A DNA stretch of 60,683 nucleotides, counting the filler. It is 4 parts of 4 records of this genome, joined end to end, with 100 filler letters (N's around TTAATTAATTAA, not from the genome) between each part and the next. Parts side by side here need not be neighbours in the genome. Positions count along the whole stretch, not along the records: positions 34,650 to 60,683 come from SRR31156797_16428; 3 more parts are not named here. The stretch is one strand, 5' to 3'. The notes under the pieces were generated by a model, which saw only the letters and a list, made by a program, of their open reading frames with translations, was not told where the DNA came from and ran no database searches. Positions 1 through 60,683 of the stretch are shown here, piece after piece. Positions within the stretch are counted from its first letter, which is position 1. The number at the start of each line of letters is the position of its first letter. The translations under genes were made by a program, and so were the position numbers.

Positions 1-63
1 TATCGAACAGCTATCGAAGCTTTGCGAAGCCGTTACGAAGCCATTGCGAACATGAATCGAACA
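1..63. repeat. Degenerate ~11-bp tandem repeat with CGAA core
   Basis: CGAA at 4, 15, 25, 36, 47, 58 (spacing 11,10,11,11,11); probably truncated by the contig start. Confidence 0.6.
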
Positions 64-369
64 AAAGTACTTAAAAGCGGGTATGTTGTCATGAAAGTGA
101 TATTTCAACTTGTTATGCTGATGAAATGGAACAGTTCAAAGCGTTAAGTTGAATTAAAACAACCATTTTAGCGATTTTCGTTCTTTTTTAGATTAAATAA
201 TGGAAGGATGTTGTAGCAAGATGCATGTAAACAGCAGAATGGCAATATTAGATATAGCAGTAATTTTTCAGTTACTTTTTTGAGATTTTTAAGAATATTT
301 GGTTTTGTACTGAATGTTGCTTTTAACAAGATTGTAATATACGGCTAGTAATAGGATGCAATGAAAAAG

Positions 370-404
370 AAAGCCTGTTCGTAACTAAAACGAACAGGCT
401 TTTT
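370..404 (-). terminator. Intrinsic terminator downstream of dnaJ
   Basis: AAAGCCTGTTCG...CGAACAGGCTTT inverted repeat flanked by A/T tracts. Confidence 0.8.
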
Positions 405-429
405 ATATTAAGAAATCGAATAAACCATA

Positions 430-1584
430 TTAAAACATATCCTTCATTCTGCTAAAAAAGCTTTTCTCCTGAGAGGATGGTCGGGGCGTAAAGCTATCAG
501 AATCGGCCATTTTTTCCATGGCTTTTTTCTCATCTTTGGATAAATCTTTTGGAATCCAAACGTTTATCTTCACTAATAAATCACCTCTTCCATAGGTATT
601 TACTTCAGGTAATCCTTTACCTCTTAAACGCAAAACTTTACCTGGTTGGGTTCCTGCTTCAATTTTTACTTTAACACGACCTTCTAAAGTAGGTATTTCA
701 ACCGGGGCGCCTAAAGTAGCCTGAGGAACACTGATAAACAGGTTGTATAATAAATCTCTGCCATCACGAACCAATTCTTTATGTTCTTCTTCGTGAATTA
801 GAACCAATAAATCACCGTTTATACCACCTCTTCGGGCTGCGTTTCCTTTACCGGATACAGAAAGCTGCATACCTTCCTCAACCCCGGCAGGTATATTGAT
901 AGAAATAACCTCATCATCTTTTACTATACCTTCTCCGGCACAGTATTTACATTTGTTGGTAATAATTTTTCCATCACCGCCACAGGTAGGACAAGTCGAT
1001 GCAGTTTGCATCTGTCCTAAAATGGTATTGGAGATTCGTGTAACCTGTCCTGAACCATTACAGGTAGAACAAGTACTGTGTGAAGCACCTCCGTCGGCAC
1101 CTGAGCCGCTACAATGATTACAAGGAACGTATTTTTTTACCTTTATTTTTTTCTCAACCCCGTTTAGTACTTCATCTAAAGTAAGGGTTACTTTAACACG
1201 GAGGTTAGATCCCTTGTTAACACGCTGGCGACTGCCACCACCGCCAAATCCACCAAAACCGCTAAATCCACCAAATCCACCACCAAAGATGTCTCCAAAG
1301 TGTGAAAATATATCATCCATCGACATTCCACTGCCACCGAAACCGCCACCTGCAGCTCCGCCAACTCCGGCATGACCATATTGATCGTATCTTGATTTTT
1401 TTTGAGGATCACTTAACACCTCATAGGCTTCGGCTGCTTCTTTGAATTTTTCTTCGGAAGCCTTATCGCCAGGGTTTTTATCCGGGTGAAATTGGATAGC
1501 CTTTTTACGATAGGCTTTCTTAATTTCATCGGCACTGGCACTTTTCGAAACCTCTAATACTTCGTAATAATCTCTTTTCGACAT
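430..1584 (-). CDS. dnaJ: Chaperone DnaJ
   Basis: J domain with HPD, G/F-rich region, four CxxCxGxG zinc-finger repeats. Confidence 0.98.
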
Positions 1585-1605
1585 AACTTACTAAGGTGCT
1601 AATTT

Positions 1606-2202
1606 TTATTCTCCAACAACTACTTTTGCAAAGCGCATCACTTTATCATTCAGCATATACCCTTTCTCAATACAGTCAATTACTTTTCCTTTCATCTCGT
1701 CCGAAGGGGCAGGAATTTTAGTGATTGCTTCATGAAGATCCGTATCAAAGTCTTTTTCTTTGGCTTCAATTTCAGACACTCCATTTTGTTTTAAGTATTC
1801 CTTAAATTTATTGTATATTAAGTCTATACCTTCTTTTACAGCATTTAAATCAGAGGCTTCATTTAAATGAGAAACGGCTCTGTCAAAATCATCAACAACA
1901 GGTAAAATTCCTTTTAATAAACCCTCGCCGGCACTTTTGGTTAGTTCCATGCGCTCTTTTAAGGTTCTTTTTCTGTAGTTGTCATACTCAGCTGTAAGGC
2001 GAAGATACTTATCATTTAAGTCTGAAACTTGTAATGTAAGCTCTTCAATCTTTTTTTCTTCCTCGGTTTGATTACTTTCTTCTTCAGAAGTTTCAGCTTT
2101 TTGCTCTTCTACATTCTCCTCTGTAGTTTCTTCAGTTTTAGAAGATACTTGCTCCTCAACTACTTCTTCCTTGGTTTCTTTTTTAGATTTCTTACTTGTC
2201 AT
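1606..2202 (-). CDS. grpE: Nucleotide exchange factor GrpE
   Basis: AEYDNYRKR, LPVVDDFDRA, FDTDLHEAI, KGYMLNDKVMRFAKVVV; adjacent to dnaJ. Confidence 0.97.
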   Translation of the reverse strand: MTSKKSKKETKEEVVEEQVSSKTEETTEENVEEQKAETSEEESNQTEEEKKIEELTLQVSDLNDKYLRLTAEYDNYRKRTLKERMELTKSAGEGLLKGILPVVDDFDRAVSHLNEASDLNAVKEGIDLIYNKFKEYLKQNGVSEIEAKEKDFDTDLHEAITKIPAPSDEMKGKVIDCIEKGYMLNDKVMRFAKVVVGE

Positions 2203-2246
2203 TATTATAGTGTCTTTATTTTATTTCTAATTCGTAGCATTGCCTT

Positions 2247-2262
2247 AGCAATTATTTTGCCA
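2247..2262 (-). promoter_or_regulatory. Putative sigma54 -24/-12 promoter of grpE-dnaJ
   Basis: Minus strand TGGCA-AAATAA-TTGCT matches TGGCA-N6-TTGCW with exact spacing, 45 bp above the grpE start. Confidence 0.6.
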
Positions 2263-2334
2263 TTGCCCATATTTGGGACAAATTGACAGAGTTCTGGCAA
2301 TAGATATGCATTTTGTCAGCCCTTACTAACAAAC

Positions 2335-2366
2335 AATGGCAGAATACCTAAGCGCATTCTGCCATT
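2335..2366 (-). terminator. Hairpin/terminator after tlpA-like gene
   Basis: AATGGCAGAAT...ATTCTGCCATT inverted repeat. Confidence 0.6.
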
Positions 2367-2389
2367 ATATAAATTAGTTCAACTACTAT

Positions 2390-2917
2390 TTACTTAGATA
2401 ACTTATCAAGCATTGCCTCAAGATTTGCACCTCTCAGTCTTTTAGCTACTATAATTCCGTCGCCATTTATTAAGTAATTATCAGGTATGCTTCTGATGCC
2501 GTAAATTTTAGCGGCTTGAGAATTCCATCCCAGTAAATCGCTGACATGGTAAGGCCAAATTAGCTCATCTGCTTTTATGGCTTTAGTCCAGCTGTTTTTG
2601 TTTTTATCTAATGAAACACTTAAAACAGTAAAACCTTTTCCTTCCTTAAATTTATTGTCTTTAAACCTTTTGTATGCCTCTACTACATGTGGATTTTCTC
2701 TTCGGCAAGGTCCGCACCATGAGGCCCAAAAGTCAATTAGTACCATTTGACCTTTCAATGAGGCCAATTCAATTACCTCGCCATCAGGAGATAAAAGTTT
2801 AAAGTTTGGCGCCTGGTTTCCAATTTCAAGGCCTATTTTAGCTTTCCCTTTCGCATCTGATGCTATAGCTAAAACAAATAGGCTTATCATCATTATCAGT
2901 ATTGCTTTCACCTTCAT
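2390..2917 (-). CDS. TlpA-family thiol:disulfide oxidoreductase
   Basis: Signal peptide; DFWASWCGPCR active site; start taken at ATG 2917. Confidence 0.92.
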   Translation of the reverse strand: MKVKAILIMMISLFVLAIASDAKGKAKIGLEIGNQAPNFKLLSPDGEVIELASLKGQMVLIDFWASWCGPCRRENPHVVEAYKRFKDNKFKEGKGFTVLSVSLDKNKNSWTKAIKADELIWPYHVSDLLGWNSQAAKIYGIRSIPDNYLINGDGIIVAKRLRGANLEAMLDKLSK

Positions 2918-3021
2918 ATCAATCAGTTTTATTTCCAATTTTACTTTATCAAGAGATAATAATTAATTATAAAGTCGTAAATACTTTTACATCCTTACAA
3001 TAATTCAACCAAAAAATGTAT

Positions 3022-3057
3022 ATATGATTTAAGGTATAAAGATACCTTAAATCATAT
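3022..3057. repeat. Perfect 16-bp inverted repeat between the two tlpA-like genes
   Basis: ATATGATTTAAGGTAT-AAAG-ATACCTTAAATCATAT. Confidence 0.8.
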
Positions 3058-3109
3058 CATCCACAAACATAGTTGTTTGTTAATACATTATTCTAAATAA
3101 AAATGGAAT

Positions 3110-3640
3110 TTAGTTTCGGTGAAGGTACTCTAGTGACTCTGCCACTTTGTTAATACTGGTGCTGCGAGCCACTAAACGACCCTGACCATCGATAAGGTAA
3201 TTGATAGGCGCGGTTACATCAAAGCTTTGGGAGATAGACGATTCTGCGCCTTTGTAATCGCAGATGTGCAGGGCATTTGTTAGTCCATCTTCTTTAATAG
3301 CTTTAGCTAAAGGTGATTTAAAACGGTCGAGAGAAATAGATACAACTACAAATCCCTCACCTTTGTGAAATTTACTATTGGCAAACTTCTTTTGAAGTAT
3401 CATCTTTTGATGATTTTCAACACGAGATTCCCCATCGTAGGATGCCCAAAAGTCGATTAAAACCATTTTTCCTCTTAATGATTCCAAATCAAATTCGGAT
3501 CCGTTTATTAGGGAGGTTCTTAACTCTGGTACTTTATCTCCTATTTCAAGGCCTACCTTTGGTTCAGGTACACCATTAATAAATGAAATAAATCCAGACC
3601 CTGCTAAAACAACTATCAACAAAAGTTTTAGCTTTCTCAT
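3110..3640 (-). CDS. TlpA-like thioredoxin-fold protein lacking CxxC
   Basis: Paralogous to the neighbour (GLEIG, VLIDFWAS, GEGFVVVSISLD) but DFWASYDGESR replaces WCGPC. Confidence 0.85.
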   Translation of the reverse strand: MRKLKLLLIVVLAGSGFISFINGVPEPKVGLEIGDKVPELRTSLINGSEFDLESLRGKMVLIDFWASYDGESRVENHQKMILQKKFANSKFHKGEGFVVVSISLDRFKSPLAKAIKEDGLTNALHICDYKGAESSISQSFDVTAPINYLIDGQGRLVARSTSINKVAESLEYLHRN

Positions 3641-3909
3641 ACACACACAATTTAGTTAATACTCACACTGCAAAGTTTAAAAAAAATGCAGTACAGGTGA
3701 TCTTAATTTAGATCAACCTAATCGTTTTCATGACAAATGTTAGGAAAACGGTCGGCAAAAGTATGTTCAAAAACATTAAATACCAAAAGATTATTTTTTG
3801 TTTCAATGTAAGAATGTGTATATTTATGGGTTTTGACGTAGGTGTTCGTACTGTGATGGGGATAGGTGTGTTGTTGTAAATGTCAGAATATAAGATATTT
3901 AATAAAACA

Positions 3910-3946
3910 AAAAAGGCTTTGCGCAGAATGGCACAAAACCTTTTTG
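3910..3946 (-). terminator. Probable terminator after murA
   Basis: AAAAAGG-CTTTGCGC...GCACAAAA-CCTTTTT imperfect hairpin. Confidence 0.5.
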
Positions 3947-3974
3947 TTAATATTCGTTAATAAACGTAACCTTT

Positions 3975-5279
3975 TTACTTACGTGTTATTTTAGCACCTA
4001 ATTGTTGAAGTCGAAGATCAATATTCTGATATCCTCTATCTATCTGATTTATATTTTGAATAATACTCTTTCCTTTGGCCGATAGTGCAGCAATTAACAA
4101 TGCAACCCCTGCTCTGATATCCGGAGAAGTTAAGGTAGTACCTCGTAAGGCAGTTTCTTTATTTAAACCTATAACCGTTGCTCTGTGTGGATCACATAAT
4201 ATAATACGAGCTCCCATATCTATTAGTTTATCCACAAAAAACAGGCGACTTTCAAACATTTTTTGATGAATCAAAACGCTTCCTTTTGCCTGGGTGGCAA
4301 TTACTAAAAACACACTTAATAAATCAGGAGTTAATCCCGGCCATGGTGCATCAGCAATGGTCATAATCGATCCGTCAATAAACGTCTCAATTTCGTATTC
4401 ATCCTGTTGCGGAATATAAATATCGTCACCTCTTCTTTCCAGCTGAATACCCATTCTTTTGAAAGCCTCAGGAATAATACCTAATTCATCATAACAAGTA
4501 TCTTTAATGGTAATTTCAGAACCGGTCATGGCAGCCATTCCTATAAAACTACCAATCTCAATCATATCTGGTAAAATACGATGCTTACATCCCGAAAGGT
4601 GACTCACTCCTTCTATGTGCAATAGGTTGGAACCTATACCATCGATTTTAGCACCCATGCTCACCATCATTTTACAGAGTTGTTGAATATATGGTTCGCA
4701 GGCAGCATTGTAAATGCTCGTTTTACCAGGAGTAAGAACTGCGGCCATTACTATGTTGGCTGTTCCTGTTACCGAAGATTCATCTAACAGCATATTAGTA
4801 CCTTTTAGTTCTGAGGCTTCTACGCTGTAAAATATTTCGTTGGGATTAAAGTGGAAATGTGCACCTAGCTTTTCAAAACCAATAAAGTGCGTATCCAATC
4901 GTCGTCGACCAATTTTATCGCCACCTGGTTTTGGGAAATAGGCTTTTCCATATCGCGCCAATAAAGGACCCATAATCATGATTGATCCTCTTAAGGAAGA
5001 CGCTTTTTTTCTGAATTCTCTGGTTTGTAAATATTCAAGATTGATGCTGGCTGCTTTAAATGCACATACATCTCTGCTGATGCGATTGGTCTGAACCCCT
5101 ATATCTCCTAAAAGATCTATAAGGTTATTCACATCTACAATGTCGGGAATATTACTAATTACAATTTCTTCGTCGGATAAAAGTGTAGCACAGATTACCT
5201 GAAGTGCTTCATTTTTTGCTCCCTGGGGTGTAATCTCTCCGGAAAGCTTATGCCCTCCTTCAATTTCGAAACAATCCAT
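3975..5279 (-). CDS. murA: UDP-N-acetylglucosamine 1-carboxyvinyltransferase
   Basis: GAKNEAL, LRGSI, PGGDKIGRRRLDTH, NAACEP, SPDIRAG, IDRGY motifs. Confidence 0.96.
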   Translation of the reverse strand: MDCFEIEGGHKLSGEITPQGAKNEALQVICATLLSDEEIVISNIPDIVDVNNLIDLLGDIGVQTNRISRDVCAFKAASINLEYLQTREFRKKASSLRGSIMIMGPLLARYGKAYFPKPGGDKIGRRRLDTHFIGFEKLGAHFHFNPNEIFYSVEASELKGTNMLLDESSVTGTANIVMAAVLTPGKTSIYNAACEPYIQQLCKMMVSMGAKIDGIGSNLLHIEGVSHLSGCKHRILPDMIEIGSFIGMAAMTGSEITIKDTCYDELGIIPEAFKRMGIQLERRGDDIYIPQQDEYEIETFIDGSIMTIADAPWPGLTPDLLSVFLVIATQAKGSVLIHQKMFESRLFFVDKLIDMGARIILCDPHRATVIGLNKETALRGTTLTSPDIRAGVALLIAALSAKGKSIIQNINQIDRGYQNIDLRLQQLGAKITRK

Positions 5280-5304
5280 TAGTTTAATAAAATAGAATTA
5301 AGAA

Positions 5305-5928
5305 TTAATTTCTGCGATCGTCGTGACGCTTGAATGGTCTTTTTTTGCGGTTGTTGCGATTCTGGCTATTGTTGTTATTATGACTTTCTCGTTGTTCCGG
5401 AATTTTAATGTCATCACTCACTTCCAACCTGTTTTCTGATAGTTCTTTTATGTCGGAAAAAATTCGTTCATCACCAGGAAAGTCTTTATTCCAGGTAATT
5501 AATGATTTTTTCATATTATTTGCGATAAGCATAATTAAATGCTTTTTAAGCTCACCGTCTTCCATATCAGCAGCTTTCTCTATCATTTTTTCGATAGTTC
5601 TGCCATAATGTTTGTATTTGATGCGATGGTTGTTGTAAGGAAGTTTTTTAGGGCGTTCGTATAGCGTTTCCTTTGTGGGAAGTTCATAAGGTGTTTCAAT
5701 ATCCAGTTTAAAATCAGACATGATAGCCAAATGATCCCATAATTTGTGTTTAAAATCACTTACATCGCGCAAATGAGGGAACATGTTCCCCATATTTCCA
5801 ATAATAGAATGCGCACACTTTGTTCTTTCTTCTTTATCTTCAATGGTTACGCAGTGATCAACCATTTTCTGAATATGTCTTCCATATTCAGGTAATAGTA
5901 ATTTCTTCCTATTTGAATTATAATCCAT
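5305..5928 (-). CDS. DUF4290 family protein
   Basis: LPEYGRHIQKMV and HKLWDHLAIMSDFKLDI; typical Bacteroidota neighbour of murA. Confidence 0.85.
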   Translation of the reverse strand: MDYNSNRKKLLLPEYGRHIQKMVDHCVTIEDKEERTKCAHSIIGNMGNMFPHLRDVSDFKHKLWDHLAIMSDFKLDIETPYELPTKETLYERPKKLPYNNHRIKYKHYGRTIEKMIEKAADMEDGELKKHLIMLIANNMKKSLITWNKDFPGDERIFSDIKELSENRLEVSDDIKIPEQRESHNNNNSQNRNNRKKRPFKRHDDRRN

Positions 5929-6091
5929 AATCAACAATAAAATTCTTCACTCTTATCTTGTAAAAAGGTATAACACTAAGGTATTTACCTGCAGAAACTT
6001 TAATTAACTGGTTCCGTTTTGGATATTTTGAGGAGTTAAATTTTTAAATGCAGTAAACATGTGTCTTTCATGCAGTGCTATGGCTACAAAT

Positions 6092-8383
6092 CTAACCCAA
6101 AATTTTAAGTTTGGCAAATTTTAAAAGTAATTGTTTAACGCCTGCATTTTCAAAGTTTACAGTTGCTTTAGCATTGGGTGTTTGTCCCTCAATACTAACA
6201 ATTTTGCCTTTGCCAAAACGAATGTGTTCTACGCTCATTCCAGGCTGAAGGTTACTTGTTTGGCTCCCACTAAAAGAGGAAGGTTTATTTATTGGAGAAT
6301 TATTATTTACTTTTTTGAAATTATAACCTGGTTTTTGTTGACTTGTTGGACTTGAGAAACTTCTTTTCTCCTTCATTTTAGGTGCAAAACGACTGGGTTG
6401 ATCCACGATTTTAATCTGATCGCCCTGAAACTCTACAAACTCAGTTTTTATTTCACCAATAAATCGACTTGGTTTACAAAAGGCAGATTCCCCGTATTTA
6501 TATCTTGTTCGGGCAAATGAGATGCTGGCATTTTCTTCGGCACGGGTAACGGCGACATAAAATAAACGTCTTTCTTCTTCAACACCCTGCTCACTTTCCA
6601 AAGTCATGGTTGAAGGGAAAAGCCCTTCTTCAACACCAACTACATACACGTTTTTAAATTCTAAACCTTTACTGGAATGGATTGTCATTAAAGTAACTTT
6701 ATTAATATCGTCTTCTCCTTCTGTATCCTGATCGGTAAGTAAAGAGACCTCTTCCAGAAAATTAACCAATCTGGCTTCCCCGCCTTCTTCAGTTCTATTG
6801 ATTGTAAATTCCTGAATACCATTTAAAAGTTCCTGAATATTTTCCTGACGTGCTACAGCTTCGGGTGTACGATCAGCATATAAATCTTTCATCATACCAC
6901 TTTGTGTGGCAATTTCGTTTACCAATTCGTGTGCACTTTGCTGATTAAGGCCGGCAGCAAAACTAGTAATCATTCCAGCAAAGGAACTTAATTTACGCTG
7001 GGTACCGGCATTGAATAATTTGCCTGTACTTTCGATTGAAACCAATATTTCCCAAATGGATTTTCCTGAAGCAGAAGCTGCCCCTTCTAATTTGTCGATA
7101 GTGGTTTTGCCAATTCCTCGTGCCGGGTAATTTATAATTCTTTTAAGTGCTTCCTGATCGGCAGGGTTAACAACAACACGACAGTATGCCAATAAATCTT
7201 TAATTTCTTTTCGCTGGTAGAAACTTAATCCGCCATATATCTTATAAGGCATACCTCCTTTGCGTAAGGCCTCCTCAAAAATACGCGATTGGGCATTGGT
7301 TCTATAAAGAATGGCAAAATCCTGATATTGGTAATTTTGCTTCAGGCGTTTCTCTTTTATATCATTAATAACAATGTACCCTTCTTCTATATCGGAGTAG
7401 GCATTGTGTATTTTAATTTTACTGCCTGTATCTTTTTCAGAGAAAACATCTTTTTTAATTTGCTTAGAATTGTTGGCAATAATGCTGTTAGCTGCATTTA
7501 CAATATTCTGGGTAGAGCGGTAATTTTGCTCCAGCTTAAATAGTTTGTATTCAGGATAGTCGTTTCTGAAGTTTAGAATATTTTCAATTTTAGCTCCCCT
7601 AAAGCTGTAAATACTTTGTGCATCATCACCAACTACGCAAATATTACCATGCTTATCAGCCAGTTTTTTTATGATGATGTATTGCGAATAATTGGTATCC
7701 TGATACTCATCCACCATAATATACTGGAAGAAGTTCTGATACTTTTGCAATACTTCAGGAAAATCTCTAAAAAGCACATTGGTATTTAGAAGTAAGTCAT
7801 CAAAATCCATAACTCCCGACTTATAACATTGTCGCATATAACGAGTGTAAATTTCATGAACCATTGATTTGCGACTAGCCTGATCTTCCATCATTCTGTG
7901 TTGATCTCTGGTATAGGCAGCAGGAGTAACTAAATCATTCTTAGCAGAAGAAATTCTACCTAGCACAGCTCCTGGTTTGTACTCTTTATCACTTAATTTC
8001 ATCTCTTTTATAATGGATTTGATTAAGCTCTTAGAGTCTGCAGTGTCGTAAATAGTAAATGAAGAGGGGTAACCCAGTTTGTCAGCTTCATTGCGCAGAA
8101 TGCGAGCAAAAATAGAGTGAAAAGTACCCATCCATAAATTTCGAGCTGTTTCGTAACCCACAATTTGGGCAATACGCTCTTTCATCTCCTTGGCTGCTTT
8201 ATTGGTAAAAGTCAATGCCAGTATGCGATGAGGAGGTACGCCTTGTGTAAGCAGGTGAGCAATTCTATAAGTTAAAACCCTTGTTTTACCGGAACCGGCT
8301 CCGGCAATAACTAATGATTGACCATCTGTTGTAGTTACGGCTTTTTGTTGCTCCGGATTTAATTGATCGAGATAATTCTGCAC
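6092..8383 (-). CDS. pcrA: UvrD/PcrA ATP-dependent DNA helicase
   Basis: AGAGSGKT, TFTNKAA, VDEYQD, VGDDAQSIYSFRGA, HSSKGLEF, EERRLFYVAVTRA; GTG start at 8383 preferred because a promoter element overlaps the longer TTG start. Confidence 0.95.
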   Translation of the reverse strand: MQNYLDQLNPEQQKAVTTTDGQSLVIAGAGSGKTRVLTYRIAHLLTQGVPPHRILALTFTNKAAKEMKERIAQIVGYETARNLWMGTFHSIFARILRNEADKLGYPSSFTIYDTADSKSLIKSIIKEMKLSDKEYKPGAVLGRISSAKNDLVTPAAYTRDQHRMMEDQASRKSMVHEIYTRYMRQCYKSGVMDFDDLLLNTNVLFRDFPEVLQKYQNFFQYIMVDEYQDTNYSQYIIIKKLADKHGNICVVGDDAQSIYSFRGAKIENILNFRNDYPEYKLFKLEQNYRSTQNIVNAANSIIANNSKQIKKDVFSEKDTGSKIKIHNAYSDIEEGYIVINDIKEKRLKQNYQYQDFAILYRTNAQSRIFEEALRKGGMPYKIYGGLSFYQRKEIKDLLAYCRVVVNPADQEALKRIINYPARGIGKTTIDKLEGAASASGKSIWEILVSIESTGKLFNAGTQRKLSSFAGMITSFAAGLNQQSAHELVNEIATQSGMMKDLYADRTPEAVARQENIQELLNGIQEFTINRTEEGGEARLVNFLEEVSLLTDQDTEGEDDINKVTLMTIHSSKGLEFKNVYVVGVEEGLFPSTMTLESEQGVEEERRLFYVAVTRAEENASISFARTRYKYGESAFCKPSRFIGEIKTEFVEFQGDQIKIVDQPSRFAPKMKEKRSFSSPTSQQKPGYNFKKVNNNSPINKPSSFSGSQTSNLQPGMSVEHIRFGKGKIVSIEGQTPNAKATVNFENAGVKQLLLKFAKLKILG

Positions 8384-8404
8384 TTCTATATTTTTATGGA
8401 TAGG

Positions 8405-8412
8405 CAAAGATA
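8405..8412 (-). promoter_or_regulatory. Bacteroidota housekeeping -7 element
   Basis: TATCTTTG (TAnnTTTG) on the minus strand upstream of the helicase. Confidence 0.6.
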
Positions 8413-8728
8413 GTAAAATGCTATTCTAATGTATAGGACAATGAATTTAAATAACAATAGACAATTGATGATATATATTGAATTGACATATTGGCTTTTG
8501 AAGGAGGACTAAAAAAGGAGTGAGATAGATGAGAATTACCTTCGAATAAACGTCTAAAAACAACCAAATGCTGAATTATATAAAAATATGAAGTTGGATA
8601 ACGATGTAAGATGCACAATGACAGGTAAATATAGTTAGTTTAATTGTTCGTTTTTAACAAAATGCTTATAGCTATTGACCTTTAGGTACAACCTTTTGTA
8701 AATTTGTTTAATAAGAGGGGAGGGAAGG

Positions 8729-8965
8729 ATGAAAAAGAATCAATTTTCATATGATGATTTAATTCGCAGAATTGACAGGCCGTCAATAAAGTCACTTCAC
8801 AATAGGATTGAGCTCTGTGCAGACAGGAACACACAAGGTGTTGAAAAAACAGCATTAGCTCTAAGCTCTGATACTTTGCTGATAAATGAGAATCAGCGAC
8901 TTCGAACTGAAAATAAAAAGGAAGATTCTTCTGCTTCATTGTACGACTTAGTTTTTACCTACTAA
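8729..8965 (+). CDS. Small hypothetical protein (78 aa)
   Basis: ATG ORF preceded by TAAATTTG (8699-8706) and a purine-rich leader. Confidence 0.4.
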   Translation: MKKNQFSYDDLIRRIDRPSIKSLHNRIELCADRNTQGVEKTALALSSDTLLINENQRLRTENKKEDSSASLYDLVFTY

Positions 8966-9076
8966 TGAAAAATCAAGAGATGAAGAATAGACCATATTAA
9001 CCTCCTAACCTAAAGCCAGAGAAAAGCTAATGGTTAGATATAAGGTTACTTTTTACAATAATTAATTTATAGAGTT

Positions 9077-9817
9077 ATGAAAAAGGTTGGTGTATTTTTA
9101 GTAGCGATGTTTTTTACCCTGCTTTGTATGGGTCAGGAATATCAAAAAATCGAGGAGATTGAGGTAATTGCTCCTACCTGTAATGGTGAAATGTTGGGAA
9201 TGGAAATGGATTTTGAAGGAACAAATGTATTGAATGCTTTTTTAAATGCAGAATTACAGAAAGAGGCAGAAATGCTAGGCTTCCAAAGCGGTACAGTTGT
9301 TCTTGATTTTACAGTGTTAACAGATGGAACAATATCTGGATTTATTATTCAGAATTCAGTTTCTAATTTAAATGATGAAGCAGTTAAGAGAGCGGTTCAG
9401 TTAACTTCTGGTTGCTGGAATCCGGGTGTGAATAACGGAACTCCAATTATTATGGAGAAAAGAATCGCCGTTAATTTTGTGAATCCTGATGGAAAGTCTC
9501 TTGAGGAATTGGCGAAAGAGCATTATTTGTATGGCATTAAAAAAATTAATATTGCCGAAAATATTGAAAACTCTTATTTCTTGACTCAGGAACAAAAAGA
9601 TCGTAAAATGAAAAGAAAGTTACATGCTGCATTGTATCATTTTAAAGAAGCAACGCGATTATTAGCTGCCGAACCATCTGTTGTTTTGTGGGAACTAAAG
9701 GCATACGAAAAACTAGGTGATGTTTTAATGAGTGAGAAAAAAGAATTACAATATTTAGAATTAACTCATGCAGTTCGTCAAAGCGAGCCTGAATATGTAG
9801 CAGCATTAACAGAATAA
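9077..9817 (+). CDS. Secreted TonB C-terminal-like protein with helical (TPR-like) tail
   Basis: Signal peptide; GTVVLDFTVLTDGTI...NDEAVKRAV...WNPG..NG TonB_C pattern. Confidence 0.7.
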   Translation: MKKVGVFLVAMFFTLLCMGQEYQKIEEIEVIAPTCNGEMLGMEMDFEGTNVLNAFLNAELQKEAEMLGFQSGTVVLDFTVLTDGTISGFIIQNSVSNLNDEAVKRAVQLTSGCWNPGVNNGTPIIMEKRIAVNFVNPDGKSLEELAKEHYLYGIKKINIAENIENSYFLTQEQKDRKMKRKLHAALYHFKEATRLLAAEPSVVLWELKAYEKLGDVLMSEKKELQYLELTHAVRQSEPEYVAALTE

Positions 9818-9864
9818 TAATGGGTTATAATATTGAAAAGTCACACTTAAATTTAGGAGGTTGA

Positions 9865-9906
9865 ACCCAAGGTGCTATTGTAAGCTTCCTTGGGTTTTGC
9901 TTTTTA
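9865..9906 (+). terminator. Probable terminator
   Basis: AACCCAAGG...CCTTGGGTT followed by T tracts. Confidence 0.6.
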
Positions 9907-10002
9907 ATATGGAGGCATTTTTAGCGTTTTGAGGTTAATTAATGTTAAAATATAAAATATTATAATACTTAGGAGCCATTAACAGAGGGCGTTGTAAGAA
10001 GG

Positions 10003-10018
10003 TACTCATTAGTGAGTA
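10003..10018. promoter_or_regulatory. Palindromic NarL/LuxR-type operator candidate
   Basis: TACTCAT-TA-GTGAGTA, a 7-2-7 arrangement resembling TACYNMT heptamers. Confidence 0.35.
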
Positions 10019-10144
10019 TGGAATAATAAAAGATATAAAGGTATTTTTATGCTGTCTTTAATTTAATCTGAAGTAATACATCGAAAGAAAAGTCTTTAAA
10101 AAGGACTTGCAAGAAATAGAATTCACAAATTTAAATTAGATGTT

Positions 10145-10873
10145 ATGAAAAGGGTTGTTTTTTTATCTGTCGCATTGTTAATGGTAACTTTATCATTTTC
10201 ACAAATTACACAATTATCAGAGAATACAGTTTCATCGCCAAAATTTATGGGCGAGAATGGATGGTCTTATACCAGTGATGAATTTAGTTCACCCATCTGC
10301 CAGTTTATGGTAGAACAATTACAATCAGAACTTATTGAAGCTGAAGGAATAGTTAATATTGAATTTACAGTACACAAAGATGGAAGCGTTGATCAGTTTA
10401 AAGTTCAAAACACAACGCAAAGTGATGTTGATCAAAAGATTTTAGCATGTTTGCAAAAGTCATCAGGACAATGGCAACCAGGTATGGTGAATGGCGAAGC
10501 TACAGAAATGCAGCGAAGTATTAAGGTGTGTTTCTACAATCCGGAAAACGGTACCTTAAATGAGCAAGGTAATGAACAGCTTCAGTTAGCAATTAAAAAA
10601 TACCATGATGCGCTGATCGTGAAGAATAATCTTCATATACCCAATAGCAAGGCAGAGAAAAGAGCCAATAATAGATTGCAGGCAGCTGTATCTATGCTAG
10701 ATACAGCTGAACGTTTTATCCCTAATGAACCATCTGTCGCTTTTTGGCAGGCTTGTACTTATGAGCAAATAGGAAATGAGCTTAAAAAAGATCAGAAATT
10801 GAATGAATATCTAAGTTTAATTGAACCTAGTTATCAGGCACAGGTCGATGTGGTCAGCATTCCATTAAAATAG
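10145..10873 (+). CDS. Secreted TonB C-terminal-like protein, paralog of 9077-9817
   Basis: Signal peptide; GIVNIEFTVHKDGSV...WQPGMVNG; shares NP+NG..L.E and EPSV..W motifs with the upstream gene. Confidence 0.7.
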   Translation: MKRVVFLSVALLMVTLSFSQITQLSENTVSSPKFMGENGWSYTSDEFSSPICQFMVEQLQSELIEAEGIVNIEFTVHKDGSVDQFKVQNTTQSDVDQKILACLQKSSGQWQPGMVNGEATEMQRSIKVCFYNPENGTLNEQGNEQLQLAIKKYHDALIVKNNLHIPNSKAEKRANNRLQAAVSMLDTAERFIPNEPSVAFWQACTYEQIGNELKKDQKLNEYLSLIEPSYQAQVDVVSIPLK

Positions 10874-10964
10874 TCTCAAGCCTATTGTAAAATATACTTA
10901 GGGTATGCCATTATATAGTAAGGTATACCTTAAGTTTTCTTTTTTGTTCGTATAGATTTTCAAA

Positions 10965-11684
10965 ATGACAAGCAAACATAAATCTTTTAGTGACCAAATT
11001 CATAAGGTATTTCAACGATGTGAAGGGAGGAAATGCCACTTTTGTGACGTTGAGCATTTGGATAGTTCGTTTAGCTGTTCATCTAATCAGTTTGTTGTAG
11101 ATATTGAATTTCCCGATCTGATATTTAAACAGGTATCTGGTGATTTGAATTATTTACTGGGACTTGATAATGGAGTTCTGTCGTTTGATGACTTGATTGA
11201 AAAAGTTCACTCCAACGATATGGAAACCTTCACCCTTTTATTTCAGCACTTATGCGAGTTTGTTTTTAATAATAAGCAAAGTTTACAACAGGGGAATTTA
11301 TTATCGACCAGTCAGGTTCGCTTAAGACATCCAATTGAGGGAGATTGCTTTTTTCATATTCAGCACTTTTATTGGAAGAGTATTGAAATGAATAATTCTT
11401 TTACCCTTCGTAACCTATTTACAAAGAAGGAATTCAACATTACAGATGAAGCCAAATTGAATGAGTTAAAATCTTTTATGAATTTATTTTCTAAACGAGA
11501 GTTGCAAATCCTCACCTTAATGTCCGAAGGTAAAAAGAGTAACGAAATAGGCGATATTCTGGAAATTAGTAAACATACGGTTGATACGCATAGAAGAAAT
11601 ATGCTGGCTAAAACTAATTTTTGTAACACCACTGAGTTAGTGGCCTATTCAATCTCCAATCAATTTATTCAGCCGGTAAATTAA
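10965..11684 (+). CDS. LuxR-family HTH regulator with PAS-like N-terminal region
   Basis: C-terminal FSKRELQILTLMSEGKKSNEIGDILEISKHTVDTHRRNML. Confidence 0.9.
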   Translation: MTSKHKSFSDQIHKVFQRCEGRKCHFCDVEHLDSSFSCSSNQFVVDIEFPDLIFKQVSGDLNYLLGLDNGVLSFDDLIEKVHSNDMETFTLLFQHLCEFVFNNKQSLQQGNLLSTSQVRLRHPIEGDCFFHIQHFYWKSIEMNNSFTLRNLFTKKEFNITDEAKLNELKSFMNLFSKRELQILTLMSEGKKSNEIGDILEISKHTVDTHRRNMLAKTNFCNTTELVAYSISNQFIQPVN

Positions 11685-11735
11685 ATAGATTCAGCTCATT
11701 TTAGCAATTTATTTTTAGGAGTTTCGTTTAAATAA

Positions 11736-11743
11736 TATCTTTG
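11736..11743 (+). promoter_or_regulatory. Bacteroidota -7 element
   Basis: TATCTTTG about 20 bp upstream of the CDS at 11765. Confidence 0.55.
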
Positions 11744-11764
11744 GATTTTTAAAAACGATCATCA

Positions 11765-13024
11765 GTGAAAACCTACATTATAAGTTGCATTGGCTTTTTA
11801 GCCTTTTTCTGTCATATTACCCTTCAGGCTCAAATTGTTTCCACCGGACATAATTCCTCGGTAGAAGCCTCCTATTCTGTTGACAGTATTTATTTATATG
11901 CTGATCTGCAAAGCGCAGGTTTAGCTGCTGTTCCTCCAAGCGGTGCTACAAACCTAAGTTATAGTTGGGAAAAATTTGAATCAGGAAATTGGGTAGAGAG
12001 CGAAACGAATACCCATGCTAATTATACCGGTGTTCTTAATGAGGGTGCTTATCGTGTAATTATTCTTGATGACGGAACACAGGTGGCACAGCATACCTGT
12101 TGGTTGTTTGTACCGGAAATAACTTCAGTAGAAATAGATACTTTAGTGAATACCTGTTCTTCTTTGCAATTAACAAATTTGGTTAATACAAAAGATATAG
12201 AATATAGCGATCCTAAAAACGGTACGGCCTATAATTTAGATTACCAGTTGGAATATGAATGGACGTGGAATGCTTCAGATGAAATGGAAAACAATACTGA
12301 AGCACAACCGGAAATATCAGCACCATTGGATACGGTTAGCTTTACCCTTACCGTTTCTGCATTTAACGGAATTAGTCCCATAGTATCAGAGTCGCTATTT
12401 TTTGACCCCATTGCTGTAAAAGCTGATTTTACCTTTAACGTTACGGATAGAGGTAATGAAAATGAATTCCCCACACAAACATCCTATAGTGAATTAACCA
12501 CATTTTCAGAGGCATCATCAGAGGTAGATGTCAGTATTAATAATAATTCATTAGGTGGAATTACTGTTTACGATTGGTATTTAGTTAAAGATGATGAATT
12601 GGAATCGGCCGATAGAGATGAAGGTAAAAATCCTAATTTTTCCATAACAGAGCTGGGGTCATATCAACTTTCTTTGGTAACCCAAAATACTATTCGAGGG
12701 TGTAAAGACAGTATTTCTGTTGGGCCAATCACCTTAAAGGAAATGAATGTTGAAGTACCTAATGTTTTTACTCCGGATGGAGATGGAAGTAACGATGTGT
12801 TCAGGGTGGCTTATACTTCAGTTAAGGATTTTAAAATGGTGATTTTTAACAGTTGGGGAAGAAAGGTGTTTGAAACTTCAGATCCGGGAGATTCGTGGGA
12901 TGGAAAAATTGGCTCCCAAAAAGCTGCAGAAGGTGTTTACTTTTATTTTATTGAAGCCAGAGGTTACAACGAAAAAGAAGAAGTAAAACTTAAAGGTCCT
13001 CTTCATCTTTTTAGAGGAGAGTAA
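11765..13024 (+). CDS. T9SS type-B sorting (gliding-motility C-terminal) domain protein
   Basis: Signal peptide; C-terminal VPNVFTPDGDGSNDVF...IFNSWGRKVF...WDG...EGVYFY. Confidence 0.9.
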   Translation: MKTYIISCIGFLAFFCHITLQAQIVSTGHNSSVEASYSVDSIYLYADLQSAGLAAVPPSGATNLSYSWEKFESGNWVESETNTHANYTGVLNEGAYRVIILDDGTQVAQHTCWLFVPEITSVEIDTLVNTCSSLQLTNLVNTKDIEYSDPKNGTAYNLDYQLEYEWTWNASDEMENNTEAQPEISAPLDTVSFTLTVSAFNGISPIVSESLFFDPIAVKADFTFNVTDRGNENEFPTQTSYSELTTFSEASSEVDVSINNNSLGGITVYDWYLVKDDELESADRDEGKNPNFSITELGSYQLSLVTQNTIRGCKDSISVGPITLKEMNVEVPNVFTPDGDGSNDVFRVAYTSVKDFKMVIFNSWGRKVFETSDPGDSWDGKIGSQKAAEGVYFYFIEARGYNEKEEVKLKGPLHLFRGE

Positions 13025-13146
13025 AACGATTTGATACTGTAAATAGTCATTTTCCAGGTTTTTTATTGCCTGTCTGTTTTTAAATTGTAACTTATCACGT
13101 AATTCAAGCGTCACACCTAGGAATTACGAATTAAAACGAAAATGTT

Positions 13147-13848
13147 ATGATTAAAAAACAACTGCTTCTTAGTATACTCTCACTTTTTATTAGCTGCTCG
13201 GTATTTGCTGAAATGCAGGAAACCGAAAGAGAAGAACGTCAACTGAAAGATTTTACAGCAATTGTAGTTTCTTCAGGTATTGATGTATATATTACCCAGA
13301 CTGATGAATTTAGTGTGGAGGTGGAAGCTTCAAAAAATGTAATGCATCGCATTATCACCGAGTTAAGGGGGAATACATTACATGTGTATGTAAAAGGTAA
13401 ATTCAGATGGGGATCAAAAGATATTCGAAAAGTCTTTATCTCGGCACCGGAAATTAATAAACTTGTAGCTTCAGGTGGAGCAGACATACATGGAAGTACG
13501 CCTTTGAAGACTGAATTACTGGTTTTAACTTCATCAGGAGGAGCTGATATTTATGTATCGGTAAAAACCAGTACCGTTAAAATGACAAGTAGTGGAGGAG
13601 CTGATATTTCTGTAGATGGTTCATGCGATCAGGTCAATGCGGTTGCCAGTGGAGGAGCCGATATCAATGCAAAAAAATTGATAGCTCAGTATGTAAATGC
13701 CACAGCCAGCGGAGGTGGTACTATTGAAGTGTATGCTTCGGAGCGGATTTACGCTACAGCGAGTGGAGGCGGTGATATAAATTACACTGGTTCTCCTAAG
13801 GATAAGCAAATATCAGAGTCTGGCGGAGGCGATGTAACCGGACATTAA
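13147..13848 (+). CDS. GIN-domain (DUF2807) beta-helix protein
   Basis: Signal peptide; DFTAIVVSSGIDVYITQ; repeated xSGGADI motifs. Confidence 0.88.
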   Translation: MIKKQLLLSILSLFISCSVFAEMQETEREERQLKDFTAIVVSSGIDVYITQTDEFSVEVEASKNVMHRIITELRGNTLHVYVKGKFRWGSKDIRKVFISAPEINKLVASGGADIHGSTPLKTELLVLTSSGGADIYVSVKTSTVKMTSSGGADISVDGSCDQVNAVASGGADINAKKLIAQYVNATASGGGTIEVYASERIYATASGGGDINYTGSPKDKQISESGGGDVTGH

Positions 13849-13864
13849 ATATGAAGAACTTGAT

Positions 13865-13907
13865 AAAAAGGTTCGTTAAGGTTTTTAACCATAGCGAACC
13901 TTTTTTA
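13865..13907 (+). terminator. Intrinsic terminator
   Basis: AAAAAGGTTCG...CGAACCTTTTTTT. Confidence 0.75.
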
Positions 13908-13964
13908 TTATTGTAATTTCATTATCATTATAAATTTGATCACCGAATTTTTGCTAAACCCATC

Positions 13965-16259
13965 ATGATACGAACAGTATTTATTTTTTTAACCCTATTC
14001 ATTTCTTCTCCCATATTTTCTCAATTATCAGAACACGAAATCAGTTATTTTACGCAATGTTTAACTGAAAAAGTGAATGAATTACGATTATCGAAAAATC
14101 TAAATGCGCTGGAACCAGATAAGGATTTAGAGCAAGCTGCAACTATGCATTCAAAATACATGGCTCGGGTAAATCGTTTATCGTATAAAGAAGCATCGTC
14201 AAAATTAAGGACGCCAGACAAACGGGTGCAAAAGTTCTCCAATGAATTTGAGTTGGTGGGAGAAAATATCCTATTTATTGAAAACAAAAGGAAGAAATAC
14301 AAAGATGAACAAATAGAGGAGTTGGCCTTGCAAATGTTTACAATGTGGAAGGAATCACCCGGGCATTATGCCAATATGATTCATCCTCAGTATAAATTGA
14401 GTGGCTTTGGCTTCGCAAAAAGTAAATCAGGAAAACTTTATGCCACACAGGTTTTTGGAACCAAAGGGATAGTTATTGAAAATCAGCTAAGTAAAAATGC
14501 TTTTGGAATAAAATAAAAGGGACAACGTTGTAAGGAAATTCTTAACGGGAAAAGGAATTTTGTGGTCAATATGGGAAATGCTATTCATATTCGAGGCAAT
14601 AAGGTAATGTTGTACTATCATTCCAAACGGATTTTTAACGAAATGCTCAAAGATCAGAGTGATGGTTTAGCTATCGATTTGGTAGAAAAAGATCAGTTTA
14701 CATGCGATTCTGAAAACTTACTGGATTTTAATCCGGTTTATGATGGTGTTTTGTTAAAGCCTGTGTATAAGGATGAATTATTTAATGAAAATCAAGCCCA
14801 GGGCGATTATCGTTTGGTTTCACAGGTAGGAACTGTTCCTGAGCATTTATTAGGAAAGGAATTATCCCCAAATCTAGTATATATCAAAAATGGGACAGGA
14901 TGTGATTATATATATCCGATAAATATTCCCAATGATAATTATGATTTGGTGCCAATTGAGCCTAAATTATTAAACCCTCAACAATATCCTTTTTTAAAGA
15001 AGGGCATAGTTGGTACCAGAACATTGTATTTTGATTTTAGCCGAGGTAAAACCTCTCCGGATTTTCAGGATTTTGATTCATCGTTTGATGGTGATCCTGT
15101 GAAAATTGACATAGTGAGTTATAGCTCCATCGAGGGAGATTCTGTTCGTAATGAGGCTTTAATGAAGGGTAGAGCAGAGTATATCCGATCCTATTTGAAT
15201 AAAAATAAAGATTTAGAAGCTATAAAGAAGTCGAATAATTCGGAAGAAAACTGGGGAACAATGTTTTTTCAGCTCGATTTGCTGGGGCTCGATTCGCTTA
15301 AGTGCAAAAGTAAAGATGAATTAAGAAAATTTGTAGTGCAGGATCAAATGCATAATTGGGATTCGTTATTGTATCTGCAACGTAGATCTTTTGCAACTAT
15401 TTATTACAATGGAAAATTAGATCCGAAGGATAGCTTGTTTTATAGTCAAAACTTTTACTCAGCGATTGAAAATAAAAATATGGCATTGGCAAATCGGGCA
15501 CTGGCCGAGATGTATATGCAGGAAAATGTGGAGATTGTCTTTGCTCCTCATGTTTTTGACTTATTCAACCAGGAACCAAAACTGGTACAAAACGCAGCGG
15601 CTATTTTAGCCAAATCGTATTTATATAATTGGGATACCTCCATTCGATTTTTACACCATTGGCTGAATCAAACAGAAAAGTTAAATCAAGACGCTCTTTA
15701 TAATCTAAGCATATTGTATTGCAAAGTCACTTCCGAAGTTTTAAATAGTTGGGATGTCAGTAAAAGCGTATTTGCTAAAATAGTTGAGCCAAAAAAAGTA
15801 AAAGAAATCATTTCACAATTTGTAGGCAAAGATGAAAACAATAAGCTATTGCTGAACTATCACCTTACAGCCATTCAGTATTATGGTCAAAATAATTATC
15901 AATCAGGACTAGCAGAGTCATTTTTGTTTATAGAGAACTACTTCGAGGATAGAATTTTAGAAATGAACGACGAGGTGAAGCTATGTTTATTTTTCAATAG
16001 TTGGAGCCGATACGATCTTACGGTTAGTCATTTATTTAAACGTATTAATGAGCGCGAATTTAATGAAGAAGCAGCCTTTGTTCTTGCTAAAACAACAATG
16101 GGCTATCCTTATAATCTTACAGATGCAGAGATAAAAAAAGTAATGCAAAGAGCATTTCGAAAAAATAAGCAAAAGTGGTGTTATTGGATTGAAGATGAAT
16201 TTCAATTACTACGTAATAAAGATGTAAAATTGATGTATTGTCAGGAGTGTAATCAATAG
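13965..16259 (+). pseudogene. CAP (SCP)-domain protein interrupted by one in-frame TAA
   Basis: ORFs 13965-14516 (CAP motifs VNELR, AATMHSKYMA, VGENI, WKESPGHYANM) and 14562-16259 are in the same frame; only TAA 14514-14516 separates them and the 15 intervening codons are open. Confidence 0.7.
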
Positions 16260-16463
16260 CTTAATACAGCGTCCTCCCAGGTATTTTATAGCCCGGGGTA
16301 AATTTTACTCGTCCTCGCAATCTATCAGGTCGTCCTCCTAAACTTTTGCTTGATCCTCTCGAAGAAAGGGTAGTCCTCCCGGGTATGACACACCTCCTGG
16401 CAAAGGTTTAGGTCGATCTGGAGCATCTTCTTGTCGACCTGACGGTACTTTGACTCGTCCTAG

Positions 16464-16493
16464 TGTAATTCCCTAAAATAGCTTGACAGATTT
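16464..16493. mobile_element. Possible insertion-sequence terminus at the contig end
   Basis: TGTAATTCCCTAAAATAGCTTGACAG begins with TG like IS3-family ends, abuts a truncated ORF and coincides with an assembly break; no transposase visible. Confidence 0.3.
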
Positions 16494-16593
16494 NNNNNNN
16501 NNNNNNNNNNNNNNNNNNNNNNNNNNNNNNNNNNNNNTTAATTAATTAANNNNNNNNNNNNNNNNNNNNNNNNNNNNNNNNNNNNNNNNNNNN
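16494..16593. other. Artificial contig linker
   Basis: N44-TTAATTAATTAA-N44 (stops in all six frames). Confidence 0.99.
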
Positions 16594-16594
16594 C

Positions 16595-16933
16595 GCCCTG
16601 GTCACGTTTGTCGCCACGCACTACGTGGGCATAAAATACCATGGCATCAAATACATCAAGCATTTCATGGGATCCTTTCTACCGCTGGCTCCCCTGATGC
16701 TCCCGATCGAAATCATCGGGCACCTTTCAAGGGTGCTGTCCCTGACGCTGCGTCTTTTCGGCAATATTATGGGCGAAGACCTCGTCCTGGCCACCCTGTT
16801 TGTCCTGGCCGGAAAATACTTTGCTCCACTGCCGATGATGTGCATGGGCATTTTTACAAGCTTTATCCAGGCGTTCGTGTTCAGCCTGCTGGCCATGCTG
16901 TATATTTCCGCCGCCATAGAGGAAGCCCACTAA
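16595..16933 (+). CDS. atpB: F0F1 ATP synthase subunit a (3' part)
   Basis: [22 protein letters not shown] and IQAFVFSLL; open to the contig start. Confidence 0.95.
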
Positions 16934-17016
16934 GAAGATTAATATAGACTTTTCCCCCTGTGTATTCAGGGTGAGATTAGGAAGAAGGCATATATTTTGA
17001 AAGGAGAATGCATTTC

Positions 17017-17382
17017 ATGAAAAAATCGATCGTTACCACCACGTTGACCGCTCTGTTCGTCCTCGGGATGTCCGCGGTTGCCATGGCTGCCGACACTGAA
17101 ATCGCGGTAGCCGGCCTCAAGGTCTTTTCAGCCATCGTAACCGCCGCCGGTTTCGGCATGGCTTTAGCCGCCATCGGTACGGGCATCGCCCAGGGCATCG
17201 CCATTAAGGGCGCCGTGGAAGGAACCGCTCGCAACCCGGAAGCTTCCGGTAAAATCACCGTAACCATGCTTATCGGTCTGGCCATGATCGAATCGCTTGC
17301 TATTTATGCTCTCGTCGTGGCTTTGATCCTGCTGTACGCATACCCGATGTCAGGTCCAATCAAGACACTGGTGGGTATGTAA
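17017..17382 (+). CDS. atpE: F0F1 ATP synthase subunit c with N-terminal extension
   Basis: [28 protein letters not shown] at 17002-17006. Confidence 0.95.
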
Positions 17383-17394
17383 GACTAACTATAA

Positions 17395-17442
17395 AGGGGC
17401 GTCGGTTGGTCTATCCAACCGGCTCCCGTTTACTTTTTTTTT
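17395..17442 (+). terminator. Intrinsic terminator after atpE
   Basis: GC-rich hairpin CGGTTGG-TCTAT-CCAACCG followed by a T9 tract. Confidence 0.7.
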
Positions 17443-17495
17443 AACAGTATATGTACTGCGATTCACAATCAGCCAGGCGCAAATAAAGGTCTGAC

Positions 17496-18128
17496 ATGAA
17501 ATTCTCAAAAATACCCGCTGCTACGATCACAAGGCTTTCCCTGTATTCCCGAAACCTGGAAGAACTGGAAGCTGAAGATATCAAGGTCATCTCATCCGAA
17601 AAACTGGCCGAACAGTGTGGGGTGAATTCAGCACAAATACGTAAGGATTTGGCCTACTTCGGAGAGTTCGGAGTTCGTGGGGTCGGATACTACGTCCGCG
17701 ACCTGCTTTTTGAAATTAAAAAGATACTCGGACTCAACAAAGACTGGAATCTTGGACTTGTCGGAATAGGAAATCTGGGCTCCGCTCTAATAGCCCATGA
17801 AAACTTTGCCCGGCAGGGATACAGGTTTGTCGCCGCTTTCGATATCGACTACAATAAAGTCGGAAAAAAACTGCCCAATGGTCTGAAGATCGAACATATT
17901 GATTCACTCCGGGAAGTAAGAGTCCGGAATAATGTGGAAATAGGGGTCATATCCACGCCGGCTTCAAAAGCACAGGAAGTCGCCAACCGAATGATAGAGG
18001 CCGATATCAGGGCTATTCTAAATTTTGCCCCGATTCATATCCACGTGCCAAAGGGATTTGGCGTGGAAAATGTCGATTTTTCAGTGAAATTGGATAATCT
18101 GGCCTACCATCTGACCACGGAAGGCTAA
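17496..18128 (+). CDS. rex: Redox-sensing repressor Rex
   Basis: IPAATITRLSLY, QIRKDLAYFGEFGVRGVGY, VGIGNLG, AILNFAP. Confidence 0.96.
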   Translation: MKFSKIPAATITRLSLYSRNLEELEAEDIKVISSEKLAEQCGVNSAQIRKDLAYFGEFGVRGVGYYVRDLLFEIKKILGLNKDWNLGLVGIGNLGSALIAHENFARQGYRFVAAFDIDYNKVGKKLPNGLKIEHIDSLREVRVRNNVEIGVISTPASKAQEVANRMIEADIRAILNFAPIHIHVPKGFGVENVDFSVKLDNLAYHLTTEG

Positions 18129-18427
18129 TAAATCCCAATATTGATGAATTCTCTCGCTAATGTTGCATCTCCGACATCCGTGCCTTATTCCGGATTGTAT
18201 ACATAATCTTTGATAAGGCTCTGACAGCGATATTTTGGTTTCCCGACTGAAATTCAGTATTATTAAATTCAAAGTTATAAATGGAAATATAGTTGTTCTG
18301 GGGTACAGAGCCTAGACTATTCATGTTCTAACAGATACATAACCTCTCTATAAAAGCCCTTATAGGCCAATAAGGAAAATTTCAAATAAATTAATATTAT
18401 TTCCTGATTTAAAGATGAGGTCATGAA

Positions 18428-18898
18428 ATGGACGTTAACACCGCGAGGCTAATAACGCCGGGAGAACCGCCGACTCGCAGAAAGGCGGCTGCTTGGATCG
18501 GACCTGAAGGATATGCCTTTTGGAAGAAAGTGGAAAATCTTATAGAAAGGAATTATCCACGAGTTTTTACTCCGGAATGGCTTTTCGGCGGTAAAAAACA
18601 TGGCTGGTCGCTTCGGTATAAAAAGAGCAGACCGCTTTGCACTTTTATTCCCGAGAAAGGCGCCTTTAAACTTTTAATCGTTTTCGGGGCGAAAGAAAGG
18701 GAAAAAATTGAATCAATTCGTGGAACCATAAGCGTTCGTACAATGAATGAATATGACCAGGCCACGACTTATCATGACGGTAAGTGGGTTCGCCTTGAAA
18801 TTGATTCAGATGTGGTTGTCGAAGATGTTGCACATTTACTAGCCGTTAAGAGAAGACCCTCGGCTGCAAAAAAGAAGAAAAATGAGATAACTCGCTGA
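18428..18898 (+). CDS. DUF3788 family protein
   Basis: EWLFGGKKHGWSLRYKK...LCTFIP and YHDGKW motifs. Confidence 0.75.
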   Translation: MDVNTARLITPGEPPTRRKAAAWIGPEGYAFWKKVENLIERNYPRVFTPEWLFGGKKHGWSLRYKKSRPLCTFIPEKGAFKLLIVFGAKEREKIESIRGTISVRTMNEYDQATTYHDGKWVRLEIDSDVVVEDVAHLLAVKRRPSAAKKKKNEITR

Positions 18899-18937
18899 CA
18901 AGGCAAGGATTGAATAATTTAAAGACGATCGTGGATT

Positions 18938-19918
18938 ATGGCATATGATTATAAAGTGGAGTTTGTTTTGATACGCCTGGTCGGCGCATGGCGCATAATC
19001 GATCCCGACCATAAGGAAGAGGATGCAGTTGCTTCATTCTATGGGGAAGTGTTTCCCCGTCTTGCCCGCGAAGTGGATGGGATTGGCGGGTTGTCCCGAT
19101 ACGCTGGTTATCGAGCCCTGTCGGCCAGGGGCGGAATCCTGCAGTTCTTCGGCATCGAAGTTAATAAGATCAAAAACATACCGCAGGGAATGGTTGCCTG
19201 GGAATTGACGACTGATCAGTGGCGTGTATGGAAATTCGATAATGGGCAAAGCATCTACGAGACCGGGGATGGTTTTAAATGGATTTGGAATTGTCAAAGC
19301 CCTGGCGGAGAACTAGGTGAATTCAAATCTTTTTTACCTGTAAACGCGCCAGGCGGTTTGGGGGCCGACAAATTGGTCTTTTGGGCGGCCGTTAACTCAT
19401 ATGCCGCTTTTGACGGTCGGAAGGCTGATCCGGATATTGTTGAATTGGTTGATTACAACCCTGCATGGCCTGATGAGTTTAAAAAAATGGTCCGAAGACT
19501 GAGGAAGATGTGCAGTTGGCCGGAAGCGCGCATTGAACACTATGGCAGTACGGCTGTACCCGGGTTAAAAGCCAAGCCAATCATAGACATGCTTGTCGAA
19601 GTCCCATCATTTGACGAAGCAAGGCGGATTATGCTTCCGGCGCTTAATGACGCCCAATGGGAATACTGGTGGTATTCCGACCATATGATATTTATTAAAC
19701 GCGACAAGTTGATGGGAAAGCGCACTCATCACGTGCATGCGGCCCCGGCCGGTCATCGAATTTGGGAAGGCCTGACTTTTCGAAACCTGCTTAGAAACAA
19801 GCCGGATACAGCCGCCGAATACGAAGCCTTGAAATCCCGCCTGGCAACCGTGCATAGGTCTGATCGGGAAGAATATACAAGGGCAAAAACGGAATTTATT
19901 AAAATGCACAGCGGCTAA
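18938..19918 (+). CDS. GrpB-family nucleotidyltransferase-fold protein with extra N-terminal domain
   Basis: C-terminal YNPAWPDEF, IEHYGSTAVPGLKAKPIID, THHVH, YTRAKTEFI. Confidence 0.85.
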   Translation: MAYDYKVEFVLIRLVGAWRIIDPDHKEEDAVASFYGEVFPRLAREVDGIGGLSRYAGYRALSARGGILQFFGIEVNKIKNIPQGMVAWELTTDQWRVWKFDNGQSIYETGDGFKWIWNCQSPGGELGEFKSFLPVNAPGGLGADKLVFWAAVNSYAAFDGRKADPDIVELVDYNPAWPDEFKKMVRRLRKMCSWPEARIEHYGSTAVPGLKAKPIIDMLVEVPSFDEARRIMLPALNDAQWEYWWYSDHMIFIKRDKLMGKRTHHVHAAPAGHRIWEGLTFRNLLRNKPDTAAEYEALKSRLATVHRSDREEYTRAKTEFIKMHSG

Positions 19919-20180
19919 TAAAGGCGGCATTATGATATGATTGACAGCGCCGCTGACAGTTTTTATCAATTTGATAATACTGAAAAATATGTAAACTAAT
20001 TACAAGACGCCTCCTGTCGCCCTCCCTCCAATTTTCAAGGCTTCAACAAATATTTACCAAGTTTATCCTGCTACCCCCCCAAATGGGCGATGTCCCGGAA
20101 CATGGCCGCATTATAATTAAACCTGAAAATAAGGTTGATAAACCTAGGTTTCCGACCACTCTTGCAGAAGGAGTTATTGT

Positions 20181-20990
20181 ATGGCAAAACCAACCAGCCC
20201 AGCGGATATATTGAAATTGTTGAAAAAAACAAATTGCCGGGAATGCGGCGAACCGACTTGCCTTGCTTTTGCCGCGGCGGTCTTTAAAGGACGACATAAT
20301 ATTAATGAATGCCCGTATGTAGATCAGGAAACTCTGAAGGCCCATGGATTGGATGCGCCAGTGGCCGCGCCGAATGCAAATGTAGAACTGGATAAAACAG
20401 CAGCGAAACTGAAAAAAAAGGCGGCAGGAATGGACATGGCGGCTACGGCCTTAAAAGCAGGAGGCAAGCTCAAGAACGACCGATTGACAATCAGCGTAAT
20501 GGGGAAAGAATTTTCCCTGGATAAAGAAGGCGTGCTTCATTCGCAAATCCACCTCCATTCATGGATCACTATTCCTTTACTCAGCTATCTTTGTTACGGC
20601 CAGGGTAAGGTTCCTGAGGGACAGTGGGCGGCCTGGCGGGAGCTCTCCGGCGGAAGGGAATTTGAAGGATTGTATAAACAGATGATCGAAAATGCCTTGA
20701 ACAAGGTGGCTGAAGAATATACGGATATTTTTGAGGATATGCTTTTTGTCTTCAACGGCCGAAAAGTCGATCAGCTTTTCGATGCCGATATCTCCCTGGT
20801 CCTTTATCCGCTTCCAAAAGTCCCGATTTTAGTTTGTTATTGGGCGCCTGAAGACGGTTTGGAATCAAATCTGAATCTATATTTTGATCCCACCGCTGTT
20901 GACAATATGGGTGACATTAACGCCCTTTACACAATGACGGCCGGACTGGCCTCCATGTTTAAAAAAATCGCCCATAATCACGGCAGGTAA
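20181..20990 (+). CDS. Fe-S cluster domain plus DUF3786 protein
   Basis: N-terminal LKKTNCRECGEPTCLAFA...CPY; C-terminal WRELSGG and PLPKVP. Confidence 0.8.
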   Translation: MAKPTSPADILKLLKKTNCRECGEPTCLAFAAAVFKGRHNINECPYVDQETLKAHGLDAPVAAPNANVELDKTAAKLKKKAAGMDMAATALKAGGKLKNDRLTISVMGKEFSLDKEGVLHSQIHLHSWITIPLLSYLCYGQGKVPEGQWAAWRELSGGREFEGLYKQMIENALNKVAEEYTDIFEDMLFVFNGRKVDQLFDADISLVLYPLPKVPILVCYWAPEDGLESNLNLYFDPTAVDNMGDINALYTMTAGLASMFKKIAHNHGR

Positions 20991-21190
20991 GTTAGAAAAG
21001 AATCCTACATTGGTTGAAAATTATTCAGGACCGGCATTCTCATTAAACATTCCGGTATAAATGCACTGATAAATCAAATTCAAAATTGCATGGGCGCCAA
21101 ATGGCGGCGCCCATAAATAAGGCTTTGGTCTTTTCTATCAGAACGTTGATTGAGAACCTGAGGGTTTTACAGATCAACCGCGAAACGGCC

Positions 21191-22246
21191 TTATTGCTTG
21201 CCGAACGGGCATACCGGGTAGCGACAGACCTTACAGTTGAGACAGAATCCTCCATGACCCAATTCGGCCAGGTCGCGTCGTGTCAACTTGTCACCAGCCA
21301 GGATTCTCGGCAGAACAAGGTCAAAAATGGTTATGTCGTGAAACATGCCGCAGGCAGGCACGCCAATAACCGGTACATCGCCAATGTAAGCTATCAACAA
21401 CATGGCGCCCGGCAGGACGGCTGAACCGTAAAGCATTTCGCCCGCGCCCGCTTTCTCCACGCCAAGCCTGGTTACATCGTCCGGATCCACGGACATGCCC
21501 CCGGTAGTAATGATGAGTTTGGCGCCGTCGTCGATCATTGAATTAATTTGAGCCGCTATAAAGTCGGGATCGTCGGGCGCGAAAGCCGTCCTTAAAACAG
21601 GACAGCCGAAATATTCCAGCTTGGGTAGAACCGTGTTGACGAATTTATCTTCAATAAGCCCTGAATAGACCTCGTTGCCGGTAACTATCAAACCGGTAAG
21701 AAGGTCGGAAAATTCAAGCACTCGAAAGGTTCCGCCCGCCGACCGGGCCGCATCGGATGCTTCCTGGACGGTTGCGTGTGGAATAACCAACGGGATGGCC
21801 CTTGTTCCGGCAACGGCGTCCCCCTTTTCAACTACGGTGTTGTTGTGACGCCCGGCGCACATTACACCCTCTATCATATTAAATTCCGTCAAGACCGGAA
21901 CATCCACACGTAGAAGACCCCGCCTCCGGGCGGTTAAAGTGATTTTTCCTTCCGAAGGATTATTGTTATAGGTCACTCCTACGCCGGCCAATGAATCGGC
22001 CAGGATAAGAGCGGCTTCATCTTCATGCATCATGCCTTCCGGTATGTCCAGAATATACAGGTGTCTTTTACCAAGACGCTCCAAATGGGGAAGATCGGTC
22101 TCCGATACCACGTGACCCTTGCGGAAGGCAGGCCCTTTGAATTCTTCAGCCCTGATTTCAGTCAGGTCGTGAGCCAGAACCGTACCCACAGCCTCCCTCA
22201 GGGACACCTTGCGTCCATATGAATTATTATCCGTGTTGCCGCACAT
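21191..22246 (-). CDS. Molybdopterin-binding (MoeA-like) protein
   Basis: AVGTVLAHDLTEI, TGNEVYSG, TGGMSVDPDD, VLPGAM; C-terminal CxxCxxC-CPF. Confidence 0.85.
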   Translation of the reverse strand: MCGNTDNNSYGRKVSLREAVGTVLAHDLTEIRAEEFKGPAFRKGHVVSETDLPHLERLGKRHLYILDIPEGMMHEDEAALILADSLAGVGVTYNNNPSEGKITLTARRRGLLRVDVPVLTEFNMIEGVMCAGRHNNTVVEKGDAVAGTRAIPLVIPHATVQEASDAARSAGGTFRVLEFSDLLTGLIVTGNEVYSGLIEDKFVNTVLPKLEYFGCPVLRTAFAPDDPDFIAAQINSMIDDGAKLIITTGGMSVDPDDVTRLGVEKAGAGEMLYGSAVLPGAMLLIAYIGDVPVIGVPACGMFHDITIFDLVLPRILAGDKLTRRDLAELGHGGFCLNCKVCRYPVCPFGKQ

Positions 22247-22249
22247 TTT

Positions 22250-22891
22250 TCAGTGTCGTCCTCCAGAGCTTAAAGGATCGAAACGATCAGGATTATTAAC
22301 GACCGATACATGATCGAAATACGCCCCGCCCGCGCAAATCCGGCATAAGGAACGCCCGTCTACCCGCACGTCCCGGCGATGCCTTATCATGGCCCCGCAC
22401 TGCTCGCAGATTTTTTTATCCTGGTGAAATCCCGGCAGGTCTTCCGGCTTGATCTTAACTTTTACTTCCTCTACCTTGAATACATCATCAGCGGACAAAA
22501 GGCTGTAAGCTTTTATTTCTCGCTGAACCGCATTCAACTCCTCGGGCAACATCATCGAAGCCTTTTCCCTGCAATTTTCACGCACCGCAACCCGATAAGC
22601 CCTGTTATCCGCCAGATTGACAAATGTGGCCGCCATCAGGCCGTAATCCTTAAATTTCAAAGAACGGCGGCCCAGCTTCACCCCTGTTGTTGAGGTCAGT
22701 GCGTCCGCGGCGCAACGGTCGATTTCCACGAAAATTATGACCTTCTTGATGTTGGCGTCATCAAGAGGAGCCTCGAAACCCAGAAGCGCCAGCCCTAATA
22801 TGCCCATTCGTACGCCCAGAACCTGCCCGGGGCACATGTGGCCGTGGGTTTTCGCCGAAATTTCCAACAATTCTTTAAATGAAAGAGACAT
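22250..22891 (-). CDS. FmdE/FwdE-family protein with C-terminal zinc ribbon
   Basis: HGHMCPGQVLGVRMG, EIDRCAADA, CEQCG...LCRIC. Confidence 0.88.
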   Translation of the reverse strand: MSLSFKELLEISAKTHGHMCPGQVLGVRMGILGLALLGFEAPLDDANIKKVIIFVEIDRCAADALTSTTGVKLGRRSLKFKDYGLMAATFVNLADNRAYRVAVRENCREKASMMLPEELNAVQREIKAYSLLSADDVFKVEEVKVKIKPEDLPGFHQDKKICEQCGAMIRHRRDVRVDGRSLCRICAGGAYFDHVSVVNNPDRFDPLSSGGRH

Positions 22892-23099
22892 AATCACACT
22901 ATGCTAATCTTAACATATTACAGGTTGAAAAAAATTCCGTCCCATTGACGGCTATCTGTTAGAATACCAGCAGAACCTACAAAAGGTCAATAAAAAATTA
23001 TTCGCGTATATTGTTATGCTCGGGACTCCATAGCAGGTTCATTTCTGGATTGCCGGCGTTCGCCGATCAATATAGGGTTTGGGATGGGATTGTATAAAA

Positions 23100-23543
23100 C
23101 TAAATAAACCGAGAGGATATGGGGCCGGATGATGCGCTTGGGTCCAACGATTCGGAAGATTTTGAATTTTTGTTTAAAAGGCTGGCCAGTAAACTGAAAA
23201 AGCTGTCAACCTGCAAGGGTTTTCTGAAACTGTGAGTGGCGCCGAATGAATTGTTCTCGTCATTCTCACTCCTGGCCAGGGCCGGAACAAGGTCGATTAT
23301 GGGTAGGCCGGGGAACGTATTCCGGGTTTTGGTAATAAGATCGCGTGAAGATATTCCAGGTTGGGGCAGGGAGACTATTACGGCGGTCCCTTTTTCAGTA
23401 TCAGTTTGTTTTTGCAGGAGTTCCAGGTCGGCAGGGGTAAGGCGGCCTATAACGACATTTTCTTGGGCCAGTTTTAAATTTAGGAGCCTGGCCAGGTATT
23501 TATCCGAGTCAATAAGCCAAATTGTTCTTTTACCCGTGTTCAT
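23100..23543 (-). CDS. Single-domain atypical receiver (CheY-like) protein
   Basis: IWLIDSD, VIVSLPQPG (Ser at the phospho-Asp position), PGLPII, GATHSFRKP. Confidence 0.6.
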   Translation of the reverse strand: MNTGKRTIWLIDSDKYLARLLNLKLAQENVVIGRLTPADLELLQKQTDTEKGTAVIVSLPQPGISSRDLITKTRNTFPGLPIIDLVPALARSENDENNSFGATHSFRKPLQVDSFFSLLASLLNKNSKSSESLDPSASSGPISSRFI

Positions 23544-23555
23544 GCAAGCAGGTTA

Positions 23556-23571
23556 TTCAATTCATATGCCA
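23556..23571 (-). promoter_or_regulatory. Putative sigma54 promoter
   Basis: Minus strand TGGCA-TATGAA-TTGAA with correct -24/-12 spacing (TTGA variant). Confidence 0.5.
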
Positions 23572-23795
23572 CAACTATTTAAAATGGCTTTTACTTTATT
23601 TAGGAAAATGAGGAGGTTCGGACTTCGAATGACAATACTGTCAGGCAGAGAGATAGTTTGAGTGAAAACAGTGTATTATGGGTTGAAGACTGTCGGCGTT
23701 ACGGCAAATGTCGCCTTATTGGCTTCAATTGAGACTAAAATGCTCTCAAAAAGTAAAATCCCGATAAAGCCGTATCAAGTTTGCGGTTTGTCCAC

Positions 23796-23814
23796 TTGTA
23801 ACCAAAGGTTACAA
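23796..23814. promoter_or_regulatory. Palindromic enhancer-like site
   Basis: TTGTAACC-AAA-GGTTACAA perfect palindrome; extra half-site GTTACAA at 23851-23857. Confidence 0.55.
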
Positions 23815-23857
23815 TTCGGCCGATAAATCCTGATTCTGCTGCTACGAAACGTTACAA

Positions 23858-25228
23858 TTATTTTTTCGTCTGCAAGCCCAAACGAATCATTCTTTCGGCA
23901 AGAGTCTTTCTGGAAATGCCTAAAAGCGCAGAGGCATGGGTTTTATTGTTCCGGCAACGTTCCATGGCTGCTGTAATCAGGATGCGCTCCATTTTTTCCA
24001 GGTTTAATCCGCCGGCGCCCTCTTCGGGCCGGACCTGGCCCGGAAAAATGTCGGCGGCTGTTATTTCGTCGCCCCTTGTTGTAATGATTGCTCTTTCCAA
24101 CAGGTTTTCCAATTCCCTGACATTGCCCGGCCAGGAATGTTGATGAAGATAGGCCAGGGACTCGCCGGACAGTAGTTTGGTCGGACGTCCCAGTTTTTGA
24201 GTCGCTTTGTCCAAAAGATGAATCGCCAGGGGATAAATATCGTCCAAACGTTCTCTTAAGGGAGGAATATGAATCGGATAAACGGCCAGTCTGTAGTAAA
24301 GGTCCCGACGAAACCGGCCGTTTTCAACTTCTTCTTCCATGTTGCGGTTGGTGGCCGCAATGAGCCTGAAATCGGAGCGCAGCGGTTCCTGGCCGCCGAC
24401 CCGGTAAAAAGTGGATCCTTCCAGAACGCGCAACAGTTTGGCCTGGATGTCCATGGATGTTTCAGCTATTTCATCTAAAAACAGTGTGGCCCCGTGGGCG
24501 CGTTCAAATATTCCTAAGCGCCTGGATGTCGCCCCGGTAAAGGCGCCGCGCTCATGTCCAAAAAGCTCGGTTTCCAGCAAGGTGCCGGCAAACTCCACAC
24601 ATGAAATGGATATGAAGGGTCTATGGGCTCTTCGGCTCATTTGGTGCACCGCCCTGGCCGCGACCTCCTTGCCCGTGCCCGTTTCCCCTGTAATTAAAAC
24701 CGTGGAAGGCAACGGGGCCACCCTCTTGATAGACTCTACTATGTCGATCCAGGACTCGCTGGAGCCTATCAGCCGGCTTTCAGGGGCTGTTTTGGCATGG
24801 TCGCGCCGAAGAACCTCCAGTTCGTCGTCCTTTATTTTGCCGGATGCGGCTTCAGCTACTACCTTCCAAAAAAGATCGAGATCGGCCAGCGGTTTCTGAA
24901 AGTAATGATACGCGCCTTTTTTAAGCGCTTCCACTGCTTTGTCCACGGTGCCGAAAGCTGTTAGAATTATTACCGGCAAGTCCGGTCGCCTCTCATTGAG
25001 CTTGTTGAAAAGCTCCATGCCGTCCAGCCCCGGCATATGCACGTCCGTAACAACCACATCCAGGACGTTCTTGTCCGCGACCTGCAAGGCCTCCTCAGCA
25101 GAATTAACTGTTATTATTTCAAAAAGTTGATCACGTCCCTGTTGTTTCGCCGCCTGGACGAATAATAATAAAAAAGACCTGTCGTCATCGACAAGCAGCA
25201 GGCGTTTCCTTGTTGCAACCGGACTCAC
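23858..25228 (-). CDS. NtrC-type sigma54-dependent response regulator
   Basis: Receiver (LLVDDD, TDVHMPG), GETGTGKE, ELFGHERGAFTGA, WPGNVREL, Fis-type HTH. Confidence 0.95.
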   Translation of the reverse strand: MSPVATRKRLLLVDDDRSFLLLFVQAAKQQGRDQLFEIITVNSAEEALQVADKNVLDVVVTDVHMPGLDGMELFNKLNERRPDLPVIILTAFGTVDKAVEALKKGAYHYFQKPLADLDLFWKVVAEAASGKIKDDELEVLRRDHAKTAPESRLIGSSESWIDIVESIKRVAPLPSTVLITGETGTGKEVAARAVHQMSRRAHRPFISISCVEFAGTLLETELFGHERGAFTGATSRRLGIFERAHGATLFLDEIAETSMDIQAKLLRVLEGSTFYRVGGQEPLRSDFRLIAATNRNMEEEVENGRFRRDLYYRLAVYPIHIPPLRERLDDIYPLAIHLLDKATQKLGRPTKLLSGESLAYLHQHSWPGNVRELENLLERAIITTRGDEITAADIFPGQVRPEEGAGGLNLEKMERILITAAMERCRNNKTHASALLGISRKTLAERMIRLGLQTKK

Positions 25229-25556
25229 TATGAATACTCTCTGTTTCCTGACAGTATGGTAATGTTGAAAAAATAAAATACAGACTTGGTCCGCTCAACA
25301 TGTATCAAGGGCGGCAAACAGTCTAATAACTGAATGTTTTCAAATTAATATTTTGATTATCCGCCGTCGGCCGCGGCATATTAAGACGATTGATAACGCC
25401 AAAAAGGCATTTTGATAGAAAAAGGCGGGTAAGGGATCAGTCTGAAGCAAAAGAAAAACGGCCCATCCGGTTAGGACGGACCACTCTAATGCTCTTTCCG
25501 TCCGCCAAGGCGATAGGCGCCTTGGCGAAAAACGATACTTTTCCTTTAATTCCCGC

Positions 25557-25847
25557 CTATTCGTTGTCTTGCAGGTCGTCGACCCTTTCCTTAAGCTCTT
25601 TACCAACCTTAAAGAAAGGCAACTTTTTGGATTTGACTTCGATTACTTCCCCGGTCTTGGGATTACGACCGGTGTAGCTCTCATAATGCTTTACCTTGAA
25701 TGATCCGAAGCCTCTAATTTCCGCCCTGTTTTCGATCGCCAACCCATCGGTGATGGCATCGAAAAAGGTGTTGACTACCAACTCCGCCTTTTTAAGGGTC
25801 AGACCTTCTTTTTTTGCCAGTACCTCAACCAATTGTGATTTATTCAT
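25557..25847 (-). CDS. ihfB: Integration host factor beta / HU-family protein
   Basis: MNKSQLV, EIRGFGSF, GRNPKTGE, PFFKVGKELKERV. Confidence 0.85.
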   Translation of the reverse strand: MNKSQLVEVLAKKEGLTLKKAELVVNTFFDAITDGLAIENRAEIRGFGSFKVKHYESYTGRNPKTGEVIEVKSKKLPFFKVGKELKERVDDLQDNE

Positions 25848-26005
25848 ATCTCACTCCAGACATGTTGCATTAATTGACCGGAATCTCTTAACTTAATAGA
25901 CACTCATGCTAAAAAAGTCAAGAAAAAAACAGTATTGCCTGAAACACGCTGACAGTTCAGCAAAAATTGCACTTATTCCAAATGTAACTTATTTCCACAT
26001 ACTAC

Positions 26006-26689
26006 TCAAGTGGAATTTCTCGATAATTCGGGCCGGCCGTCTTCCTTGACTTCGAATTTATATCCATATCCCTGGCAGACGTAGGCCAACGGCCGTCCGA
26101 GAATGAAATCCATGACCTCGGTTGAAAGTTGAAATTTCTTTATGACAAATTCGCGGACGTGCAGGTCGTAAAGAATCATTTCCATTACTTTTTCTCGGAT
26201 TGATTCATCATCGATCCCGTCCTTGCCTATTTTTTGGGCCAATTCGTCCAGCGAACATTTTTCATCATGTTGCCGGATTATCGGTTCAAGGGGGTTGTCC
26301 TTTCCCAAAAGATCCAATCTGCTTAAAGGGGGCAGCTTTAACAACGTGTCAAAGCGGGAAGGATCCCAGCATTCCATTATACGGCACTGAAACGGACGGT
26401 CCTCGTATACCAGGCAAGCGTCTCCGCCCGGAGAAAGAAAAATGCATGTGCGATTATCAGGCGCGGATTTAAGCTTTACCTGTTCACAATCAAGGGCGAT
26501 TATTCTGCCCGCGCGATTTGAATAAGCCGGTTCCCCCCGGCGAAGGGTTACAATATCAGTGTGTTTAATTGCGCCCTTGGCCAGGGAAGGGCGGTCCTGG
26601 TCGTAAAGAACCGGGCTGCCTTTTCGACAGCATTCCCCGCATCTCACGCAAAAAGTACGGGATAAACGAACGGCTTCCCAGAGGCGATC
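26006..26689 (-). CDS. YkgJ-family cysteine-cluster protein (5' truncated)
   Basis: CVRCGECC, CIFL, CLVYEDRPFQCR; frame stays open to the contig end. Confidence 0.85.
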   Translation of the reverse strand, partial: DRLWEAVRLSRTFCVRCGECCRKGSPVLYDQDRPSLAKGAIKHTDIVTLRRGEPAYSNRAGRIIALDCEQVKLKSAPDNRTCIFLSPGGDACLVYEDRPFQCRIMECWDPSRFDTLLKLPPLSRLDLLGKDNPLEPIIRQHDEKCSLDELAQKIGKDGIDDESIREKVMEMILYDLHVREFVIKKFQLSTEVMDFILGRPLAYVCQGYGYKFEVKEDGRPELSRNST

Positions 26690-26789
26690 NNNNNNNNNNN
26701 NNNNNNNNNNNNNNNNNNNNNNNNNNNNNNNNNTTAATTAATTAANNNNNNNNNNNNNNNNNNNNNNNNNNNNNNNNNNNNNNNNNNNN
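26690..26789. other. Artificial contig linker
   Basis: N44-TTAATTAATTAA-N44. Confidence 0.99.
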
Positions 26790-27088
26790 CGGATTCCCAT
26801 GTCCTGTATTCCATTGCGGGTGTATGCAACATAACCAAATTGTGCAATGGCTTCGTCATTTGCGTTTTTAATATTCATTGTAGCAGCTGTGGCTGTGTAG
26901 TCGATGGTTTTACCATCAACTTTAATGCTGTGCTGTGTTACACTTTCCTGTAACTCTGGCACTGGCATGTCTTCTTTTTCTTCCTTTGATTTTCCAGGTT
27001 TTTCCTGAGTGGGCTGAGCATTTATTGATGTTGACATTCCGAGTACCAACACCGATACCCATAATAAGCTTGAGAAATACGTTTTCAT
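26790..27088 (-). CDS. Peptidase S10-like protein, N-terminal part
   Basis: Signal peptide; SVTQHSIKVDGKTIDYTATA...YVAYT resembles bacterial S10 carboxypeptidase N-termini; truncated by the gap. Confidence 0.7.
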
Positions 27089-27430
27089 CTTTATCTATTT
27101 TGAATATGTGAAAAATTAGAAGTGAAATTTAATAATCATATGTTACTTTTTGATGTAAAATGCACGCTCGTGTCAACATAATAACATTTAGATTAAGGGG
27201 ATTGTGACTTTTGTCAACTATTGAGGGGCCTTTGTTGCAGCTAATGTTATTGTTAGCATTGGCTGGGATTTATCTTCCGAAGATTTTGAAAGGCACAATT
27301 AAAGTAAATTAGAAAATTAAACGTTGTTTTTTCACTTTCGCGAGGCGCAGAATCGCGAATGGAGTGCAAATGAGATTAGACAATATCTTCGAAGTCAAAA
27401 TAGAGATACTTTCCTCAAAATTCCTTTAGA

Positions 27431-27504
27431 GGAATAGGCTTAGTAACAATATTGGACAAATGGTCGGTGGGTTGTTGTGCATCGATAAAAGAAAAATTGT
27501 GTTT
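27431..27504 (-). pseudogene. Degenerate duplicate of an aat 3' segment
   Basis: 64 of 74 nt identical, ungapped, to 27856-27929. Confidence 0.8.
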
Positions 27505-27776
27505 TGAGTAAAAGCATTATTTTTATTTTCCTCACTATTCTTTTGTTAAAATTCTTGGATGTTAGGGATATTGAGAAAGATAAATGCTATCATAAAATAT
27601 GAAAAAATTAGTACTATGATTCCATATTTTTCTTGCATGATTTACAAAGAAACTAAAAAAGGATTGAGAGAATTAGCAGGTAATATCCCGTTCATGCTCC
27701 ATGCTGGTTCGTGATTTATCCCGTATCTTATACTCAATATAATCAGCACAAATCACCTTGGTCTATGTCATCAATG

Positions 27777-28439
27777 TTACATCAGACCTGTCCATTTTCC
27801 CCGCAAGCTATCCTCTTTTAAAGCTTTTCCCAACATCTCCAAAAATTTTTTTCTCGGAATAGGCTTGGCTCCCAAACTGGACAAATGGTCGGTGGGCTGT
27901 TGTGCATCGATATAAGCAAAATTGTGTTTAAGGGCAAACTGCACTAAGTGGAAGAACGCAAATTTACTGGCGTCGCTTTTGGTAAAAAACATCGACTCGC
28001 CAAAAAAGCATTTGCCCAATGAAATGCCATAAAGTCCACCAACCAGTTTGTCTTCAAAATATGTTTCAAAAGAATGAGCATAACCAAGCTTATGCAAATT
28101 TATATAGGCTTCAATCATATCATTGGTAATCCAGGTGAGGTCTTCATGGCGGCGTTTTATCTCGGCACAGGCTGTAATTACTTCCCGAAAGGCGGTATCG
28201 ATGCGCAACTCAAAAGTGCCTTTGTTAAGTGTTTGGCGTAAACTTTTTTTTAGTTTGAAATCTTCAGGCAGTAATACCATTCGCGGATTGGGTGAATACC
28301 ATAAAATGGGCTCGCCCTCGCAAAACCACGGAAAAATTCCCTGGCAATAAGCCGAGAGTAAATATTCGGGGGTAAGTTTACCACCTTGAGCAAGCAAACC
28401 TTCATCATCGGCCTGGTTGGGATCGGGAAATTGTATCAT
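27777..28439 (-). CDS. aat: Leucyl/phenylalanyl-tRNA--protein transferase
   Basis: GLLAQGG, AYCQGIFPWF, WYSPNPR, LVGGLYG, FFGESMF, DASK; start at MIQFPDP. Confidence 0.95.
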   Translation of the reverse strand: MIQFPDPNQADDEGLLAQGGKLTPEYLLSAYCQGIFPWFCEGEPILWYSPNPRMVLLPEDFKLKKSLRQTLNKGTFELRIDTAFREVITACAEIKRRHEDLTWITNDMIEAYINLHKLGYAHSFETYFEDKLVGGLYGISLGKCFFGESMFFTKSDASKFAFFHLVQFALKHNFAYIDAQQPTDHLSSLGAKPIPRKKFLEMLGKALKEDSLRGKWTGLM

Positions 28440-28443
28440 CCGG

Positions 28444-28451
28444 CAAAGATA
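28444..28451 (-). promoter_or_regulatory. Bacteroidota -7 element directly above the aat ATG
   Basis: Minus strand TATCTTTG-CCGG-ATG. Confidence 0.6.
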
Positions 28452-28584
28452 ATAAACCGAAAGATGAACACTAAAACATAAAGACGCGAAGCAATAAATT
28501 TTTAAAAGCAAGGCAACTAAGTGGAACCCGCGATTTTTTGCGCCTTAGTAGCTTTGTATGGAACAGGCATAAAATAATTTTTAA

Positions 28585-28592
28585 TACATTTG
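28585..28592 (+). promoter_or_regulatory. Bacteroidota -7 element
   Basis: TACATTTG upstream of the CDS at 28621. Confidence 0.5.
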
Positions 28593-28620
28593 GGTTTTTC
28601 TATTTAAAACAATTAGAACA

Positions 28621-29730
28621 ATGAGATTTATAGCACTGATTATTGCCGTACTGTTGGTGGTTCCCTCTTTCGGACAGCGTAAAAAGAAGGAAGACGAATT
28701 GGTAGTAACACCTACCTATGTGGAAGGAATTGCTTATGCTTTACCTCGAACAGGTATTAAAGTTCATGTTAAGGCTGTACGCCAAAAGTTTGAACCTGGT
28801 CCTTATGCCATTTATGCCGAACAACTTTTGGGTATTAAAGAAGCTAAAACTGTAGCCGAAACAAAGTGGGCTATCTCGGGTGTTTCAATAGAAACTTTTG
28901 CTGAACCAGATCCGGAGCAGGTGTACAAGGCCATGGGGGAAATTGCCTTCCTGGTGAATCTGTCACCTAATGGTTGTCTGGCAGGAGTAAACAGTCAGGG
29001 AACAGCAGTGTGCATAAAACAGCCTGCGTCTAATAAAACCTACCAGAAACCTGATTTTAAAGATGGTTTTTCCTTTGATTATTTTACCGATACACCAAGT
29101 TTTTATCCAGGAGATTCTACAAATAATTTCCGTCCAACCAAAGTAAGTGTTGAACAAAAAGCGGCTGAAGCTGCACAGCGCATTCTCGATTGCCGAATGA
29201 ACCAATACGATTTGGCTGCGCTTATGATGGATGGTGAACATCCGGATGGTAAGGCCTATGAGGTAAGCTTAAAAGAACTAAAAAAAATAGAAAAAGATTA
29301 TATCCAGTTATTTACCGGACGGACTACCTTTAAAAAAGAAAGTTACAGTTTCGATTATGTGCCGGGATCAACGGTAAAAAGCGGCCAGGTAATATTCCGT
29401 ATATCTGATGAAAATGGAGTATTGCCGGCTTCCGATCTATCGGGAAAACCGGTAATGGTGGAATTTAGCCAGGTGGAAACGCTGAACAAAGCATATGTCG
29501 AAAAAGCTTCTTCAGAGAATCCTGATGCCGGTGCTTCCGGATTATATTATCGTATGCCGGGAGTGGCTACGGTACGTATTGTTCACGAAATGAGAGAAAT
29601 TGCCTCTACACGTGCTTCTATTGCACAGTTTGGGGTTGTGGCTCCCATACCGGAAGATTTGCTAGGCGGAGATTATGCCCTGGAATTTCATCCCGAAACC
29701 GGTGCCATAAAATCTGTATCGAAAAAATAG
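28621..29730 (+). CDS. DUF4831 family protein
   Basis: YALPRT, PGPYAIYAEQLLG, KAAEAAQRI, GLYYRMP, IAQFG. Confidence 0.8.
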   Translation: MRFIALIIAVLLVVPSFGQRKKKEDELVVTPTYVEGIAYALPRTGIKVHVKAVRQKFEPGPYAIYAEQLLGIKEAKTVAETKWAISGVSIETFAEPDPEQVYKAMGEIAFLVNLSPNGCLAGVNSQGTAVCIKQPASNKTYQKPDFKDGFSFDYFTDTPSFYPGDSTNNFRPTKVSVEQKAAEAAQRILDCRMNQYDLAALMMDGEHPDGKAYEVSLKELKKIEKDYIQLFTGRTTFKKESYSFDYVPGSTVKSGQVIFRISDENGVLPASDLSGKPVMVEFSQVETLNKAYVEKASSENPDAGASGLYYRMPGVATVRIVHEMREIASTRASIAQFGVVAPIPEDLLGGDYALEFHPETGAIKSVSKK

Positions 29731-29744
29731 AATTTAAAAATATT

Positions 29745-29776
29745 AAAGGACAACCGGTTAAGGTTGTCCTTTTTTT
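29745..29776 (+). terminator. Intrinsic terminator
   Basis: AAAGGACAACC-GGTTAA-GGTTGTCCTTT plus T tract. Confidence 0.8.
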
Positions 29777-29848
29777 ATGAAGTCATTTTTATGGCACTTA
29801 AATTTTCTTATTTTTAGCGGCTTAGAAAAAACTCAAAAAAATAAAAGT

Positions 29849-31240
29849 ATGACAAATGCGATTAAGCAAACGCTACGCGATTCGAAAAAGGCAAGATGGA
29901 CAGCACTGGTAATTCTCTCGTTTACAATGTTTGCCGGTTATATGTTCACTGAAGTTATTTCTCCATTAAAACCAATAATGGAACGTACGTTGGCAATGAA
30001 TAGTACCGATTATGGTTTTATTACAAGTGCCTATGGTATTTTTAATGTTTTTCTAATGATGTTGGTAATTGTTGGGATTTTACTGGACAAATTTGGAATA
30101 CGTTTTAGTACTATCTCTTCGGCTCTTATAATGATAATCGGAGGAGCATTAAAATATGCGGCTTTTAAAGGTTTGGTAGGAAGCCCGGATAACATTGTTC
30201 ATGTGCCGCTTCTGAATATTGATATATCCACTCAGGTACTTTTAGCAGGAGTTGGCTTTGCAATTTTTGGTGTTGGTGTTGAGTATGCTGGGATTACTGT
30301 TTCTAAATCAGTTGCAAAATGGTTTAAGGGAAAAGAAATTGCACTGGCTATGGGAATGCAGGTTGCAATTGCACGTTTAGGATCATTTGCACCTCTAGCA
30401 TTTGGAGCTAAAATTGCTAATACATATGATGTTCCAACCACAATCTTAATCGTAATTGTTTTTCTTATCCTGGGTTTACTAGGATTCTTTTACTATAACA
30501 TTCAGGATAAAAAACTGGATGTTCAGATTGTTGATGAAACAAATAACTCAGGTGACGATGAATTTAAATTTTCAGATTTACTTGTAATTATAGGGAATTG
30601 GGGATTTTGGTTAATTGCTTTGTTGTGCGTATTTTTTTATTCAACGGTATTCCCGTTTTATAAGTACGGGCCAGATTTAATGGTTAATAAATTTGGTGTT
30701 AGCGAGAACTGGGCAGGTTTATTGCCGAGCCTTGTACCTTTTGGAACAATGTTGTTAACACCTGTTTTTGGGAGTATTTATGATAAAAAAGGAAAAGGAG
30801 CATCAATTATGATGTTGGGGGCGATACTTCTAATTATTGTTCATGTAATCTTTTATTTGCCATTTATTACAAGTGTGGTAGCGGCCTTCTTTAATGTAAT
30901 TTTATTAGGAATTGCCTTTTCTTTGGTTCCATCTGCCATGTGGCCTTCTGTGCCAAAAATTATTCCTGAAAAACAACTTGGAAGTGCTTATGCTGTAATT
31001 TTTTGGGTTCAAAACTTCGGACTTTGGGGAATTCCTTTGGCTGTAGGTATTGTACTGGATAAAACAAATCCGGGTGTTGCCGAAGCAAAGGCGGCAGGTG
31101 AAGCTGTGAATTATGACTATCAAACAACATGGACAATCTTTGTTGCATTAACCTTGCTTGCTCTTATTACTTCTTTCTTATTGAAGTTGGAAGATAAGAG
31201 AAAAGGATATGGTTTAGAAAAACCTAATATTGAAAGATAA
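29849..31240 (+). CDS. MFS transporter
   Basis: About 12 hydrophobic segments; GILLDKFGIR motif A; KWFKGKEIALAMG. Confidence 0.92.
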   Translation: MTNAIKQTLRDSKKARWTALVILSFTMFAGYMFTEVISPLKPIMERTLAMNSTDYGFITSAYGIFNVFLMMLVIVGILLDKFGIRFSTISSALIMIIGGALKYAAFKGLVGSPDNIVHVPLLNIDISTQVLLAGVGFAIFGVGVEYAGITVSKSVAKWFKGKEIALAMGMQVAIARLGSFAPLAFGAKIANTYDVPTTILIVIVFLILGLLGFFYYNIQDKKLDVQIVDETNNSGDDEFKFSDLLVIIGNWGFWLIALLCVFFYSTVFPFYKYGPDLMVNKFGVSENWAGLLPSLVPFGTMLLTPVFGSIYDKKGKGASIMMLGAILLIIVHVIFYLPFITSVVAAFFNVILLGIAFSLVPSAMWPSVPKIIPEKQLGSAYAVIFWVQNFGLWGIPLAVGIVLDKTNPGVAEAKAAGEAVNYDYQTTWTIFVALTLLALITSFLLKLEDKRKGYGLEKPNIER

Positions 31241-31324
31241 TGATTTGCCGGAAACAGGAGGTGCGAAGCAGTGAACCATTTTTTTGCGTCGTATTTTCTT
31301 TTTTCAGCTAAAAACACATAAAAC

Positions 31325-32785
31325 ATGTCAGAAATTAAAAATATTCAACCAACAGAAGTTTGGGGCATCTTTGAACAAATGACACAGGTGCCACGCCCGT
31401 CAAATCATGAAGATAAAATTCAGGAATGGGCAGTAAATTTTGGAAAAGAACTGGGATTGGAAACCCTAAAAGATGAAGTAGGTAATGTAATTATTAAAAA
31501 GCCTGCTACACCGGGGATGGGAAACCGTAAAACGGTGGTTCTGCAGGGGCATCTGGATATGGTTCCTCAAAAGAATAGCGATAAAGAACACGACTTTGTA
31601 AATGACCCGATAGAAGCCTTTATTGATGGTGACTGGGTAACCGCAAACGGTACAACCCTTGGAGCAGATAATGGAATGGGTGTATCAGCGGCTTTAGCGG
31701 TTTTGGCCTCAAAAACATTAAAACATGGTCCGGTAGAAGTACTGTTAACCGCTACCGAAGAAACCGGAATGGATGGCGCCATGGGATTAAAAGCCGGTTT
31801 ACTTGATGCAGAGATCCTGATCAATACCGATTCGGAAGATGAGGGAGAGTTATATGTTGGATGCGCCGGTGGCGAAGATGTAAACGTTTCTTTTAGCTAT
31901 TCGGAAGAAGAAGTTCCTGTGGGCTGTGTTGCCCTGAAACTAAGTGTTACAGGGATGAAAGGCGGACATTCGGGAATGGATATTGCACGTGGACGAGGTA
32001 ACGCAATAAAATGTTTTTTCAGAATTTTAAATGCTGCCGATGACTTGGGAGTACGTTTGGCTGACATTGATGGTGGAAGTTTACGCAATGCAATACCGCG
32101 TGAAGCTTTTGGTGTTGTGGTAATTGAAGAAGCAAAAGCCGCGGATTTTGTGGCTTTGGTTGATGAGATTTCAGATATGGTTAAAGCAGAATTGTTGGCT
32201 ACCGAGCCAGACTTAAGTGTAACTGTTGAAGAAGCTGATTTACCCGTTGCAGTGATTGATTTGCAAACGCAGAAAAAGGTAACAGCAGCAATGATTGCCT
32301 GTCCGAATGGAGTTATTCGTATGAGTGATAGCATGGAGGGATTGGTTGAAACATCAACCAACCTGGCTGTGTTAAAATCGAACGCAGAAGAAAAATCAAT
32401 AAGTGGTGGTTGTTTATTGCGTAGTTCGGTTGATTCGTCAAAAGCTGAATTAGCAACACGTTTAACAGCACTTTTCGAATTAGCGGGTGCTGAAGTTTCT
32501 CATTCAGGTGCTTATCCGGGATGGAAGCCTAACCTTGATTCTCCAATTCTGAAAACCATGCAAACCGTGTATAACGATAAGTGGGGGAAAGTGCCTAAAA
32601 TTATGGCTATCCATGCGGGATTGGAATGTGGTATTCTGGCACAAAACTATCCTCACTGGGATATGATCTCGTTTGGTCCAACCATTCGTTTTCCTCACTC
32701 GCCTGACGAAAAAGTTAATGTTAAAACCGTTGCAAAATTTTGGGAATTTCTAGTGCTTACGCTGGAGCATATTCCTGAGAAATAG
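31325..32785 (+). CDS. pepD: Aminoacyl-histidine dipeptidase (M20)
   Basis: LQGHLDMV, TTLGADNG, EETGMDGA, DSEDEG, HAGLECG, HSPDE. Confidence 0.95.
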   Translation: MSEIKNIQPTEVWGIFEQMTQVPRPSNHEDKIQEWAVNFGKELGLETLKDEVGNVIIKKPATPGMGNRKTVVLQGHLDMVPQKNSDKEHDFVNDPIEAFIDGDWVTANGTTLGADNGMGVSAALAVLASKTLKHGPVEVLLTATEETGMDGAMGLKAGLLDAEILINTDSEDEGELYVGCAGGEDVNVSFSYSEEEVPVGCVALKLSVTGMKGGHSGMDIARGRGNAIKCFFRILNAADDLGVRLADIDGGSLRNAIPREAFGVVVIEEAKAADFVALVDEISDMVKAELLATEPDLSVTVEEADLPVAVIDLQTQKKVTAAMIACPNGVIRMSDSMEGLVETSTNLAVLKSNAEEKSISGGCLLRSSVDSSKAELATRLTALFELAGAEVSHSGAYPGWKPNLDSPILKTMQTVYNDKWGKVPKIMAIHAGLECGILAQNYPHWDMISFGPTIRFPHSPDEKVNVKTVAKFWEFLVLTLEHIPEK

Positions 32786-32807
32786 AAAAGTACAATTGAA
32801 AGATATA

Positions 32808-32836
32808 AAGCCGGTAATATTTGCCGGCTTTTTTTG
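32808..32836. terminator. Bidirectional terminator between convergent genes
   Basis: AAAGCCGG...CCGGCTTTTTTTT. Confidence 0.75.
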
Positions 32837-32933
32837 TTCAAAAATATTGATTGCGAAATAGGTTACTTTAAAAAAGAGCTTCCTCTTTCCGGGTATATCA
32901 GAAAAGGCTAAACTTTGTCGAAAAGATAAAAAG

Positions 32934-33359
32934 TTACTCTAAGATTAAATTTCCCATTTTGTCAAACTCCCAAAACGGAGCCCAGGCTATTTCCCAGGCG
33001 TTACCGTCCGGATCGGCAAAGTAGGCGTCGTATCCTCCCCAAAAAGTTTCGCGTGGTTCAACCAGTGATTTTCCACCTTTGCTAATTACCGAATGATAAA
33101 TTTCGTCAACTTTTTCTTTTGAATCGAGATTTATGGCTAAAGTTACTCCTGAGAAACCACTTCGTTCATGTGAGATTAAAGCGTCCTCAGCAAGTTTGTT
33201 GAGCGGATAAAGACCTAAAATAATGCCACCATGGTTAAAGAACACTATTTTGTCGTCGCTGTCTTTTGTTGGTAGCCAGCCCAAGGCTGTTTCATAGAAG
33301 TTTCTCGATTTTTCGAGGTCGTTTACTCCAAGAGTTACAATGTTTAATCTGGGTTTCAT
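32934..33359 (-). CDS. VOC/glyoxalase family protein
   Basis: VTLGVNDLEKSRNFYE; FWGGYDAYFADPDGNAWEIA. Confidence 0.92.
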   Translation of the reverse strand: MKPRLNIVTLGVNDLEKSRNFYETALGWLPTKDSDDKIVFFNHGGIILGLYPLNKLAEDALISHERSGFSGVTLAINLDSKEKVDEIYHSVISKGGKSLVEPRETFWGGYDAYFADPDGNAWEIAWAPFWEFDKMGNLILE

Positions 33360-33422
33360 TATTGCGTATTAATAGTTGTATAATTTCCTTTCTTTCTGCT
33401 TTAATACCTGCTTTTCCAAAGT

Positions 33423-34523
33423 TTAATACTTCGGCATCATTTTTATAAACTCACCATCGGTAGTTTGCATGTATCCCATAAGGTTGGCTGTAAGGCACGA
33501 ATGAACGGGGATTATTTCTATCAGGTCGCCAATGTTAATGTGTTTAAAATTGTTGGGAGTTACTTTTAGAATGCCATGTTCCTGCGATAGGCGCGATAGA
33601 TAATTTTTAGTATCCAGCAATTTCTTCTCACCGTTCTTTTCAATAACAATCCGTCCGTATAGTTGTTTCCCATCGGTATTTTGTACCGTGTCTTTTGAAA
33701 AATGTATAGCACCTCCATAAATTACAATTTCGTTTCGTGAAATATGTTTGGCTACTACAGGGCATACAACCTTGCCGGCTATGTCTTCTATCTCGCAAAC
33801 ACCTAAACTTACCTGCATTAGGTCGTAGAAAACAAAATTCCCCGGGCGAATTTCATCTACACTGTCAAAATTGCCACAAACGCTTGCGGAAGGGGTGTCG
33901 CCCATGCTTATTTCTAAATTGGGATATGTTTTTCGGAACCTGTTTTTTAGGTTTTTAAGTTTTAAAATGGCATCAAAATGTCTGCTGAATATTTCATTGG
34001 TCGATATGGCTGTATAGGTGTGTCCGGTATGGGTAAGAAAGCCCTTAAACTTTAATTTCTGATTGTTTCTGATTTCTTCAAGTATTGACTCAATAAGTCC
34101 TGTTCGGGCAGCAGGGATCCCGGTTCGGTGGTAACCCGTATCAATTTTTATATATACACCCATTGCACGGGTAGCTTGTTTTGCAATAGCAGCAGCAGCT
34201 TCCTTGTTTTCGAGTAGGATATTTAATTTTATAGCAGCAGCCAACCGATTTACTCGGTTTATTTCCAAAATATTTAAGGGAAAAGCCAATGTTATATCGT
34301 TCCACCCGTTTGTGGCAAAGTATTCGGCCATTTGTACAGACGAAACAGTGATTTTATCCACGCCAAAATTTTTAAACCACTCACCAATTTGTGCCGATTG
34401 ATGTGTTTTAAAATGCGGCCTGAAACGCAACTTATGGTGAGCTGCCTTTGAGACCATGCGATCAATGTTCTGAAGGCATACCTGTTTGTCGATTACCAAT
34501 GTTGGTCGTGTTATTTCAGTCAT
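33423..34523 (-). CDS. D-threonine aldolase / DSD1-like PLP enzyme (alanine racemase fold)
   Basis: RPHFKTHQ, IDTGYHRTG, EIRPGNFVFYD, SQEHG, PVHSCLT. Confidence 0.88.
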   Translation of the reverse strand: MTEITRPTLVIDKQVCLQNIDRMVSKAAHHKLRFRPHFKTHQSAQIGEWFKNFGVDKITVSSVQMAEYFATNGWNDITLAFPLNILEINRVNRLAAAIKLNILLENKEAAAAIAKQATRAMGVYIKIDTGYHRTGIPAARTGLIESILEEIRNNQKLKFKGFLTHTGHTYTAISTNEIFSRHFDAILKLKNLKNRFRKTYPNLEISMGDTPSASVCGNFDSVDEIRPGNFVFYDLMQVSLGVCEIEDIAGKVVCPVVAKHISRNEIVIYGGAIHFSKDTVQNTDGKQLYGRIVIEKNGEKKLLDTKNYLSRLSQEHGILKVTPNNFKHINIGDLIEIIPVHSCLTANLMGYMQTTDGEFIKMMPKY

Positions 34524-34549
34524 TTAAAAATTAAAGTAACGTTTGTAAT

Positions 34550-34649
34550 NNNNNNNNNNNNNNNNNNNNNNNNNNNNNNNNNNNNNNNNNNNNTTAATTA
34601 ATTAANNNNNNNNNNNNNNNNNNNNNNNNNNNNNNNNNNNNNNNNNNNN
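34550..34649. other. Artificial contig linker
   Basis: N44-TTAATTAATTAA-N44. Confidence 0.99.
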
Positions 34650-34894
34650 GAAGTCGGGATCGTCGCCAATTTTTAAAAGACTGTGCATCATTTGAGACAC
34701 AGGCTTTTTTTGTTGTATACTTTTATCAAAAAACTTTGATGATTATGTTTCGGAATAACTGAAATGGACTACATTATGAATATAAGATCGTTGCGCAATT
34801 GAGTATCTTTTCATTACAGAATACTGAAGTTTATGGAAAACAATTAATTACAAATATATAATGAGTTGTTCAGCTGTGATTATTTTGTAACTAC

Positions 34895-37800
34895 TTAGTT
34901 TAGACTAATAGATTGATGGATTCTTTTTTTATTTCCCTTTCTCAGGCTTATTTCTTTTAAGAGTAATTTGTAATTACTATTTGTTGTTTTATCATTTGAA
35001 TTTTTAATGATTGATGATGAAATTATATCGTATAAATTTAAATTACTGATTAACTCAAAAGTGTTTAGTTTATATAGTTTAGTTTTAGTCACAGAGGTAA
35101 TTTCTATACTCGCTTTATAATCAATGTGTAGGTCAATTGAACTTAAAAAAGAGTTACTGTGATAAATGTTTGCTGTTTTGCCATTGATTTTCAATTCTAC
35201 TTCTCCTTCGTATATAATATAAAAGAATGGTTGTACTTCATAATGAGATGCTTCATATATTGTGTTTTCTTTTTCTACAATAATTGGATTTATGTTGCTC
35301 GTTAGATGTTTAAGTATTTCGCCCGGTATCCCTTTAAACTCATCTATTGTTTGTAAATATTCAATGATTTCATGTTTCAATATGGGCATCGTTTTTTTAT
35401 TTGAGTCACTTTCGTCAATAACACTAAATGATTTCTGACCAATTATAGAGATAATGTTATTCTTAAGGTTTTTAATGTTTTTACGGTATATTTTTTTATC
35501 CTGGTCTTTTAAAATAGATGCTGACAACTCAGAAATCATTGCATCTGGGTTAACCATATTTGCTAGTAAAATAGTTTGATGGGAATTATTAGTTAGTTCC
35601 TTTAATTCCATAATAGAACATGCTTTAGTCCAGCCGTTCACCCATTTGGAGTCCCGTTGAATTAAATCGTATAGTAAGTTTTCTATATTTAATGATTCAG
35701 TTATAAATTGCGAACTCATTTTTTTTACCCTTTGTTCATTCTTTAATGGTCTTAGTAAAGGAATGATCATGGGTTTTATTTCATCTTTTATTATTACAGT
35801 AGATAGCTCAAGTGCAAATGCTATTTTTTCAATTTTGTTACTATTGAGATTTTTTTTAATTAGATCTATACTTCCTGGATTGTATAAAAGCGATAATAAA
35901 TTATACATCTTAATATAATTCTCCTTTAGTTCTGTTTCCATTGCTCTTAAGAGCTTATTTGAAGCGCCATATTTATTAAGGTCTACCATATAAGACGTAT
36001 TCCAAACAATATATTTACATGTATCTTCAAGTTCTTCGAGTACCGCGTACTTTTTATTATCTGGTAATTCTATATTACAATTGCTAAGTGCAATTAAAGC
36101 TTCCGAAACAATATTTTGATTTGTATGATTCAATTTTTTTAATAGTTGCTCTATTGACTTTTCTGATGCTATTTTTCCAAGAACCTGAATTATTCTAATT
36201 TGAACTTGTTCTTTTTGACCTGTTCTATTAAATGCTTCTTCCAATAATTCAATATAGTTCTCTCCAGTTGCTGAAAGCGCATAAAACGCTGCATTTGCAG
36301 TCCTATCGTCACCTAATTTTTTTATTGTAGAGTTAATTATTACTTTATTATTAATCGTATCAGCAGCAATAATAGCATTTTTTGAGACCTGGCTTGAGTT
36401 GTCATTTATTAGTCTATTAATAATATCTTCTCGTTCATTTTGTGGAGCATGTCCAACAATCAGGCTACTATGAATTCTCTCTTCTTCTTTTTTAGAAATA
36501 GATAGCTGCGAAATATAATTGTGCTTTTGCATTTTTCGCTCTACTTCGGCGAATTTTACGATAAGTTGGTCTATTTTATCACGGTTTGGAGAAGAAGCAT
36601 AGTATTTAGTCTTTGAAATATTCTTCATGTCATTGTAAATACTAAGCAAATAGTATTTAATTGCTCCTATTATTCCAATTCTTTGCGCAATTGTATCTTC
36701 AGAGTTTGAAAGATTTTTGAGAACTTCTTTTGCTTTAATTGGATTTATCAATTGTACCAGATTGATTATTCTAATCCATTCTGCCCCTTTAAAGTTATTG
36801 ATATTAGATAATATTGTATTAATGAATGATTCCTGATGAAAATCAGATTGACTCTCTTTATGCAGTTTTGAATGAAGTGCTTTTTTATAGTTAGAATAAA
36901 CCAGATATCGAATAATGGGGTATAGAATTAATAATAATCCAAAATTTCCAACGATGTAATTGCTATTGTTTTTAATGTTTATACCCGGTAAAATGAAAGC
37001 ACACACTAATGCCGCAACTCCTATTCCCAAAAATATGCCGTAATAGCTGCTTTTTATATAAAAGTCATTAGACGTGTTGTTGTCTAATGGCAAGTAAAGC
37101 CTATTAATGGCAGGATAAAAAATATTTAGAAAAATAAATTGGGTGAAAATGATGAAAAGTACTGCAAATATTGAAACGAAGAAGAAAAACTCATGTTTTT
37201 CATTAATGTTGAATAAGAAAGTATTTAAAATAAATACTATGCTAAATATACTTATTGCAATAGTTAATAATTGCAAATTGACCTTCATATTTAGAATGTA
37301 AATAAGCTTTTCTTTGAAAAAGAATTCATAGGCTAAAGAAATAAGTGCATAAACGAAAACCAGTATCGAAAGTAAGTTTGCCAGTTCAGTTGAAGAAGTG
37401 TATTTGGTAGTGTTTGTTTTAATAAAAAAACCATATGATAATGAAATAGCAGACACAGCTAAAATCATAAGTAGCAAGATGGAAAGGAAGTATTTTTGAA
37501 AGACAAGTTTATAAAATCGCTGGCTGGTTTTTATTGTCTGTATATTATCCTGTAAATAATTAACTTGTTTATTACCATAAAAATAGATTATAGTAAATAT
37601 GGCACTTAAAATTAGAAATGCCATTGAAACAAAGAATAGTCCATTTGTTCCCAGTATTGTAGTTGTAAGATCAGATAAGTAAATAAATACAATACTTCCA
37701 GTTAAAAGACCAATTGTATTTCCTATGTTGATAGATCTTTCTGTAATTTTATTTTGAATACTCGTTAATCTTGAAATAATACCTTTTTGAGAGAGTATAA

Positions 37801-38134
37801 TTAAGAAATTGATCGTCAGGTTCAAGCTTGCCAACAGAATTTCTATTTTTTCATTAAAGTGATATATTTCATTTAATTGATAAACAGAAAGTGTAGCAAA
37901 TAGTAAAATGTAAGTGAATATAATTGGAACTCTATAAAGAAAAACTCTTTGTAGAAAATTGAAAGTGATGGTTACTAAGAGACCAATTATAGACGTATAA
38001 GTAAGTAGCAGTGTAATATCATAGTTAGAATGATGTTGATTAAAGAAAGCTGAGAAGAATTTAATATCAAAAATACTTTTTCCCAAAAGGAGGGTAAAAC
38101 TAATGATAAGTAATCTTAGATAAGATGATTTCAT
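34895..38134 (-). CDS. Multi-TM NTT/TLC(MFS)-like membrane protein with HEAT repeats and a C-terminal cNMP-binding-like domain
   Basis: About 12 N-terminal hydrophobic helices; central helical repeats (IIQVLGKIASEKSIEQLLKKL, VSEALIALS); C-terminal EFKGIPGEIL...FYIIYEGEVELKING. Confidence 0.7.
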   Translation of the reverse strand: MKSSYLRLLIISFTLLLGKSIFDIKFFSAFFNQHHSNYDITLLLTYTSIIGLLVTITFNFLQRVFLYRVPIIFTYILLFATLSVYQLNEIYHFNEKIEILLASLNLTINFLIILSQKGIISRLTSIQNKITERSINIGNTIGLLTGSIVFIYLSDLTTTILGTNGLFFVSMAFLILSAIFTIIYFYGNKQVNYLQDNIQTIKTSQRFYKLVFQKYFLSILLLMILAVSAISLSYGFFIKTNTTKYTSSTELANLLSILVFVYALISLAYEFFFKEKLIYILNMKVNLQLLTIAISIFSIVFILNTFLFNINEKHEFFFFVSIFAVLFIIFTQFIFLNIFYPAINRLYLPLDNNTSNDFYIKSSYYGIFLGIGVAALVCAFILPGINIKNNSNYIVGNFGLLLILYPIIRYLVYSNYKKALHSKLHKESQSDFHQESFINTILSNINNFKGAEWIRIINLVQLINPIKAKEVLKNLSNSEDTIAQRIGIIGAIKYYLLSIYNDMKNISKTKYYASSPNRDKIDQLIVKFAEVERKMQKHNYISQLSISKKEEERIHSSLIVGHAPQNEREDIINRLINDNSSQVSKNAIIAADTINNKVIINSTIKKLGDDRTANAAFYALSATGENYIELLEEAFNRTGQKEQVQIRIIQVLGKIASEKSIEQLLKKLNHTNQNIVSEALIALSNCNIELPDNKKYAVLEELEDTCKYIVWNTSYMVDLNKYGASNKLLRAMETELKENYIKMYNLLSLLYNPGSIDLIKKNLNSNKIEKIAFALELSTVIIKDEIKPMIIPLLRPLKNEQRVKKMSSQFITESLNIENLLYDLIQRDSKWVNGWTKACSIMELKELTNNSHQTILLANMVNPDAMISELSASILKDQDKKIYRKNIKNLKNNIISIIGQKSFSVIDESDSNKKTMPILKHEIIEYLQTIDEFKGIPGEILKHLTSNINPIIVEKENTIYEASHYEVQPFFYIIYEGEVELKINGKTANIYHSNSFLSSIDLHIDYKASIEITSVTKTKLYKLNTFELISNLNLYDIISSSIIKNSNDKTTNSNYKLLLKEISLRKGNKKRIHQSISLN

Positions 38135-38154
38135 AAGGTCGATTTTCTTTAAAT

Positions 38155-38778
38155 CTATTTAGCTTCAATAGGTGCTTTATTTATTGTGGGCTTTATTGAT
38201 TCAACCGCATCAATTTTTGCTCTTTTCGCTGCTTCTTTGGCTGCTTTTTTCTCAGCGTTTTTCTTTGCTTTTTCTTCGTTTAATTGCCATTTGAGGAATC
38301 CTTTGTTGTAGTATGGATATTCGAGTAGCATTAAGTTTTTTATGGACCTTCTTCCGAAACGATTAAGCTTATAAAATCCATAGATATGCATATCTATCAC
38401 CTTTTTTCTGCGTTTTTTGAACTTAATGTAATTGTGAAAATAAGCTCTTGCTAAACCTTCTGAGAAGAACTTAGAGGGATAGTCAATGTTTTTTCCTTTT
38501 AAAGGTGGTCTAACCATCATTAAAGAAATGTTATCGTCTTGTTTGATAAATAGGAACCAGTACCACTTGTATTTGAGTGCATAAACATCGTATGCTACGC
38601 AATTTTGAGTAGTGCCATAATGTCCAATATGGTAGTTTCGGAGTTCACCTAAAAGATGTTTGATGCTTTGGTCTCTACTTTCGATATTCAATTTAGTCGT
38701 GTCTGTTTGACCATGGCTTTTGAAGGAAGACAATAGTAGGATAGTTATTACGATTATTACGTAAAGCTGGCTTTTCAT
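38155..38778 (-). CDS. Secreted basic hypothetical protein
   Basis: Signal peptide, Lys/aromatic-rich, Ala/Lys-rich tail; 20 bp from the next gene. Confidence 0.7.
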   Translation of the reverse strand: MKSQLYVIIVITILLLSSFKSHGQTDTTKLNIESRDQSIKHLLGELRNYHIGHYGTTQNCVAYDVYALKYKWYWFLFIKQDDNISLMMVRPPLKGKNIDYPSKFFSEGLARAYFHNYIKFKKRRKKVIDMHIYGFYKLNRFGRRSIKNLMLLEYPYYNKGFLKWQLNEEKAKKNAEKKAAKEAAKRAKIDAVESIKPTINKAPIEAK

Positions 38779-38838
38779 GTTTTATACTTTTAGATCCTTT
38801 CGGACAACTTGTTTTTATTGCAGATAATTCTGACGATG

Positions 38839-38846
38839 CAAAAATA
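38839..38846 (-). promoter_or_regulatory. Bacteroidota -7 element for the leftward operon
   Basis: TATTTTTG on the minus strand about 60 bp above 38778. Confidence 0.45.
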
Positions 38847-39060
38847 ATGAACTTATTAAATATTCATAATAAAGCGCTCAAAAAAATATTGTTATAAAAA
38901 TATGTGAGTATTGTTTTATTTATGAGCTTATTAGCAAATTTTAGTACCAAATTTTCATAATCCTAGCTAAAAAATATTTTGGTAGGTGGATATTTTTTTC
39001 TTCTTTTACACCGCGAATTAATCAGCGGATAATACCAAAGATTATAGCATAAAAACAAAC

Positions 39061-40827
39061 ATGAAACAGGTCTTATTACTTATCATATTTATATGTGGAG
39101 TAGTATCTTTAAGTGCCCAAAGCAGCGTACTTAAAGAAATTAATACAACACTCTCTCCTAAAAAAGAAACTAAAATCACAACTGATTCGGTTGTGGTTGA
39201 TTCCATTGTTAAAAATAATTACCAAAAGTTAAATGATTCTTTGTTAGTGTCTTACACTGATTCATTAAATCAACAAGATAAGATTACATTATCAGAGATT
39301 GACCAATCAATTGATATTGACACTCAAAAATATATACAAAGAATAATGGGGTCAAGGAAGCCACTAACTCCAAATAAACGAACTTCAGAAATTGAGTGGT
39401 CTAAAGAGTTTAATATTTCAAATGATGTTAGGTATGCAAAGAAACATCTTTTAGATACTAGCTTTAAGGTATTTGGATGGCATCCATATTGGATGGGAAA
39501 TGCATACAAAAGTTATAACTATTCTTTACTTTCATATATTTCTTATTTCTCATATGAAGTAAATCCCCAGACGGGTTTTTACAATACTATTCATAATTGG
39601 CGTAAAACTTCTATGGTTGATTCTGCACAAAAGTATAATTGTAAAGTGCTTTTAACCCTTACAAATTTTGGCTCAATTGAGAATAGAACATTATTAAATT
39701 CCACTGATGCTCAAAAGAATCTAATATCAACGGCAATTACCCTTGTTAGAGAGCGAAAAGCTGATGGGCTAACGGTTGATTTTGAGAGTGTTCCGGGAGA
39801 TATGAGGGTGAAGTTCACGAATTTTATTATAGCTCTTTCAACTAGCATGAAAGAGGAAAATGAAAATTTTGTTTTAAGTGTCGCATTGCCCGCAGTTGAT
39901 TTTGAGAAAGTATACGATTTTACCCAGATTGATAAGTACGTAGATTTGTATGTTATTATGGGGTATGAGTATTATGGAATGAATAGTAAATATGCTGGCC
40001 CTGTCGCTCCTCTTTCTGATGGTAATAAATGGGGAAGCTTTACACTTGAGAATTCTGTAAAGCAATACAAAAGTTTGGAGGTTAATAATAAGAAAATCTT
40101 ACTGGCGCTTCCATATTATGGAGCTGAGTGGGTTACAAGAGATCTTCGCGTTCCTTCAAAAACAAAATCTTTTATAAAATACTATTCATATAGCCAGGCC
40201 AAATCATTAACCAGAAATAAAATTGGAGATCTTGATATTGGCAGTGATAGTAAGTTTTATGCATATAGTGATAGATCTTTAAATTACAGACAACTTTGGT
40301 TTGAGGATTCTGCTACATTATCCAAAAAGTACGATTGGATAAAAGAACAGGAGTTAGGAGGAGTTGGAATTTGGGCATTGGGATATGATAATGGAAATGA
40401 CGAATTATGGAAATTATTAGCGGATAAGTTTGCCTATACGGAGGATCAAGTGAAAGAGATTGAGCGCAGTAAAAATAGACTGTCGGCTAAAAAGTTAATG
40501 ATGTGGGTTAAAAGACTAATTAAAAATCCCAAATCTGTAATTACCAAACCTAAAGCATTTTTAAGATTGTTTGGCGCGCTAGCAGGGGTGAGCTTGATTG
40601 GATTATTTATCATTATTAGGTATAGTAACAAATTCAAAAGAATATTTAAGCTAGTTCTAAAAGGTGGTATAGCAGGAATTATAATTATGACCATTGCTTT
40701 GATATTTATCTTTCTTAAATATTTTGAAGTAAGAGAATTACTATTTCTGATTGGTGGTTTTATGATTGGACTAATATTATTTTTTGCGTTTACGAGAAGG
40801 TATATAAGTGAGAAAGACCTTCCATAA
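39061..40827 (+). CDS. GH18 glycoside hydrolase with signal peptide and three C-terminal TM helices
   Basis: VFGWHPYW, DGLTVDFE, IMGYEY, AGPVAPL, LALPYYG, LGGVGIWALGYD; hydrophobic C-terminus. Confidence 0.85.
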   Translation: MKQVLLLIIFICGVVSLSAQSSVLKEINTTLSPKKETKITTDSVVVDSIVKNNYQKLNDSLLVSYTDSLNQQDKITLSEIDQSIDIDTQKYIQRIMGSRKPLTPNKRTSEIEWSKEFNISNDVRYAKKHLLDTSFKVFGWHPYWMGNAYKSYNYSLLSYISYFSYEVNPQTGFYNTIHNWRKTSMVDSAQKYNCKVLLTLTNFGSIENRTLLNSTDAQKNLISTAITLVRERKADGLTVDFESVPGDMRVKFTNFIIALSTSMKEENENFVLSVALPAVDFEKVYDFTQIDKYVDLYVIMGYEYYGMNSKYAGPVAPLSDGNKWGSFTLENSVKQYKSLEVNNKKILLALPYYGAEWVTRDLRVPSKTKSFIKYYSYSQAKSLTRNKIGDLDIGSDSKFYAYSDRSLNYRQLWFEDSATLSKKYDWIKEQELGGVGIWALGYDNGNDELWKLLADKFAYTEDQVKEIERSKNRLSAKKLMMWVKRLIKNPKSVITKPKAFLRLFGALAGVSLIGLFIIIRYSNKFKRIFKLVLKGGIAGIIIMTIALIFIFLKYFEVRELLFLIGGFMIGLILFFAFTRRYISEKDLP

Positions 40828-40842
40828 TAGGGTTTTAGAGGC

Positions 40843-41385
40843 ATGATTAATAGTGTAGTATCATTAATAGTGGAAAAATTAAATGAAAATCTGAATAACA
40901 GATTTTCTCAAACTTCGGATATTGTTGTACCTGGTACGCTCAATGACCTTGAGAATGAGAATAACTCTGTGTATCAGGATAAATTAATTTTGACATTATC
41001 GAATATAGAGCATGAAAGATTAGCTTTCAGTCAAAATCCACGATCTTATAACACACCAATTAATTTATATTTGTACATCTTAATATCTGCTAATTTTCAA
41101 CAAAGTAATTATGTGCAAGGATTAGGTATGTTGTCCGCAGTAATTAGTTTTTTCCAATATTTTGCTAATTGGAATCATTCTAATGCGCCGGGACTGGAAA
41201 GCAATCTTGAAAAACTAACATTTGAATTAGTAAACTTGAATATACAGGAATTAAGTCAGCTTTGGGGAGTACATGGGGGAAAGTATTTACCCTCTGTACT
41301 TTATAAAGTCAGGACTATAAGGATTTCTGAGGATATAGATGAGCCAGGATCATTAATGGGTGGTTTTGGCGCTGGAGTTTCATAA
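40843..41385 (+). CDS. CIS cap/tail terminator (DUF4255, Afp16/Pvc16-like)
   Basis: LSAVISFFQ, LSQLWGVHGGKYLPSVLYKVR; position at the head of the CIS operon. Confidence 0.88.
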   Translation: MINSVVSLIVEKLNENLNNRFSQTSDIVVPGTLNDLENENNSVYQDKLILTLSNIEHERLAFSQNPRSYNTPINLYLYILISANFQQSNYVQGLGMLSAVISFFQYFANWNHSNAPGLESNLEKLTFELVNLNIQELSQLWGVHGGKYLPSVLYKVRTIRISEDIDEPGSLMGGFGAGVS

Positions 41386-41441
41386 TTGGGGACTCATTTG
41401 AATAGGGATTTTTTTAAACAAGTCATGAAATCAGTTTAATT

Positions 41442-42488
41442 ATGATTAATCTGAAATTTCAGTTTAAGCCATTTATTTCAATGGCAGTACAGCATGAATA
41501 TTACCCAAAGGGAGAAAATAATGAAATGTATTTTCTCCCTACCCCTCGTACTGCATCTAATTTGGAGAAAATGGCAATGATGATTCGTCCTCAGGATGGT
41601 GCCCTTAAAGTACTTTTTGATGTTTCAAAAATGGAACTTTTATATCAAAGGCTTTCTCAGGCCACTGACAATGACCTCAAGTTATCATTTCTTTTATTTT
41701 CGCGAAATCCTTATTTCCTCAACTTTACCGATATTCCGGTAGAAATTCAAAATAAGGTTTTCTATTTTTCCAATGCTCATTTGAAAGACAACTTCAAAGG
41801 CCAATTGCATGAAAATGATTTTGTAGATGCTACGCAATTAACCTCTGTTAATCCTTTAGTTCTAGCGGATAATGAGGAAGGCAAAAACAAATATTCTTAT
41901 GCTGTTGATAGGGGGACTGAGGCAAATATTAATAAAATTCAACATGGCCGCCAAATTGATACAACAAAATTGCTAGATGGTTATTATAGAATTTTTGCCA
42001 ATGATAAGGAGTTAACATCCTTCATAAACCTGGGGGCTAAAACCAAGCAATCACCAATTGGGTTTGTGGATATTTTCCTCTCAGGAAAGATGAAAGCTAA
42101 AATTATGAAGTCTATTGATAATGGCGAACTTCCTGACATGAACTATAAGTTAAATTTCAATGCCAGATCAATATATTGGCGTTATAATGTTGTTCCATTG
42201 CATACGAAACGAATAAAGAATCTCAAGGTAAATTGCAATAAGGGAAACCCAAAGATTTCATTCAAAGGTCTCGGAGAATTTGAATATAACGAAAATCGCA
42301 TGCATTCATTCATTTCAGAGAAACCTGTGAAGTTTAATAAGCAATATGATTACGAGATTCAATTAAAAAAACAGGAAGGTGAAAGTGGTGGAAAGGTTCT
42401 CATGAAGAAATTAGCTTTTGCTTCATTTGATATAATAAAACCAATGAATGAAACTGATTATATGTCAGAAATATACGTGTATATATAA
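41442..42488 (+). CDS. CIS-associated protein between cap and sheath (possible cap adaptor)
   Basis: VQHEYY, NPYFLNFTD, FNARSIYWRY, SEIYVYI; position typical of Bacteroidota CIS loci. Confidence 0.6.
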   Translation: MINLKFQFKPFISMAVQHEYYPKGENNEMYFLPTPRTASNLEKMAMMIRPQDGALKVLFDVSKMELLYQRLSQATDNDLKLSFLLFSRNPYFLNFTDIPVEIQNKVFYFSNAHLKDNFKGQLHENDFVDATQLTSVNPLVLADNEEGKNKYSYAVDRGTEANINKIQHGRQIDTTKLLDGYYRIFANDKELTSFINLGAKTKQSPIGFVDIFLSGKMKAKIMKSIDNGELPDMNYKLNFNARSIYWRYNVVPLHTKRIKNLKVNCNKGNPKISFKGLGEFEYNENRMHSFISEKPVKFNKQYDYEIQLKKQEGESGGKVLMKKLAFASFDIIKPMNETDYMSEIYVYI

Positions 42489-42526
42489 GGTAAAACAGTT
42501 TATATAAATTTTAATTTTAATTACTT

Positions 42527-44131
42527 ATGTCACAAACATTAGCTACACCAGGGGTTTATATTGAAGAAAGGAATGCATTTCCTAATTCAGTAGCTGCAAT
42601 CCCTACAGCAGTACCCGCATTTATAGGGTATACAGAAAAAGTAGTCCGTGATGGTGAATCACTAATAAACAAACCTGTTCGAATATCATCATTTGCAGAG
42701 TTTGTTTCCATTTTCGGAGAAGGATTTAAAACAGGATTTGAAATTACAGAAGTTGAAAGTATTGAAAAAGGCTTTGATTTTTCTGTAGATGACAAATTCT
42801 ATACAGTAAAACAAGAGAAGGAATCTCGTTTTATATTTTTTGATGGCATCCGCATGTTTTTTGAAAATGGTGGTTCAGCTTGCTATATAGTTTCTGCAGG
42901 TTCATATACAACTACTGTTTCTAAATCAGCACCAGGAAAACCAGCGTCAAAAGACCCTAAAACAGGTAAAGAAACTCCTGCAACAGCAGGGAAAACTGTT
43001 GAGGAAATAAAAATCAATGAGATTTCGAAAAAAGCACTATCAGATGGTATTACGGCACTTGTTGCTGAAGAAGAACCAACTATGTTGGCTATTCCTGAAG
43101 CAGTGATGCTTGACGAAGCTGATTGTTTTGCGTTACAGCAAGAAATGTTATTGCACTGTGGATTCAAGATGCAGAACAGATTTGCTTTGATTGATGTATA
43201 CAATGGATATCAGAAGCGAACTTATGATAAAAATGATGTTGTCACTAGATTCAGAGAAGGAATTGGATCAAATTTCTTAGCATTTAGTGCAGCTTATTAT
43301 CCATATGTGAATGCCGCTGTTGTTCAAAAAGAAGAGGTTGATGTGGCTAATATTGTTAACCCTGAATTACTAAATACTTTATTATCAAAAGAAGCTGATA
43401 AGCTTTATGATAATGCCAAAAAAGCTGATGAAGCTAAAAATGAAATCAAAAAGATATTAGATGAAAATGCTGATATTGCTTCATTAACACAAACTTTAAA
43501 TACCATTAGCCCTGCATTTAAGAAAATAATGAGTGCTGTATTAAGGAAGCTGAATATACTTCCTCCAAGTGCAGCTATGGCAGGTGCATTAAGTATGGTA
43601 GATAACTCACGCGGTGTATGGAAAGCTCCTGCTAACCTAAGTCTGGCGTCAGTTGTATCCCCGGTAGTGAATTTAACCAACGAAGACCAGGAAGATCTTA
43701 ACGTAACAGTATCAGGTAAATCAATAAATGCAATCCGTTCATTTGTAGGGCAGGGAACGCTTGTTTGGGGCGCTCGCACATTGGATGGCAACAGCCAGGA
43801 TTGGAAATACATTAACGTGCGTCGTACAATGATTTTCATTGAGCAATCTGTTAAGGCTGCAGCTAAAGCATACGTTTATGAGCCTAATACTGCTGGTACA
43901 TGGACCCTTGTAAGAAGTATGATTAGTTCTTTTTTAACTACAGTTTGGAAACAAGGTGGATTAGCTGGGCTAACTCCTTCCGATGCATTTAATGTTGAAG
44001 TTGGTTTAGGTTCAACGATGACACCAAATGATATTTTAGATGGAATAATGAACGTGACAGTGAAAGTTGCTGTAACACGACCAGCTGAATTTATCGTAAT
44101 TACTTTCCAGCAAAAAATGCAGGAATCATAA
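42527..44131 (+). CDS. CIS contractile sheath protein (Afp2/3/4-like)
   Basis: TPGVYIEE, TAVPAFIGYTE, FFENGG, RGVWKAPAN, VWGARTL, YINVRR, RPAEFI. Confidence 0.96.
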   Translation: MSQTLATPGVYIEERNAFPNSVAAIPTAVPAFIGYTEKVVRDGESLINKPVRISSFAEFVSIFGEGFKTGFEITEVESIEKGFDFSVDDKFYTVKQEKESRFIFFDGIRMFFENGGSACYIVSAGSYTTTVSKSAPGKPASKDPKTGKETPATAGKTVEEIKINEISKKALSDGITALVAEEEPTMLAIPEAVMLDEADCFALQQEMLLHCGFKMQNRFALIDVYNGYQKRTYDKNDVVTRFREGIGSNFLAFSAAYYPYVNAAVVQKEEVDVANIVNPELLNTLLSKEADKLYDNAKKADEAKNEIKKILDENADIASLTQTLNTISPAFKKIMSAVLRKLNILPPSAAMAGALSMVDNSRGVWKAPANLSLASVVSPVVNLTNEDQEDLNVTVSGKSINAIRSFVGQGTLVWGARTLDGNSQDWKYINVRRTMIFIEQSVKAAAKAYVYEPNTAGTWTLVRSMISSFLTTVWKQGGLAGLTPSDAFNVEVGLGSTMTPNDILDGIMNVTVKVAVTRPAEFIVITFQQKMQES

Positions 44132-44178
44132 TTGATTGAAACATTAACAAAATTGTAAAATATTAACACAGAATAATT

Positions 44179-44616
44179 ATGGCTGATGAATTATGGCCCA
44201 TACCAAAGTTTCATTTTAAAGTTGAATGGGCAGGAAACGATATAGGTTTTCAAGAAGTCTCCGGATTAGAAATGGAGACACAATTTATTGAATACAGAGC
44301 AGGAGATGATCCTACTTTTTTAACTCAAAAAATTCCAGGATTGAAAAAGCATGGTAACATTACCTTGAAAAAAGGTGTTTATGCCGGCGATTCTGCTTTC
44401 TGGGAGTGGTTTAGCGATGTGCAAACTAACCCGGATCGTCGTGAAGAGGTTATTATTCAATTATTGGATGAAGAAGAAAATCCTGTCGTTACATGGACTG
44501 TTACCAATGCATTTCCTGTAAAGGTTTCTGGTCCTGATTTAAAATCAGATGCTAACGAAATAGCTATTGAGTCTATTGAACTAGCGCATGAAGGATTTGA
44601 AGTTGAATATGCATAA
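44179..44616 (+). CDS. CIS inner tube protein (Afp1, T4 gp19-like)
   Basis: FQEVSGL, IEYRAG, NITLKKG, IAIESIELAHEG. Confidence 0.95.
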   Translation: MADELWPIPKFHFKVEWAGNDIGFQEVSGLEMETQFIEYRAGDDPTFLTQKIPGLKKHGNITLKKGVYAGDSAFWEWFSDVQTNPDRREEVIIQLLDEEENPVVTWTVTNAFPVKVSGPDLKSDANEIAIESIELAHEGFEVEYA

Positions 44617-44640
44617 TGACTTAATGTCATGAAACAGCTT

Positions 44641-44672
44641 TTATCCAGAGGACCGAAAGGTTCTCTGGATAA
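44641..44672 (+). promoter_or_regulatory. 14-bp stem with GAAA tetraloop between the tube genes
   Basis: TTATCCAGAGGACC-GAAA-GGTTCTCTGGATAA (one G-U pair), no U tract. Confidence 0.7.
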
Positions 44673-44690
44673 TTAAAAGGAGTTTTCCAT

Positions 44691-45182
44691 ATGTCAATTA
44701 GTTTTAATATAACCTCAGGAAATAGCAGTGATGCGCCAGAACCAGCTCTAGGTTTTAGGTATAGGGTTAGTATTTCGGGTATATATGATACTGCTGAGAT
44801 GGGGTTTAGTGAAATATCTGGATTAACTACAGAACTTGAAACTGAGCAAGTGTTTGCAGGGGGCGAAAATAATTTTGTATATAATCTACCTAAACAGGTT
44901 AAAAGCACACCACTTGTATTAAAGCGAGGTTTTTTTAATTCTAATTCCAGTATTGCACAATGGATCAATGATGTTTTATCAAATGGATTTCCAAGTAATG
45001 TCGATGCAAAGGACGTTGTAATACAATTGATAAATGAGCAGAATGATCCAATTATCACCTGGACACTCCGTAATGCCTATCCAACAAAATGGGAAGTAAG
45101 TGGATTCAATGCCATGGAAAATAAGATGGTAGTGGAATCAATTACTTTGAATTATTCAAGTTTCGAATTGGAATTTAATTAG
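44691..45182 (+). CDS. CIS second tube protein (Afp5-like)
   Basis: FSEISGL, GGENNFVYNLP, LVLKRG, NAYPTKW. Confidence 0.92.
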   Translation: MSISFNITSGNSSDAPEPALGFRYRVSISGIYDTAEMGFSEISGLTTELETEQVFAGGENNFVYNLPKQVKSTPLVLKRGFFNSNSSIAQWINDVLSNGFPSNVDAKDVVIQLINEQNDPIITWTLRNAYPTKWEVSGFNAMENKMVVESITLNYSSFELEFN

Positions 45183-45184
45183 TT

Positions 45185-45355
45185 ATGCCTGTTGAAATAA
45201 AAGAATTATTAGTTCGGTTCAATGTAACAGAAAACAGTCAGGGAGCTAAAAATGCGCCTGATAGCAATCAGATTAACCTACCAACCTACAAGAAAATTGT
45301 ACGCGATTGTACCGAGCAGGTTTTAAGAACATTAGAGCGTAAAAGTGAAAGGTAA
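45185..45355 (+). CDS. Small CIS protein (Afp6/DUF5908-like, 56 aa); not in the ORF track
   Basis: Hand translation MPVEIKELLVRFNV...IVRDCTEQVLRTLERKSER; fills the gap between tube2 and the LysM gene. Confidence 0.85.
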   Translation: MPVEIKELLVRFNVTENSQGAKNAPDSNQINLPTYKKIVRDCTEQVLRTLERKSER

Positions 45356-45369
45356 AACGTAAAGCAAGG

Positions 45370-46074
45370 ATGAATTACTTAACGATATTTGGTTATGATG
45401 CAGAAGGGGACGGTCCGGCAGAAAAGGCTTTTAATGAAAATGATCCTTTCAAAGCTCAACTAAATCCAAACGCTATAAAGCTTTCGCAGACAGTTACCTA
45501 TACGGCAAATCCTGGCGAGTCGACAGATTCTCAGATCATTACTCATCAAAAGTTTGGGGGTGTTCCTGCGCCGACATTGAATTTGGAGTTATTACTTGAC
45601 AGTACGGGGGCTATTCCATCAGAAGGTAACGATATGGCCGTAGCTGATAGAGTAAAGAAATTTCAGGAAACTTGCTTTTTCTATAGAGGTGAAAAGCACG
45701 AAACACCTTATGTGAAGCTTCTTTGGAATGGCAATTCATTATTTAAGTATAACGATCATGCTTATTTTGCACGAATCAAAAGTTTCGATGTAAACTATAC
45801 CCTATTTTCACCTGAGGGTGAGCCTTTGAGAGCAAAAATTACTGCTACTTTTCTTGGTACTATGGATACCAAAACGCAGGCAAAGATTATGGACAAGCAA
45901 TCGCCGGATTTAACCCATGTTGTAACGGTAAAAGCTGGAGATACTTTACCAATGCTTTGCGAAAGAATATATGGTTCAAGGCAAATGTTTCATGAGGTAG
46001 CCAGAGTAAATAATTTATTAAGTTTTAGATATATAAAACCGGGTACAGAACTGGTTTTTCCTCCGATTAAATAA
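45370..46074 (+). CDS. CIS tube initiator/hub with LysM domain (Afp7-like)
   Basis: LNPN, YTLFSPEGEPLRA, SPDLTHVVTVKAGDTLPMLCERIYG. Confidence 0.92.
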   Translation: MNYLTIFGYDAEGDGPAEKAFNENDPFKAQLNPNAIKLSQTVTYTANPGESTDSQIITHQKFGGVPAPTLNLELLLDSTGAIPSEGNDMAVADRVKKFQETCFFYRGEKHETPYVKLLWNGNSLFKYNDHAYFARIKSFDVNYTLFSPEGEPLRAKITATFLGTMDTKTQAKIMDKQSPDLTHVVTVKAGDTLPMLCERIYGSRQMFHEVARVNNLLSFRYIKPGTELVFPPIK

Positions 46075-46079
46075 CCATT

Positions 46080-47867
46080 ATGGCAGACAAACTTAAAGAT
46101 ATTGTAAAAAGTCCTATAACCTATACTATTTCATGCAATGGGTCTGAAATACCAGGTGAATATAGCGTAGAGTCTGTCATAGTCTTAAAAGAAGTAAACA
46201 AGGTTTCATCCGCATTTATTCAAGTGGCAGATGGAGGCTATTCAGACAGTAGTGAATTTTCAATAAGTGATTCCGGGAACTTTAATCCCGGCACTGAAAT
46301 AGAAATATCTGCCGGTTATGCTTCAGAAGAGGAGGTTATTTTTAAGGGTATTGTAATGAGGCATGGTTTGCGCATTGTGAGGGGTAGGTTTTCACTTGAT
46401 ATTGAATGTAAAGATGTGGCTGTAAAAGCTACGGTAGGTCGCAAAAATAAGATTTTTGAAGCCAAACTTGATAGTGATATTATATCGGAAGTGTTGGGAG
46501 AGTATTCTGATTTGGCCATCAACGTAGAGGCAACAAATTACGAACATCCGGAATTATTACAAAGCTATATATCCGATTGGGATTTTGTGATTCAAAGGGC
46601 TGATGTGAATGGAATGATTTTACTGAATTCAGATGGTGAAATTGAAATTAAAAAGCCAGAAGCAGGTTCTCCTGTACTTGATTTATCACCTGACGGAGAT
46701 TTGAAATCATTTGATGCATATATTGACGCAAGAAATGTGGTTAGTGCAGTAAAAGGAGTTTCCTGGGATATGGATAATCAGGAAATAATAGAAGCCAACT
46801 CAAATGCTCCTGCTTCAAATGATGTAGGAAATATTTCGTCAGATGATCTAGCCGGGGTAATTGGTTTAGAGGAGTTTTTATTGAGCACAACTGCAAATAC
46901 GCCAATGGAGGTTCTAACTGAATGGGCCTCAGCTCAACTTACCAAATCAGAATGGTCTAAGGTAAGGGGAAAAATTGCTATTCAGGGTTACAATAGAATA
47001 TTGCCCGGTGATACTATCAACCTTGAGGGCTTTAGTGAGCAGTTCAATGGTACAGTATTTATCTCATCTGTGGAGCATATTATTGAAGGAGGAGATTTTA
47101 CTACTGAGCTTGAATTAGGATTGTCTGCAAATTGGTATGCTGAAGAGAAACCTAACTTTTATGCACCCCCTGCATCAGGATTAATTCCACCTGTTAATGG
47201 ATTATATATAGGAGTTGTTGAGCAAATTCATGAGGATGAAAATGGTCAGTATCGTATAAAGGTTAAAATGCCAACTCTTCAATCAGAGACATTGACTTTA
47301 TGGGCAAGAATGACAACGCTTTATGCAACTGCAGAAGCCGGTATTTTCTTTTATCCGGAGGTTGGTGATGAAGTTATTGTGGGCTTTTTGAATCAGGATG
47401 CTCAAAGTCCGGTTGTTTTAGGATCTGTACATAATAAAATTAATGTTCCACCGGAAGAGCCGGCAGAAGAGAACTTTATCAAAAAGATTACGACAAAAGA
47501 GAAACTTCAAATCTCCTTTGATGAAGAAAATAAGGCTATTATAGTAGAAACTCCTGAGGGAAATATGATCACGATGAATGATACAGATGGCAATATTAGC
47601 ATTGCTGATATGAATGATAATTTAGTTGAGTTGTCCGCAGATGGAGTCAAGGTAGAAAGTGCCGGAGATATTATTTTGAGTGCTCAGGGCAATATCGAAC
47701 TTGCAGCTCAGGGTGATATAACCCTGGGTGCAACTGGTGATGTGGGCGTAGAGGGAATGAATATAGAAAATAAAGGAACTGCTGCTTTTAAAGCTGAAGG
47801 TGCCAATTGTGAAGTGAATGGTTCGGCACAAACAGTTATTAAAGGTGGTATGGTAATGATAAATTAA
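46080..47867 (+). CDS. CIS spike protein, VgrG/Afp8-like
   Basis: SDWDFVIQRADVNG, GLYIGVV, RIKVKMP, WARM, PEVGDEVIVGF, IKGGMVMIN. Confidence 0.93.
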   Translation: MADKLKDIVKSPITYTISCNGSEIPGEYSVESVIVLKEVNKVSSAFIQVADGGYSDSSEFSISDSGNFNPGTEIEISAGYASEEEVIFKGIVMRHGLRIVRGRFSLDIECKDVAVKATVGRKNKIFEAKLDSDIISEVLGEYSDLAINVEATNYEHPELLQSYISDWDFVIQRADVNGMILLNSDGEIEIKKPEAGSPVLDLSPDGDLKSFDAYIDARNVVSAVKGVSWDMDNQEIIEANSNAPASNDVGNISSDDLAGVIGLEEFLLSTTANTPMEVLTEWASAQLTKSEWSKVRGKIAIQGYNRILPGDTINLEGFSEQFNGTVFISSVEHIIEGGDFTTELELGLSANWYAEEKPNFYAPPASGLIPPVNGLYIGVVEQIHEDENGQYRIKVKMPTLQSETLTLWARMTTLYATAEAGIFFYPEVGDEVIVGFLNQDAQSPVVLGSVHNKINVPPEEPAEENFIKKITTKEKLQISFDEENKAIIVETPEGNMITMNDTDGNISIADMNDNLVELSADGVKVESAGDIILSAQGNIELAAQGDITLGATGDVGVEGMNIENKGTAAFKAEGANCEVNGSAQTVIKGGMVMIN

Positions 47868-47872
47868 AAAAA

Positions 47873-48172
47873 ATGAGTCTAGCAGCAAGAGTTGGTGATA
47901 TGCATACTTGTCCGATGGTTACTCCTGGAACACCACCAGTACCTCATGTTGGTGGAACGATAATGCCTCCAGGAGAACCGACAGTAATGATTGGGGGTGT
48001 CCCTGCTGCTAGAGTAGGAGATATGGCTACTTGTGTTGGTCCGCCTGATTCAATAGTTAAAGGTTCTGCAACAGTTTTGATTGGAGGAATGCCTGCTGCA
48101 AGAATGGGAGATTCCACAGCACATGGTGGCGCCATAGCATTAGGTTGTCCAACAGTAATGATTGGAGGTTAA
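47873..48172 (+). CDS. PAAR spike-tip protein
   Basis: LAARVGD, PAARVGD, PAARMGD repeats with His/Cys metal ligands. Confidence 0.96.
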   Translation: MSLAARVGDMHTCPMVTPGTPPVPHVGGTIMPPGEPTVMIGGVPAARVGDMATCVGPPDSIVKGSATVLIGGMPAARMGDSTAHGGAIALGCPTVMIGG

Positions 48173-48179
48173 AAGCAAA

Positions 48180-48611
48180 ATGATGGAACACAAAAAAACA
48201 TTTTTAGGTGTAGGATGGAAATTTCCACCAACATTTGATAGACAATCAAAGAGTGTAACACTTGTTTCTGAGGAGCAGGACATTAGAGAAAGCTTATTTA
48301 TACTATTATCCACAAGGCCTGGTGAGCGCACAATGCAACCTAATTATGGATGTGATTTAAGTGTACTCAATTTTGAATCTATTAATGAAGGGTTGGTTAA
48401 CAGGGCTAAAGAGATAATTCATAATGCAGTTTTGCACTATGAACCACGCATCTTTTTAGATAATGTAAATGTGTCCACTGCTAAAATGTATGATGGTATT
48501 CTGGAAATATCACTGGAGTATAGGATTCGAAAAACCAATAAGCGTAACAATATTGTATATCCATATTATCTACTTGAAGGGACGGATGTGACCAATATGC
48601 CAGGTCAATAA
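48180..48611 (+). CDS. GPW/gp25-like baseplate protein (Afp9)
   Basis: FLGVGWKFPP, LLSTRPGER, YGC, YEPRI, NIVYPYY. Confidence 0.93.
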   Translation: MMEHKKTFLGVGWKFPPTFDRQSKSVTLVSEEQDIRESLFILLSTRPGERTMQPNYGCDLSVLNFESINEGLVNRAKEIIHNAVLHYEPRIFLDNVNVSTAKMYDGILEISLEYRIRKTNKRNNIVYPYYLLEGTDVTNMPGQ

Positions 48612-48632
48612 ATATTTGATTGAAGAATAGTC

Positions 48633-51600
48633 ATGAGCGAAACAGACAAAATAAACTATCTGAATTTTACGGGTTGTAATCAGCAAGGAAGGTATTCAAG
48701 AGCTTTGAATCCTGAATATGTGAAAATCGATGAGCGAAGTTTTACCGATAATTTGGTCTATTCTCTTGGCTTGTCAAAACTACTAAGTTATTACAACCTC
48801 CAGAACAAACCAGATGGAGACTGGTCTGAATTTTTAACGGATGAAGCAGTGATTTTGGCGGCTATTTCATCTATAAAACCGACTGAATTTGAAGATAAAT
48901 TCAAGAAAAATGTGTACAAAGCTATTTCTTTCAATAAGCCGGATAAAAAGTTGAAATACTTACGAGTTTGTTTCGAAGAAATATTCAAAGTGGCAAAGAA
49001 AATTGACACCTGGTATCAGCAATTAAAAAACGTAGAAGATTTTCAACAATCTGAGCTTCAGATTAGAAATGAAATTTCAAATGTCGTAGACACAAAGTTG
49101 AGAAGTGGGTTTCAAAAGTTTTTCTCTTTTGTTTTAGCTGCAGGTGATAAAAAGACAATCGGTTCTTCCTTTAATTTTGATTTTGAATCATTTAGTTTTA
49201 TTTGGGAACTAAATAAAGTTGAATCATCTGTAGCCATATATACAGGAGAGACATTGCAAGAACGAATTAATTCTGCAGCTGAAGCATTACAAAATATTTT
49301 CCAGTTCTTTTATGAATCGGTTATTTATTTAAAGCAAAAGGCACAAACAAATCTTGATTTTTCTTTGAATCAGGATAATCATTATCCAGAGGTTGCACTT
49401 TTACTTACTTTTCTTAAACTTTATGAATATCCCCAGGCTAATATTAATAAGCTGACAGGGCGTTATCTTGATTATTATTACAGAAAAGTGCTAAAGCAGT
49501 CAGAGAGAAGTGCAGTAAATGATAAAGCCTACTTAACATTTGTTTTGGATAAAGAAGCTTCGGAGGCAGTTGTTCCAAAAGGTGCCCAATTTATTGCCGG
49601 TACAGATTCTGAAGGAAAGAATGTATTTTATGAGACTAATGAAGAGATTGTTTTGAATAAAGCCAAACTTGCTAAAATGGACAATCTCTATGTAGCGCGT
49701 AAATCTTTAAATCTCGATGGTGAAAAAGTAGAGCGGGTAAGTAATTTATACAAATCAGCTATTCCTGTAATTGATTGGGCAGAGAAACCGACTTTAAGCA
49801 AGCGTATGTCATATCCAACATTTGGAGAAGATCAGAAGGGTTTGGGAGATTATGATCTGACAATGGAATATGCTCGACTGGGAATGGCTATTTCCTCGCC
49901 GGCGTTATTGCTCTCTGAAGGTAAGCGAGAGTTAACCATACGAATTCAACTGAAAGAAGAAGCTTTTAATACACTAGAAACACAAATAAAAAATGTTGCA
50001 AAAGAACTGGTCTGTTCTTTTAAAGAAGCCATTGCTAAAAGCTTACTTGATTCTCTTGTAATATCATTAACCTCGGAAGAAGGTTGGTTGCATGTGAAAA
50101 ATAATATTGTAACTATTGAAAAGGGGACGAATAGTCTGTTAATCAAGTTTGATGTTGATCCGGATAAACCTGCAATTATTCCATTTGATAAGAAGATACA
50201 CGGATATGAGCTAGGATCAGATTTTCCGGTTATGAGGTTAATCTTGAATAATGAGAGCTATATCTACCCTTATTCTTTGCTAAATGATATTGAGGTCGAT
50301 CAAATTATTATCCATACAAGGGTGTTGGGCGTGAAGAATTTGCAACTGCACAATAATGTAGGAGCAGTTAATGCAAATGCACCGTTTTTTCCATTTGGTC
50401 CTGTTCCTAAAATTGGGTCGTTTTTAGTGATTGGGAACAATGAGATTTTTCAAAAACAACTAGAGGATATAAAAATAAATTTAGAGTGGTTTGAATTGCC
50501 TCAAGATCCTAATGGATTTAAAGATTATTACAAAGATTATAAATTGAATGTTGATAATACTTCATATGAGGTATCGGTGAGTGTGCTTGATGGGGGTAAA
50601 TGGGTTCCGGAACAACCGGATGAAAAGCAGAAACTAAATTTATTTCGTACTGCTGACAACCCCCAAAATATGGTACCTTCAAAGACGCATCGGTTGTTTA
50701 ACGAAACACGATTCAATAATATTGATATGGACCTTGTTCGTCTGGCTCCAAACTTTAAGTCGGTCAAAGAAAAATCTCAATATAATTCATTATCGAAACG
50801 GGGTTTTCTTAAGCTAGAATTGACAAGTCCTGTACGTGCATTTGGTCATGATGTTTATCCAGCAATAGTTTCAGATATTACTTTGGAGAATTCTAAATCG
50901 GGTTTTTTAAAAGGAAAAACGAAGAAAGATTTGCCTCGATCTGCTTTTACTCCGCAAATTCGAAGTATCTCAGTCGATTATGAAAGCATTTCAGTGATTT
51001 CAATGAAAGAGAACTTTGCTAATGAAGAGAATACTACTTCAGGTCAACTTTTTCATTTGCATCCCTATGGTATTACAAGGGTTTTTCCTAATAAATCTGT
51101 TAAGCAGATCAATATCATTCCTTCATACAATGTTCAGGGAGAGCTTTATCTTGGTTTAAAAGATGTCAACCCACCTCAACAAGTATCTATGTTATTTGAA
51201 ATGTTGGATGAGTTTAATATTTCTTCAGAAGAAGAACCACCTGTATTGGAATGGTCATATTTAGCAAATAACAAGTGGACCATGTTGAAACCTTCAAATA
51301 TATTGAGAGACAATACTAATAATTTCCTTAAAACAGGAATTGTAATTATTAATTTACCTGATGCTATTAACCAGAATAATACAATTCTTAGTGATGAATA
51401 TGTATGGTTGAAAGTAAGTGTGAAAAATAATATTGAAGTTGCCTCACGAAATTTAAGTGCTGCATCGCAGGTTGCAACGGTTTCGCTAGTTGGAAATGAT
51501 AAATTGCATAAGTCTGGGTATTTGGATAAATCAATCCCTAGGTATAAAATTCAGCGATCGGTTAAAAGTATTAAAGGCGTTCGTTCTGTTATTCAACCTT

Positions 51601-52376
51601 TGCCATCTTTTGGCGGTATTTCTTATGAAAAGGAACAGGAGTTTCAGGCCCGCACAGGTGAGCGCTTAAAGCATAGAAATAGAGCTATTACTGCATGGGA
51701 TTTTGAGCGATTGATTCTTGATAAATACAAACAAATTGAAAAGGTTGTTTGCTTGCCAAACATGACAAGTAATAGTTTGGATGCTCCCGGGAATGTGTTG
51801 CTGGTTGTAAGTCCATTTTCAGATACAGTACTAAATTCAAAAGAGCCAAAAGCAAGCAGCGAATTGTTGTTTGACATTAAATCGTTTATTCAAAAACATG
51901 CTTCTCCATTTGCCCGCATTGAAGTTCGGAATCCTAGTTATGAGCGAATTAGAATTATATGCTCTGTTCAGTTTTCCGGTAAACATAATCATGGATTTTA
52001 CATACAGAAATTGAATGAACACATTAATGAATATTTGTCTGGCAATATTGGTTCGGCTTCTTTAGGGTCACAGATGGATAAAGTGATTTATTGCTCAGAT
52101 GTGATTACTTATTTGCGCACGTTGCCTTACGTGGAGTATATCACAAAATTTTCAATGGTTCAAGCTGCCAGAAATATAACAGGGAATTACGAATTAATCG
52201 ATACGGCAGAAGAAGGACAGGGAAAAGGTGGTTTACAAGCAACTAAGCCCTGGTCGGTTTTGGTTCCGGCTGATCAGCATCAATTTACGATATTATCTAA
52301 TAAACACGATGAGGATTCCACACAAGCGGGTATCGATTATCTGGAATTAGGAAATGATTTCATAATAAAAGAATAG
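48633..52376 (+). CDS. CIS baseplate J-like protein (Afp11), 1247 aa
   Basis: KIDERS, PEVALLLTFLKL, LDYYYRKVL, PFGPVP, ERLKHRNRAITAWDFERL. Confidence 0.9.
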   Translation: MSETDKINYLNFTGCNQQGRYSRALNPEYVKIDERSFTDNLVYSLGLSKLLSYYNLQNKPDGDWSEFLTDEAVILAAISSIKPTEFEDKFKKNVYKAISFNKPDKKLKYLRVCFEEIFKVAKKIDTWYQQLKNVEDFQQSELQIRNEISNVVDTKLRSGFQKFFSFVLAAGDKKTIGSSFNFDFESFSFIWELNKVESSVAIYTGETLQERINSAAEALQNIFQFFYESVIYLKQKAQTNLDFSLNQDNHYPEVALLLTFLKLYEYPQANINKLTGRYLDYYYRKVLKQSERSAVNDKAYLTFVLDKEASEAVVPKGAQFIAGTDSEGKNVFYETNEEIVLNKAKLAKMDNLYVARKSLNLDGEKVERVSNLYKSAIPVIDWAEKPTLSKRMSYPTFGEDQKGLGDYDLTMEYARLGMAISSPALLLSEGKRELTIRIQLKEEAFNTLETQIKNVAKELVCSFKEAIAKSLLDSLVISLTSEEGWLHVKNNIVTIEKGTNSLLIKFDVDPDKPAIIPFDKKIHGYELGSDFPVMRLILNNESYIYPYSLLNDIEVDQIIIHTRVLGVKNLQLHNNVGAVNANAPFFPFGPVPKIGSFLVIGNNEIFQKQLEDIKINLEWFELPQDPNGFKDYYKDYKLNVDNTSYEVSVSVLDGGKWVPEQPDEKQKLNLFRTADNPQNMVPSKTHRLFNETRFNNIDMDLVRLAPNFKSVKEKSQYNSLSKRGFLKLELTSPVRAFGHDVYPAIVSDITLENSKSGFLKGKTKKDLPRSAFTPQIRSISVDYESISVISMKENFANEENTTSGQLFHLHPYGITRVFPNKSVKQINIIPSYNVQGELYLGLKDVNPPQQVSMLFEMLDEFNISSEEEPPVLEWSYLANNKWTMLKPSNILRDNTNNFLKTGIVIINLPDAINQNNTILSDEYVWLKVSVKNNIEVASRNLSAASQVATVSLVGNDKLHKSGYLDKSIPRYKIQRSVKSIKGVRSVIQPLPSFGGISYEKEQEFQARTGERLKHRNRAITAWDFERLILDKYKQIEKVVCLPNMTSNSLDAPGNVLLVVSPFSDTVLNSKEPKASSELLFDIKSFIQKHASPFARIEVRNPSYERIRIICSVQFSGKHNHGFYIQKLNEHINEYLSGNIGSASLGSQMDKVIYCSDVITYLRTLPYVEYITKFSMVQAARNITGNYELIDTAEEGQGKGGLQATKPWSVLVPADQHQFTILSNKHDEDSTQAGIDYLELGNDFIIKE

Positions 52377-52405
52377 AAAACAGGAATTTAAACAGATATA
52401 CACAT

Positions 52406-53155
52406 ATGCCACTACAAAACAGGGAAAGTTTAAAAGGTTATTTCAGGAAAGGACAGTTGCCATCAGAAGGTCATTTCCATGATTTAATTGATTCAACCAT
52501 TAATAAGGTTGATGATGGTATGTCAAAAACAATGGAGGATGGCTTAATGCTGGCTCCAATTGGCGAATCACGTAAGCTAATTAGTTTTTTTAAAAGTATT
52601 GAAGATAAAAGTCCGGTCTGGCGAATGGAGGTGGATGAGAATGATGCCGATTTACATTTTTCTAACAAGGTTGGTGATGAGATATTAAGTATTACTGATA
52701 CCGGAAAAGTTGGGATCAATAATCAACAACCGGATGCTAATTTAGATGTGAATGGATATGTAGCCATGTCGGGTCGTGAAGGTAATGCTTTTAGAGGAAA
52801 GGTCCCCGCAAATGGGAAATGGCACAAAATTGCAACGGAGCTGAATGGTTGCCAAATGTTTGAAGTTGTAGCAGGTGTGGGGAAGAAGAAAACCGGAAAA
52901 TATGCTTTGCTTCATGCCATTGCCATGAGCGCGTTTGGCAAGTCAAAATGTAAGATTAAAAAAACACAAGCCAGATATGGAATTCGTGGAAATAGAATGA
53001 AGTTGCGTTGGACAGGGAGTACATATAAATTTAATCTTGAAATCAGAACCCGTTCAAACTATGGGGATGATGTAGCGATCAATTATCATATACAAAAACT
53101 GTGGCACGACCAATTTATGGATAATTGTGTACTTGAAGTAAAGGAAGACAAGTAG
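52406..53155 (+). CDS. Short CIS tail-fibre/adhesin-like protein (Afp13-type N-terminus)
   Basis: NRESLKGYFRKGQLPSEGHFHDLIDSTINKVDDG attachment motif; GKVGIN...LDVNG fibre repeat. Confidence 0.7.
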   Translation: MPLQNRESLKGYFRKGQLPSEGHFHDLIDSTINKVDDGMSKTMEDGLMLAPIGESRKLISFFKSIEDKSPVWRMEVDENDADLHFSNKVGDEILSITDTGKVGINNQQPDANLDVNGYVAMSGREGNAFRGKVPANGKWHKIATELNGCQMFEVVAGVGKKKTGKYALLHAIAMSAFGKSKCKIKKTQARYGIRGNRMKLRWTGSTYKFNLEIRTRSNYGDDVAINYHIQKLWHDQFMDNCVLEVKEDK

Positions 53156-53173
53156 TATATTTTAAACAAGTTT

Positions 53174-56047
53174 ATGAATCAGCCAGGATTTTTAGATAGG
53201 AAAAAGCAGGTCGATCCTGCTTTGGACTTTAATTTTCTACGTAAAGAAGGTATAAGTATCATACAGGAATTGACAGGCTCGTTTTGGACAGATTTTAACC
53301 TGCACGATCCCGGTGTCACAATTCTTGAACAGTTGTGTTATGCATTGACTGAATTGTCTTTCCGAACTGATTATGATATTGAACAGTTGTTGTTTAAAGA
53401 AGGGAAATCTGATTTGCCTTTTTATAAGCCAGAAGATATTCTTACTAATAATCCGCTAACAACCAGCGATTTAAGGAAGATATTTTTAGACGAAATTCCA
53501 GAACTTAAAAATATATGGTTTGAACCGGTTATGCACCACGATGCAGGTTTTAATGGACTTTATCGCATATTGGTTGATACTAGTTTGATTAATGCTTCAA
53601 ATGAGGAAGAAGAACAGGTCAAACAAAAAATTGAGCTTATTTACAGTAAGTATCGGAACGTTTGTGAGGATATTTTTGAGATTAAAATTTTAGAACAACT
53701 GCCTATTACCATTTGTGGTGAGATTGAGACCGACGGCTTAGTAGAATTAGCTGAAATTATGGCCAATATCTATTTTATAGTAGAGCAAAACATAAATCCT
53801 GAGGTACAATTTCATGCATTGTCGGAGCTTATCGAAAAAGGTAAAAAGTATCATGAGATTTTTGATGGCCCAAAACTAAATCATGGATTTATTTTAAGTG
53901 AAGAATTGATAGATCAACCGGACAGCATTGTAGTATCAGATGTAGTAAAGTTGATTATGCAAGTTGATGGTGTGGTGAGCGTGAAAAACCTTCATTTGGA
54001 GTGGGATGGCCAGCAGTATTATAATCAATTGAATATTCCAAAAGGCAAAATCCCAAAGTTTATCCATAGTGAGTTAGTATCTGATGCAGAGAGTTATACC
54101 ATCAAATTCTATAAGGGAAATTTGGTTTACAACGGGTTTAAATCTGATGCATTTCGTAAGTATTTAAATGAATTGGTTTCAGGCCATAAAAAATCATACC
54201 GTGTAAGCGGTTCAACATTTGAAACACCTGATATTCAGCAAGGCCTTAACTTCGAAGAATACTTTTCTATTCAAAATCATTTCCCCGCTATTTATGGTGT
54301 TGGAGAGGAGGGTTTGCCTAATAAACCTACAGTTGAAAGGAAAGCAAAGGCCAATCAGTTGAAAGGCTATTTGATGATTTTTGAGCAGTTTTTGGCCAAT
54401 TATCTTTCGCAGCTGGCTCACTTTAAAGAATTGCTCTCCATTCATAAGCGTTTGAATAATACTTATTTTATTCAGCATCTGGATAATGTACCCAATGCAG
54501 ATCAATTTTATATTGATGAGGAATCTACAATTAAGGATGCTTATCTTGAATTGGAAGATGTGCCCCAAAAGTATAAAGAAGGATTAAAACTTTTGAATAA
54601 GCACTTTGATGATTTTATTGATCGAAAAAATAGAATGCTTGATTTCTTGTTAGCTGTTCATGGTGAGTCATTTACAAAATATTCGCTAACTCAGTTCAAC
54701 TATTACTTTGGAGATACAGATTTTAAACGCTTTCAAATTATATGTAAATCAGCACTGTTGCAGCAATTGGCTAATGTTAATTATAATCGGGCTTCAGGTA
54801 TTGACTATTTTGCTGATGCAATTGAAGGTACTGGTCTTGAAACCAGGCTGCGCATAGTTTTGGGGCTGGGGTTGGAAGAGAATGAGGATGGAAGAATAAT
54901 TGTAAATCAGGGTAAAAGTGTCTTTGATAGCCTAAAAAAATATAAGCTTAAACTATTGGCAGCAGACTCTCGTTCAGCAGCCATGAAAAAGTGGCTATCA
55001 GAAAGCAATTTAGAACTGATTAACCTTAAGCAAGAACAGGTTGATAATCAGTTTGATTATATCGATGATGAAGACCTTGATAAAATTGAAAATCCTGATA
55101 AAGCATTACTGGATTTGACATTGCCATACCGCATCGGATATTTGACTACTGATTTTTTAGTTACCGGTATTGATCTTATGAATTATAAGGCTGGTCCTAT
55201 ATCAGATAATAAAGCAGAAATGGCACTAATTCATCAAAATAATGAAAAGGAGCCCTGGAAATTGATTGGTATATTTAAATCAGAGCAAGAATTATTACAA
55301 GCATTAAAGCTTTTACATAAAATGCTTGTACAAATCAATATGGATACCGAACAGGTGCATTTAGTGGAGCATGTGATGCTGCGTCCTAACTCAGATGAGC
55401 TTAAATATGGTATTTACATAAAAGATGAGCATGGTAAGTACTTGCTAAAAAGTAAGAAACAGTATGCATTGGGCGAACGCGAGGAGGTATTGGGAAAACT
55501 GGCCGGAGGTTTCTCTGATTACAATAATTTCACTGTTACAGCAGATGAAAACCGCGATATGAATATTATTTTTAAAGTGCCTGATTCGGACCTTGAGTTT
55601 ACAAGTATTCAACCAAATATATCTGTGGAGGAGACGCATACACAAATGGAAAATCTTCATCGATTCCTTGCAGATAAAGATAAAGAAACACCATATCAGG
55701 ATAAAACCGGGTTTTATATTCAATACGGCGAGGGTGACCGGGATATTCCGGATACTTATTATACATATAAAGTCAGTTTGGTTTTTCCTTCCTGGACAGC
55801 ACGATTTAGCAATAAAGAGTTTCGTTCAATTGTCCGTGATGTGGTGTGGGAACAAAAACCGGCAATGGTTTACCCTGATCTACATTGGTTGTCACCAAAT
55901 GAAATGAAAACTTTCGAGAAGCTTCAACATAAATGTATTTCTTCTCGAAAGAAGAAAGGTGAGATTAGGGATAAAAACCAGTTTTCAAAAGAAAATGGTA
56001 GTGCTGACCTTGCTAATTTTCTATATGAAAAGTATAAAGACAGCTAA
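53174..56047 (+). CDS. CIS baseplate protein (Afp12-like), 957 aa
   Basis: LRKEG, WTDFNLHDPGVTILEQLCYALTEL, RNVCED, SIQNHFPAIYGVG, QLKGYL, HLVEHVMLRP. Confidence 0.9.
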   Translation: MNQPGFLDRKKQVDPALDFNFLRKEGISIIQELTGSFWTDFNLHDPGVTILEQLCYALTELSFRTDYDIEQLLFKEGKSDLPFYKPEDILTNNPLTTSDLRKIFLDEIPELKNIWFEPVMHHDAGFNGLYRILVDTSLINASNEEEEQVKQKIELIYSKYRNVCEDIFEIKILEQLPITICGEIETDGLVELAEIMANIYFIVEQNINPEVQFHALSELIEKGKKYHEIFDGPKLNHGFILSEELIDQPDSIVVSDVVKLIMQVDGVVSVKNLHLEWDGQQYYNQLNIPKGKIPKFIHSELVSDAESYTIKFYKGNLVYNGFKSDAFRKYLNELVSGHKKSYRVSGSTFETPDIQQGLNFEEYFSIQNHFPAIYGVGEEGLPNKPTVERKAKANQLKGYLMIFEQFLANYLSQLAHFKELLSIHKRLNNTYFIQHLDNVPNADQFYIDEESTIKDAYLELEDVPQKYKEGLKLLNKHFDDFIDRKNRMLDFLLAVHGESFTKYSLTQFNYYFGDTDFKRFQIICKSALLQQLANVNYNRASGIDYFADAIEGTGLETRLRIVLGLGLEENEDGRIIVNQGKSVFDSLKKYKLKLLAADSRSAAMKKWLSESNLELINLKQEQVDNQFDYIDDEDLDKIENPDKALLDLTLPYRIGYLTTDFLVTGIDLMNYKAGPISDNKAEMALIHQNNEKEPWKLIGIFKSEQELLQALKLLHKMLVQINMDTEQVHLVEHVMLRPNSDELKYGIYIKDEHGKYLLKSKKQYALGEREEVLGKLAGGFSDYNNFTVTADENRDMNIIFKVPDSDLEFTSIQPNISVEETHTQMENLHRFLADKDKETPYQDKTGFYIQYGEGDRDIPDTYYTYKVSLVFPSWTARFSNKEFRSIVRDVVWEQKPAMVYPDLHWLSPNEMKTFEKLQHKCISSRKKKGEIRDKNQFSKENGSADLANFLYEKYKDS

Positions 56048-56058
56048 TTTTATTTGAA

Positions 56059-59000
56059 ATGGTTAAGCATTCCCTCCATACCATTGAACGTTTTGCCTTA
56101 GATGTAAATTATTATGAGGTAGAATCTGCCAAAAGAGCCCAATCAAGTATATCTGCATTGGCTTCTAATCAATTGTCAGCTGCCTTTGAAAAGGTTTGTG
56201 ATAAATACGGTGAAGAAGTAATATTCAAATTGCGCCGCATCCAAATGGATTTGGGAGATATACCTGAAGATATTTTGGAAAGTGAATTGATTTTACGTTT
56301 TGAGAATAAGTTGTCTAAAACACTGGAAGCGCTGAAAAGAGGAGAGTACATGCTAAGCGGTGTGGAAGGTTTTGAATTAAAGCAAATAGACGAAAGTCTT
56401 ATCGAAGGATTAATCCATTTTTTGAATTATGGTACTTTGCCCTATTACGTAGAGCAAAATTTTGGAAATGAATCTATTAAGGAGCTTTTTACTAAGATAG
56501 AAAAGTCAAAGATCCCTGTTTTCCGTAAAGAACTGCGCAACTCAATTACTTCACTGATGGCCCAAAGGAGAATAGCTCATCTATTCCCTGGTGATGAGTT
56601 GTTGCAGTTCTTTCTTTTTATGTTACCAAAAGATCAGGCTGAGGCATTAGGGAGCATTTTTAATGATTTTGTTACGCTGGTTGAACTAGCTCCTGATACA
56701 TTCATTAAGCGGGATTTGATGATTGTTTGTCGTGAATTTTTTGTGAGGGAAGTGTTAAATAGTTCTCAAAACTTTATGTCAATTAGTTCATCACAATTAT
56801 TGGGCGATTTAATGGCATATCTTGAGAATGATAAAAATATTCTCCCCGAAAAATGGATCCCCGAAATAATGATTCAAAAAAATGCTCAAGGAAATTTAAA
56901 TGGAAGCTTAGATAAGCTAATAACAAAAACTAGTGACTACTATGTAAAATATCTTAAGGGATCGAAGTCTTCTAAATACTTGCGATTCGGAAATGATATT
57001 TTTCAAAAACAAAACCAGGTTATGGAAATGAAAGAATTGGCAGAAAAAGAGACTGTGCAAGTTAAGTCTCAATTAAATAAATTCGTAAAGGACCTTGTTG
57101 AGCAAGTGAAGCATTTTTATAAAACTGTAGAAGAAGAAAGAATTGAGACTGTAATACTTGGAATTGCAGATGAAATTTTGCCATCTAAAAATATTAATGC
57201 ACAAAACTTTGAATATTGGGCAGAGGCCATAAGCAGCGAAGTAAAAAGGTTGTTTGGTGTATCCCTTGAAACACAATATTATAAATCGTCCAACGAAACA
57301 AAGTTTACCGATGCAGTTGGTAATTTAACCAGGAAAAGTTCAGATGTAAATAGCTCTGTGGCTCTGGCATATTGGGCAATGTTTTTGGCAGCTGGAATTA
57401 CACCTTTTAAACGATTGTATGTTGAGCCAAAATCTAAGCTGGTAACAATCTTTTCTGATCTAATAAATAATGAACCCGAATCTGCAGCATGGCAATTGAA
57501 ACAACAAGTGAATGATCAGAATGTAATGATTATTGCATGGTGGTTTAAAGAATCACTTGGAGAAGAATTATTTAGGTTTTATAAATCAAATGTAAGCTAT
57601 AACTTATCATCCAGGTTAGAAAACGATTTTAGCTACGCTTCGGTTTTAGTGAGCGTATTTTTTGCTACAGGTAATTTTCCTTGGCCCGAATTAAATAATC
57701 ATGGACAGGCCGAGCTAATTCAATTTGTGAATGAGTTTATATCTGATTCAGATAATTACTTGTTGGAGCAAATTGCATTGGAATATAATCTTTTTGACAA
57801 TGTGGAGAAATTAGAAAAAGTCCTCTCAATGATTGTAATTGAGGCTGCTAAAAAGTTGATTCAGATCCGGAAGAACTTGATTGAAAAAGGACTAATTGAT
57901 TCAACTGTTTTTAATAAACATGAATCCTTAGGGCATGCTGTTATAGATAAAAAACATAAACTAAATAATTTGTCTAAGCCTGATATAGCAGAAAATGATA
58001 CCTCATTAGAATTAGAAGATAGTAAATCACAAAATTTAAATGGTAAAGAAACGAAGCAGGATAAATTTGAGCATACGAAAAAAGATGCTGATGGGGATGT
58101 GAATGTTTCTTTTACTCATGACGAAGCTGAAAATGGAGAAGAAATAAAGGATAACATAAAGTCGGAGTTGAGTCAGGATGTGCCAAATGCAGAAGTACTG
58201 ATTAAGCAAGAATACGAACGTTGGATGAATCTGAGTACAAGTAAGATTTTAGATGAAATTGCCTATGATATATTGCACTTTATGGGCGCTTCTTTTTACG
58301 ATGTGTTACCAATTCAAAATAGGGCGGATTTAATTTTTAGAAAAATTTCCGTATCTGCTGGGATGTCCTATTATCAAACAGCTGCGCTTTTGGTTGACTT
58401 GCCCAGAAGAGAGATGACAAAACTACTTGAGTGGTTTGATATAGAGCAGCGAGACTATATTAAAAAATTGGTAAAAAGCTATCGTTCGCGATTTGTAAGC
58501 ATGGCTGAAGATATTCGGAGATCAGAAGAAGAAGCACTGGAAGAAGCTCCACTAAATTTGAATGAGGATCAGACTTTGTTTGTCAAAAACGCAGGAATGG
58601 TGCTATTGAATCCATATTTGGTGCGACTTTTTAAACGATTTGATTTGGTCGAGGGTAAGAATTTCAAAGATACTGCTGCAAAAGAAAAGGGTGTGTATTT
58701 GCTTCAATATTTGACAAGTAAAAGTACAGAGCCTGAAGAGTTTGAGCTGTCATTGAATAAAATATTATGCGGAATTCCATTGGGATTACCATTAAAAACG
58801 GAAGTAAATCTATCAGAAGAGGAAAAAGAGATATGTGACGAATTATTAGACGCAATGATAAAAAATTGGGGAGTATTAAAAAATACCAGTGCAGATGGCT
58901 TGCGCACCTCATTTTTGATGAGAGATGGCGTTCTGCGCAAAGAAGCCACAGGATGGAAACTACAAATTGAGAAAAAGGTATATGACATTCTATTGGAGAA

Positions 59001-59076
59001 ATTACCATGGGGTTACAGTATGATTCAATTGCCATGGATGGAATTACCATTATACACCGAATGGGAAACAAAATGA
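56059..59076 (+). CDS. CIS tape-measure protein (Afp14-like), 1005 aa
   Basis: N-terminal IQMDLGDI and FLNYGTLP; C-terminal NAGMVLLNPYL, LNKILCG, NTSADGLRTSFLMRDG, DILLEKLPW. Confidence 0.88.
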   Translation: MVKHSLHTIERFALDVNYYEVESAKRAQSSISALASNQLSAAFEKVCDKYGEEVIFKLRRIQMDLGDIPEDILESELILRFENKLSKTLEALKRGEYMLSGVEGFELKQIDESLIEGLIHFLNYGTLPYYVEQNFGNESIKELFTKIEKSKIPVFRKELRNSITSLMAQRRIAHLFPGDELLQFFLFMLPKDQAEALGSIFNDFVTLVELAPDTFIKRDLMIVCREFFVREVLNSSQNFMSISSSQLLGDLMAYLENDKNILPEKWIPEIMIQKNAQGNLNGSLDKLITKTSDYYVKYLKGSKSSKYLRFGNDIFQKQNQVMEMKELAEKETVQVKSQLNKFVKDLVEQVKHFYKTVEEERIETVILGIADEILPSKNINAQNFEYWAEAISSEVKRLFGVSLETQYYKSSNETKFTDAVGNLTRKSSDVNSSVALAYWAMFLAAGITPFKRLYVEPKSKLVTIFSDLINNEPESAAWQLKQQVNDQNVMIIAWWFKESLGEELFRFYKSNVSYNLSSRLENDFSYASVLVSVFFATGNFPWPELNNHGQAELIQFVNEFISDSDNYLLEQIALEYNLFDNVEKLEKVLSMIVIEAAKKLIQIRKNLIEKGLIDSTVFNKHESLGHAVIDKKHKLNNLSKPDIAENDTSLELEDSKSQNLNGKETKQDKFEHTKKDADGDVNVSFTHDEAENGEEIKDNIKSELSQDVPNAEVLIKQEYERWMNLSTSKILDEIAYDILHFMGASFYDVLPIQNRADLIFRKISVSAGMSYYQTAALLVDLPRREMTKLLEWFDIEQRDYIKKLVKSYRSRFVSMAEDIRRSEEEALEEAPLNLNEDQTLFVKNAGMVLLNPYLVRLFKRFDLVEGKNFKDTAAKEKGVYLLQYLTSKSTEPEEFELSLNKILCGIPLGLPLKTEVNLSEEEKEICDELLDAMIKNWGVLKNTSADGLRTSFLMRDGVLRKEATGWKLQIEKKVYDILLEKLPWGYSMIQLPWMELPLYTEWETK

Positions 59077-59172
59077 TTGATAATAATATTGGAAATGCTA
59101 CGCAGAAACGCACGATCGTACGTATCGTAAATAAAAGCAATTCCTGTATGAAATTTTATAATAAATAAAGTA

Positions 59173-60384
59173 ATGAAAACAAAAATATTTATTGCAACAG
59201 CGCTATTAATAATTTCAGGGACATTCTATAGTTGCGAAGAAGTCACAGTTGATAAGCCTGAAAAGTTGGATTATTTTATGAAGTTGTATGGAAATTATTT
59301 TAGTGACAGACTCAACGGTATTGATATTACGTCTGATGAGAAAATATTGATAGCCGGCGATCGCACTATAGAAGAGGGAGAGATTGAAGGCTGGTTGATC
59401 ATAACTGATGAAGAGGGCATGGTAGCCCATGAGCGGACATACAATTTTGAAAATGATGTAAGGGTGTTTGGAGCTCATGCACGTGAAAATGCATATTTTG
59501 TAGCCTGCCAACTTAATCCGGTAGGAGTTCATGATGGTTGGGTCTTAGTTTACAATGAAAATATGGATATGACCGACTCTCTTATTTTTAGTGTCGATAC
59601 AGAAACAATTAAAGGTGTTGAGTTTCTGGAAGAATCTACAGAGGTTCGGTTTCTATTGCATGGCAACAATGGAACAGCCGATGAAATATTGATTTATGAG
59701 ATTACAGCTAGTAATAATGTGCAATTGCTTAGTCGCAATGAAATGTATGGAGAGTTGCAAGGAAGATTGTACGTTTTTGAAGCAGATAATAACACACTTT
59801 ATTTAGCTGGAAGTGTTCCTGAAGTGGCCGGACAAACAGGTCCAAATGCCAGAAGTAATATAATGGTTTCTTGTTTACAAGATGATAACCTGGTTTGGTC
59901 TTATAGTCATGGAGAATACGATGTATCTGAGCTTTGTGCAGGAATAGTTTATGTTGATGGTCAATTATTAGTTGGAGGTTCCCAAAAAGAATCGGAGGAA
60001 CATTATTTTGCCGATGAACTTTTTATTTATGAAATAAATGAAAGCGGCCAATTGGAAAATACACAAAGTGTAGCACTCAATGGCCAAACCCGTGCATATG
60101 AGATGGTGCTTAACGGAAATGATGAGTTAGTTTGGACAGGTGAACGTAAAATTGATGAGCGGAATATTCGTATTTTTATGGCCAGGACAACCTTAAATGG
60201 CCAGATTTTATTGGAAACTGAATACGGTGACCGGGGTTACAGTAGCGGCCGTAGAATAATAGGTCTTCCGGGAATTGATCGAGGCTTTTTGCTTAGCGGA
60301 ATCCTCTCAACCTCCGGTGTTAGCGAAGATGCTAATGATGTGCTCGTGATAAAAGTAGATAAAAACGGAGACTGGATATATTGA
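59173..60384 (+). CDS. Lipoprotein with beta-propeller-like repeats
   Basis: Lipobox FYS-C followed by acidic residues; repeats such as LIITDEEG, MARTTLNG, VIKVDKNG. Confidence 0.7.
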   Translation: MKTKIFIATALLIISGTFYSCEEVTVDKPEKLDYFMKLYGNYFSDRLNGIDITSDEKILIAGDRTIEEGEIEGWLIITDEEGMVAHERTYNFENDVRVFGAHARENAYFVACQLNPVGVHDGWVLVYNENMDMTDSLIFSVDTETIKGVEFLEESTEVRFLLHGNNGTADEILIYEITASNNVQLLSRNEMYGELQGRLYVFEADNNTLYLAGSVPEVAGQTGPNARSNIMVSCLQDDNLVWSYSHGEYDVSELCAGIVYVDGQLLVGGSQKESEEHYFADELFIYEINESGQLENTQSVALNGQTRAYEMVLNGNDELVWTGERKIDERNIRIFMARTTLNGQILLETEYGDRGYSSGRRIIGLPGIDRGFLLSGILSTSGVSEDANDVLVIKVDKNGDWIY

Positions 60385-60591
60385 AAAGAATATAATTTTA
60401 TGTATGTTATGACCCCGCTATGCGGCTTTTTTTATTATCAGATTTATTCTTGAAAATTGTATTGCATATCCTAACAAATTCTGTTTTAATATAATTTCTA
60501 ACTTTACTCGTTGTTTTCTGTAAATATCTTATTACCTTTAAAGAGTATACATATTTGTTAACGTTTATGAAAATCTGGCGAAACGAACCTA

Positions 60592-60636
60592 AAATGTTCG
60601 CCTTGCCACCCATATTCCGTGGCGAGGCGAATGTTT
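60592..60636 (+). other. 18-bp stem-loop near the contig end
   Basis: AAATGTTCGCCTTGCCAC-N9-GTGGCGAGGCGAATGTTT with three G-T pairs. Confidence 0.65.
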
Positions 60637-60683
60637 ATTGCGTCTCGCTGCTAGTTAGCAACAACCCAAAAAAGAAATTTTAC

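Follow-up and report, generated by a model that had tools for sequence, protein, structure and literature searches.

An uncultured marine Bacteroidales bacterium was found to carry a contractile injection system (CIS) that, as known here from its genes, is probably a clade-Ib system of the SalCIS / T6SS-iv kind, and its new part is a monophyletic subclade of such loci with a lipoprotein, a secreted protein and a TLC/HEAT/cNMP protein. The locus lies at 39061-60384 of the window, meaning the whole 60.7-kb stretch of DNA analysed, and forms a single compact operon of 16 genes, all in the same direction and with gaps between genes of -11 to 96 nt. A protein with a signal peptide, a GH18 domain and three transmembrane (TM) helices comes first and a lipoprotein last, and a divergent unit upstream encodes two more proteins, one secreted (207 aa) and the other a TLC-like/HEAT/cNMP membrane protein of 1079 aa. 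The features are as follows:

34895..38134 (-), 1079-aa TLC/HEAT/cNMP membrane protein (HEAT_2 E 8e-9, hydropathy)
38155..38778 (-), secreted 207-aa protein, first gene of the divergent two-gene unit (signal peptide)
38779..39060 (no strand), divergent intergenic region, 282 bp, AT-rich (sequence read)
39061..40827 (+), Cis20-like GH18-TM protein (Glyco_hydro_18 E 2e-33, hydropathy, AF2 model)
40843..41385 (+), cap / tube terminator (Cis16a, Afp16-like; Pvc16_N E 8e-28)
41442..42488 (+), cap adaptor candidate (Cis16b-like), 348 aa (weak PDB sequence matches, position)
42527..44131 (+), contractile sheath (Cis2), 534 aa (Phage_sheath_1C E 6e-14; PDB)
44179..44616 (+), inner tube protein (Phage_T4_gp19 E 3e-47)
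44691..45182 (+), second tube-family protein (Phage_T4_gp19 E 3e-38)
45185..45355 (+), Cis6/Afp6-like small protein, 56 aa (DUF5908 E 2e-15)
45370..46074 (+), tube initiator / baseplate hub (Cis7; CIS_tube E 3e-33)
46080..47867 (+), VgrG-like spike (Cis8; Phage_base_V E 6e-20; TIGR01646 E 9e-45)
47873..48172 (+), PAAR spike tip (Cis10), 99 aa (PAAR_motif E 4e-26)
48162..48611 (+), gp25-like baseplate wedge (Cis9; GPW_gp25 E 1.5e-23)
48633..52376 (+), Cis11 (gp6/Baseplate_J), 1247 aa, with a long N-terminal cage-forming extension (PDB sequence matches)
52406..53155 (+), Cis13-like miniature trimeric-fibre protein, 249 aa (weak sequence match, AF2 model, fold searches)
53174..56047 (+), Cis12 (gp6/7-like baseplate protein), 957 aa (PDB sequence matches)
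56059..59076 (+), tape measure protein (Cis14), 1005 aa (CIS_TMP E 5e-102)
59173..60384 (+), 403-aa lipoprotein, last operon gene (lipobox)

Family assignments were drawn from Pfam and NCBIfam matches, with PDB sequence searches for further genes, and the core set comprises a cap, cap adaptor, sheath, two tubes, Cis6, LysM hub, VgrG, PAAR, gp25, Cis11, short fibre, Cis12 and tape measure. All thirteen gene classes named in the initial annotation were found where it had placed them; its count of 13 genes in 40843-59076 was one short of the 14 present, the 348-aa gene having been omitted. It had also reported the absence of capsid, terminase, portal, TssB/C and TssJLM families, none of which was detected by family searches of the window's 47 largest ORFs, and the core families support the Afp/PVC/AlgoCIS/T6SS-iv class that it proposed. 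The flanking GH18-TM protein, lipoprotein and divergent multi-TM protein are likewise as it described them by domain search, hydropathy and lipobox. The region between the two divergent units is presumed to act as a bidirectional promoter region; it holds one match to TAnnTTTG, at 38839-38846 (-), a motif that is not enriched across the window (74 found vs 81 expected).

Among PDB sequences, the sheath was best matched by SalCis2 (9r9h; E 1.9e-156, 525 bits) in an alignment spanning residues 5-131 and 165-534, with the common ending ...ITFQQKMQES, and more weakly by Alg2 (E 1e-98), tCIS Cis2 (E 1e-90) and PVC/Afp (E 1e-53 or weaker). The 348-aa protein encoded between cap and sheath (46-69% identity in relatives) has no Pfam match and weak PDB matches to tCIS All3326 (E 8e-4) and "SalCis16b - cap" (E 8e-3), and is a probable cap adaptor. 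Judging by position, the first tube protein (84-93% identity in relatives) is probably Cis1 and the second, which varies among relatives (34-88%), probably the Cis5 adaptor. The Cis6-like ORF has tblastn matches at the same position in loci G026 and L010, and its counterpart in SalCIS is the spike plug. The "LysM" label of the Cis7 hub is the name used by the initial annotation and the SalCIS paper; no Pfam LysM match was seen for it. The VgrG-like spike is without a toxin extension and the PAAR protein without any extension. Alignments of the gp25-like protein with its relatives begin at residue 4-8, and the gene probably starts at an ATG a few codons downstream, past the PAAR stop.

In the baseplate, Cis11 matched SalCis11 (E 5e-109), tCIS All3317 (E 1.4e-104, aligned over 12-1175) and Alg11 (E 1e-100), and its N-terminal half is colinear with tCIS Cis11. 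Cis12 matched Alg12 (E 1.7e-79), tCIS All3315 (E 4e-67) and SalCis12 (E 7e-46), as well as Afp12 and Pvc12. The tape measure is the core gene of lowest conservation, with only its ends aligning in most relatives. The fibre gene lies between Cis11 and Cis12, the same place as in tCIS, and residues 1-39 of its product resemble tCIS Cis13 (All3316, E 0.03). An AF2 model (pLDDT 80) shows helices at the N-terminus, a shaft formed by a beta-helix and a beta-sandwich at the tip; Foldseek matched it to C-terminal domains of Bdellovibrio fibres (E 8e-6) and to phage tailspikes, and VIA-align to the phage KP1 baseplate protein (Z 8.9) and the Bd3182 beta-helix (Z 8.8). The tip is lectin-like, with VIA-align similarity (Z 7.7 and 5.7) to the C-terminal domains of tailspikes and to lectins of the PllA type, and would suit target binding too; a hydropathy script found no TM segment in the protein, and both observations count against the SalCIS-like reading. 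The fibre has 317 homologs of ~245 aa, called "adhesin" in some database names. Its identity is 75-95% among window-type loci, which is the sheath's level and higher than that of the GH18 protein, cap or lipoprotein, and 49-95% across families among the 120 matches listed. Since the fibre is conserved like the sheath, a constant partner would fit it better than a variable receptor.

The GH18 gene opens the operon in all six window-type loci that extend that far. [quoted passage not shown] The motif DGLTVDFE occurs at residue 235, with D-x-E retained in seven of eight aligned sequences. Its C-terminal cytoplasmic tail is conserved (...EKDLP), and a ...(E/K)DLP C-terminus is common to the window type, G341 and G392. 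Seven of the 11 more distant Bacteroidota CIS loci fetched also have a CIS-linked GH18 gene, and all six complete genes encode C-terminal TM helices. The available text of the SalCIS paper attributes to SalCis20 a Sec signal, three TM helices and a hydrolase fold like that of SleL, naming 4s3j as the structure (PMC13266070), and all three features are present here. SalCis20 was absent from the results of the PDB sequence searches and the fold search with this protein, so that the Cis20-like designation would rest on position, architecture and fold, or a shared structural template, as set by SalCis20's description.

A 19-gene block is kept whole in all five related Bacteroidales genomes, and its flanks differ wherever compared: the upstream flanks of the window, G001 and G002 share no homologous ORFs, and the downstream flanks of G001 and G004 resemble each other and are unlike those of G002 and G003. 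In a tree of the last 200 sheath residues from 18 loci, window-type loci formed a 100/100-supported clade nested in a 100/100 clade of 16. The comparison of gene neighbourhoods that the initial annotation had called for thus indicates that the GH18-TM, lipoprotein, 207-aa and TLC/HEAT/cNMP genes are not casual neighbours, because they stay with the CIS core in five of five genomes while the outer flanks differ.

The lipoprotein gene follows the tape measure gene in 7/7 window-type loci extending that far, and the cysteine of its lipobox (...FYSC) is kept in the window and in the three orthologs inspected; the protein had no match among PDB sequences and is possibly a beta-propeller, a lead. 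The 207-aa protein consists of an N-terminal hydrophobic segment, a conserved core and a Lys/Ala-rich tail, and returned no Pfam, NCBIfam or PHROG matches; its orthologs (46-82% identity) lie upstream of the 1079-aa gene in 5/5 genomes and in L045. In the 1079-aa protein, ~11-12 TM helices (TLC/MFS-like) at the N-terminus are combined with HEAT repeats and, at the C-terminus, a divergent domain of cNMP-binding-like type; its nearest atlas clusters carry HEAT_2, cNMP_binding and TLC (score 0.96-0.98), and two of four orthologs gave cNMP_binding matches below threshold (E 0.0015, 0.0045). Synteny alone ties it to the CIS, in which it may act as a regulator or an inner-membrane platform, and all three subclade-specific proteins probably add envelope-side or regulatory functions.

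It is quite possible, if not quite probable, that these three genes are instead passengers which have sat beside the CIS since the relatives' common ancestor and are not machine parts. Linkage is supported only by synteny inside one clade of relatives, none of the three occurs in the 11 more distant loci or L010, and no homolog of the 1079-aa protein was found in five genomes with more distant CIS loci. Moreover, a paralog of that protein (22-24% identity) lies elsewhere in four of the five genomes, and on one metagenome contig the 207-aa/TLC-HEAT pair stands beside a histidine-kinase fragment instead of GH18, an observation that also sits awkwardly with the reading we prefer. Against this, the 1079-aa ortholog adjoins the CIS in an intact block in every window-type genome (5/5, 42-60% identity) despite differing flanks, and the lipoprotein gene lies inside the operon, 96 nt past the tape measure, with one clear copy per genome, in that place each time (5/5; a marginal second match in G003, E 1.6e-4).

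Two further accounts concern the particle itself. A released extracellular CIS like AlgoCIS, with free cytoplasmic particles, the GH18-TM protein as an endolysin-like lysis or release factor and a fibre that binds a conserved target glycan, seems rather unlikely. It would agree with the nearness of Cis12 to Alg12, the tailspike- and lectin-like fibre tip and "adhesin" names, the tape measure, Cis6 and cap as in eCIS loci, and a GH18 domain of peptidoglycan-hydrolase type with its catalytic D-x-E retained. A signal peptide with three TM helices, however, implies constant export and membrane tethering, not holin-timed release; family searches of the window ORFs revealed no holin or spanin genes; release was not detected for SalCIS, the nearest relative, in the available text of its paper (PMC13266070); and the short, unusually conserved fibre differs from those of eCIS, which vary rapidly according to the part of PMC12923769 available. 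Much less probable still is a stress-triggered intracellular CIS, similar to Anabaena tCIS or Streptomyces CIS, that fires in or at the producer's membrane and leads to death or ghost cells. The end-to-end Cis11 alignment, the tCIS proteins as best or co-best matches of the fibre N-terminus and cap adaptor, and an adjacent cNMP-binding-like membrane protein that could act as a stress sensor are in its favour. Thylakoids are nevertheless absent, as are tCIS anchor features, the Cis13-like protein having no TM segment; a tCIS-like Cis12 extension looks unlikely because the protein is much shorter than its tCIS counterpart (957 vs 1335 aa); and the DUF4157 toxins of relatives, one with Ntox23, fit antagonism between cells.

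These toxins bear on the initial annotation's contrast of envelope proteins rather than toxins as accessories, which does not hold. The window ends 299 non-coding bases past the operon, and genes for a Cis15-type AAA ATPase and for DUF4157/eCIS_core toxins lie directly downstream in two of four relatives with sequence past the lipoprotein gene; DUF4157 genes occur somewhere in the genome of four of five relatives. In one, a small gene, perhaps for an immunity protein, comes after the gene of a DUF4157 toxin with an Ntox23 domain. Within the 60.7-kb window, ORF family searches found neither an ATPase nor a toxin gene, a point that weighs against the SalCIS-like reading.

On balance, we favour a SalCIS-like, membrane-linked mode of action, carried over from SalCIS by analogy. 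The sheath and tube would be put together on the baseplate in the cytoplasm, with the Cis11 cage and six Cis13-like trimers pointing to the inner membrane. There, the periplasmic SleL-type GH18 domain of the Cis20-like protein would open peptidoglycan locally, and the protein's loop and tail in the cytoplasm, both short and conserved, could serve as the baseplate docking point. On contraction, the tube, VgrG and PAAR would be driven across the producer's own envelope and into an adjacent cell, and the cargo would be DUF4157/eCIS_core toxins, loaded with the aid of a Cis15 AAA ATPase and encoded, after the pattern in relatives, outside the window.

By its sheath, the locus is nearest among solved systems to SalCIS of Salmonella enterica subsp. 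salamae (Nat Commun 2026), in which the membrane-associated CIS type was first described, according to the available text (PMC13266070). That text reports SalCis20 as a membrane protein with GH18, a Cis13 that is short and anchor-like, and particles located at the inner membrane, and its authors leave anchoring unresolved and give activation conditions as not known (PMC13266070); Aureispira T6SS-iv, in the source as available, is also anchored to the inner membrane. The solved relatives do not agree throughout: SalCIS, tCIS and AlgoCIS are about equal as Cis11 matches, and AlgoCIS, a released eCIS, is the best for Cis12, ahead of SalCIS (271 vs 160 bits), which runs against the SalCIS-like assignment. 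The idea of a cell-associated particle, central to the initial annotation, remains plausible by analogy and is largely in print for SalCIS, since that paper already contains the GH18 membrane protein, Cis13 and inner-membrane association. Judged by the initial annotation's own ground for refutation, the locus comes close in gene content to a characterised system: 15 of the 18 SalCIS gene products have a counterpart in it (Cis13 and Cis20 by position, architecture and fold), and its GH18-TM protein corresponds to the published SalCis20. Its novelty lies in the three subclade-specific genes.

The contractile injection system (CIS) genes form a single run of 16 co-oriented open reading frames (ORFs) at 39061-60384, with intergenic gaps of -11 to 96 nt. 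Two divergent genes lie upstream on the opposite strand and, with the intergenic region, are treated here together with the operon as one block. The features of the block are listed below, those from the cap to Cis11 and the tape measure being assigned from Pfam and NCBIfam matches.

34895-38134, minus strand: 1079-aa protein; about 12 transmembrane (TM) helices, HEAT repeats, divergent C-terminal end resembling a cNMP-binding domain
38155-38778, minus strand: secreted 207-aa protein of no known family
39061-40827, plus strand: 588-aa membrane protein (GH18-TM); signal segment at the N-terminus, then a GH18 domain, three TM helices at the C-terminus
40843-41385, plus strand: cap protein, Pvc16-type
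42527-44131, plus strand: sheath
44179-44616 and 44691-45182, plus strand: two gp19-type tube proteins
45185-45355, plus strand: 56-aa DUF5908/Afp6-like ORF
45370-46074, plus strand: CIS_tube hub
46080-47867, plus strand: VgrG
47873-48172, plus strand: PAAR
48162-48611, plus strand: gp25
48633-52376, plus strand: Baseplate_J protein of 1247 aa (Cis11)
52406-53155, plus strand: 249-aa Cis13-like protein with a fibre fold
56059-59076, plus strand: CIS tape measure
59173-60384, plus strand: lipoprotein

Two further genes complete the run. A 957-aa product was identified as Cis12 by PDB sequence search (Alg12, E 1.7e-79; also tCIS All3315 and SalCis12), and a 348-aa product encoded in the cap-sheath interval gave weak PDB matches to both known cap adaptors (tCIS All3326, E 8e-4; SalCis16b, E 8e-3). 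By Pfam, NCBIfam and PDB matches, the Afp/PVC-like superfamily set of sheath, tube, tube initiator, VgrG-PAAR, gp25, Cis11/Cis12, tape measure and cap is complete in one cluster. All 13 gene classes that the initial annotation had placed at 40843-59076 were recovered by these searches, and its 13 named genes stand, although the interval holds 14 genes in total, the cap adaptor being the extra one. Its statement that capsid, terminase, portal, TssB/C and TssJLM genes are missing also agrees with the search of the 47 largest ORFs of the window, where none of these families was matched. A search of PHROGs returned baseplate-wedge matches for Cis11 and, for the GH18 protein, one family of unknown function, and nothing further.

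Scans for other signals were largely negative. Rfam and tRNA scans of the window found no RNA genes, and a terminator scan 3' of the operon returned no sites; by eye, a 4-bp GC hairpin followed by a T-run can be seen right after the last stop codon of the operon. The Bacteroidota -7 motif TAnnTTTG is not enriched across the window, and so no promoter is claimed. Two features of the core proteins also deserve mention. Sheath residues 132-164 (window 42920-43018) form an insert of about 33 residues, rich in Lys, Pro and Thr, that is unmatched in the alignment to SalCis2. Among the core genes, the tape measure is conserved least, with only its C-terminal 170-310 residues aligning in most relatives by tblastn while its neighbours are 60-95% identical, and particle length may therefore differ between close relatives.

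The GH18 membrane protein opens the operon. Its GH18 domain (Pfam E 2e-33) is of the spore-cortex/peptidoglycan type, with YdhD (E 1e-21), a Desulfitobacterium GH18 protein, YaaH and SleL as its best PDB sequence matches, and its AlphaFold2 (AF2) model (pLDDT 64, good in the catalytic domain) has SleL structures 4s3k/4s3j as its first fold matches. The catalytic D-x-E is intact (DGLTVDFE, residue 235) and is present in seven of eight aligned sequences. On sequence and model, the protein is a predicted enzyme with the (beta/alpha)8 fold of SleL/YaaH/YdhD-type GH18 proteins. SleL and YaaH are N-acetylglucosaminidases. SleL is termed an amidase in the paper on SalCIS, the CIS of Salmonella enterica subsp. 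salamae (Ejaz et al., Nat Commun 2026, PMC13266070; PDB 9r9h, 9r9i, 9r9n, 9rce). SalCis20, the protein of like architecture in that system, is not among the best 60 of 81 PDB matches of the full-length window protein, nor was it listed by Foldseek for the model (library up to 2026-04-08), and the C-terminal TM part gave chance-level PDB sequence matches only. Past the last TM helix, a C-terminus ending ...(E/K)DLP is common to the CIS-linked GH18 proteins of the window (40795-40827) and of two genomes with more distant CIS loci (G341 and G392). A literature search for GH18 or chitinase with contractile injection gave nothing relevant among the matches listed, and one for Cis20 of contractile injection systems gave the SalCIS paper (PMC13266070) alone.

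The 249-aa protein occupies the Cis13 position. Its residues 1-39 match tCIS Cis13 (All3316) at E 0.03 in the PDB sequence search, and its AF2 model (pLDDT 80) consists of N-terminal helices, a beta-helix segment and a beta-sandwich tip. The beta-helix segment resembles Bd3182, a fibre of Bdellovibrio (Z 8.8 over 73 aligned residues, rmsd 2.0). The tip is like the C-terminal domains of phage baseplate (Z 8.9) and tailspike (Z 7.7) proteins, with the PllA lectin as a weaker match (Z 5.7). No TM segment was found in it. Homology to SalCis13 and to Aasi_0556 of Amoebophilus is putative, as is a trimer. It has 317 homologues, each about 245 aa long; all with a record come from Bacteroidota, and the label 'adhesin' is attached to several. 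The modelled fold predicts a fibre, and by itself this fold would suit a partner in the cell's own membrane complex and one on a target cell alike. The fibre was found in 6 of 401 sampled genomes of the phylum, and among window-type loci its identity (75-95%) is on par with that of the sheath (79-94%); identity is lower for the GH18 protein (54-82%), for the cap (58-88%) and for the lipoprotein (31-72%).

A scan with Cis11 of species-representative genomes yielded ten loci, nine of them in Bacteroidales or Bacteroidota metagenome-assembled genomes (MAGs) at 66-84% identity, the closest being a Salinivirgaceae MAG, and the tenth a distant locus in the Saprospiraceae. A CIS sheath match of E 1e-30 or better was present in 16 of 201 sampled genomes of the same order, with a close match only in G002, one of five related Bacteroidales genomes carrying a window-type block (G001-G005). 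By tblastn and flank fetches, GH18-TM stands at the operon start in all six window-type loci that reach it. GH18 genes also lie in or beside the CIS cluster in 7 of 11 more distant loci; all six complete ones encode C-terminal TM helices, and several of the proteins end ...(E/K)DLP, as the window protein does. In a tree of the last 200 sheath residues of 18 loci, with the named reference systems outside the set, the seven window-type loci form one clade (100/100) nested in a clade of 16 (100/100) that leaves out the Saprospiraceae locus and that of G026, another of the genomes with a more distant CIS.

Three genes set the window-type loci apart, and whether they belong to the machine is a question of its own. 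The lipoprotein gene lies 3' of the tape measure in 7/7 loci that reach it, and its lipobox Cys is conserved in the window and in all three orthologs inspected; a beta-propeller fold is a lead only (Pfam, atlas), and comparison with PDB sequences gave no match up to E 10. The divergent pair encoding the 207-aa and 1079-aa proteins is present in all five genomes examined (G001-G005). The 1079-aa protein scores above the cut-off for HEAT_2 and has no TLC match; cNMP_binding is below threshold and in two of four orthologs only, and as a lead only, its language-model neighbours carry TLC, HEAT and cNMP-binding families. All three genes are absent from the 11 more distant loci. In the immediate upstream flanks of the block, no homologous ORFs are common to the window, G001 and G002; downstream, the flanks of G001 and G004 are alike, and both differ from those of G002 and G003. 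A metagenome scan with the 1079-aa protein recovered a single contig, L045 (5073 bp), that carries the pair at 44-48% identity, preceded by the end of a histidine kinase and not by a divergent GH18 gene, which counts against strict linkage of the pair to CIS. It is quite conceivable, if not the side we would take, that the three genes are mere passengers.

The ATPase and toxin genes are sited differently. No Cis15-type ATPase is encoded in the 60.7-kb window, whose only AAA ATPase, outside the block, is a sigma-54 regulator; no gene of PF13699 (DUF4157/eCIS_core) is present in the window, and no HExxH motif occurs in ORFs of at least 80 aa beyond 34 kb. The last 299 bases of the window, 3' of the operon, are non-coding. 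In relatives, the Cis15 ATPase is adjacent to the block in two of four cases and otherwise elsewhere. For example, in G001 and G004 a convergent gene for a 475-aa AAA ATPase comes straight after the lipoprotein gene and eCIS_core toxin genes come next, and G004 has an extra DUF4157 fragment beyond the 1079-aa gene. In G003, an ATPase (65% identical) is on a small contig and an eCIS_core-Ntox23 toxin on another, and in G002, ATPase and toxin genes occur only in a second, different CIS locus. PF13699 is present in four of the five related genomes, the fifth being a 3.4-Mb MAG, and the ATPase is in cis in most of the 11 more distant loci. The toxin/ATPase module is detachable. The initial annotation had described the accessory genes as envelope proteins rather than toxins, a contrast that is unsupported, since relatives encode toxins and ATPase next to the block or elsewhere and the window ends 299 nt past the operon. 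That the system has no toxins was likewise rejected, as an impression that stems from where the window ends and from toxin genes sited elsewhere in the genome.

The G003 toxin locus (C98; L025 8849-10797) places the eCIS_core (DUF4157)-Ntox23 gene and a small downstream gene among housekeeping genes, far from the only CIS locus of that genome. The second CIS locus of G002, the closest relative genome (C297; L024 and upstream), encodes a 631-aa sheath, its own GH18-TM (609 aa) and a Cis13-like protein 40% identical to that of the window; its tape measure is split, and it also has AAA ATPase and DUF4157 genes.

With gene content, architecture, folds and conservation established, we consider the window locus to be, most probably, a cell-envelope-attached machine of the SalCIS/T6SS-iv kind. 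Such a machine would be attached to the membrane, with peptidoglycan opened by the GH18 enzyme, docking through the conserved cytoplasmic tail, and DUF4157 toxins, encoded elsewhere, loaded as cargo. The shared ...(E/K)DLP end of the GH18 membrane proteins may be the docking motif on the cytoplasmic side. The GH18 enzyme could instead serve for lysis and the particle be a released extracellular CIS (eCIS), which we regard as unlikely. AlgoCIS is such a released system, with a 692-aa sheath and the Ig-like fibre Alg19, and its main text uses 'hydrolase' 0 times, with no GH18 membrane protein mentioned in the available passages (PMC8894135). SalCIS particles lie near the inner membrane in minicells, and release was not detected in the work described (PMC13266070). 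That the machine is an intracellular death device is highly improbable.

Within the envelope-attached reading, a more specific and rather far-fetched proposal is that GH18-3TM, the TLC/HEAT/cNMP 12-TM protein, the 207-aa protein and the lipoprotein together make up a dedicated envelope-spanning docking and gating complex, in which firing or assembly would be tied to a nucleotide signal through the cNMP-binding-like domain. A literature search joining contractile injection, cyclic nucleotide-binding and HEAT repeat found no papers. If true, this four-protein complex would supply candidates for a trans-envelope complex of the kind seen by tomography in Aureispira.

The remainder of the window is ordinary Bacteroidota chromosome, including DnaJ/GrpE, UvrD, a DUF4290 protein and a T9SS CHU_C protein. 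At 9077-13024, two tandem TonB_C paralogs precede a LuxR-type regulator and a T9SS-sorted PKD/CHU_C protein. The stretch 16000-26000 has a GC content of 0.45-0.49, against 0.28-0.40 elsewhere, and carries anaerobe-type genes (Rex-like repressor, DUF3788, GrpB, DUF3786 with an FeS domain, MoCF_biosynth, FmdE and a sigma-54 response regulator); a foreign island is one possibility, a chimera of assembly or binning another.

T6SS subtype iv of Amoebophilus asiaticus was reportedly described by Bock et al. in 2017. Like T6SS-iv of Amoebophilus and Aureispira, the window system is a clade-Ib CIS of Bacteroidota that has a Cis11 cage and a tape measure and lacks TssJLM. Aasi_0556, the short Cis13 of T6SS-iv, is put forward as a possible inner-membrane anchor, as are its homologues in the injection systems of gut Bacteroidales (PMC12210884), and the Aureispira system is described as anchored at the inner membrane with a trans-envelope complex, the protein components of which, like those of its antennae, go unnamed in the available text of the preprint (Lien et al., bioRxiv 10.1101/2024.01.29.577165). 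The Saprospiraceae locus L010 shares only 26-47% identity with the window in core proteins (PAAR 67%), gave no tblastn match for the fibre or GH18, and falls outside the window's clade in the sheath tree.

AlgoCIS of Algoriphagus machipongonensis (PDB 7aeb and others) is also of clade Ib; it is the best solved match for Cis12 and a strong one for sheath and Cis11. The tCIS of Anabaena PCC 7120 (PMC8894136; PDB 7b5h, 7b5i) is colinear with the window in Cis11 over residues 12-1175, shares the gene order Cis11-Cis13-Cis12, and has a cap adaptor and a Cis13 N-terminus detectable by sequence. It is anchored to thylakoids via a Cis13 TM helix and a Cis12 extension and has a Cis19 crown (PMC8894136); unlike it, the window's Cis13-like protein has no TM segment, and Cis19 was not matched among the PDB matches listed.

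SalCIS is the closest comparison. It is described as an 18-ORF bidirectional operon of clade Ib, with a predicted trimeric SalCis13 that has homologues in Amoebophilus and Aureispira, and with a Cis15 ATPase beside two HEXXH effectors, one with DUF4157 (PMC13266070). Of the 18 SalCIS gene products, 15 have counterparts in the window, Cis13 and Cis20 by position, architecture and fold. SalCis2 is the top PDB match of the sheath (E 1.9e-156, 525 bits; residues 5-131 and 165-534 aligned), ahead of Alg2 (334 bits) and tCIS Cis2 (308 bits), and SalCis11 leads by a small margin among about equal Cis11 matches (369 bits; tCIS Cis11 354, Alg11 341). The two-protein cap (Cis16a/b), the Cis6 plug, the Cis11 cage, the short Cis13-like protein between or near the baseplate genes and the divergent gene arrangement are likewise shared, and GH18-TM has the signal, SleL-like GH18 domain and three TM helices of SalCis20 on the same structural template, a likeness of architecture and fold.

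The differences are also clear. GH18-TM is of 588 aa here and 775 aa in SalCIS, and the window has neither a Cis15 ATPase nor HEXXH/DUF4157 cargo genes, which relatives have nearby or elsewhere, whereas a SalCgo2-like HEXXH/DUF4157-type effector would be expected in every operon of the SalCIS-type cluster. The domain IV insert specific to SalCis11 (residues 419-549) may be shorter or absent here, as suggested by the pairing of Cis11 residues 533-662 with residues 620-749 of SalCis11, a shift of about 87 residues judged from alignment ranges only, and by the colinearity with tCIS Cis11. The lipoprotein, the secreted 207-aa protein and the TLC/HEAT/cNMP protein have no SalCIS counterpart, and the host phylum differs.

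A distinct membrane-associated CIS cluster has already been proposed (PMC13266070), and a cell-associated CIS with a peptidoglycan hydrolase anchor is a published idea that nothing here overturns; the initial annotation's reading of the locus as a cell-associated variant was partly right, yet largely anticipated by the 2026 paper, whose supplementary operon lists may already include such loci. What is new is a well-supported subclade within the Bacteroidales in which three further envelope or regulatory genes are conserved and the ATPase/toxin module is unlinked. The three genes are candidates for unknown envelope parts, and the module, apart from the structural operon, is a natural test of whether Cis15 is needed in cis. 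The membrane-associated type of the Salmonella subspecies is also found in environmental Bacteroidota, many of whose CIS loci share its short fibre and its GH18 membrane protein. How such machines attach to and cross the envelope can be compared over this broader set, and the distribution would fit a Salmonella system derived by transfer from Bacteroidota.

Follow-up and report, generated by a model that had tools for sequence, protein, structure and literature searches.

The gene at positions 39061 to 40827 (plus strand) of the window, which is the whole stretch of DNA analysed (60,683 nucleotides), encodes a 588-aa protein in which a signal peptide is followed by a GH18 barrel and, at the C-terminus, by three TM helices. 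It is likely that this protein is an accessory component of the SalCis20 type (Ejaz et al., Nat Commun 2026, bioRxiv 2025; PMC13266070), that it belongs to a clade Ib and probably cell-bound (T6SSiv-like) CIS, and that it marks and prepares the site at which this CIS docks on the envelope. The protein has a SleL/YdhD-like fold, its catalytic residues Asp240 and Glu242 are intact, and its gene is linked to CIS genes.

Architecture and active site of the GH18 protein

The ORF starts with an ATG, and its stop codon closes at 40827. Full-length relatives sharing up to 82% identity with its product show it to be a real gene rather than an ORF that arose by chance; the antisense ORFs at the same gene (61, 63 and 132 aa) were without support. 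Pfam reported GH18 as the sole family at E≤0.1 (Glyco_hydro_18, PF00704; residues 152-443; E = 2.3e-33; 116.6 bits against a cut-off of 29.6), and no LysM domain. Signal and topology were assigned heuristically from a hydropathy scan, an AlphaFold2 model and features of the family.

The signal peptide (residues 1-19; 39061-39117) lies in a hydrophobic segment of residues 1-25, with a model helix at 2-18. Cleavage is predicted before Gln20, between LSA and QSS, as Gln20, which follows LSA, is invariant in 42 aligned relatives (alignment A1). Signal peptidase I sites of Bacteroidota are known to follow a 'Q-rule'. The subsequent pre-barrel region (residues 20-135; 39118-39465) was modelled with low confidence (pLDDT <50 across residues 16-86) and is probably disordered. 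It is rich in D-S/T-aliphatic motifs: D[ST][AILMTV] occurs four times in the window's protein and, on average, 3.0 times in the family versus 0.48 times in shuffled sequences, a six-fold excess, with at least one motif in 163 of 167 members. The (beta/alpha)8 barrel itself (residues 136-457; 39466-40431), supported by Pfam and Foldseek, was modelled mostly with pLDDT >90.

A helical, strongly basic juxtamembrane linker (residues 461-496; 40441-40548; model helices 461-471, 476-488 and 490-495) leads to the membrane part, its residues 470-496 containing nine Lys/Arg and no acidic residue directly before TM1. Three TM helices (residues 497-583; 40549-40809) were indicated by hydropathy peaks near 501, 537 and 560 and by model helices at 497-521, 526-551 and 557-583, the latter with a pLDDT of only 52-76. 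All but one of the 120 best database relatives have these TM helices, as do the proteins of 64 of 80 loci. The protein ends with the conserved tail RRYISEKDLP (40795-40824), which is predicted to be cytoplasmic. Its terminal Pro was found in all 169 TM-type sequences, accompanied by Glu at position -5 (147 sequences), Lys/Arg at -4 (159), Asp/Glu at -3 (153) and Leu at -2 (142). Among cluster representatives, 81 of 86 of the TM type ended with Pro versus 2 of 64 lacking TM helices.

Exposure of the barrel to the periplasm, as proposed in the initial annotation together with its location on the inner membrane, is backed by the invariant Gln20 and the six-fold motif excess, and agrees with the localisation of SalCis20 as given in the accessible part of its description (PMC13266070). 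Against it stands the basic segment before TM1, which a naive positive-inside reading would place in the cytoplasm.

The catalytic motif DGLTVDFE (residues 235-242; 39763-39786, plus strand) contains the GH18 catalytic Asp-x-Glu as Asp240-Phe-Glu242, and the full chitinase motif DxxDxDxE is absent, with Thr238 at the second Asp. Across 167 full-length members this position was occupied by Asn (93), Thr (34), His (30), Cys (5), Asp (3) or Val (2). The top PDB sequence matches were YdhD (3cz8; 1e-21), 4wiw, YaaH (4s3k) and SleL (4s3j); YdhD, YaaH and SleL, to which identity was about 20-24%, were all within the top five. Similarly, a Foldseek search against a fold library dated up to 8 April 2026 gave SleL 4s3k (4.8e-23), 4wiw and SleL 4s3j as top matches, with 4s3k and 4s3j within the top four. 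The initial annotation had described the three-part architecture, the kept DxE with its replaced middle Asp, and a like deviation in SleL/YaaH-type GH18 proteins. The first was recovered concordantly by ORF, Pfam, hydropathy and AlphaFold2 analysis, and the others hold as well, YdhD having Thr and B. megaterium YaaH His where the window's protein has Thr238.

Asp240 was kept in 152 and Glu242 in 160 of 169 members, a degree of conservation suggesting that catalysis is under selection in most lineages. The window's copy, in which Tyr302 and Trp438 are also present, would probably cut the glycan strands of peptidoglycan, its presumed substrate, in a local manner. The catalytic Asp or Glu was missing in 18 of the 167 full-length members (~11%); catalysis-deficient motifs in the family are DGVNINFE, NGVHIEFD and DGVHLDLM. 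A GH18-like copy encoded on Aureibacter plasmid pAT3 has the motif DGIVFDFI, with Ile instead of the Glu. Cutting can hence not be the role of every member. As topology and C-terminal tail are still conserved in members without catalytic residues, the barrel might be a lectin-like peptidoglycan-binding module that fixes the docking site to the wall, catalysis being irrelevant. Such a purely structural anchor is unlikely, given the retention of Asp240 and Glu242 in most members and of all four residues in the window's copy.

Genomic context and linkage to CIS genes

Positions 34,650 to 60,683 of the window correspond to record SRR31156797_16428. The GH18 stop codon is separated by 15 bp from the next ORF, and no plus-strand terminator was detected between the two genes in a scan of 38600-42600. 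This ORF (40843-41385, plus strand) encodes the cap protein Cis16a (Pvc16_N/DUF4255; Pfam 8.3e-28) and opens a full CIS operon. The best solved relative of the cap is a SalCIS chain (9r9n_B; 5.1e-23), with the AlgoCIS cap at 1.7e-12. It is followed by a probable Cis16b-like cap adaptor (41442-42488, plus strand), which has weak PDB matches (All3326, 8.1e-4; 'SalCis16b - cap', 8.4e-3) and keeps the same position in related loci, and by the sheath gene cis2 (42527-44131, plus strand), whose product matches SalCIS 9r9h (1.9e-156), AlgoCIS (1.2e-98) and Anabaena tCIS (1.1e-90). SalCIS chains are thus the closest solved relatives of both sheath and cap. In the remainder of the operon (44179-60384, plus strand), Pfam and NCBIfam searches revealed two tube genes, CIS_tube, a VgrG-like spike, gp25, a 1247-aa Cis11-like protein, a 249-aa protein, Cis12, the tape measure and a 403-aa protein. 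Alg12 is closest to Cis12 (1.7e-79), and SalCis12 also matches (6.6e-46). Read from closest matches and not from a tree, the system would belong to clade Ib, and it is probably cell-bound and T6SSiv-like. Homologs of TssJ, TssL and TssM were not found in the window by Pfam and NCBIfam.

The initial annotation had suggested that the enzyme may serve particle release in place of a holin/endolysin cassette. As a release lysin of this kind, it would digest the wall of the producer and let the particles escape as extracellular CIS. The barrel fold does belong to a peptidoglycan-active GH18 class, clade Ib includes AlgoCIS, described in the accessible part of its report as released on lysis (PMC8894135), and searches of window ORFs of at least 110 aa gave neither a holin nor a phage lysozyme family. 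However, the window stops at 60683, inside or just after the operon, and a lysis cassette could lie beyond. A permanent three-helix tether and an invariant cytoplasmic tail are unlike lysis enzymes, and the catalytic residues are missing in the 18 members and the pAT3 copy mentioned above. The Salmonella system with the same type of protein showed no release, as far as the accessible part of that study goes (PMC13266070). Moreover, the words chitinase, hydrolase, transmembrane and peptidoglycan are absent from the AlgoCIS main text (PMC8894135), and there is thus no documented link to a released system. A release lysin is hence quite improbable, and neither release nor replacement of a lysis cassette gained support.

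A role at the docking site of a cell-bound CIS agrees with the distribution of the gene. A total of 406 relatives were found, and 80 loci were examined, 64 of the GH18+TM type and 16 without TM helices. At least one CIS structural gene flanked the GH18 gene in 45 of the 64 TM-type loci versus none of the 16 TM-less ones; when two conserved upstream partner genes were also counted, the numbers were 57 of 64 versus 0 of 16. Of the 61 loci whose 3' flank extended over at least 600 bp, 31 had a cap gene directly downstream, and identities of GH18 and sheath proteins to those of the window were correlated (r = 0.91; 31 loci). The association survives operon rearrangement (loci L047, L050, L051, L053, L069 and L081), and the GH18+3TM gene is tightly tied to CIS loci. 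In 19 of the 64 TM-type loci no CIS structural gene was present in the available flanks; for three of these (L033, L039 and L057) the full 10-kb flanks consist of housekeeping genes. Although these three loci, and the labels 'chitinase' or 'glycosyl hydrolase family 18' that relatives bear in the sources, might suggest an ordinary chitinase or wall-recycling enzyme merely neighbouring the CIS, this is highly improbable in view of the restriction of CIS genes to TM-type loci, the persistence of the association through rearrangements, a chitinase motif that has lost its second Asp in 164 of 167 full-length members, and the tether to the inner membrane, which would put external chitin out of reach.

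Both the 15-bp distance to the cap gene and the co-occurrence with CIS genes that the initial annotation had put forward for checking were thus confirmed, whereas its description of the gene as heading the operon does not extend to the family: the gene is last in SalCIS and also on pAT3, where the divergent GH18-like protein has the same topology and closes a second CIS operon. An MFS transporter and an M20 peptidase were considered as parts of the module since both also flank the pAT3 gene. They were rejected, as a search of the 80 loci at 1e-10 gave no homologs and the window's pair shows no relationship to the one on pAT3.

Upstream, a divergent intergenic region (38779-39060), the presumed promoter, separates the GH18 gene from a gene for a 207-aa secreted protein (38155-38778, minus strand). 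Sigma-70-type promoter sites in 38600-42600 were not above shuffle expectation in a scan that does not cover Bacteroidota promoters. The 207-aa protein is conserved (alignment A2): among the 58 loci whose 5' flank spans at least 1 kb, a homolog adjoins the GH18 gene divergently in 43. It has no Pfam or NCBIfam family, and its model (pLDDT 80.8) matched no fold in the PDB at E≤0.001 and gave no usable Atlas match. Complex prediction with GH18 residues 100-588 and the mature 207-aa protein scored 0.00, which is evidence neither for nor against an interaction. Next to it, a 1079-aa membrane protein is encoded (34895-38134, minus strand), with about 11 N-terminal TM segments and HEAT repeats (HEAT_2, 8.1e-9). 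It likely carries a C-terminal cNMP-binding domain, judging from its homolog in locus L027 (cNMP_binding, 1.1e-17) and from Atlas look-alikes with cNMP_binding, HEAT_2 and TLC. A homolog was present in 33 of the 64 TM-type loci.

Proposed role

According to the mechanism proposed here, the GH18 protein would be exported by Sec, its signal peptide would be removed before Gln20, and the three C-terminal helices would hold it in the inner membrane. The periplasm would then contain the SleL/YdhD-like barrel together with an N-terminal arm that is flexible and probably O-glycosylated, and only a short loop and the ...EKDLP-COOH tail would reach into the cytoplasm. In this position the protein may mark and prepare an envelope site for docking of the CIS baseplate: the barrel would bind and, in the window's copy, probably cut glycan strands locally so that the tube can pass, and the membrane part and tail may link the wall site with the baseplate or with membrane proteins acting as partners. 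Because cytoplasmic exposure would be very small, contact with the baseplate, itself a presumption, would have to be indirect or made via a short peptide. The initial notion of a 'cell-wall opener or anchor' coincides with the hypothesis published for SalCis20, yet its opener part has to be restricted, with 18 of 167 members lacking catalytic residues.

As a more far-reaching and rather doubtful extension, the GH18+3TM protein, the 207-aa secreted protein and the TLC-like/HEAT/cNMP protein might together build those portions of the trans-envelope and anchoring apparatus of Bacteroidota T6SSiv-like systems that lie in the inner membrane and periplasm. The invariant EKDLP-COOH tail would then serve as the docking peptide on the cytoplasmic side, and the gate for docking or firing would be the cyclic-nucleotide-binding protein.

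These results bear on the question of how CIS that lack TssJLM, among them clade Ib systems such as those of Amoebophilus and Aureispira and SalCIS, attach to and cross the envelope of their producer. The SalCis20-type protein is not an oddity of Salmonella. It would be part of a large family, almost all of it from Bacteroidota where the sources give names, that supplies many natural variants, catalytically dead ones included. The conserved cytoplasmic tail and the two recurrent partner genes offer testable handles on the anchoring mechanism. The literature searched contained no mention of this large and, where named, almost entirely Bacteroidota family, of the ~11% of its members without catalytic Asp or Glu, of the terminal Pro throughout the family (typically in ...EKDLP), or of the usual neighbours, i.e. 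the 207-aa secreted protein and the TLC-like/HEAT/cNMP-binding membrane protein.

Comparison with known systems

The Bacillus proteins SleL/YaaH and YdhD (4s3j, 4s3k and 3cz8), the best matches of the window's protein in sequence and fold, act in the spore cortex, and SleL carries N-terminal LysM peptidoglycan-binding domains. The window's protein, in contrast, is membrane-tethered, is assigned to a Gram-negative periplasm, and has neither spore context nor LysM. In the accessible part of one source, SleL is listed as a glucosaminidase cleaving small peptidoglycan fragments (PMC10653849).

Wall remodelling on behalf of a contractile machine is also known from classical T6SSs, where a dedicated peptidoglycan-active enzyme lets the machine cross the producer's own wall. 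TagX is such a wall-remodelling helper in the T6SS of Acinetobacter. The T6SS of E. coli recruits MltE for wall remodelling, as mentioned in the accessible part of the SalCis20 report (PMC13266070). These helpers differ from the window's protein in that they belong to unrelated families (lytic transglycosylase, L,D-endopeptidase), are soluble or lipoproteins, and operate with TssJLM, which the window lacks.

The Aureispira T6SSiv, which is a clade Ib CIS of Bacteroidota and docks on the inner membrane, shows densities in the inner membrane, the periplasm and the outer membrane and has no TssJLM, according to the accessible part of its report (10.1101/2024.01.29.577165); its trans-envelope complex is likened to the window's system by description only. 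In Streptomyces coelicolor the membrane adaptor CisA is needed for function and firing of a cytoplasmic CIS, as stated in the accessible text (10.1101/2024.06.25.600559). CisA resembles the window's protein as a dedicated CIS membrane protein, a likeness that is again one of description only, and its host is Gram-positive. To our knowledge, CisA has no GH18 domain.

Closest in concept is SalCis20 of the Salmonella enterica subsp. salamae CIS (PDB 9R9A). The accessible part of its report (PMC13266070) describes a Sec signal, a periplasmic domain likened by the authors to the SleL structure and three TM helices, a homodimer in the cryo-EM structure, and envelope localisation that depends on the signal sequence. 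It further places SalCIS particles next to the inner membrane, notes SalCis20 homologues in clade Ib genomes, and proposes that SalCis20 remodels peptidoglycan and helps to hold a clade Ib CIS at the inner membrane as an anchor. The concept of a membrane-tethered SleL-like CIS protein is hence already published, and the window's gene adds little individually.

9R9A was not among the matches listed in PDB sequence searches with the whole protein, the family profile, the TM region, the N-terminal region and the pAT3 copy, two of which covered the best 60 matches, nor among those listed by Foldseek for the model of the window's protein. If 9R9A is in the PDB sequence set, SalCis20 would be no closer to the GH18+3TM family than ordinary chitinases are. 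The 775-aa protein P0183 was considered as a possible SalCis20 and rejected, as it has no TM segment. The window's protein and SalCis20 differ in length (588 aa versus 775 aa), in host (Bacteroidota versus Enterobacterales) and in gene order, the window's gene being first, before the cap gene, and that of SalCis20 last in the SalCis16a-SalCis20 operon according to the accessible text. Homology to SalCis20 itself is what we infer from architecture and locus, by description and not by direct alignment: both proteins combine a Sec-type signal and a large SleL-like domain with three TM helices at the C-terminus, the gene of each belongs to a clade Ib CIS cluster, and the role proposed for each is wall remodelling together with association with the inner membrane.

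Architecture, catalytic residues and topology of the GH18 protein

The ORF at positions 39061 to 40827 on the plus strand starts with ATG and encodes a protein of 588 amino acids; the next ORF begins at 40843, which leaves a gap of 15 bp. Glyco_hydro_18 was the sole Pfam family detected (residues 152-443; E 2.3e-33; 116.6 bits vs. a cut-off of 29.6), and NCBIfam provided no name for the protein. The motif DGLTVDFE is present at residues 235-242, and a hydropathy scan revealed one N-terminal and three C-terminal hydrophobic segments. Every feature listed in the initial annotation, i.e. a GH18 barrel with altered motif between a signal peptide and three C-terminal transmembrane (TM) helices, was thus found. 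Antisense ORFs over the gene were short and without support. An AlphaFold2 model based on an alignment of 42 relatives had a mean pLDDT of 77.3, with values mostly above 90 in the barrel, below 50 in residues 16-86, and between 52 and 76 in the C-terminal helices (497-521, 526-551, 557-583).

The best sequence relatives in the PDB were YdhD of B. subtilis (1e-21), a Desulfitobacterium GH18 protein, YaaH of B. megaterium and SleL of B. cereus; the top fold matches were SleL 4s3k (4.8e-23), 4wiw and SleL 4s3j. In alignments to the 588-aa protein, the position of the second Asp of the chitinase motif is occupied by Thr in YdhD and by His in YaaH. The earlier remark that SleL/YaaH-type GH18 proteins also deviate at the middle Asp therefore holds. 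Published statements on SleL activity disagree: YaaH/SleL is listed as a GH18 glucosaminidase acting on small fragments in an entry of a B. subtilis hydrolase survey which cites Lambert and Popham 2008 (PMC10653849), whereas SleL is called an N-acetylmuramoyl-L-alanine amidase where it is mentioned in the SalCIS paper (PMC13266070). The bond expected to be cut by GH18 proteins with three TM helices differs accordingly.

Catalytic residues were surveyed in 169 GH18 sequences with C-terminal TM helices (TM-type), two of them fragments. Asp240 is retained in 152 and Glu242 in 160 of these, with substitutions in 18 full-length members (e.g. DGVNINFE, NGVHIEFD, DGVHLDLM, NGVHLDFA); both residues are retained in 17 of 17 TM-less relatives. 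Position 238 of the TM-type set is Asn in 93 sequences, Thr in 34, His in 30, Cys in 5, Asp in 3 and Val in 2. The window's copy retains Asp240, Glu242, Tyr302 and Trp438. Judged from these residues, most family members look active, and about one in nine is probably inactive. In variants of 946-967 aa (P0036, P0047, P0049, P0056, P0058, P0066, P0074, P0085, P0121), a second GH18-like stretch precedes the three TM helices, and several of these variants have Asn in place of the catalytic Asp.

All sequences of the 42-member alignment have Gln at position 20; signal peptidase I substrates of Bacteroidota typically start with Gln. The motif D[ST][AILMTV], which in Bacteroidota is the general sequon for O-glycosylation and a mark of exported proteins, occurs in the pre-barrel region 3.0 times on average vs. 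0.48 times in shuffled sequences, and at least once in 163 of 167 members. Both the TM1-TM2 loop and the tail are basic, in agreement with a periplasm-in-out-in path; contrary to this path, the segment just before TM1 is very basic (9 Lys/Arg in 27 residues). The tail itself ends with Pro in all 169 TM-type sequences and carries Glu at -5 (147 sequences), Lys or Arg at -4 (159), Asp or Glu at -3 (153) and Leu at -2 (142), SEKDLP being the typical ending. Among cluster representatives, terminal Pro was found in 81 of 86 TM-type vs. 2 of 64 TM-less proteins. According to the topology inferred here, the tail would be the main conserved cytoplasmic element.

Genomic setting and association with CIS genes

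A complete contractile injection system (CIS) is encoded downstream of the GH18 gene on the same strand; its components are Pvc16_N cap, 348-aa protein, sheath, two gp19-type tube proteins, CIS_tube, VgrG-like spike, gp25, 1247-aa Cis11-like protein, 249-aa protein, Cis12, tape measure (CIS_TMP, 5.2e-102) and 403-aa protein. A scan of the plus strand between the GH18 and cap genes revealed no terminator-like site, and we infer that the two genes are co-transcribed. The 249-aa protein between Cis11 and Cis12 (52406-53155, plus strand) is unusually conserved, with 57-60% identity in distant Microscillaceae loci vs. 44% for Cis11; it has no Pfam family, matches the Anabaena baseplate chain All3316 weakly, and is also present in plasmid pAT3 (see below).

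Two genes lie upstream in divergent orientation. The adjacent one (38155-38778, minus strand), a conserved divergent neighbour of the GH18 gene, encodes a 207-aa secreted protein with a signal peptide; its model is confidently folded (pLDDT 80.8) and gave no PDB fold match, no Pfam or NCBIfam family and no Atlas match. The other (34895-38134, minus strand) encodes a 1079-aa membrane protein which contains HEAT repeats and whose TM peaks indicate about 11 N-terminal segments; TLC ATP/ADP-transporter-like, HEAT and cyclic-nucleotide-binding domains occur together in its relatives and Atlas look-alikes. The remainder of the window consists of housekeeping genes. Positions 16001-26000 have 45-49% G+C vs. 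about 30-40% elsewhere in the window and carry genes that differ from those around them (ATP synthase c, Rex-like regulator, DUF3788, GrpB, DUF3786 with Fe-S motif, FmdE, molybdopterin-binding protein, sigma-54 activator); either an island acquired by transfer or a chimeric join in the assembly could account for this region.

A word-indexed search returned 995 relatives, with C-terminal TM segments in 119 of the best 120; all organism names given by the sources belong to Bacteroidota (e.g. Fulvivirga, Reichenbachiella, Roseivirga, Marinigracilibium, Rhodocytophaga, Persicobacter, Aureibacter, Flavivirga). When 1.84 billion cluster representatives were searched with a profile, 13,545 matched at E≤0.001 and 1,590 at 1e-30; C-terminal TM segments were present in 86 of the best 150. 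Scanning a single genome for each species gave 406 relatives, of which the best 80 were taken as loci, searched with the window's own proteins (tblastn, jackhmmer) and then scored for architecture. The locus from a Salinivirgaceae MAG (L001; 82% identity) places the window near this family. TM-type proteins were encoded at 64 loci and TM-less proteins, mostly of 418-435 aa and mainly from Tenacibaculum and other Flavobacteriaceae, at 16.

The proposed co-occurrence with CIS genes was borne out: at least one CIS structural gene was present at 45 of 64 TM-type loci vs. none of the 16 TM-less loci. Among TM-type loci with a 3' flank of 600 bp or more, a cap gene was directly downstream at 31 of 61; a sheath gene lay within 3 kb at 33 of the 56 loci with flanks of 2 kb or more, and a homolog of the 207-aa protein was divergent and adjacent at 43 of the 58 loci with a 5' flank of 1 kb or more. 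Homologs of the 1079-aa protein were present at 33 of 64 TM-type loci, and CIS genes or either partner gene were found at 57 of 64; homologs of both partners were likewise absent from all 16 TM-less loci. CIS structural genes were missing at 19 TM-type loci: 12 of these had partner genes, four were short-flanked and three (L033, L039, L057) contained housekeeping genes throughout full 10-kb flanks, the last according to a Pfam scan of 82 ORFs from six loci. At L035 (9929-11185) and L046 (1587-2075), where no CIS structural gene lies within 10 kb, proteins with eCIS_core (DUF4157), typical of CIS cargo, adjoin the GH18 gene.

Gene order was variable, with the module located after the Cis11 and 249-aa genes at L047, L050 and L054, and within rearranged clusters at L051, L053 and L069. 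Identities of GH18 protein and sheath to those of the window were correlated (r = 0.91; 31 loci), which fits inheritance as one module, although a common history is expected of related genomes in any case. L037, labelled as an uncultured Roseobacteraceae MAG, is the sole TM-type locus of 64 labelled outside Bacteroidota; it carries a full Bacteroidota-like module and operon, and its label may result from faulty binning or labelling.

Putative role at the cell envelope

There is a good probability that the GH18 protein is an inner-membrane-tethered periplasmic module which binds, and probably cleaves, peptidoglycan at the CIS docking site. A lysin for particle release, also considered in the initial annotation, is less likely; in the SalCIS paper release or secretion is stated not to have been detected (PMC13266070). 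A purely structural anchor, i.e. a tether without enzymatic role, would be in line with the substituted family members and with a CIS operon on plasmid pAT3 of Aureibacter tunicatorum. This second operon, whose sheath shares 46% identity with that of the window, closes with an annotated GH18 protein of 576 aa (L081 13617-15347) which has a signal peptide and, at its C-terminus, three TM segments; it is 24% identical to the window's protein over residues 131-575 and degenerate, its motif DGIVFDFI having lost the Glu. The intact residues of the window's copy make this reading, too, less likely. An unrelated chitinase, as the annotation of relatives and the three housekeeping-flanked loci might suggest, is less likely in view of the linkage to CIS genes and of the second Asp of the chitinase motif, which nearly all family members lack.

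The T6SSiv of Aureispira (Bacteroidota) is described as docked to the inner membrane under a C6 trans-envelope complex that has parts in the outer membrane, the periplasm and the inner membrane, TssJLM being absent; the section describing this complex names no proteins for it (10.1101/2024.01.29.577165). In a metagenome survey, the anchoring complex of T6SSiv is termed 'unique', and Aasi_0556 alone is discussed (PMC12210884). The recurrent trio of GH18 protein, 207-aa secreted protein and TLC/HEAT/cNMP-type membrane protein is a candidate for such a trans-envelope or anchoring complex. Our literature search found no published link of GH18, the SEKDLP-type tail or the partner genes to CIS.

Comparison with SalCis20

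The closest solved relative of the window's sheath is the SalCIS chain 9r9h (E 1.9e-156), ahead of AlgoCIS at 1.2e-98 and of the thylakoid-anchored CIS from Anabaena at 1.1e-90; that of the cap is 9r9n_B, and the 348-aa protein matched All3326 and 'SalCis16b - cap' weakly. For the Salmonella enterica subsp. salamae CIS, Ejaz et al. describe SalCis20 as a protein with a Sec signal and three TM helices whose large periplasmic domain is a homologue of SleL (4s3j); its structure was solved as a homodimer (9R9A), and it depends on its signal sequence for envelope localisation (PMC13266070). They propose that it remodels the wall and aids CIS insertion, in analogy to MltE in T6SS, and that together with the Afp13-like SalCis13 and SalCis11 it connects the baseplate to the inner membrane; putative homologues are reported in clade Ib genomes. 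As far as searched, SalCis20 is named in this paper only, the main text of which contains neither 'cyclic' nor HEAT repeats. The idea of a wall-opening or anchoring enzyme put forward in the initial annotation is thus essentially already published for SalCis20-type proteins; its observations stand, and its interpretation is supported in part, namely for the tethered module rather than for release. SalCis20 (9R9A) was absent among the matches listed in the PDB sequence searches, two of which gave the best 60 only. The two proteins differ in length (588 vs. 775 aa) and in the place of the gene in the operon. Because of the common three-part architecture and nearest fold, the closely related host machine and the reported clade Ib homologues, we regard the window's protein as a new member, from Bacteroidota, of the SalCis20 kind.
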